From a virus (taxonomy: Duplodnaviria; Caudoviricetes): DNA of 24,381 nt. The stretch lies in IMG/VR virus record IMGVR_UViG_3300025389_000118, positions 1 through 24,381 of that record, one strand, 5' to 3'. The notes beneath the pieces were generated by a model that was not told the DNA's origin, did no database searches, and saw only the letters and a program-made list of their open reading frames with translations. The translations under genes were made by a program, and so were the position numbers. Positions 1 to 24,381 of the stretch are shown one piece after another (position 1 is the stretch's first letter; every line of letters starts with the position of its first letter).

Positions 1-255
1 GCTCATACAAAAGGTGGATACGGCGGTGTTCCTCAAAAAGTCGGCAAAGAGTTTGTCAAAGCGGATGAGGGCAAAAAGATGTCTAAGGGCGGTCTTTATG
101 CCAACATCCATGCTAAACAAGAACGTATAGCTCATGGTTCTGGCGAAAAGATGAGAAAGGTTGGCTCTAAGGGTGCTCCTACAAAGGAAGCATTCAAAGA
201 GTCAGCAAAAACTGCCAAGAAAAAACATGGTGGGCGTTTAAGCTCATGTTGGTGA
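1..255 (+). CDS. Small basic phage protein, 5'-truncated (not in the ORF track)
   Basis: Frame 1 is open from base 1 to TGA at 253-255: AHTKGGYGGVPQKVGKEFVKADEGKKMSKGGLYANIHAKQERIAHGSGEKMRKVGSKGAPTKEAFKESAKTAKKKHGGRLSSCW. GLYANIHAK...GSGEKMRK...GAPT resembles a short basic module I recognise from structural regions of aquatic podoviruses. Confidence 0.85.
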   Translation, partial: AHTKGGYGGVPQKVGKEFVKADEGKKMSKGGLYANIHAKQERIAHGSGEKMRKVGSKGAPTKEAFKESAKTAKKKHGGRLSSCW

Positions 256-259
256 CATT

Positions 260-595
260 ATGGGATTAAAAAATTTTAGTTCAGCATCTAGTTCTGAATC
301 TGGAGTTGGTAGTAGCAGAGGAGATAGTACCGAGCCTTTTAAAAAAGGCGGTAAAGTATCTTTGTCTGTAGGCCGAGGTGAAAAACTACCAGTTTCAAAA
401 GGTGCAGGATTGACAGAAAAAGGCCGTGAAAAGTACAACAGAGAAACGGGCTCTCATCTAAAAGCACCACAGCCCAAAGGCGGTTCGCGTAAAGATTCAT
501 TTTGCGCGAGAATGTCAGGTGTGGTGAAACATTCAAAAGGTGATGCTGAAAGGGCGAAGGCATCGCTGAAACGTTGGGATTGCCCTGGTTGGTAA
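260..595 (+). CDS. Small basic phage protein (DUF6321-like)
   Basis: Motif GLTEKGREKYNRETGSHLKAPQ...RKDSFCARM...SLKRWDC; starts 4 nt after the previous stop. Confidence 0.8.
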   Translation: MGLKNFSSASSSESGVGSSRGDSTEPFKKGGKVSLSVGRGEKLPVSKGAGLTEKGREKYNRETGSHLKAPQPKGGSRKDSFCARMSGVVKHSKGDAERAKASLKRWDCPGW

Positions 596-608
596 ACAGG
601 AGAAAATT

Positions 609-848
609 ATGGAATACAGTCCTTGGTCAAAAATTAATAAGTCACCAAAAGAAAAACAAGCGTTGATTGACGCTCCAATTCCTACTTACAACAAACAATC
701 TGTAGATAAAGAAATTAGTCGATCAAAACCAAAAATTGGCGCTTCTGAATCAAAAGCTATTCATGCTTTACTTAAAGGCCGACATGCCAAAGGTGGAAAA
801 ATTAGCACTGCTGAACACGGAAACCCTAAACACAAACACTGTTGGTAA
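609..848 (+). CDS. Small basic hypothetical protein
   Basis: AGGAG Shine-Dalgarno (SD) upstream; K-rich; contains HAKGG and ends in HCW. Confidence 0.8.
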   Translation: MEYSPWSKINKSPKEKQALIDAPIPTYNKQSVDKEISRSKPKIGASESKAIHALLKGRHAKGGKISTAEHGNPKHKHCW

Positions 849-857
849 GGATTAAAA

Positions 858-1931
858 ATGGCCTACAGCGGTACTGTTGGAACCACTGTTGTCACAGTAC
901 AGCAGTTTATTGACCAAGGAGCTCGTCTCTCAGGCAAGCTCGCGGAAGAGCTCACCGTTGAACAAGTACAAGGATCACAGCAAGCGCTGTTCTTTGTACT
1001 TAGCAATTTAATTAACCAAGGTATCAACTATTGGGCTATTAACAAGCAAGTTTACGGCTTTCTGCCGAATCAATATGAGTACTTGTTACCTGTGGGTGGC
1101 GTTGACGTTTTAAACGCCTTATATCGCACTATGACGCGTCCTAGCGGTGCGTATTCAGCAAGCGATGGTAGTTCAACCAATAACATTGCTGACGGCAACA
1201 TCACTACCTATAACCAGATGACAACGGCTAATGGGTCATATCAGGTTTATTACGGCACAACCAATACTCAATATATTGGGTCTATTGGATTTATGCCCTA
1301 CATTTCAGGAGGTGGTAGCGCAACTTGGAGCTACTACCTGCAATCATCACCAGATGGCACGAATTGGACTACTCTGTACACAGCAACTGCAGTGACTGTG
1401 ACAAGTGGGCAATGGGTATTTCAGGATATAGACCCTGGTGCGAATGTAGCGTATTACCGCATACAAGCTTTTAATGGAACCACTTTGGCTTTGTATGAGT
1501 TTTATTTAGGTACAAATTCAACAGAAATCACGATGGCTCGTCTAAATCGTGACGATTACACAAATTTGCCAAATAAAAACTTTACAGCCAATCAGCCTTA
1601 TCAATATTGGTTTAACAGGACTTTGCCACAATCCAAGATTACATTGTGGCCAACGCCTTCAAATCCATTTGTACAAATGACCATTTGGTACTCACGACAA
1701 GTTGATGATGTGGGCACATTGACCAATCAATTAGAAATTCCACAGCGTTGGAATCAAGCTATTCAATACTTACTAGCTCACCAGATGAGCTTAATCTTGC
1801 CCCAAGTGGAGCAAGGCAGAATTGCATACTTGGAAACACAAGCTGAGAAGTATTTCATCATGGCTGAAAACGAAGAGCGCGATAAGTCGCCGATCTACTT
1901 CAGCCCCAACATTGGGGTGTACACAAAATAA
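858..1931 (+). CDS. Putative head-tail adaptor/connector protein with an inserted discoidin-like beta domain
   Basis: AAGGA SD. Helical N-terminus (QFIDQGARLSG...LFFVLSNLIN) and C-terminal ITLWPTP...EIPQRWNQAIQYLLA are typical of podovirus adaptor rings. Central LQSSPDGTNWTT...YYRI resembles F5/8 type C. Confidence 0.7.
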   Translation: MAYSGTVGTTVVTVQQFIDQGARLSGKLAEELTVEQVQGSQQALFFVLSNLINQGINYWAINKQVYGFLPNQYEYLLPVGGVDVLNALYRTMTRPSGAYSASDGSSTNNIADGNITTYNQMTTANGSYQVYYGTTNTQYIGSIGFMPYISGGGSATWSYYLQSSPDGTNWTTLYTATAVTVTSGQWVFQDIDPGANVAYYRIQAFNGTTLALYEFYLGTNSTEITMARLNRDDYTNLPNKNFTANQPYQYWFNRTLPQSKITLWPTPSNPFVQMTIWYSRQVDDVGTLTNQLEIPQRWNQAIQYLLAHQMSLILPQVEQGRIAYLETQAEKYFIMAENEERDKSPIYFSPNIGVYTK

Positions 1932-2317
1932 TGCCTAAATGGTTAGACACTACTGGCAACTCAACGATTGCGATCTTTATCTGCGACAGATGCAAGATGA
2001 AGAGACCAATCATAGAGGCGCAACCTGACCCAAATTTCCCTGGGCTAAAGGTGTGTGAGCAAGGGTGTGCCGATCAAAAAGATCCATATCGTTTACCTGC
2101 AAGACCAACTGAAAGGATTGCATTAAGATTTCCACGGCCTGATGTCAGCATTGCAACAGATGACAATGGATTGGTTGTTACGCCTACTGGTACAAATATT
2201 CCTCAAGGTAATCCAACAGAAATTTATATCAGTACTCAAAGCGATAACACAACACCAAGTCAAAACGGCAATATCAACATCATTTCACCTAACCCAACGA
2301 ACAATACATCAACATGA
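1931..2317 (+). CDS. Small virion-associated Zn-finger-like protein
   Basis: CDRC...CEQGC...DP...RPD motif; TAATG coupling to the upstream gene. Confidence 0.75.
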   Translation: MPKWLDTTGNSTIAIFICDRCKMKRPIIEAQPDPNFPGLKVCEQGCADQKDPYRLPARPTERIALRFPRPDVSIATDDNGLVVTPTGTNIPQGNPTEIYISTQSDNTTPSQNGNINIISPNPTNNTST

Positions 2318-4398
2318 GCGGACAAGTAACCATACTCCAATTACCTACGGCCAGTGCTCTAACAGGTACTGAGTCGGTTCCTGTTGTTCAAAACGGGGTT
2401 ACGGTACAAACAACAACAGGTGCTATTGCAGGTGCAGGTGCGCTTAATTATCCATTTTTGACTGTTAATTCAACAGCAGGACTAACACAAGCTAGATATA
2501 TAGCTACTGGATCTGGTCTTTCAGTTACAGACAATGGTGCAGGTAGCACTTTACAAATTAACTTAACTGGCGCGGCCCAATCTTTGGATGGCGCATCTAA
2601 CGGATTGTTGGTCAAAACAGGAACTACTACTGTTTCAAATACTTCAATTGCAGTTGGAAGTGGACTGACTATTGCTAATCCAGATGGAACCACTGGTAAT
2701 CCAACGATTGGCTTAAATACTAATCTGCAAAATGTTGCAAGTTTAAGTGGTACTGGATTAGTGACTATTAATGGCTCTACTTTCAGCCAAGTTACTTTAA
2801 GTGGAACGTCTGGACAAATTTCAGTTACTAATGGAAATGGAACTGGAACTCCAACAATTTCATTGGTAACAACTGCCGTAACTGCGGGTACTTACACTAT
2901 TCCTGCAAGCGTTACTGTCGATGCTTATGGTCGTTTGACAAACATTTCAAGTTCAACAACAACAGGCACTGGTGGTGTAGTTGTTTTACAGCAAAGTCCT
3001 TCATTTACGGGAACACCGACTGCACCAACAGCCGCTCTGAATACAAATACGACTCAATTAGCAACAACTGCTTTTGTGCTTCAACAAGTAAGTTCATCAG
3101 GTGGTGGTACGGTTACAGCAGTTTCTGTTGTTAGTGCAAATGGTTTTGCAGGCACGGTAGCAAATTCAACAAGTACTCCTGCTATTACCCTTACAACAAC
3201 TGTTTCAGGCATTTTGAAAGGCAATGCAACGTCCATAAGTGCGGCCACAGCAGGCACAGATTATCTTGTTCCACCTAGTGGTACGGCTTTATTGAAGGCT
3301 AATAGTGGTGGAGCATTAGCAAATGCTGTTGCAGGAACGGATTATGCGGTTCCTACATCAGGAACTTCAATTCTTTATGGTAATGGCACGGGTGGATTCA
3401 GCAATGTTACTGTAGGTTCTGGACTAAGCTTTTCTGGTGGAACTTTGTCAACAAGTGGTGGTGGTGGAACTGTGACATCAGTTTCATTTACTGGTGGTTT
3501 AATTTCTGTTGCTACAGCAACAACAACGCCTGCTCTGACTGTTGCAGGAACTTCTGGTGGTGTTGTTTACTTTAGTTCTGCGAGCACATGGGCATCTAGC
3601 GCCGCATTAACAGCAAATGCTTTGATGATTGGTGGAGGTGCAGGAACGGCTCCGAGTACGATTACTACAGGTACTGGTGTTTTGACAGCGTTGGGTAACA
3701 CAACCAATGCGGCAAGCGGTATTGTTGTTAAAGATGCCAACGGTAATTTGACAACCAATTTTGCATTTTTGGGTTATACCAACGTAGCCGCCGCAGGTAC
3801 TACAACCACATTGGTTGCAAGCTCTACACCAAACTGGATTGTTATTGGTTCTGGTGGTCAAACTTATAAGTTGCCTGATGCCACAACTTTGCCTATTGGT
3901 GCAACATATACGTTCAACAATAATCAATCTTCAGGAACAATTGTTGTCCAAAATAATTCATCGACAACAGTTGTAACTGTTCAGTCTGGTGCATATGTAA
4001 CGGTTGTTTTGACTGCGAATGGAACGTCTGCAGGTTCTTGGGATTACCATGCAAATATACCATCTGGAACGTCTTGGTCTACCAATACATTGAGTACTGG
4101 CGCGGCAATTACATCAACACAAGCTGTGACAGGTAATACGCTTGTTTCTACCGTAGCAACAGGAACAGCACCATTGACTGTTACAAGTACCACACAAGTG
4201 GCTAATTTGAATGCGGCCACTGCAGGAACCGCAACAAATGCAACCAATGTAGCTTTGTCTGCAGGCACTGGATCAACCAATTACCTAACATTTTCTGCTA
4301 CTGCAACAGGTAATCAGCCCCTTACAACAAACTCATCACTGACATACAATTACACAAATAATGCCTTAACAGCAGGCATCAACGGAGGAACATTCTAA
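2314..4398 (+). CDS. Tail fibre / receptor-binding protein
   Basis: 694 aa, T/S/G/A-rich. Fibre motifs VTVDAYGR, SPSFTGTPTAPTA...TTQLATTAFV, repeated GTVTxVS and AGTDY, VTSTTQVANLNA; ends INGGTF. Confidence 0.85.
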   Translation: MSGQVTILQLPTASALTGTESVPVVQNGVTVQTTTGAIAGAGALNYPFLTVNSTAGLTQARYIATGSGLSVTDNGAGSTLQINLTGAAQSLDGASNGLLVKTGTTTVSNTSIAVGSGLTIANPDGTTGNPTIGLNTNLQNVASLSGTGLVTINGSTFSQVTLSGTSGQISVTNGNGTGTPTISLVTTAVTAGTYTIPASVTVDAYGRLTNISSSTTTGTGGVVVLQQSPSFTGTPTAPTAALNTNTTQLATTAFVLQQVSSSGGGTVTAVSVVSANGFAGTVANSTSTPAITLTTTVSGILKGNATSISAATAGTDYLVPPSGTALLKANSGGALANAVAGTDYAVPTSGTSILYGNGTGGFSNVTVGSGLSFSGGTLSTSGGGGTVTSVSFTGGLISVATATTTPALTVAGTSGGVVYFSSASTWASSAALTANALMIGGGAGTAPSTITTGTGVLTALGNTTNAASGIVVKDANGNLTTNFAFLGYTNVAAAGTTTTLVASSTPNWIVIGSGGQTYKLPDATTLPIGATYTFNNNQSSGTIVVQNNSSTTVVTVQSGAYVTVVLTANGTSAGSWDYHANIPSGTSWSTNTLSTGAAITSTQAVTGNTLVSTVATGTAPLTVTSTTQVANLNAATAGTATNATNVALSAGTGSTNYLTFSATATGNQPLTTNSSLTYNYTNNALTAGINGGTF

Positions 4399-5192
4399 TG
4401 GCTCAATCAGGCTACACACCAATCGTTGTTTATAACAGCGGAACGACCACAAACGCACCAACAGCAGGTAACTTGGCTTTTGGTGAATTGGCAATCAATT
4501 ATGCTGATGGCAAACTGTTCTACAAAGATGGTAGTAGTGCAGTACAAGTTATTGCGTGGAAAACGACTCCAGTAAGCGCAGGTGGTACGGGTTCTACAAG
4601 TCTGACAGCAAACAATGTATTACTTGGAAATGGAACATCTGCACTACAAGTTGTGGCGCCTGGTACATCGGGCAATGTATTAACATCTAATGGTACAACA
4701 TGGCAATCGACAACTCCTACTGCTGGCGTTTCTTTATCTGCAAATAACACATGGACAGGCACTCAAACTTTTAACGGTACTTCAAGCATATTTGGCACTG
4801 TTTTACTTAATGCCGCTGAGACAACAACAGTCTCAGCTACTGCCGCAACAGGCACGATTAACTTTTACGTTAACAGCCAGTCGGTTCTGTACTACACAAG
4901 TAACGCATCAGCAAACTGGACATTGAATGTGGCTTTCAGTTCTGGTACAAGTTTGAATACAGCCATGTCAACAGGCCAGACTGTAACGATTGCTTTCTTG
5001 GTTACACAAGGAACAACTGCTTATTACGAAAACGTATTCCAAATTGATGGTACAAACGTCACACCTAAATGGCAAGGAGGAACTGCACCTAGTTCAGGTA
5101 ATGCAAGTGCGATAGACGTTTACACTTATACGATTACAAAAACAGCTAGTGCTACATATACAGTATTAGCTTCACAAACCAAGTTTGCATAA
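4398..5192 (+). CDS. Tail fibre-associated structural protein
   Basis: N-terminal P...L.FGELAINYADGKLFYKD fibre module; C-terminal beta domain VTPKWQGGTAP...IDVYTYTITKT; TAATG coupling with GGAGGA SD. Confidence 0.8.
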   Translation: MAQSGYTPIVVYNSGTTTNAPTAGNLAFGELAINYADGKLFYKDGSSAVQVIAWKTTPVSAGGTGSTSLTANNVLLGNGTSALQVVAPGTSGNVLTSNGTTWQSTTPTAGVSLSANNTWTGTQTFNGTSSIFGTVLLNAAETTTVSATAATGTINFYVNSQSVLYYTSNASANWTLNVAFSSGTSLNTAMSTGQTVTIAFLVTQGTTAYYENVFQIDGTNVTPKWQGGTAPSSGNASAIDVYTYTITKTASATYTVLASQTKFA

Positions 5193-5201
5193 GGGGATAG
5201 T

Positions 5202-6848
5202 ATGCCAACACCAATTACTAGAGGTGCAACATCAGCAAAAGCATTTGGATTTACAGGCGGTGTTAAAGCAGGAGTTATTGTTGACGTTGCTTATGTAACA
5301 CCTGGTACATACACTTGGATTGCTCCAGCTTGTATAACTTCAGTTTCTGTTGTTGCCGTAGGCGGAGGTAGCGGTGGATCAGGTGTTTATTGTTGTTCGG
5401 CTTGTTATTATCCTGGTTTTGCTGGTGGCGGTGGTGGTTTAGGTTACAAAAACAATATTTCAGTCACCCCAGGAAATTCTTATACCGTTGTAGTTGGAGC
5501 AGGTGGACAAACTACTTGGGCCGCAACTTGTGGTGGAAATAGTTATTTTTGCTCAACGTCAGTTGTCAAAGGAGGCGCAAGCACTTTTCCAGGAACTGGA
5601 GGAGGACACACTGGTGATGGTGGCGGAAACGGAGGTAATGGGGCAGTAACATCAACTTCATATGCATCAGCTGGTGGTGGGGGAGCAGGAGGTTATTCTG
5701 GAAATGGTGGTATTGGTGCGGCTACTGGTGCGGCTGGCTCAGGTTCAGGAGGTGGTGGTGGTGGTGGTTCTGGTTCTGGTAATGGTGGTGGAGTAGGTAT
5801 ATATGGTCTAGGCAGTAGTGGAGCTGGGGGTTCAAGCACAGGTGCATCAGGAAAAGGTGGCTCTGGTGGTTCTAATGGATGCGTTGGTGCTGGAATTTAT
5901 GGTGGTGGTGGACATGGTCAATATCCCCCTTGTAGCGCCTCAAAAGGCGGAGGCGGTGCAGTCCGAATTGTCGGCCCAGGTTCAACTCGTCAATTCCCAA
6001 GCACTTGCGTAGGAACTACAAAAGGTTCTGCTTTATTTACAACCCCAGGCACTTACACATGGGTTGCTCCTAGCGGTGTGACAAGCGTTAGCGTTGTTGC
6101 TGTTGGTGGTGGCGGTAATGGAGTAAATCAATCTACAGTTTGTTCTGGATGGTGGGCAACTGGAGGTGGTGGTGGTGGTCTTGGATATAAAAATAATATT
6201 ACTGTAGTACCTGGCAACTCTTATACAGTAAAAGTTGTTGGAAGCAATTCTGGAACAGCTAGACCATCTCAAAATATTTCATCATGGTTTTGTGCTCAAA
6301 CAGTTGTAAGCGGATGGTCTTCTCATTCGGCAAGTGGGTGTACAACACTTGGACTTGGAGGATCATATACTGGGGATGGCGGTGGTCGAGGAGGTAATAG
6401 TGGAGGATCACAACTATGTCGTGGTGGAGGGCCAGGTGGAGCTGGAGGATATGGAACAACTCCCAATTCTTCAACAAGTTTCAGCAGTGGTACACAAAAT
6501 GGTGGATCGGGTAGTTCAACATCTGCAAGTGGGTGTAGTGGTTCATGTGGAGGAGCTGGTGGTGTTGGAAAAATTGGAAATTCATCAGGACATTCTGCTG
6601 GTGGTGGCGGCGTAGGATTGTTTGGTCGTGGAACAAGCGGTGCTGGAACTACATACGCAATAGGTGGTGGCGGTGGTAGCGGCGGAGGAAACGGAGGACA
6701 AAACTCTACATGTAATAATGGACTAGGTGGCGCATATGGTGGCGGAGGAGGTTCGACAAGTTCAGGTATTGGTGGTAGTGGCGCAGTGCGAATAATCTGG
6801 CCTGGATCGACCCGTTCATTCCCATCAACTTGCGCTGGCAATCCTTAA
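5202..6848 (+). CDS. Glycine-rich virion protein with two tandem domains, Cys-enriched
   Basis: Two copies of TPGTYTWxAPxxxTSVSVVAVGGG...GGGLGYKNNIxVxPGNSYTV...GAVRIxxPGSTRxFPSTC, a phage Gly-rich domain; about 17 Cys. Confidence 0.85.
   Translation: MPTPITRGATSAKAFGFTGGVKAGVIVDVAYVTPGTYTWIAPACITSVSVVAVGGGSGGSGVYCCSACYYPGFAGGGGGLGYKNNISVTPGNSYTVVVGAGGQTTWAATCGGNSYFCSTSVVKGGASTFPGTGGGHTGDGGGNGGNGAVTSTSYASAGGGGAGGYSGNGGIGAATGAAGSGSGGGGGGGSGSGNGGGVGIYGLGSSGAGGSSTGASGKGGSGGSNGCVGAGIYGGGGHGQYPPCSASKGGGGAVRIVGPGSTRQFPSTCVGTTKGSALFTTPGTYTWVAPSGVTSVSVVAVGGGGNGVNQSTVCSGWWATGGGGGGLGYKNNITVVPGNSYTVKVVGSNSGTARPSQNISSWFCAQTVVSGWSSHSASGCTTLGLGGSYTGDGGGRGGNSGGSQLCRGGGPGGAGGYGTTPNSSTSFSSGTQNGGSGSSTSASGCSGSCGGAGGVGKIGNSSGHSAGGGGVGLFGRGTSGAGTTYAIGGGGGSGGGNGGQNSTCNNGLGGAYGGGGGSTSSGIGGSGAVRIIWPGSTRSFPSTCAGNP
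5292..6845 (+). repeat. Intragenic tandem duplication (two domains of about 240-270 aa)
   Basis: Copy 1 is about 5292-6014 and copy 2 about 6036-6845. The terminal motifs are conserved at protein level and the DNA has diverged. Confidence 0.85.
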
Positions 6849-6861
6849 TTGAGGTAAAAAA

Positions 6862-7266
6862 ATGGCATTATTTATTCAAATTGAAAATGGACAACCTGTA
6901 AACCATCCTGTTTACGATTTCAATCTAATCCAAGCCTATGGACAAATTCCACAAGGTTGGACAATGTTCAATCGTGTTCAACAACCTGAAGGATTGATTA
7001 CAAGCCCATTTCAAACGGCACAATGCACTTATGCTTTGTCATCTGATGGTGTGACTTGGGAAGATGTTTGGACTGCGGTTGAAATGACAGACGCAGAAAA
7101 GTCTGCATTGATTGCAGAACGTCAAGCAAATCCACCTGGTCCCAATGTCACATTGAACACAACAACGCTAGAGTGGACACCTAATACTGCTAAGCCTACT
7201 GATGGTCAAAAGTATTATTGGAATTGGACAACTGGCGAATGGGTTGTGATACCATCAAATCCTTAA
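6862..7266 (+). CDS. Putative tail fibre assembly/partner protein
   Basis: GAGGT SD; follows the Gly-rich gene; W-rich end KPTDGQKYYWNWTTGEWV is typical of fibre-associated small proteins. Confidence 0.7.
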   Translation: MALFIQIENGQPVNHPVYDFNLIQAYGQIPQGWTMFNRVQQPEGLITSPFQTAQCTYALSSDGVTWEDVWTAVEMTDAEKSALIAERQANPPGPNVTLNTTTLEWTPNTAKPTDGQKYYWNWTTGEWVVIPSNP

Positions 7267-7276
7267 GGAGAAAAGC

Positions 7277-7981
7277 ATGGCTAAAGTGAAAAGCAAAAAG
7301 GTTTGTAAAGCCGCACAACAAGTTAAAGAAGTTGTACAAAACACGCAATTACAAGTTGCTTATCACTTTCCGTGTCCTATCTATCTAATTGAGCGTCCTG
7401 ACTTTATTGAATCCATAGCTGAAGTTTCAAACGAATCTTTAGCCAAGCAACACGCTGAACGTAAACTAGATGAAATTTATCCTGTAATGATGAGTGGGTC
7501 ATTTGCTGATGATCCTAGAGTAAAAGCATTTGCTGAGTTTGTTGGTGGTACGGCTTGGAACATTCTTAGTGAGCAGGGTTATGCCATGCAAGATAAAGTG
7601 GTCACATTCACAGAAATGTGGACACAGGAACACCACAAGCATTCCGCAATGGAGCAACACGTTCATGGATTTGGCGCACAGATTGTGGGCTTTTACTTCC
7701 TTGAAGTGCCTGAAAATTCTTCTAGAGTGGTATTTCATGATCCAAGACAGGGTAAAGTAATGTCTAGCTTACCTGAACAAGATATGAATATAGCTACTCC
7801 TGCCAGTCAAATGATTAACTTTGAACCCAAGCCTGGACTTTTAATATTTTCTAATTCTTGGCTACCGCATTCATTTACTCGTCATGCAAATGAAAAGCCA
7901 TTAAAATTTGTTCACTTCAATTTGATTGTAAATTTAGCCCCCCAACCTGTTATACAGGTTACTTCAGCCGAAATTATTTAA
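7277..7981 (+). CDS. 2OG-Fe(II) oxygenase-like protein (TIGR02466 / 2OG-FeII_Oxy_5-like)
   Basis: AAGGAG SD. W...HVH...GFYFL...VFHDPR...PKPGLLIFSNSWLPH...FNL matches the HxH...H jelly-roll pattern of this phage family. Confidence 0.8.
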   Translation: MAKVKSKKVCKAAQQVKEVVQNTQLQVAYHFPCPIYLIERPDFIESIAEVSNESLAKQHAERKLDEIYPVMMSGSFADDPRVKAFAEFVGGTAWNILSEQGYAMQDKVVTFTEMWTQEHHKHSAMEQHVHGFGAQIVGFYFLEVPENSSRVVFHDPRQGKVMSSLPEQDMNIATPASQMINFEPKPGLLIFSNSWLPHSFTRHANEKPLKFVHFNLIVNLAPQPVIQVTSAEII

Positions 7982-7991
7982 AGGAAAAAAC

Positions 7992-8228
7992 ATGAACATT
8001 TCACTACCCTTAATGAACTCAATTCTTCAATACTTAGGCAATCGTCCATATGTTGAAGTAGTTGGTTTTATTGACCAAATCAAAAAAGAAGCATCCATGC
8101 AAAATGTATCTGCAACAAATGTTGCTACAAACACTGCTCCAACTGTTCCAGTTCCTGTGGAACCCATCCCAGAACCCGTTTCAGATACTAGTTTAACTAG
8201 TAGTGAAAACGCAACACCTGCCCAATAA
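7992..8228 (+). CDS. Small hypothetical phage protein
   Basis: AAGGA SD; NSILQYLGNRPYVEV..I..I motif plus a low-complexity tail. Confidence 0.75.
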   Translation: MNISLPLMNSILQYLGNRPYVEVVGFIDQIKKEASMQNVSATNVATNTAPTVPVPVEPIPEPVSDTSLTSSENATPAQ

Positions 8229-8425
8229 TGAGCGGAGATGTTGAAAAGGACTTAGCTGTCCACGAAGCAATTTGCAGTGAAAGATATAACCAAATCTTTC
8301 AGATGTTGAAAGACGGCGACAAGCGCATGACCAAAATAGAGTATTTGCTCTATGGTGTCATGCTCATGGTTCTCCTTGGGCCAGGGGTTGCGGCCCAGTT
8401 CTTTCACAAATTTTTTGGTTTGTAA
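8228..8425 (+). CDS. Small membrane protein (coiled coil plus one TM segment), possible lysis accessory
   Basis: HEAICSERY...RMTKIE followed by hydrophobic LLYGVMLMVLLGPG; TAATG coupling. Confidence 0.75.
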   Translation: MSGDVEKDLAVHEAICSERYNQIFQMLKDGDKRMTKIEYLLYGVMLMVLLGPGVAAQFFHKFFGL

Positions 8426-8494
8426 TGGTAAGTTCATTCTTGTATTGCAAAATTTTAGAGCAGTCGTTTTGGCTGTAATTTTTAAGGATTTAAT

Positions 8495-8761
8495 ATGATC
8501 AACGTGCTTCAATCTCTACAAGATTTCATAGCTAAATTGGGTTTTACTCAAGGTTCTGCTGAACATGATGCGGCTTCTAAATTTGCTGACTTCTTAACTG
8601 AAGAACAACAAAACATTCAAGACGCAATCACATTGCTCACTGATCATGGCTACACAGTCACTCACGATGCTTTGCCAGACGCAGTGGCCGCTCCCGCTGA
8701 TCCTGTTGTTGCCCCCGCAGACTCTACAGCAACTTCTGCTGTAGCACCTGCAACAAATTGA
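8495..8761 (+). CDS. Small acidic hypothetical protein
   Basis: AAGGA SD; Ala/Pro-rich C-terminal tail; followed by a hairpin. Confidence 0.7.
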   Translation: MINVLQSLQDFIAKLGFTQGSAEHDAASKFADFLTEEQQNIQDAITLLTDHGYTVTHDALPDAVAAPADPVVAPADSTATSAVAPATN

Positions 8762-8769
8762 GTTAACCT

Positions 8770-8796
8770 CCCCCACTTAGGTGGGGGTTTAAATTT
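8770..8796 (+). terminator. Putative intrinsic terminator / stem-loop
   Basis: CCCCCAC-TTAG-GTGGGGG is a perfect 7-bp stem, followed by TTTAAATTT, 8 nt after the 8761 stop. The U-tract is short. Confidence 0.55.
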
Positions 8797-8807
8797 AAGG
8801 TGTTGAA

Positions 8808-9524
8808 ATTGATCCGTTTACCCTTGTTGCCCTTGCTTCAGGCGCTTTCAAGCTCTGCAAAGACGCTTGTGAGATGTACAAAGAGGGTAGGCAAATTGTT
8901 GCTGACATCTCCCATGAAGTTGATGGAGTTGTCAAAGACGTTAAGACAGTACAAAAGAAAGCCAAAGGTCTTCTTGGGTTCTTGAGTGCTGTTTTTGGTA
9001 AAAAAGAGGAAGAGCAACCACAAGTTGCTCAACCTGTAAAGAAGGTCAAGAAGAAGAAAGAGCCACCGCCAGAATTTGACGAAAACCTCATTTACCAACA
9101 GGTCAGTGATGCTCTCATCAAGTTCTTTCAAGCGTATAACTCGCTAAAGAATTATGTCAAAGAACAGGAAGAATTTGCTCTCCATGCAAATAACGATGAA
9201 GGCCAAGAAGCTGCGATCAAGATCACGATTGCCAATTTGCAGATGGAGAAATTGAATCAGGAGCTGAGTGATTACATGGTGTACCACGTTCCACATGAAT
9301 TGAAGGACTTGTATACTCGGGTCAATCAGCAAATTGGTCACATTGCCAATGTGCAAGCGCTTGCAAGACGAGAGGAAATGCTAAAGGAGCGTAGAGCAAA
9401 ATGGCAACGGGAGCAAAAGGCGGATCTAATCAAGGGAAGAATGGTGGCTTCAGTAATTACAGTGCTGATGCTAATGTGGGCATGGCTGATGATCGTCAGT
9501 CTGACTCACTCGCCATCTTACTGA
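8808..9524 (+). CDS. Coiled-coil membrane-anchored protein; probable ATT start
   Basis: The ORF track starts at ATG 8874, but the frame is open back to TAA 8796-8798. ATT-GAT-CCG-TTT at 8808 gives (M)DPFTLVALASGAFK with AAGGTG upstream. C-terminal TM segment MVASVITVLMLMWAWLMIV. Confidence 0.7.
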   Translation: MDPFTLVALASGAFKLCKDACEMYKEGRQIVADISHEVDGVVKDVKTVQKKAKGLLGFLSAVFGKKEEEQPQVAQPVKKVKKKKEPPPEFDENLIYQQVSDALIKFFQAYNSLKNYVKEQEEFALHANNDEGQEAAIKITIANLQMEKLNQELSDYMVYHVPHELKDLYTRVNQQIGHIANVQALARREEMLKERRAKWQREQKADLIKGRMVASVITVLMLMWAWLMIVSLTHSPSY

Positions 9525-9643
9525 TCATTGTTTTGTTGATTGTTCTTTTGTTGTTTGTTCCGTTGATCGCTTGGATGTATGTAGACGTCAGACAAATGGA
9601 GATCAGGGTTAACAAGGCCCTACAAAGGATTGAAGGCAAATGA
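9482..9643 (+). CDS. Small single-TM protein (start uncertain; ORF track start is 9401)
   Basis: MADDRQSDSLAILLIIVLLIVLLLFVPLIAWMY followed by a short coiled coil; ATGA overlap with the next gene. Confidence 0.65.
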   Translation: MADDRQSDSLAILLIIVLLIVLLLFVPLIAWMYVDVRQMEIRVNKALQRIEGK

Positions 9644-9900
9644 TTAAAAAATTCAGTTTTGTATACACTTCAATATTGATATGTATACTTTTCCCATTTT
9701 TGTGTACAGGTTGCCATGACCAGTACAGGTATTTTTGCCAAGACCCTGATAATTTCAACAAAGAAATGTGCCAGAAACCCAGATGTGAGTTTGATCAAGA
9801 TTGTCCTGAATATTTAGTAGCACCCATTTTGGAGAAGAAAATTGAAGGAAATCCTCCTAGCGCTCCTCAACAGCCCCAAGGATCGACTGTCTGCCGATGA
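9640..9900 (+). CDS. Small Cys-containing lipoprotein
   Basis: Basic N-terminus, hydrophobic core and lipobox-like CTGC, then YRYFCQDP...CQKPRC....CPEYL. Confidence 0.75.
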   Translation: MIKKFSFVYTSILICILFPFLCTGCHDQYRYFCQDPDNFNKEMCQKPRCEFDQDCPEYLVAPILEKKIEGNPPSAPQQPQGSTVCR

Positions 9901-10297
9901 CATAGAAGTCCGAGTTCGGGCTTTTGTTGTTATTACAGTGACCTTGATTCTGTTCTTTATTGTGGTCACGCTGATCTATAGCGTGATGTTTGTGAGCCAG
10001 CCTATCAAGGCTATGGCGCCCATTGACCAGGCCTTTACCAAGATGCTCAACGACATTGTTTTGTTGATTGTAGGCGGTATTGGAGGCATAATGACCAAAG
10101 GTTTGACCAATGAAGCAACGGCTATGATGAACAATGTCAAGGCTGGCAAGGATGCTTATGTAGCACCCCCACCTGCCCCAGTTGTAATGATGAGCTCGGC
10201 AGGATGGACTCCACCCCCTCCTCCCATGAGCCCCCCTACATTAGAAGCTGACCATGAGCGTGAAAGAATGGCGCAAGCAAGGGCTTCAAATGTTTAA
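9842..10297 (+). CDS. Two-TM membrane protein, holin candidate
   Basis: TTG start with GGAG upstream. Two hydrophobic segments (FVVITVTLILFFIVVTLIYSVMFV and IVLLIVGGIGGIM), Pro-rich tail, directly upstream of the spanins. Confidence 0.6.
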   Translation: MKEILLALLNSPKDRLSADDIEVRVRAFVVITVTLILFFIVVTLIYSVMFVSQPIKAMAPIDQAFTKMLNDIVLLIVGGIGGIMTKGLTNEATAMMNNVKAGKDAYVAPPPAPVVMMSSAGWTPPPPPMSPPTLEADHERERMAQARASNV

Positions 10298-10766
10298 TCC
10301 TTGGTTAATCATCGGCGCAATTTGCGCTATTTTAGGAGCATATTTCTATGGACATCATCAAGGCTATCAAGAGTGCTATCAGGAAGCTGTTGCAAAAGTT
10401 GCAAAAGCCAACGACGAAGCCAGAGCAAAAGAACGAGAGCTGAACGAAAAAGTTAACCAGACTGCATCTGCTTTGAGGAAAGCCAACAATGAAGCTCAAG
10501 TTAAGATTAGCAAGCTCACTGCTGATGTGCAGTCTGGGGCTATGCGCTTGTCAATCCCCGTCACCTCCAATAGTGTATGTTCCGCCAACGCCGCCGGAAC
10601 TGCCGGAGGAGATCAACCTCAAGCTAGAGCCGAACTTGACGGACAGGCTTCTTCAAATCTTATCGCCATCACAGCAGACGGGGACAAAGCCATCCGAGCC
10701 CTCCAAGCCTGCATCACCAGTTACAACCAAGTGAGGGATTCCCTCAAGGAGAAAATAGATGATTAA
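10290..10766 (+). CDS. Rz: Rz-like inner-membrane spanin (i-spanin)
   Basis: N-terminal TM segment (MFNPWLIIGAICAILGAYFYG), coiled coil, MRLSIPV, and C-terminal GDKAIRALQACITSY typical of Rz. ATG 10290 is preferred over 10254. Confidence 0.8.
   Translation: MFNPWLIIGAICAILGAYFYGHHQGYQECYQEAVAKVAKANDEARAKERELNEKVNQTASALRKANNEAQVKISKLTADVQSGAMRLSIPVTSNSVCSANAAGTAGGDQPQARAELDGQASSNLIAITADGDKAIRALQACITSYNQVRDSLKEKIDD
10489..10734 (+). CDS. Rz1: Rz1-like outer-membrane lipoprotein spanin (o-spanin), embedded in Rz in the +1 frame
   Basis: GAGGA SD; signal peptide MKLKLRLASSLLMCSLGLCA|C; Pro-rich mature part QSPSPPIVYVPPTPPELP; fully nested in Rz. Confidence 0.75.
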   Translation: MKLKLRLASSLLMCSLGLCACQSPSPPIVYVPPTPPELPEEINLKLEPNLTDRLLQILSPSQQTGTKPSEPSKPASPVTTK

Positions 10767-11481
10767 GTACGCCATCCCCCTCGCAGTCGTGGCGCTTGTT
10801 GGGTGCTCTTCAACCAGTGATTACCAGAAGTATTCTGAGACTCAAGTAGCGATTGCCCGCTACAAAGCCGAGGCTGATAAAGCCAAGTACCAAGTGCTGG
10901 CTGAAGTGGTCAAGAAAGGCGATCCAACTGCATCTGTAGCCGCTATCATGTCTATGCAAATGGGTATGAATGGTGGCGGTCAAGAGCAAAAGATTGACGC
11001 ACCAAGGAATTCTGGGGATGATGCGCTCAAGTGGGCATCGTTGTTGTTACCCACAGTCGTTCAAGGATTTGGCATCTATGAAAACGCTAAAGTGGCTACC
11101 ACACAGTCTAACAATGCTACAGCGACTGCTATCAATACTAATGGTACGTTTGCTTCAATTGCTAATACTGGGTCTAACAATCAGGCTTCTATGGCAGCTA
11201 ATTCCAATACGGCTTTTGTGAGCATTGCAAATGGCGCATCAACTGCAATCTCAGGTATGGCCAGTAACTCAAATACTGCCTTAACAGGTATGGCTACTAG
11301 CGCCAATACAGCTTTAACAAGCATGGCGTCTACCAATGCTACTAACCTGTCAACTGCTTTGACCAACCAAGCTAGTGCGTATAACACGCTTTTGAGCACT
11401 GATTTAACCACTTTAAACAACGCTGTATCCAAGTTAACCACATCTCCTGTTGTGATTACGAACGGCATTATTCAACATTGA
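10759..11481 (+). CDS. Lipoprotein of unknown function
   Basis: AAGGAG SD; lipobox LVG|C; C-terminal half has imperfect 11-residue A/S/T/N repeats. Confidence 0.8.
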   Translation: MIKYAIPLAVVALVGCSSTSDYQKYSETQVAIARYKAEADKAKYQVLAEVVKKGDPTASVAAIMSMQMGMNGGGQEQKIDAPRNSGDDALKWASLLLPTVVQGFGIYENAKVATTQSNNATATAINTNGTFASIANTGSNNQASMAANSNTAFVSIANGASTAISGMASNSNTALTGMATSANTALTSMASTNATNLSTALTNQASAYNTLLSTDLTTLNNAVSKLTTSPVVITNGIIQH

Positions 11482-11491
11482 GGAGAGCGTC

Positions 11492-12445
11492 ATGGCTATT
11501 TTTGGTTCTGGTCAAAATCAAGTTTACATGGATGAAAACGGTAATGTTGTTCCCAATCCAAATTATTCGATGTCAACAGCACCTCCAAATGCAAGTAATG
11601 TAAACACTGATACAACTGCATCACCTCTTTCTACTTTACTTAATCAGAATCAATTTACAGATAATGCTATTTCCTTGCCACCATCTAATTACTCATCATC
11701 TGATAGTTCTCAATCTATGAGTCCTGCTGGAGGTCAAGTAACAGGATCTAATGTTCCACAAGCAGGTAGTTCATTATCTCCACTATCAAATCCTTCAATA
11801 GTGCCACAAACAGGTAGTTCATTATCTCCACTATCAAATTTATCTGCACAACCACAAGCAGATAGCTCATTATCTGCACAAAATGCTCCTGCACAAAATG
11901 CAATAGACAAACAAAATCAAACTGATGCGGCTAGAAATCTTAAAAGCATGTATAAAATCGACAATCCTGCTCTTGTGAATTACGTTGCATCAACGCCTGG
12001 TTTAACGGGCAGTGACCTTCAAAACCTGCAAAAAACATTTGGTAGCTCAACTGCTCAACAACTTAACGATCTGCAAACAAGTGATAGACCTTCTTTGCAA
12101 GCACAAGCTAATCTAGCCATATTACAACAGCAACAACAAGATTATCAGAAAGCGCATCCAACGCCTCCTTCTCAAATTACGCCCCAACAAACTGGAGACA
12201 ACCCATATTCTTCCTATAAAATTGGTAGTGTTTTTAGCCCCACAGGGCCTGCTAATTATGGAAGATCTGTTGATTCTAGTGGTTATATTCATGAAACAGA
12301 TGCATCGGGCAATACCTACATACTAGACAAATCAGGACACATTATTAACTACACATTAAGTTCTAATGATCCTAGATCTATGGCTTCTAGCAATGCGAGC
12401 GATGCTTATGCTTATCAATTGGCTCAACAGACGGGTGTTTTATGA
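11492..12445 (+). CDS. S/Q/P/N-rich low-complexity hypothetical protein
   Basis: GAGGAG SD; ATGA overlap with the endolysin; contains internal repeats. Confidence 0.75.
   Translation: MAIFGSGQNQVYMDENGNVVPNPNYSMSTAPPNASNVNTDTTASPLSTLLNQNQFTDNAISLPPSNYSSSDSSQSMSPAGGQVTGSNVPQAGSSLSPLSNPSIVPQTGSSLSPLSNLSAQPQADSSLSAQNAPAQNAIDKQNQTDAARNLKSMYKIDNPALVNYVASTPGLTGSDLQNLQKTFGSSTAQQLNDLQTSDRPSLQAQANLAILQQQQQDYQKAHPTPPSQITPQQTGDNPYSSYKIGSVFSPTGPANYGRSVDSSGYIHETDASGNTYILDKSGHIINYTLSSNDPRSMASSNASDAYAYQLAQQTGVL
11756..11875 (+). repeat. Direct repeat with a 48-bp period (about 2.5 copies)
   Basis: ccacaagcaggtagttcattatctccactatcaaat (11756-11791) versus ccacaaacaggtagttcattatctccactatcaaat (11804-11839), one mismatch; a partial third copy starts at 11852. 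Confidence 0.9.
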
Positions 12446-13029
12446 GCCCAGAAAAGTTGCACGCTTTAGGGATTGGATCTGAATGGTCAGAGCCTTTGGT
12501 TACAACTTTTTCTACGTTTGGGATTAACGATGTTAACCGCCAAGCTGCGTTTATTGGACAGTGTTCACACGAGTGCAACCACTTCAAAACATTGGAAGAA
12601 AACCTATCCTACAGTGCCGAGACATTACAAAGACTTTTCCCCCATAAGTTTCAACCCAACGAGTTTGCCCTTTACGCCAAACAGCCGCAAAAGATCGGTA
12701 ACAGGATTTACGCCAACCGTATGGGAAACCGTGACGAGGCTAGTGGAGATGGATTCAAATACCACGGACGCGGTTGTATTCAGCTTACGGGGCACGATAA
12801 TTACTACCATTTTGGTCAGGCGGTAGGCCAGAATTTTGTCCTAGATCCCAACCCAGTGGCGCAACCCTTGTATGCCGCCATGAGCGCAGGATGGTTTTGG
12901 GCTACGCATGGATGCAACAATTTGGTAGATAACGATGAAGCTTTGTGTAAAAGGATCAATGGTGGATTGTTTGGACTTAACGAAAGAATCAGCTTGACCC
13001 AAAAGGCTTTTTCAATATTGAGCGCCTAA
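12442..13029 (+). CDS. Glycoside hydrolase family 19 (chitinase-like) endolysin
   Basis: AAFIGQCSHEC...LEENLSYS...YANRMGN...GDGFKYHGRGCIQLTGHDNY...SAGWFW...INGGLFGLNER. Confidence 0.93.
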   Translation: MSPEKLHALGIGSEWSEPLVTTFSTFGINDVNRQAAFIGQCSHECNHFKTLEENLSYSAETLQRLFPHKFQPNEFALYAKQPQKIGNRIYANRMGNRDEASGDGFKYHGRGCIQLTGHDNYYHFGQAVGQNFVLDPNPVAQPLYAAMSAGWFWATHGCNNLVDNDEALCKRINGGLFGLNERISLTQKAFSILSA

Positions 13030-13037
13030 AAGTGCCC

Positions 13038-13075
13038 TTGTAAAGGATTGACGACGGTGGGAAAATAGCTAAAAC
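13038..13075 (+). promoter_or_regulatory. Possible sigma70-like promoter for the second tail/ejection block
   Basis: In the 58-nt intergenic gap: TTGTAA-17nt-GAAAAT with a TG extension, or TTGACG-16nt-TAAAAC. Both are imperfect. Confidence 0.25.
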
Positions 13076-13087
13076 AATGGGAGAAAT

Positions 13088-13732
13088 ATGGCTACTTACA
13101 CGCCTTCTTGGGTAATGACCTATGACTCGCTGAATGCAATCGTTCTTCAATACTTGGAGCGGTCTGATCAAGCGACGATTAACGCCATCCCTACTTTTAT
13201 CACCCTTGCTGAATTTGAGATTGCCCAAGAGATCAAAACCTTGGGTCAATTACAAATTGTTGAGTCAACGACCATTGCAGGCAACCCAGTGCTTCAAAAG
13301 CCTTCTAGATGGCGTAAAACCGTTTCTATGAACTACACCAATAGCAGTGGTGTACGAACCCCAATTTTGCTTCGTAAGTACGAATATTTGACTAATTATT
13401 GGCCAAATAACACGCTTACTTCGGCGCCCGTTTATTATGCTGATACCAATTGGGATCACTGGTATCTAGCTCCAACACCAGATCAAGCATACACCTTAGA
13501 GGTGCTGTACTACGAGCGCATTCAACCTTTAAGTTCTGACAATCAAACAAATTGGTTGACTCAGAATGCTCCAACAGCAATGTTGTTTGGCACTCTTTTG
13601 CAAGCAATGCCTTTCTTAAAGAACGATCAACGGCAAATTTTCCAACAAAAGTACACCGAGGCTATTCAGTCACTCAAGACTGAAGACACTTCACGTCTTG
13701 GTGATCGTCAATCTGTTGCAATAGATAGCTAA
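13088..13732 (+). CDS. Phage tail adaptor protein (tail tubular protein A-like)
   Basis: GGAG SD; MTYDSL...YLER.D...IPTFITLAE...LAPTPDQAYTLEVLYY...TNWL...LFGTL.QA.PFLK. Confidence 0.8.
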   Translation: MATYTPSWVMTYDSLNAIVLQYLERSDQATINAIPTFITLAEFEIAQEIKTLGQLQIVESTTIAGNPVLQKPSRWRKTVSMNYTNSSGVRTPILLRKYEYLTNYWPNNTLTSAPVYYADTNWDHWYLAPTPDQAYTLEVLYYERIQPLSSDNQTNWLTQNAPTAMLFGTLLQAMPFLKNDQRQIFQQKYTEAIQSLKTEDTSRLGDRQSVAIDS

Positions 13733-13734
13733 TC

Positions 13735-14997
13735 ATGACCTCATACGTTTCACCATACACAGGACAAACGATTAACCCATCACAAGTGGGTTATGAAAAT
13801 CTAACGCTCACAACCACATACACAGCGCTTCAATGGCCTGTCAATGGAAATACGACTTCTGTTGTTGCTAACATCATTGAAGCTACAGCTAACGTAAGCC
13901 CTGCGTATGTTGTTTTACCTCCTGCGACGCAAGTATCAGTCGGTCAAGCATTTATCATCAGAAACATTGGTGCAACAAATGCATTTACGGTTGTTTCTCA
14001 AAACGCCAATCTAACGTACAACACCATTCAAACGGTTCCTACCGCGCCTACAACTGCAACAGTCAACACTTATTACATTTACCTAACTGACAATTCAACT
14101 GTTCAAGGTACATGGTCTACTGTTGCTTTGGGTGTTGGTACTTCAGCCGCCAGTGCCGCCGCGTTGGCAGGACTTGGTTTGTTGCCGCTGAATACTACTT
14201 TGAACACCAATACGCAAGTTGCGTTGGTTTCTTCTGCCTACACCTTCAACTCAACAGATGGATCACAATTGTTTGTATGGACAGGTGGCGCAAGCACAAT
14301 GACATTGCCTGCTGTTGCTAGTGTTCCATCTGGTTGGTATGTAATCATTAAAAATGATGGAACTGGCATATTGAATGTTACAGCCCAAGGTTCAAGCACA
14401 ATTGATACAACAAGCTCAACTGTTCAAATTCAGATAGCTAACTCAAGTGTTTTTGTATCTAATGGAACTAATTGGTATACATATGCTTTGGCTCAAACAA
14501 ACGTATTCAACTATACGCAATTGTATTTGAGTCTAACTGGCGCCGCCGCAACAGTTACTTTGACTGCCGCTCAAGGTAAGAACGTCATCCAACAATATGC
14601 GGGTATTCTTTCTCAGAACACCACGGTCATTTTGCCCCAAACAGTACAACTGTATTCAATCAGAAATACAACTACTGGCTCATATACATTGACTTTCTCT
14701 ACTGGAGTTTCAGGCGGAACAACCTTTACTTTGGGACAAGGACAAGCTGTTCTTTTGGTGTGCGATGGTACTAATGTATTTACTACAACATCAGCAACTA
14801 CAAGCTTTACCAGTAACTTGACTTTAGGTAATGGGTCTTCGGCGGCACCTTCATTAAATTTTAGTGGTGATACAACAACTGGTTTATATCTTGCCGCATC
14901 AGGTCAATTGGGATTTGCAATTGGTGGATCTAGCGCAGGAACATTGACTTCTAGCGGATTGTTGTTGCCTGTTGGTATTCAAGGCGGGACATTCTAA
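13735..14997 (+). CDS. Tail structural / fibre-like protein
   Basis: T/S/A-rich beta modules (LPPATQVSVG..IIRN; TLPAVASVPSGWYVIIKNDG); GSSAAPSLNFSGDTTTGLY fibre motif; ends IQGGTF. Confidence 0.8.
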   Translation: MTSYVSPYTGQTINPSQVGYENLTLTTTYTALQWPVNGNTTSVVANIIEATANVSPAYVVLPPATQVSVGQAFIIRNIGATNAFTVVSQNANLTYNTIQTVPTAPTTATVNTYYIYLTDNSTVQGTWSTVALGVGTSAASAAALAGLGLLPLNTTLNTNTQVALVSSAYTFNSTDGSQLFVWTGGASTMTLPAVASVPSGWYVIIKNDGTGILNVTAQGSSTIDTTSSTVQIQIANSSVFVSNGTNWYTYALAQTNVFNYTQLYLSLTGAAATVTLTAAQGKNVIQQYAGILSQNTTVILPQTVQLYSIRNTTTGSYTLTFSTGVSGGTTFTLGQGQAVLLVCDGTNVFTTTSATTSFTSNLTLGNGSSAAPSLNFSGDTTTGLYLAASGQLGFAIGGSSAGTLTSSGLLLPVGIQGGTF

Positions 14998-17057
14998 TGA
15001 CTGTAAAAGTTGCCGTTCTCCAAGCAGGTGCAGGCATCCAAAGGGATGGAACTGTATTTTCTGCTCCTTCTTATGTAGACGGTCAATGGTGCCGATTCCA
15101 ATATGGTCGTCCTAGAAAAATGGGTGGTTATGAAGGCGCGTTTTTAAATGCTCCTAGCATCAGCCGTGGCATGATCATGCAATCCCAAAGTGGACAAACA
15201 TGGGTTGTATCTGGATTCAATAATAGCATTCAACAATGGACTATTGGTAACAGTGACGCAATTGGATCTGGCCCACAACAAGTATTTGTAATTGGAAGCA
15301 TAACAACTGTAGGAAATACAACTGCAGGATCGGGTTATACGAACGGAACTTATACAAATTTAACGCCAGTAACAGATAGCGGTAATGGTTCTGGAGCCAC
15401 AATAACTGTTGTTGTATCTGGTGGCGCAGTCACAACTTTAACTGTAACCGCAAGTGGATCTGGTTATGGCTATGGAGATACGTTTAGCTTTGCAACATCA
15501 AGTCTAGGTGGTGGATCACCTTCGGTATTGTTTAAAGGAACGATTACATCGGTCACATATGATGGTCTAAATTTAGCTCCTTCAAGCAATTACTATGTGG
15601 CCGATACAAATGCGCTGTGGCAATTTGATACGGGTTTCGATCCGTTTGGGACGGGCAATAATAATTTGATTGCTCACCCTGGCGACAACCTGCAGTACAT
15701 CGACAGCCAAACCAATGTTAGGCCATTGATTGGTACGTTTACAGGTACAAGTTTGACACCTGTAGGCGTTTTTACAGCATCGGGAACGACAACAAACGGA
15801 AGCCCTAACGTTACTTTTGCAACTACAAACATTGCAATGGGTGCGGGTGTATCGGTTTATGGGACGGGTATTCCTGCTAACACCAAGATTGTTTCAGCCA
15901 CCACAACGGGTGGAGTTTGGACGGTTACATTAAATAACAACGCCACTGCTTCAGGCACAGTGACTTTGACCTTTGATAACAACATTGCTGTAAGTGGCGG
16001 TGTTGTAATGCTTTATCCATACCTTTTTGTGTATGGAAATTATGGGTTGATCCAGAACTGTTCAGCAGGCGACTTTAACAATTGGACGTCAGCAGATGCC
16101 AACGCCAATAACGTATCCTCTACAAAGGTCATTAAAGGCATGGCTCTTCGAGGTGGAACAACATCTCCCAGTGGACTGTTTTGGACAACTGATTCTGTTG
16201 TTAGAGTGACTTATTCGCCCCAAACTGTGGGTACATCAACCCTTTATTGGCGTTATGACTTGATTACTCAACAGTCTTCAATCATGTCAAGCCAATGTGT
16301 GATTGAGTATGACGGCATTATCTATTGGGTGGGCGTTGATAGATTCTTGATGTACAACGGTGTTGTATCTGAAGTGCCCAATACACAAAATACCAACTAT
16401 TTCTTTGACAACATTAATATTAATCAAAGACAAAAAGTATGGGCTACAAAGATTCCTCGTTGGGGAGAAATTTGGTTTTTCTATCCACGCGGTAACTCAA
16501 CTGAATGTAACGACGCCATCATTTACAACGTCCGTGAAAAATGTTGGTATGACGCAGGATTAGCAGATGGTGCCGCACGTTCTGCAGGCGTGTTTTCTGA
16601 GGTGTACAGAAAGCCAATTTGGGCGGGTAATGTGGCCAATTCAGTGGGCACTTATACGCTTTGGAACCACGAAGTTGGAACTGATCAAGTCTATTTGAAC
16701 AACGTCAACGCCATCAATTCTTACTTTGAAACCAATGTATTGGGAACTGGTGCAGGATTGGTTGGAGCACCTTCTGGTGGAGATAATCTTTGGACTCGTT
16801 TAGAGCGCGTTGAGCCTGATTTTGTACAGTCTGGACAAATGAGCTTGACCGTCACTGGTAAGGGCTATGCGGACGATACAGACCAAGCTTCGAGCCCTTA
16901 TACATTTGACCCAACAACCCTTAAAATCGACATGAAGGAACAGCGCCGTGAGATGCGTTTGAGGTTCACAAGTAACACTCAAAACGGCAACTATTTCATG
17001 GGCCGAGTTGTATTGAGTGTTGAGACAGGCGACGTTCGCGGAACAGGAAATCCATGA
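14997..17057 (+). CDS. Tail nozzle / tail tubular protein B-like (P22 gp10/T7 gp12-type position), with inserted domains
   Basis: 686 aa; RFQYGRPRKMGGY N-terminus, propeller-like IYWVGVDRFLMYNG and GEIWFFYP...IIYN...WY, C-terminal R..RLRF; located after the adaptor. Confidence 0.75.
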   Translation: MTVKVAVLQAGAGIQRDGTVFSAPSYVDGQWCRFQYGRPRKMGGYEGAFLNAPSISRGMIMQSQSGQTWVVSGFNNSIQQWTIGNSDAIGSGPQQVFVIGSITTVGNTTAGSGYTNGTYTNLTPVTDSGNGSGATITVVVSGGAVTTLTVTASGSGYGYGDTFSFATSSLGGGSPSVLFKGTITSVTYDGLNLAPSSNYYVADTNALWQFDTGFDPFGTGNNNLIAHPGDNLQYIDSQTNVRPLIGTFTGTSLTPVGVFTASGTTTNGSPNVTFATTNIAMGAGVSVYGTGIPANTKIVSATTTGGVWTVTLNNNATASGTVTLTFDNNIAVSGGVVMLYPYLFVYGNYGLIQNCSAGDFNNWTSADANANNVSSTKVIKGMALRGGTTSPSGLFWTTDSVVRVTYSPQTVGTSTLYWRYDLITQQSSIMSSQCVIEYDGIIYWVGVDRFLMYNGVVSEVPNTQNTNYFFDNININQRQKVWATKIPRWGEIWFFYPRGNSTECNDAIIYNVREKCWYDAGLADGAARSAGVFSEVYRKPIWAGNVANSVGTYTLWNHEVGTDQVYLNNVNAINSYFETNVLGTGAGLVGAPSGGDNLWTRLERVEPDFVQSGQMSLTVTGKGYADDTDQASSPYTFDPTTLKIDMKEQRREMRLRFTSNTQNGNYFMGRVVLSVETGDVRGTGNP

Positions 17058-17305
17058 TTTCGTACGATCCTCGCGGAATGACATGGGATCAGTACAATAA
17101 GCTGATGGAAGAGCAGTTTGCGTCCAATCAGCTAGGGCATGTGCCTGAAGAAAATTGGAGAACATGGGTGGACGGCATGAATGGTATTGGTTATTTTGTC
17201 CAATCAGGAATACCAGATCACCGTCCATTTAATCATTGGCAAGATTGGGCAATGGCTATGGCGGGCATCATGTCGATTTCGCCTAACTTGGGGAGCACAT
17301 ATTGA
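17054..17305 (+). CDS. Small W-rich virion-region protein
   Basis: ATGA overlap; W..W...G...PD...F..WQDWA pattern. Confidence 0.75.
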   Translation: MISYDPRGMTWDQYNKLMEEQFASNQLGHVPEENWRTWVDGMNGIGYFVQSGIPDHRPFNHWQDWAMAMAGIMSISPNLGSTY

Positions 17306-17670
17306 AACCGTCCGACGTCATTACAGCCGATTCTCAGAATCGGAACTTAGACCCTAAAAAGGTCATGGGAGCCGCCCAAGTAGCAATCAAAAAGGGCGGC
17401 AAATTATTTCATCACGGTAAAACGTCACTGCTTTTGGAAAAGCTAAGTGATGGCGATTATTCAACTCATTTGTTTACCCAAGATTCTCCAGTTCTATTAG
17501 CTAGAGCTTTGGCTTTGTTTTTTAGAAAGATGGAGAAGAGTGACATTCGCATCATTTATGGTGATGCCACTGGGCCTATGCTTAATTTGCTCAGACGAGT
17601 AGCAAGACAAGTTGGTGCTCCTATCAAGGATTCTGACCGTCATGGTTTTACATGGATGATTAAATTATGA
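17302..17670 (+). CDS. Hypothetical protein between the nozzle and ejection genes
   Basis: TTG start overlapping the upstream TGA, with GGGAG SD. The position resembles T7 gp13/P22 gp14 assembly factors (inference only). Confidence 0.65.
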   Translation: MKPSDVITADSQNRNLDPKKVMGAAQVAIKKGGKLFHHGKTSLLLEKLSDGDYSTHLFTQDSPVLLARALALFFRKMEKSDIRIIYGDATGPMLNLLRRVARQVGAPIKDSDRHGFTWMIKL

Positions 17671-19256
17671 GCAATTATTCAGGCTTTGGCGGCTTACAAA
17701 CACAAAACACTGGTGCTCAACTTCATTCACCGAATATTGAGCCAAATGACATTTTGCCTTGCGGACAAGCAACGCCACACTATGGTGGTGGTGGTAGTTT
17801 ACTGAGTGCGGCTCTTGATATTGCTACTGACGGTGCCAGTAGTTTTTTATGCGTATTTGAAGATGCGGCTTGTGCAATCTGTGCAATTTGCGCAATTGAT
17901 AGTTCCGCATGTGTCATTTGTTCTGCATCATGTGTTGCGTGTTCTCTTTCTTGTGCAAGTTGTGCATGCTGTTCTACCTGTTGCACTAGTTGCTGTTCTT
18001 GCACATCTTGCTCTTGTTGCACAAGTTGCTGTGCATGCTCATGTTGTGCTTGTTCATGCTGTGCATGTACTTGTTGTACAAATTGCTGTGGATGTTGCGC
18101 ATGTGACTGCTGTGCATGTTGCGCATGTTGCACTTCTTGCTGTACCTGCTGTACTTGCTGTACTTGCTGTGCTTGCTGTACTGATTGTTGCACTTGCTGT
18201 ACATGTTGTTGCTGTACATGCGACTGCTGTGCTTGCTGTTGCGCTTGTGATTGTTGTGCTTGTTGTTGCGTTTGCGACTGCTGTGACACATGTTGCTGTG
18301 CTTGCTGTTGCTGTTGTTCTTCCAAAAGCAAGGGCCACAAAGGTGGCAAATGCAATAAGGGCGGCAACAAATGCACTAGCAAAGGCTGTAAAACAGGTTC
18401 TGGCGGTGCAGGTGGAGGTGGCGGCCAAGGTGGCTTATGCGGTCAAGCTTCAGCATTAGTTGGACACGGTGGCAATTACGGAATTGACACTGAAAAAGGC
18501 TTAACTCAAATGGGTGGTGGTTTGGGTGCAAACCCCAATATGGGTATGGGTGAAGGAGAAATGCTTGCTAAAGGTGGTCTTGCTAACTTTGCCAAAGGTG
18601 GATCAAGCAAAGATTGCTGTACTGATTGTAAATGTTGGGTGAAGACATTGAACAAGGGTTTGAAATGTGCTGAACCTGATTTCAAGTGTTCTGCATGCAC
18701 CATGCTGAGAAGCCAAACCAATGCAAATTTGGGCAATATTACTCTGCACTCTTTGAGACAGATGAAGTGTGGAATCACGGGTAGTGCTGAAGGTGGATTA
18801 GCGCATGCCTATAAGGCGGCGGCTCCTAAAGGGCACAATCCTGAGTTCATCACTGGCGTGACAGGCTACTACGCTTGTGGTGGCGGTACAGGCCAATCTG
18901 ACGACATTCCTGCGATGCTTCATGACGGTGACTACGTTATGGATGCTGAAACCGTATCGGCTCTTGGAGACGGTTCTAGCAAGGCGGGCATGCATGTCTT
19001 GGAAGGCTTCCGTAAACAGCTACCACACAAAGAAACAGTTGGGTCTAATCCTGTGCCTGCAAAGATCGCTGATGGGGAGTATGTTTTCCCTGCGGCGTTT
19101 GTCACGGCACTAGGAGGAGGGGATAATAAGAAAGGTTCAGAAATTCTTGATGGATTGCGTAAGAAATTACGAGATCACAAGCGTTCTGCACCTTTGGATT
19201 CAATCCCACCAAAGGCAAAGACCCCAATTGACTACATCAAAAAGGGAAAGAAATAA
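17667..19256 (+). CDS. Putative internal virion/ejection protein with an extreme poly-cysteine tract and a duplicated SDDIPAML..GDYV-type domain
   Basis: One ORF coupled at both ends (ATGA; TAAATG). About 83 Cys in residues 62-217. C-terminal GTGQSDDIPAMLHDGDYVMDAETVSALGDGS and VPAKIADGEYVFPAAFVTALGGG. Confidence 0.8.
   Translation: MSNYSGFGGLQTQNTGAQLHSPNIEPNDILPCGQATPHYGGGGSLLSAALDIATDGASSFLCVFEDAACAICAICAIDSSACVICSASCVACSLSCASCACCSTCCTSCCSCTSCSCCTSCCACSCCACSCCACTCCTNCCGCCACDCCACCACCTSCCTCCTCCTCCACCTDCCTCCTCCCCTCDCCACCCACDCCACCCVCDCCDTCCCACCCCCSSKSKGHKGGKCNKGGNKCTSKGCKTGSGGAGGGGGQGGLCGQASALVGHGGNYGIDTEKGLTQMGGGLGANPNMGMGEGEMLAKGGLANFAKGGSSKDCCTDCKCWVKTLNKGLKCAEPDFKCSACTMLRSQTNANLGNITLHSLRQMKCGITGSAEGGLAHAYKAAAPKGHNPEFITGVTGYYACGGGTGQSDDIPAMLHDGDYVMDAETVSALGDGSSKAGMHVLEGFRKQLPHKETVGSNPVPAKIADGEYVFPAAFVTALGGGDNKKGSEILDGLRKKLRDHKRSAPLDSIPPKAKTPIDYIKKGKK
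17850..18317 (+). repeat. Low-complexity (TGY)n-based coding repeat (Cys-rich tract)
   Basis: Imperfect TGC/TGT codon arrays interspersed with GCN/ACN/TCN/GAY codons. Confidence 0.9.
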
Positions 19257-20432
19257 ATGGCTAACTTACTCCAATCATCCCAAACAAAGTCAACGTGCGC
19301 ACCTTCGTACTACACGAACTACCTTCAACAGTTAGCAACGTGTGGTCAAGCGGCTGAGAAATGCGCTCAGTTTGTAGGTGCCACGCCTTTACAGCAACAG
19401 GCTTTTTGTAGTATTTCTCAAACTGCAGGAGCACAACAGCCCACGTTCCAAACTGGAATGGGTTACATTGGTTGCGCGGCTCAGTCAGGCAGTAAGATCG
19501 GTGCGACGGTTAATCCTTATTTGAGTGCGGCAACTAATGCAAGCCCACTTTGTGCGGCTAAACCATTAATTTGCCAATCACGCGGTTTGAATTTGGGACA
19601 AGTGGCTCAATGCTACATGAACCCATTCATTCAAAATCAAGTGCAGAATATGTCTGACATTGCTCAGAGAAATATTCAGCAGAACTTATCTCCACAAGCC
19701 ACAGCAGCCATTGTGGGTTCAGGTCAGTTTGGTTCACAGCGTGGCGCTCAAGCTTTGGGTCAAGTTGCGGCGAATGCAGAGCAATGTCTTAGCGCAAACA
19801 TTGGCAAGATGTTGACCTGTGGATATGGCCAAGCACTAAGTGCGGCAGGTCAAAAAGAGAGCGCATTGGGTCAATTGGCAGGAACTACAGAGCAAGCACA
19901 AGCGGCTCAGAATCAAGCTCAATTGCAAGCGGCACAAACTGCGGCATGCGCACAGTCAAGGCAAGCGGCGGCACAGCAAGCGGCAGGTCTTGGCATGGGT
20001 ACGTTGGGTACTCAAGCGGCCGCTCAAAATTTAGCATGTATCAATGCTTTGGCTACGTTAGGCGCTCAGTGCCAACAGATCAAACAGAATGCTCAATGCT
20101 ACGACTTCACAAAACTAGCAAAAGAAGCCAGTTTGATGCAAGGACAAGCCATTCCCACATCGGTTAAGACAACCCTGTGCATGTCGCCTTTATCTGCGCT
20201 AGGCGCGGCGGGTGCGGCGGCGAAAGCATCTGGATTAACATGTTATCTCAGTAAAAAATTAGGATGTGTTTTTAAAGGTGCATCATGTACTAAATGTTGT
20301 GGAAGTGCTGTGAACATGTGTAATTACAGCATGGGATGCGCATCAGGTGGTTTAGTTAAAGCACGATCAGGAGGAGCGATAGGTTGTGCGTCAACTCGTA
20401 ATCTTGGCGCGTTGCCTGCAAGGAGAAAATAA
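19257..20432 (+). CDS. Putative DNA-ejection (internal virion) protein, Q/A-rich and Cys-enriched
   Basis: YMNPF...GQFGSQRG and Q/A-rich helices are typical of podovirus DNA-transfer proteins; about 23 Cys. Confidence 0.7.
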   Translation: MANLLQSSQTKSTCAPSYYTNYLQQLATCGQAAEKCAQFVGATPLQQQAFCSISQTAGAQQPTFQTGMGYIGCAAQSGSKIGATVNPYLSAATNASPLCAAKPLICQSRGLNLGQVAQCYMNPFIQNQVQNMSDIAQRNIQQNLSPQATAAIVGSGQFGSQRGAQALGQVAANAEQCLSANIGKMLTCGYGQALSAAGQKESALGQLAGTTEQAQAAQNQAQLQAAQTAACAQSRQAAAQQAAGLGMGTLGTQAAAQNLACINALATLGAQCQQIKQNAQCYDFTKLAKEASLMQGQAIPTSVKTTLCMSPLSALGAAGAAAKASGLTCYLSKKLGCVFKGASCTKCCGSAVNMCNYSMGCASGGLVKARSGGAIGCASTRNLGALPARRK

Positions 20433-22318
20433 TGGCAGATTCTGCAGACAAGCAAGACTATAGAGGCGTTTCTAGTGGTCTAGACATGGCTAAGTTGCCT
20501 TTGTATGGGCAAGATGATGAACGCCTACAAGAACTCCAAAAAGCCCAGAAAGAAGCCTTAGATGCCCTTCAGAAGCGTTACGACCAACCCAATTGGTGGA
20601 AGGTAGCCGCAGGGTTTGCAAAGCCTCAATTGGGCGGTTTCTTGGCTTCTGCAGGCAGTGCGGCAGAAGCGATGGGTGAGAACGTAGAAAACCAACGTGC
20701 TCAACAATTGCCTATTTCTCAGATGAAGTTGGCATTAGCACAATCCAATATGTTGTTGGGTGCCAATAAAAAGGTTGCTGATCAGGTTAAAGCGTGGAGG
20801 GATACGCACCCCAATGAAACTCCTTCTGCGCAACAAGTCGGTGAGTGGGAAGCTATGGCCCCAGGAAGTTCTGTTGTCGCCTCCTTAAAGAACGAACTCA
20901 AATTCAAACAAGAACAACAAGGTGTTGATGTTCAAGCTCAACAAGCACAGATTGCCTCACAACAAGCCGCAATTGCCAAGGCTAATGCTAAACGTGCCGC
21001 TAATATTCCTTTGAGTGCGGAAGATATAGCTGTATTGAGCGCTCCTACGCCGAGCATGACGCAAAAGGAAAAGGTTCCTACCGTCAACAATCCAAATGTT
21101 GCGGCGCCTGCTCAACCGAGCGCTGAAGAAAAGCCCAAGGCTGAGACAAAATCTAAAAATGTCTATATTACGCCTGACGGAGCTCGTGTTACTGAAGACT
21201 TATATAAAGACTTCTATAAAAATGGCAAAGCTTCTATACCAATTATTAGCAATCTTCGTTCTCCAGAAGAGCAAGAAGCTCTCAAAGATCATCAAGATGA
21301 AAATGGTAAGTGGTACACCAAAGAAGGTAGACCAGTATCTGAAACTAGCAAGCACTTAACTGGTGATGCTATTGATCTTGATCCTAGCAAGCCATTGAAC
21401 AAAGACCAGATTGGAATGTTGAAGTCCAAGGGTTGGAATCAAACTGATCCTAAGAATGATCCTAATCATTGGGAGCGTACTCCTCATGCTGAGACTGAAC
21501 AGCCTGCTCCTCAAGCTAAGCCTACTGCCAGCGCAGAATCACAAAAATTAAATTATCCGCCTACTTTGTCTATTCCAAATACAGCAGGTTTGGGTGATGC
21601 TGATCGTCAAATGATTATGGAAGCTCACAAGAAAAATGTTGATGCAACCGAATCTCCCAATGTTCAGACAATTCAAAATTATCAACCTCTTGTAACTGGT
21701 TCAAATTACGGAACTATCAGTGATAATTACAACTCCGCTTTAAAACTTATTCACGATAATCCAAAATTGTCGCAACAAGTTTTTGCCATGATGCGTAAAT
21801 ATGGAATGGAAGCGGCATTGAACGAAGGTGTTGGTTTCCATGCAGGCGCATTGAACGCCAATGTAAGTTTGCCGATTGCCGCATTCAAAGATGCTGAACG
21901 TCGTGAAGAAGTTAAAGCTTTTGCTGATGAGTTGTTCAGAAAGCTTGCTGTCTTGGCCGCCGCAAATGCTAAATCCAATGGTGCAGATTTAAGCAAAACT
22001 CCAGTAACTGAGTACATGAGTGCCATGTCTCAATTTGCCAATAAGAACATGACTTCTATGGCCGCAGAGCATGCGTTAAATTTAAGTCGTGCAGAATTTG
22101 AGCATAAAAAGAAAGTTTATGATCAAGTTTTAAAAGAACTCCCTCGTGTTGATACCAGTAAAACACAAACGCCTTACACTGATATCATGCAAAATTCTCC
22201 AGAATTACAAAAAATTCATAAAGTTCATGCAGGCGTATTGTCTAAGTATGAAAATGATTTCAATAAAAGAATTCAAGCGGCAAGAAATAAAGGCAATGTT
22301 GAGGAGAGTAAACCATGA
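20432..22318 (+). CDS. Putative ejection protein with an internal M15-type Zn peptidase (peptidoglycan hydrolase) domain
   Basis: ISNLRSPEEQ...SKHLTGDAIDL...DPNHWE matches the R...SxHxxGxAxD...H pattern of peptidase M15; the rest is helical. Confidence 0.75.
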   Translation: MADSADKQDYRGVSSGLDMAKLPLYGQDDERLQELQKAQKEALDALQKRYDQPNWWKVAAGFAKPQLGGFLASAGSAAEAMGENVENQRAQQLPISQMKLALAQSNMLLGANKKVADQVKAWRDTHPNETPSAQQVGEWEAMAPGSSVVASLKNELKFKQEQQGVDVQAQQAQIASQQAAIAKANAKRAANIPLSAEDIAVLSAPTPSMTQKEKVPTVNNPNVAAPAQPSAEEKPKAETKSKNVYITPDGARVTEDLYKDFYKNGKASIPIISNLRSPEEQEALKDHQDENGKWYTKEGRPVSETSKHLTGDAIDLDPSKPLNKDQIGMLKSKGWNQTDPKNDPNHWERTPHAETEQPAPQAKPTASAESQKLNYPPTLSIPNTAGLGDADRQMIMEAHKKNVDATESPNVQTIQNYQPLVTGSNYGTISDNYNSALKLIHDNPKLSQQVFAMMRKYGMEAALNEGVGFHAGALNANVSLPIAAFKDAERREEVKAFADELFRKLAVLAAANAKSNGADLSKTPVTEYMSAMSQFANKNMTSMAAEHALNLSRAEFEHKKKVYDQVLKELPRVDTSKTQTPYTDIMQNSPELQKIHKVHAGVLSKYENDFNKRIQAARNKGNVEESKP

Positions 22319-23532
22319 CTCAATTGACTGATGATCAAAAAGTGCAACAAGAAATTGATAATTATTTCAAAGAGCATGGACAAAATGATGAGCACAAGGA
22401 CAATGTAGATAAAGAAGTTGATAAGTATTTTCAAGAACATCATGAAACATCTCCTGAAGGAAGTGGAAATGTTTATGAAAATTCATTGCTAGAGCCTAGT
22501 GCTGATGAAATTGCTCAACAAAAAAAAGATGAAAAAGCGCCTGATTACCTTGCTCCTGCGGGCGGTGTAGCAGGTGGTTATGCCGCTTACAAGGGTTTTG
22601 GCACTAAGTTGTTAAAGCCAAGTGAAGGCGTATTCAAGCCTGCACCTGTAAGTCCAGTTGCACCAGTTGCACCTGCGGCGCCTTCTGCGGCTCCTTCTAA
22701 TGTGCGAATCGAACCACACATGGAAGGGCCTGTATCTGGTCTTGATCACATTGAGCCACCAAAACAGAATTTTGAATTAGATCCTGAATTTCAGTCTAGG
22801 GTTGACGAAGTTTTGCAAAGCCAACGTGGCAAAAATGAGCCCACAGGCAAGCAAATGCGTCAAGGCCATAACATGGAAGCCCAACGTGAAAAGTGGGCTC
22901 TTGAAGAGAATTTAGGGTTGCATGGAACAGGTGCAAAACAAGAGATCACTAAATTTGGAACTGCTTTCCCGCTTGAAAGCGGCCTTGTCACGACCGAACA
23001 TACTGCGCGAGAGATAGAAGAAGAAAAGGCCAGAATGGCTGAAGCTCAAGCTAAAGAAAGAGCTAGACAACAGGTTTTGAGAGAGAAAGCTGAAGAGAAC
23101 AGAAAAGCTCTAGAGAAGCAAAAGCAAGATGCTTTGAAACAGCAAGCCTTAGAAAGAGAAGCCGCAGAGAAAGAAGCCGCCGCCAAAAAGGCCGCCGCTG
23201 ACAAGCTTGCACAGGAAGAAGCTCAAAAGGTTGCTCAACAGAAGGCTGAAAAAGAAGCCGCTCGCAGAGGCTTAGAAAAAGGTGTTGCTAAAGTTGCTAC
23301 TGGCGCTTTAGGTGGCGCTTTGGCCGCGCCTGATTTCTGGAATTTTTACCAAGAGTACAAGAAGAATGGTATGACTGATGAAGCTATTACTAAGATGTTG
23401 CAAGGCGTAGGTGGTGCCGCTATGGCTATTCCTACGCCCTACACGGAATTAGGGGGAGCCGCTTTGAATCTTGGCGCCCCCTATCTTGTCAAGCATTTTG
23501 GCCCGCATAATAAACCTAGAGCTGATCAGTGA
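22315..23532 (+). CDS. Putative internal virion protein, E/K/A coiled coil with a Gly/Ala-rich C-terminus
   Basis: GAGGAG SD; ATGA overlap; last gene of the + strand block. Confidence 0.75.
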   Translation: MTQLTDDQKVQQEIDNYFKEHGQNDEHKDNVDKEVDKYFQEHHETSPEGSGNVYENSLLEPSADEIAQQKKDEKAPDYLAPAGGVAGGYAAYKGFGTKLLKPSEGVFKPAPVSPVAPVAPAAPSAAPSNVRIEPHMEGPVSGLDHIEPPKQNFELDPEFQSRVDEVLQSQRGKNEPTGKQMRQGHNMEAQREKWALEENLGLHGTGAKQEITKFGTAFPLESGLVTTEHTAREIEEEKARMAEAQAKERARQQVLREKAEENRKALEKQKQDALKQQALEREAAEKEAAAKKAAADKLAQEEAQKVAQQKAEKEAARRGLEKGVAKVATGALGGALAAPDFWNFYQEYKKNGMTDEAITKMLQGVGGAAMAIPTPYTELGGAALNLGAPYLVKHFGPHNKPRADQ

Positions 23533-23591
23533 CGGGACATAAACTCCATTAACAGCATCGCAAAAGACATCCAAAGAACGAACCGAATCAT
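23526..23591 (-). CDS. Candidate 21-aa hydrophobic mini-protein
   Basis: MIRFVLWMSFAMLLMEFMSRH; its ATG overlaps the stop of the upstream - strand gene (ATGA). Confidence 0.4.
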   Translation of the reverse strand: MIRFVLWMSFAMLLMEFMSRH

Positions 23592-23806
23592 TTTCGGTTC
23601 ATCACTTCTTCAATCTTGTCGGCCACCAAAGAGTTGTAAGCTCTGGCGACTTCGATGCATGCTTCGCGCTCCTTCATGATGATGTCAATTTTGGCTCTAT
23701 CAATGAAGGCGTTGGCAAGCTTTACCAAATCGTCTTCAAGAAAGTTGTAGTTGTCCTCAAGTTGTACTTCGTGGAACACGCGGTTGATTTCTTCTTTACT
23801 TAACAT
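23588..23806 (-). CDS. Small hypothetical phage protein
   Basis: The likely start is ATG 23806 (MLSKEEINRV), just after the exonuclease stop and with GGAG upstream. The EREAC motif is common in small phage proteins. Confidence 0.7.
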   Translation of the reverse strand: MLSKEEINRVFHEVQLEDNYNFLEDDLVKLANAFIDRAKIDIIMKEREACIEVARAYNSLVADKIEEVMNRK

Positions 23807-23807
23807 T

Positions 23808-24380
23808 TCATACTCCAAAGTCATTTTTAAGTTTCCAAAAACGCAATAGGCACTGAAACATTTCCCAACCCTTGCGGAGATCGGCTTCTGGCCATTCAAC
23901 AATGCGGATTAGCCCAGGGTTTGTTACTGACGCAAACACATTTGCGCAACGTGCATGCGGAAGCCCCAAACCGTGCCTGTAGGCCGCCAATTGCATCAAG
24001 TGCTCCTCATAGGCCACCACATCATCATCGGGCCCAAATTCCTTTGTTTTGGCGTCAATGACAATACCCACTGGCGCTGTCTCACTGGGGTCGCAGTGCA
24101 GGTCAACTTTACCGCCATATCCCAAGTTGGAGGCAAAGGATATCTCTGTTCTCCACTCTTGTAGCGGGTGTGTGCCAAAGTGATCGAAGACCTTTTCCTC
24201 AAAGGCTTTGGCGATGTCAACATGGTCTACGTCTTTGCGTCCTGAGTACCACTTTTCAATGGACTCGTGAACGCGTGTACCGCGCTCTGCGGCCTGTTTT
24301 CCCGTCTCCTTAGAGTCAGCTACTATCCGAGCAATAAAGTCCTTCTCAGACTCGTTTTGAGCCCTTGGAAGGGTAAGCGC
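23808..24380 (-). CDS. PD-(D/E)xK (RecB/Cas4-like) exonuclease, 5'-truncated by the window
   Basis: The frame is open to the window edge: ...AAERGTRVHESIE...TEISF...GYGGKVDL...IDAKTK...QLAAY..., i.e. the GT..H, E, D, DxK and QLxxY motifs. Confidence 0.88.
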   Translation of the reverse strand, partial: ALTLPRAQNESEKDFIARIVADSKETGKQAAERGTRVHESIEKWYSGRKDVDHVDIAKAFEEKVFDHFGTHPLQEWRTEISFASNLGYGGKVDLHCDPSETAPVGIVIDAKTKEFGPDDDVVAYEEHLMQLAAYRHGLGLPHARCANVFASVTNPGLIRIVEWPEADLRKGWEMFQCLLRFWKLKNDFGV

Positions 24381-24381
24381 G

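Follow-up and report, generated by a model that had tools for sequence, protein, structure and literature searches.

The stretch of DNA analysed here (the window, 24,381 nucleotides) is a freshwater podophage-like contig that is 44% complete, and it poses the question of why a phage should load a few apparent virion proteins with cysteine when the genes beside them encode none. All features described below lie on the + strand. Recounting from the ATG starts gave 17 Cys among the 548 residues of a Gly-rich protein encoded at 5202..6848 (hereafter the 5202 protein), 97 among the 529 residues of a protein that we call E1 (17667..19256) and 23 among the 391 residues of the Q/A-rich E2 (19257..20432), as reported in the preliminary description of this DNA. 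That description had called the neighbouring genes Cys-free; this holds for the genes that it named (858-1931, 2314-4398, 4398-5192, 13088-13732, 20432-22318 and 22315-23532, all with 0 Cys) but not window-wide, as the genes beginning at 14997, 12442 and 1931 have 5, 5 and 4. The mean over 16 other window genes counted is 0.37% Cys, and even against a generous background of 1% the binomial tails are 5e-5 for the 5202 protein, 2e-88 for E1 and 2e-11 for E2. Both Cys codons are present in all three (TGT/TGC use 13/4, 57/40 and 13/10, respectively), and the nominal net charges of the 5202 protein and E2 are +16 and +18. In E1, 83 of the 97 Cys fall within residues 60-220, where a hypervariable tract (residues 62-217, 17850..18317) holds clustered CC/CxC motifs. 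E2 and the 5202 protein are without such clusters, and in E2 the Cys are scattered singly, with one CC and one CxxC in the protein. We exclude an assembly artefact because a contig from run X4 matches 17300-18739 with 0 differences, a second X4 contig matches 18817-20600 with 4, and the same or longer Cys tracts are present in independent IMG/VR contigs.

E1 and E2 share an operon with E3 and E4 (20432..23532), which serve as Cys-free internal controls. Such runs of three or four genes placed after the tail stabilisation gene are typical of podoviral ejection sets; the P22 gp7/gp20/gp16-type proteins likewise follow the adaptor, tail and stabilisation genes, and the last gene of the corresponding set in MW202545 is annotated as an SLT transglycosylase. 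E1 has a weak match to phrog_6090 and a conserved C-terminal DDIPAML domain, and for E2 the Atlas lead was P22_gp7 at 0.83, under the usable mark. Comparison with characterised ejection proteins gave no significant sequence or structure match, and a PDB sequence search gave no match below E 0.3. From gene position we infer that E1 and E2 are the first and second internal or ejection proteins; the searches made us aware of no Cys-loaded podoviral ejection protein. The 5202 protein carries two Gly_rich_2-type 'FPST' repeats (PF21722, E 3e-11, 44.1 bits against a cut-off of 24.3), is matched by phrog_4474 over two stretches and by profile also to the Gly-rich alignment A3, and is likely associated with the tail fibre. 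It is followed by a 134-aa gene (6862..7266), whose product has no Pfam or PHROG match and whose place is taken in most related cassettes (80 enzyme-anchored loci) by a gene of about 130-180 aa, and then by a gene for a TIGR02466-like non-haem iron enzyme (7277..7981), to which we will return.

Comparison with relatives bears on the origin of the cysteines. The 110 E2 orthologues are strictly bimodal: 52 have no Cys, 58 have 7-41 and none has 1-6. Cys number in E1, whose tract ranges in relatives from a single Cys to more than 100, follows that in E2 (Spearman 0.93, 85 pairs), and the mean for E3 is 0.0% in both the Cys-rich and the Cys-free class, with 0-2 Cys in E3/E4 per listed locus. Supported branches account for at least 5 changes of the trait, and the best tree for 9. 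When homologues are aligned the Cys prove not to be ancestral; they occur in 69 columns of E2, with varying positions, and the residues facing them in Cys-free orthologues are D, E, Q, N, S and T. Among these D is enriched 6.7-fold and E 3.6-fold, with Y, I, F and W at 0.06-fold or less, and most of the replaced E2 residues carry no charge (Q, N, T, S). Opposite the Cys of Gly-rich proteins, Asn (2.7-fold) exceeds Asp (2.1-fold). The proposal that Cys stands in for ordinary polar residues is therefore sound in that polar residues are replaced, and needs amendment in that the acids are the most enriched in E2. Since Asp heads this list, TGY codons might be recoded, for example to Asp, or the pattern might be a product of mutational bias. 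However, E3 and E4 are rich in Asp/Glu and yet lack TGY codons, no Cys-anticodon tRNA was found in the 37 loci scanned, and D, N, Q and E lie at least two base changes from Cys whereas Y, F, W and R, a single base change away, are depleted, so that the chance of such an explanation is negligible.

The replacement of acids is reflected in the charge of the proteins. Net charge per 100 aa is +1.78 in Cys-rich and -0.82 in Cys-free E2, and the Cys-rich value becomes -1.52 if each Cys is counted as -1; for the Gly domain the corresponding values are +2.68, +0.04 and -0.47. The positive charge gained per Cys has a slope of 0.79+-0.04 in E2 and 0.89+-0.05 in the Gly-rich family, and phylogenetic contrasts give similar slopes of 0.72 (46 positive, 12 negative) and 0.85 (80 positive, 25 negative). 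In seven other virion proteins the charge shift between Cys-rich and Cys-free genomes was not significant (p 0.07-0.90). Judged from these sequences, each Cys is treated by evolution as an anion, in two unrelated families. Crosslinking, one of the shared chemistries first suggested, is disfavoured because disulfides would be expected to give a slope of 0, where 0.8-0.9 is observed. Stabilisation of the virion core or the fibre by disulfides would accord with the Cys density of E1, but the scatter over 69 varying E2 columns and the nearly equal numbers of odd and even Cys totals among Cys-rich E2 proteins (31 and 27) also speak against them, and we assign them a very small probability.

Metal coating and S-linked modification had also been put forward, and between these the charge balance favours an anionic product over metal coating; the product formed from Cys is probably anionic. 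The metal-binding alternative holds that the Cys remain thiolates that bind Zn, Cu or Fe, with the His-rich protein encoded at 7277..7981 loading metal or guarding thiols and no covalent change taking place. Thiolates are themselves anionic, and the tract of E1, dense in CC/CxC and of low complexity, recalls metallothioneins, although it lies within a protein of 529 aa, and clusters are absent from E2 and the Gly-rich protein. The N-terminal part of E1 is, moreover, barely compensated (slope 0.14), and the tract would therefore be a polyanion if oxidised and a metal-thiolate tract if not. In E2 and the Gly-rich protein, by contrast, single dispersed Cys occupy former Asp, Gln and Asn sites, and Zn(Cys)4 would carry a calculated charge of about 0.5 per Cys, less than the 0.79 and 0.89 measured. 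As a general explanation metal binding therefore appears improbable, and it may apply to the E1 tract alone.

If the Cys are modified, an enzyme gene should accompany them, as the preliminary description had suggested, and this is what a survey of relatives revealed. The enzyme encoded at 7277..7981 has a counterpart in 14 of 15 Cys-rich genomes and in 1 of 16 Cys-free genomes. The Cys-rich exception (G008) starts inside the small gene that follows the enzyme elsewhere, and the sole Cys-free genome with the enzyme (G022) has Cys-free E1/E2 orthologues and, two genes upstream of the enzyme, a gene for a Gly-rich protein with 15 Cys. Among 50 further partial contigs the enzyme was found in 11 of 27 that are Cys-rich and in none of 23 others; the 16 Cys-rich contigs without a match belong to a set that is 21-48% complete. 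Gly-rich loci tell the same story, with at least 1.5% Cys in 26 of 30 that have the enzyme and in 2 of 22 that do not. Departures occur in both directions: the enzyme lies beside Cys-poor Gly-rich proteins in L447 (0 Cys in 259 residues) and L452 (1 in 267), and Cys occur with no enzyme detected in the partial contigs L443 (10 in 565) and L428 (9 in 353) and in the complete contig L414 (5 in 327). In a scan of gene clusters in the 31 genomes only the enzyme and the small gene stood out, and there was no co-occurring transferase. Cys-loading is thus almost confined to phages that carry this enzyme gene, many aquatic phages among them, and the enzyme is very probably linked to it. One bacterial-looking contig (L491) carries the enzyme and small-gene cassette, and no Cys-rich gene adjoins it within the retrieved flanks.

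The genome-level co-occurrence rests on few independent events: four independent pairs on the tail-gene tree (3.8 in the same direction, 0 opposite, p 0.125) and one on the helicase tree. With so few pairs and with the trait clustered on the trees, the enzyme and Cys-loading might be separate marks of lineage or habitat with no mechanistic link, Cys being consumed, for instance, as an antioxidant in humic water exposed to sunlight. Nevertheless, the link is seen again in a second, unrelated family of proteins across many types of phage and in marine pelagiphages, other virion proteins encoded by these genomes show no change, and the canonical paralogues of the enzyme in P-RSM6 and S-CREM1, which keep the RxS motif discussed below, adjoin Cys-poor Gly-rich genes. 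These observations make a mere marker highly improbable.

The three genes had been pictured as one co-varying set with a shared chemistry. E1 and E2 do co-vary and a dedicated enzyme gene does co-occur, but the 5202 gene belongs to a separate module. Module 1 is the 5202 gene with the adjacent enzyme copy, and module 2 is E1/E2 with an enzyme of a second clade, encoded elsewhere in the genome. The copy in the window belongs to clade A, and near-identical relatives carry a clade B copy about 5 kb past the window's end. Besides G022, the independence of the modules is seen in the Cys-rich genomes, which mostly lack a Cys-rich Gly-rich protein. The arrangement is also present in HTVC023P and HTVC033P, cultured pelagiphages of SAR11.

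The enzyme scores 41.8 bits with PF13759 (E 1.4e-10), above the cut-off of 27, and 52.9 with TIGR02466, below the cut-off of 62.5; a Pfam scan at E 0.01 returned PF13759 only, and not CDO_I (PF05995). Its HxH...H motif and DSBH fold resemble 3bvc and 2rg4, its best fold matches are 2OG prolyl-hydroxylase-like, and the top 50 matches listed are all 2OG-clan chains. We considered a DUF692 TIM-barrel, but Pfam and the predicted fold give a beta-helix enzyme instead. A canonical Fe(II)/2OG oxygenase was also rejected, as both the HxD/E...H triad and the 2OG-binding Arg-x-Ser/Thr are missing. H128-x-H130...H198 is invariant in 38 sequences, and on alignment to 3bvc and 2rg4 the canonical Arg-x-Ser falls on Leu209-x-Phe211. 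None of 127 scorable representatives has Arg at 209, 126 of them have a fourth His at 213, and Lys/Arg210 is common. The subfamily, which comprises 123 or more clusters at 50% identity (E up to 1e-30), is further marked by Q117 and N215; where the putative 2OG-Fe(II) oxygenases of TIGR02466/PF13759 (3bvc, 2rg4, the cyanophage arrays) read RISVSFN, it reads xx[KR]F[VI]H[FMW]N, with Gln fixed at 117.

Protein prolyl hydroxylases (PHD2, P4H, viral vCPH) use HxD...H and a 2OG-binding Arg/Lys, both of which are absent from the phage enzyme. Three-His iron sites are a hallmark of the thiol dioxygenases, according to the portions of PMC13194613 consulted, and the phage sequence shows such a motif; like CDO/MDO and ADO/PCO it combines a three-His mononuclear motif with the lack of a 2OG-binding Arg, and the likeness would extend to the product, Cys sulfinate on a protein (PMC13194613, same portions). 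However, HxH...H is also found in canonical TIGR02466 proteins that retain RxS, so that three His alone are no mark of thiol chemistry. The phage enzyme also differs from CDO, ADO and PCO in family (PF13759, not PF05995) and in its 2OG-clan fold matches. Peptide thiol dioxygenases are described there as acting on N-terminal Cys (PMC13194613); the phage targets would be many internal Cys of structural proteins rather than free or N-terminal Cys, and the role would be structural rather than oxygen sensing.

A further clue to specificity is the C-terminal tail of E2 (20340..20432), in which an AxGG-type motif precedes GCxSxxxxG[GA]LP. The latter is present in 55 of 58 Cys-rich and 0 of 52 Cys-free E2 proteins, with its G, C, G and L invariant, and AxGG in 49 of 58 and 0 of 52. 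We regard the tail as a candidate recognition ('follower') sequence. G[GA]LP is also found in Cys-free E1, and the tail may therefore be a packaging or cleavage signal. After most enzyme copies there is a 77-aa gene that belongs to no Pfam family and is missing from the window. The predicted complex of the tail, a clade B enzyme and this small protein scored 0.56 against 0.00 for the best control, which weakly supports an association: of 157 solved pairs 116 reached this mark, as did 2 of the 215 that were mismatched, 18 of the solved and both of the mismatched lying at or below 0.60, and the mark admits runs that agree in at least 0% of contacts and a partner pLDDT of at least 32.

The enzyme would thus be a peptidyl-Cys oxidase, and we give a probability of roughly 0.55 to the reading that it oxidises internal Cys to sulfinate or sulfonate. 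Alternatively, it modifies Cys but yields another anionic adduct or a backbone rearrangement like those of RiPP iron enzymes, or it carries out a first oxidation that a host enzyme completes. The co-occurrence would be the same, the fold lies in a peptide-modifying 2OG clan, and the pairing of enzyme and small partner gene resembles MbnBC as far as it is described in the part of PMC10989515 consulted. Such a product seems unlikely, as no transferase co-occurs in the cluster scan and neutral heterocycles would not yield a slope of 0.8-0.9.

If oxidation to sulfinate or sulfonate is correct, Cys would stand in for acidic as well as polar residues in certain proteins, probably virion components, the enzyme being co-inherited. 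The enzyme would bind iron through H128, H130 and H198 and use O2 without 2-oxoglutarate, a property suggested because the 2OG-binding Arg is absent, and oxidation would take place before or during virion assembly. The substrate of clade A copies would be the Gly-rich fibre protein encoded next to them, whereas clade B copies, together with the 77-aa partner, would recognise the GCxSxxxxG[GA]LP tail and then act on E2 and E1. E2 and the fibre would keep the same net charge and the E1 tract would be made a polyanion. The purpose is the weakest step: the acid would stay charged at low pH and would be unlike a carboxylate toward metals and proteases. The system would work like the RiPP Cys-modifying iron enzymes (MbnBC, TglHI, ChrHI): the enzyme gene is paired with that of a small putative partner, each substrate has several Cys, and the E2 tail is a candidate for a terminal sequence by which the enzyme recognises it. 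The phage enzyme differs from the DUF692 enzymes in not being a TIM barrel and in having phage proteins of 250-900 aa rather than precursor peptides as substrates, and its product would be an acid where that of MbnBC-type enzymes is a heterocycle (PMC10989515, in part). Tentatively, and at a little less than even odds, we propose a RiPP-like system of abundant freshwater and marine phages in which a 2OG-independent four-His iron enzyme acts on tagged virion proteins and converts their internal Cys, in numbers running to tens, to sulfinate or sulfonate, a de facto extra amino acid. Cys codons would then be selected as acids, and the injected E1 tract would be a polyanion that may mimic nucleic acid and so sequester defence proteins of the host.

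Few unexplained genes of aquatic phages are as common as those for '2OG-Fe(II) oxygenases'. They are usually classed with auxiliary metabolic genes; the parts of PMC13436968 and PMC9599517 consulted list them so, suggest a part in DNA repair and link none of them to virion Cys. For one large subfamily it is now possible to name a class of substrate and to predict a mass shift, and since the arrangement is present in cultured SAR11 phages the question is testable at once. If the proposal is true, these phages would rewrite the chemistry of their particles in a way not previously described for viruses, through a new post-translational modification, the mass oxidation of internal Cys to acids; their virion surface charge would not be readable from sequence, and the system would provide a tool, directed by a tag, with which sulfinylated or sulfonylated proteins could be made.

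Three genes of the window are loaded with cysteine: 5202-6848, a Gly-rich gene (Gly_rich_2/PF21722) with 17 Cys in 548 aa; E1 (17667-19256), with 97 in 529; and E2 (19257-20432), with 23 in 391. The preliminary description had these counts right, and the six neighbours that it called Cys-free (858-1931, 2314-4398, 4398-5192, 13088-13732, E3 at 20432-22318 and E4 at 22315-23532) contain none. Against a Cys frequency of 1% the binomial tails are 5e-5, 2e-88 and 2e-11, respectively, and 16 other counted genes average 0.37% Cys. The Cys region is reproduced in contigs from an independent run. The window, a linear virus record that is 44% complete, has its sequence in freshwater metagenomes. A podovirus-like phage is suggested by the annotated relative MW202545 and by the order of the genes, which runs from an SU10-type adaptor through tail and stabilisation protein to E1-E4; E1-E4 would be internal or ejection proteins, an identity for which homology searches gave a lead only. 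E3 contains an inserted VanY/M15-like peptidase stretch (residues ~236-329, weak matches) that might hydrolyse the cell wall during DNA entry. Three small left-end ORFs end in CW or CPGW.

Relatives were gathered with the Cys-neutral gene 14997-17057 as anchor (the best 80 of 126 loci) and with an E2 alignment (the best 80 of 459 and the best 80 of 370); in the E2-anchored sets Cys-rich forms are over-represented because loci were ranked by likeness to the window. Clustering at 90% identity reduced 141 complete, distinct E2 sequences to 110, and among these the number of Cys is bimodal: 52 have none (free class), 58 have 7-41 (rich class) and none has 1-6. Of the 58 rich E2, 55 have a C-terminal tail, GCxSxxxxG[GA]LP, which none of the 52 free ones has; an AxGG-type motif lies within the final 60 residues in 49 rich and 0 free E2. 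E1 Cys tracks E2 Cys (Spearman 0.93 over 85 pairs; 0.76 inside the 45 rich) and is graded, with fewer than 10 Cys in 23/45 rich-class phages and none in 34/40 of the free class. E3 averages 0.0% in both. On a tree of 14997 orthologues (90 rows) the Cys state switches 9 times, and 5 or more of the switches lie on well-supported branches. That the Cys codons are recoded is extremely improbable, and no Cys tRNA was found in the 37 loci scanned.

The short AxGG/KxGG motif is found repeatedly, in small basic ORFs (window 1-848), E1 and the tail of E2 (20340-20432), and may be a protease site or a packaging signal; the middle residue of one E1 copy is Cys in 34/45 Cys-rich phages. Two E1 genes, of MW202545 (L083:20074-21993) and of the genome G008 (L266:961-2874), carry an internal copy of the tail motif GCASTxxxG[GA]LP. 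Acyl-carrier-like and FabB-like genes, which may lipidate an internal protein, lie immediately upstream of E1 in MW202545 (L083:22437-23815) and 4/30 other genomes, with no tie to Cys loading (4/15 rich versus 1/16 free).

For gene co-occurrence we used 29 of 36 listed contigs, MW202545 and the window, comprising 15 rich and 16 free genomes. The cluster most associated with the rich class is the family of 7277-7981, a TIGR02466-like non-haem iron enzyme, present in 13/15 rich versus 1/16 free (Fisher 7e-6, without kinship correction); second is a 77-aa gene adjoining it (9/15 versus 0/16). Six-frame search raises the enzyme to 14/15 versus 1/16. The contig of the one rich genome that lacks it, G008, starts within the 77-aa gene, and G022, the single free genome with the enzyme, carries a Gly-rich gene of 15 Cys two genes upstream of it. 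Fifty further partial contigs, where absences are weak proof, gave 11/27 rich versus 0/23 others (22 Cys-free and one unscored). Kinship limits this test: a tail-gene tree yields 4 independent pairs (3.8 concordant, 0 opposite, p 0.125) and a helicase tree yields 1. Enzyme and Cys loading might be unlinked effects of lineage or habitat, which we hold improbable. The helicase of one genome (G006, L256:8705-11056) is 783 aa long, where relatives have ~509, and contains an intein-like insertion.

A second family of putative substrates was found beside the enzyme. A Gly-rich gene lies within 4 ORFs upstream in 73 of 80 enzyme-anchored loci and reaches at least 1.5% Cys in 66 of these. The reverse test, anchored on the Gly-rich protein, began with 72 loci, of which 20 were left out: 6 that were incomplete, 5 duplicates and 9 with too little sequence downstream; at least 1.5% Cys was found in 26/30 with the enzyme versus 2/22 without, with medians of 2.6% and 0.7%. 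The query alignment was built from enzyme-adjacent proteins; this biases the set towards loci with the enzyme, but it has no bearing on how much Cys the other proteins contain. When the whole contigs of 31 Gly-rich loci were inspected, the enzyme turned up in 3, of which one (L466, 8 Cys) was new; none of 5 complete records had it. Exceptions are L447 and L452, where it adjoins Cys-poor Gly-rich proteins, and L443, L428 and L414, with 5-10 Cys and no enzyme match. Enzyme clade A, which includes the window copy, adjoins Gly-rich genes, and clade B lies early in the genomes of phages whose E2 is Cys-rich; the three genes that the preliminary description joined into one system therefore belong to two modules. 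The 77-aa gene usually follows enzymes of both clades and is absent from the window's 24,381 nt. In G013 and G068, both closely related to the window, a clade B copy is present past the point where the window stops; the G068 enzyme is 40% identical to the window copy. In G012 (L274:205-921), with Cys-rich E1/E2, the sole enzyme is of clade A, beside a Cys-poor Gly-rich gene and far from the 77-aa gene; the clades may be interchangeable. An enzyme and 77-aa cassette also occurs in a contig of 137 kb that looks bacterial and was binned as Burkholderiales (L491:8004-8956), beside a gene resembling cytochrome c peroxidase (our sequence reading) and a large adhesin-like gene; no Cys-rich neighbour was found in its flanks.

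Opposite Cys in the free E2 proteins, enrichment is 6.7-fold for Asp, 3.6-fold for Glu and 1.1-1.4-fold for Gln, Asn, Ser and Thr; Tyr, Ile, Phe and Trp hardly occur. Rich E2 cores have a nominal net charge per 100 aa of +1.78, against -0.82 for free ones, and counting Cys as -1 brings the rich value to -1.52; for 108 Gly-rich domains the values are +2.68 (66 rich), +0.04 (22 poor) and -0.47 (Cys as -1). The gain in net charge per Cys is 0.79±0.04 (E2) and 0.89±0.05 (Gly-rich). When C, D, E, K and R are masked for tree building, phylogenetic contrasts give slopes of 0.72 (46 up, 12 down) and 0.85 (80 up, 25 down). No other residue tested had a comparable positive slope, and no significant shift between classes was seen in the adaptor, 13088, 13735, stabilisation protein, E3, capsid or portal (p 0.07-0.90). 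We consider it somewhat better than an even chance (roughly 55%) that internal Cys are enzymatically oxidised, the enzyme converting Cys of its substrate proteins to sulfinate or sulfonate. Against a pure Asp mimic, most replaced residues are neutral, Asn (2.7) exceeds Asp (2.1) opposite Cys in the Gly-rich family, and the slope in the N-terminal part of E1 is just 0.14. A different Cys modification by the same enzyme is a minor possibility; that the Cys are kept as metal thiolates is rather unlikely, and that they form disulfides very unlikely. The proposed oxidation would work like that of thiol dioxygenases, and like the RiPP enzyme-partner-tag system MbnBC (PMC10989515), but belongs to neither; nor is the enzyme a canonical 2OG oxygenase.

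The arrangement extends to cultured Pelagibacter phages: in HTVC023P (gp66) and HTVC033P (gp60) the FIHWN form of the enzyme follows shortly after Gly-rich genes that each hold 6-11 Cys, and their late internal-protein genes have 0 Cys. Enzyme-family matches in the cyanomyoviruses P-RSM6 and S-CREM1 keep RISISFN, and Gly-rich genes nearby hold 0-3 Cys. Both pelagiphages have, among structural genes, a gene annotated PurM-like in HTVC023P or similar-looking (L467:17432-18076, L468:13981-14637). Oxygenases of HTVC023P-type phages have been classed as auxiliary metabolic genes (PMC9599517, whose main text does not contain the word "cysteine"), and a sea-ice virome paper cites DNA repair as a suggested role (PMC13436968). 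Our literature search, which covered main texts and few subscription journals, found no link of this enzyme to virion Cys, and one paper in it mentions TIGR02466.

As a whole, Cys loading is real, under selection and spread over several genes, and the chemistry that it predicts is specific and can be tested. The gain for the phage is the weakest step: the product would be an acid with a lower pKa and with different metal and protease behaviour, and E1 would become a polyanion.
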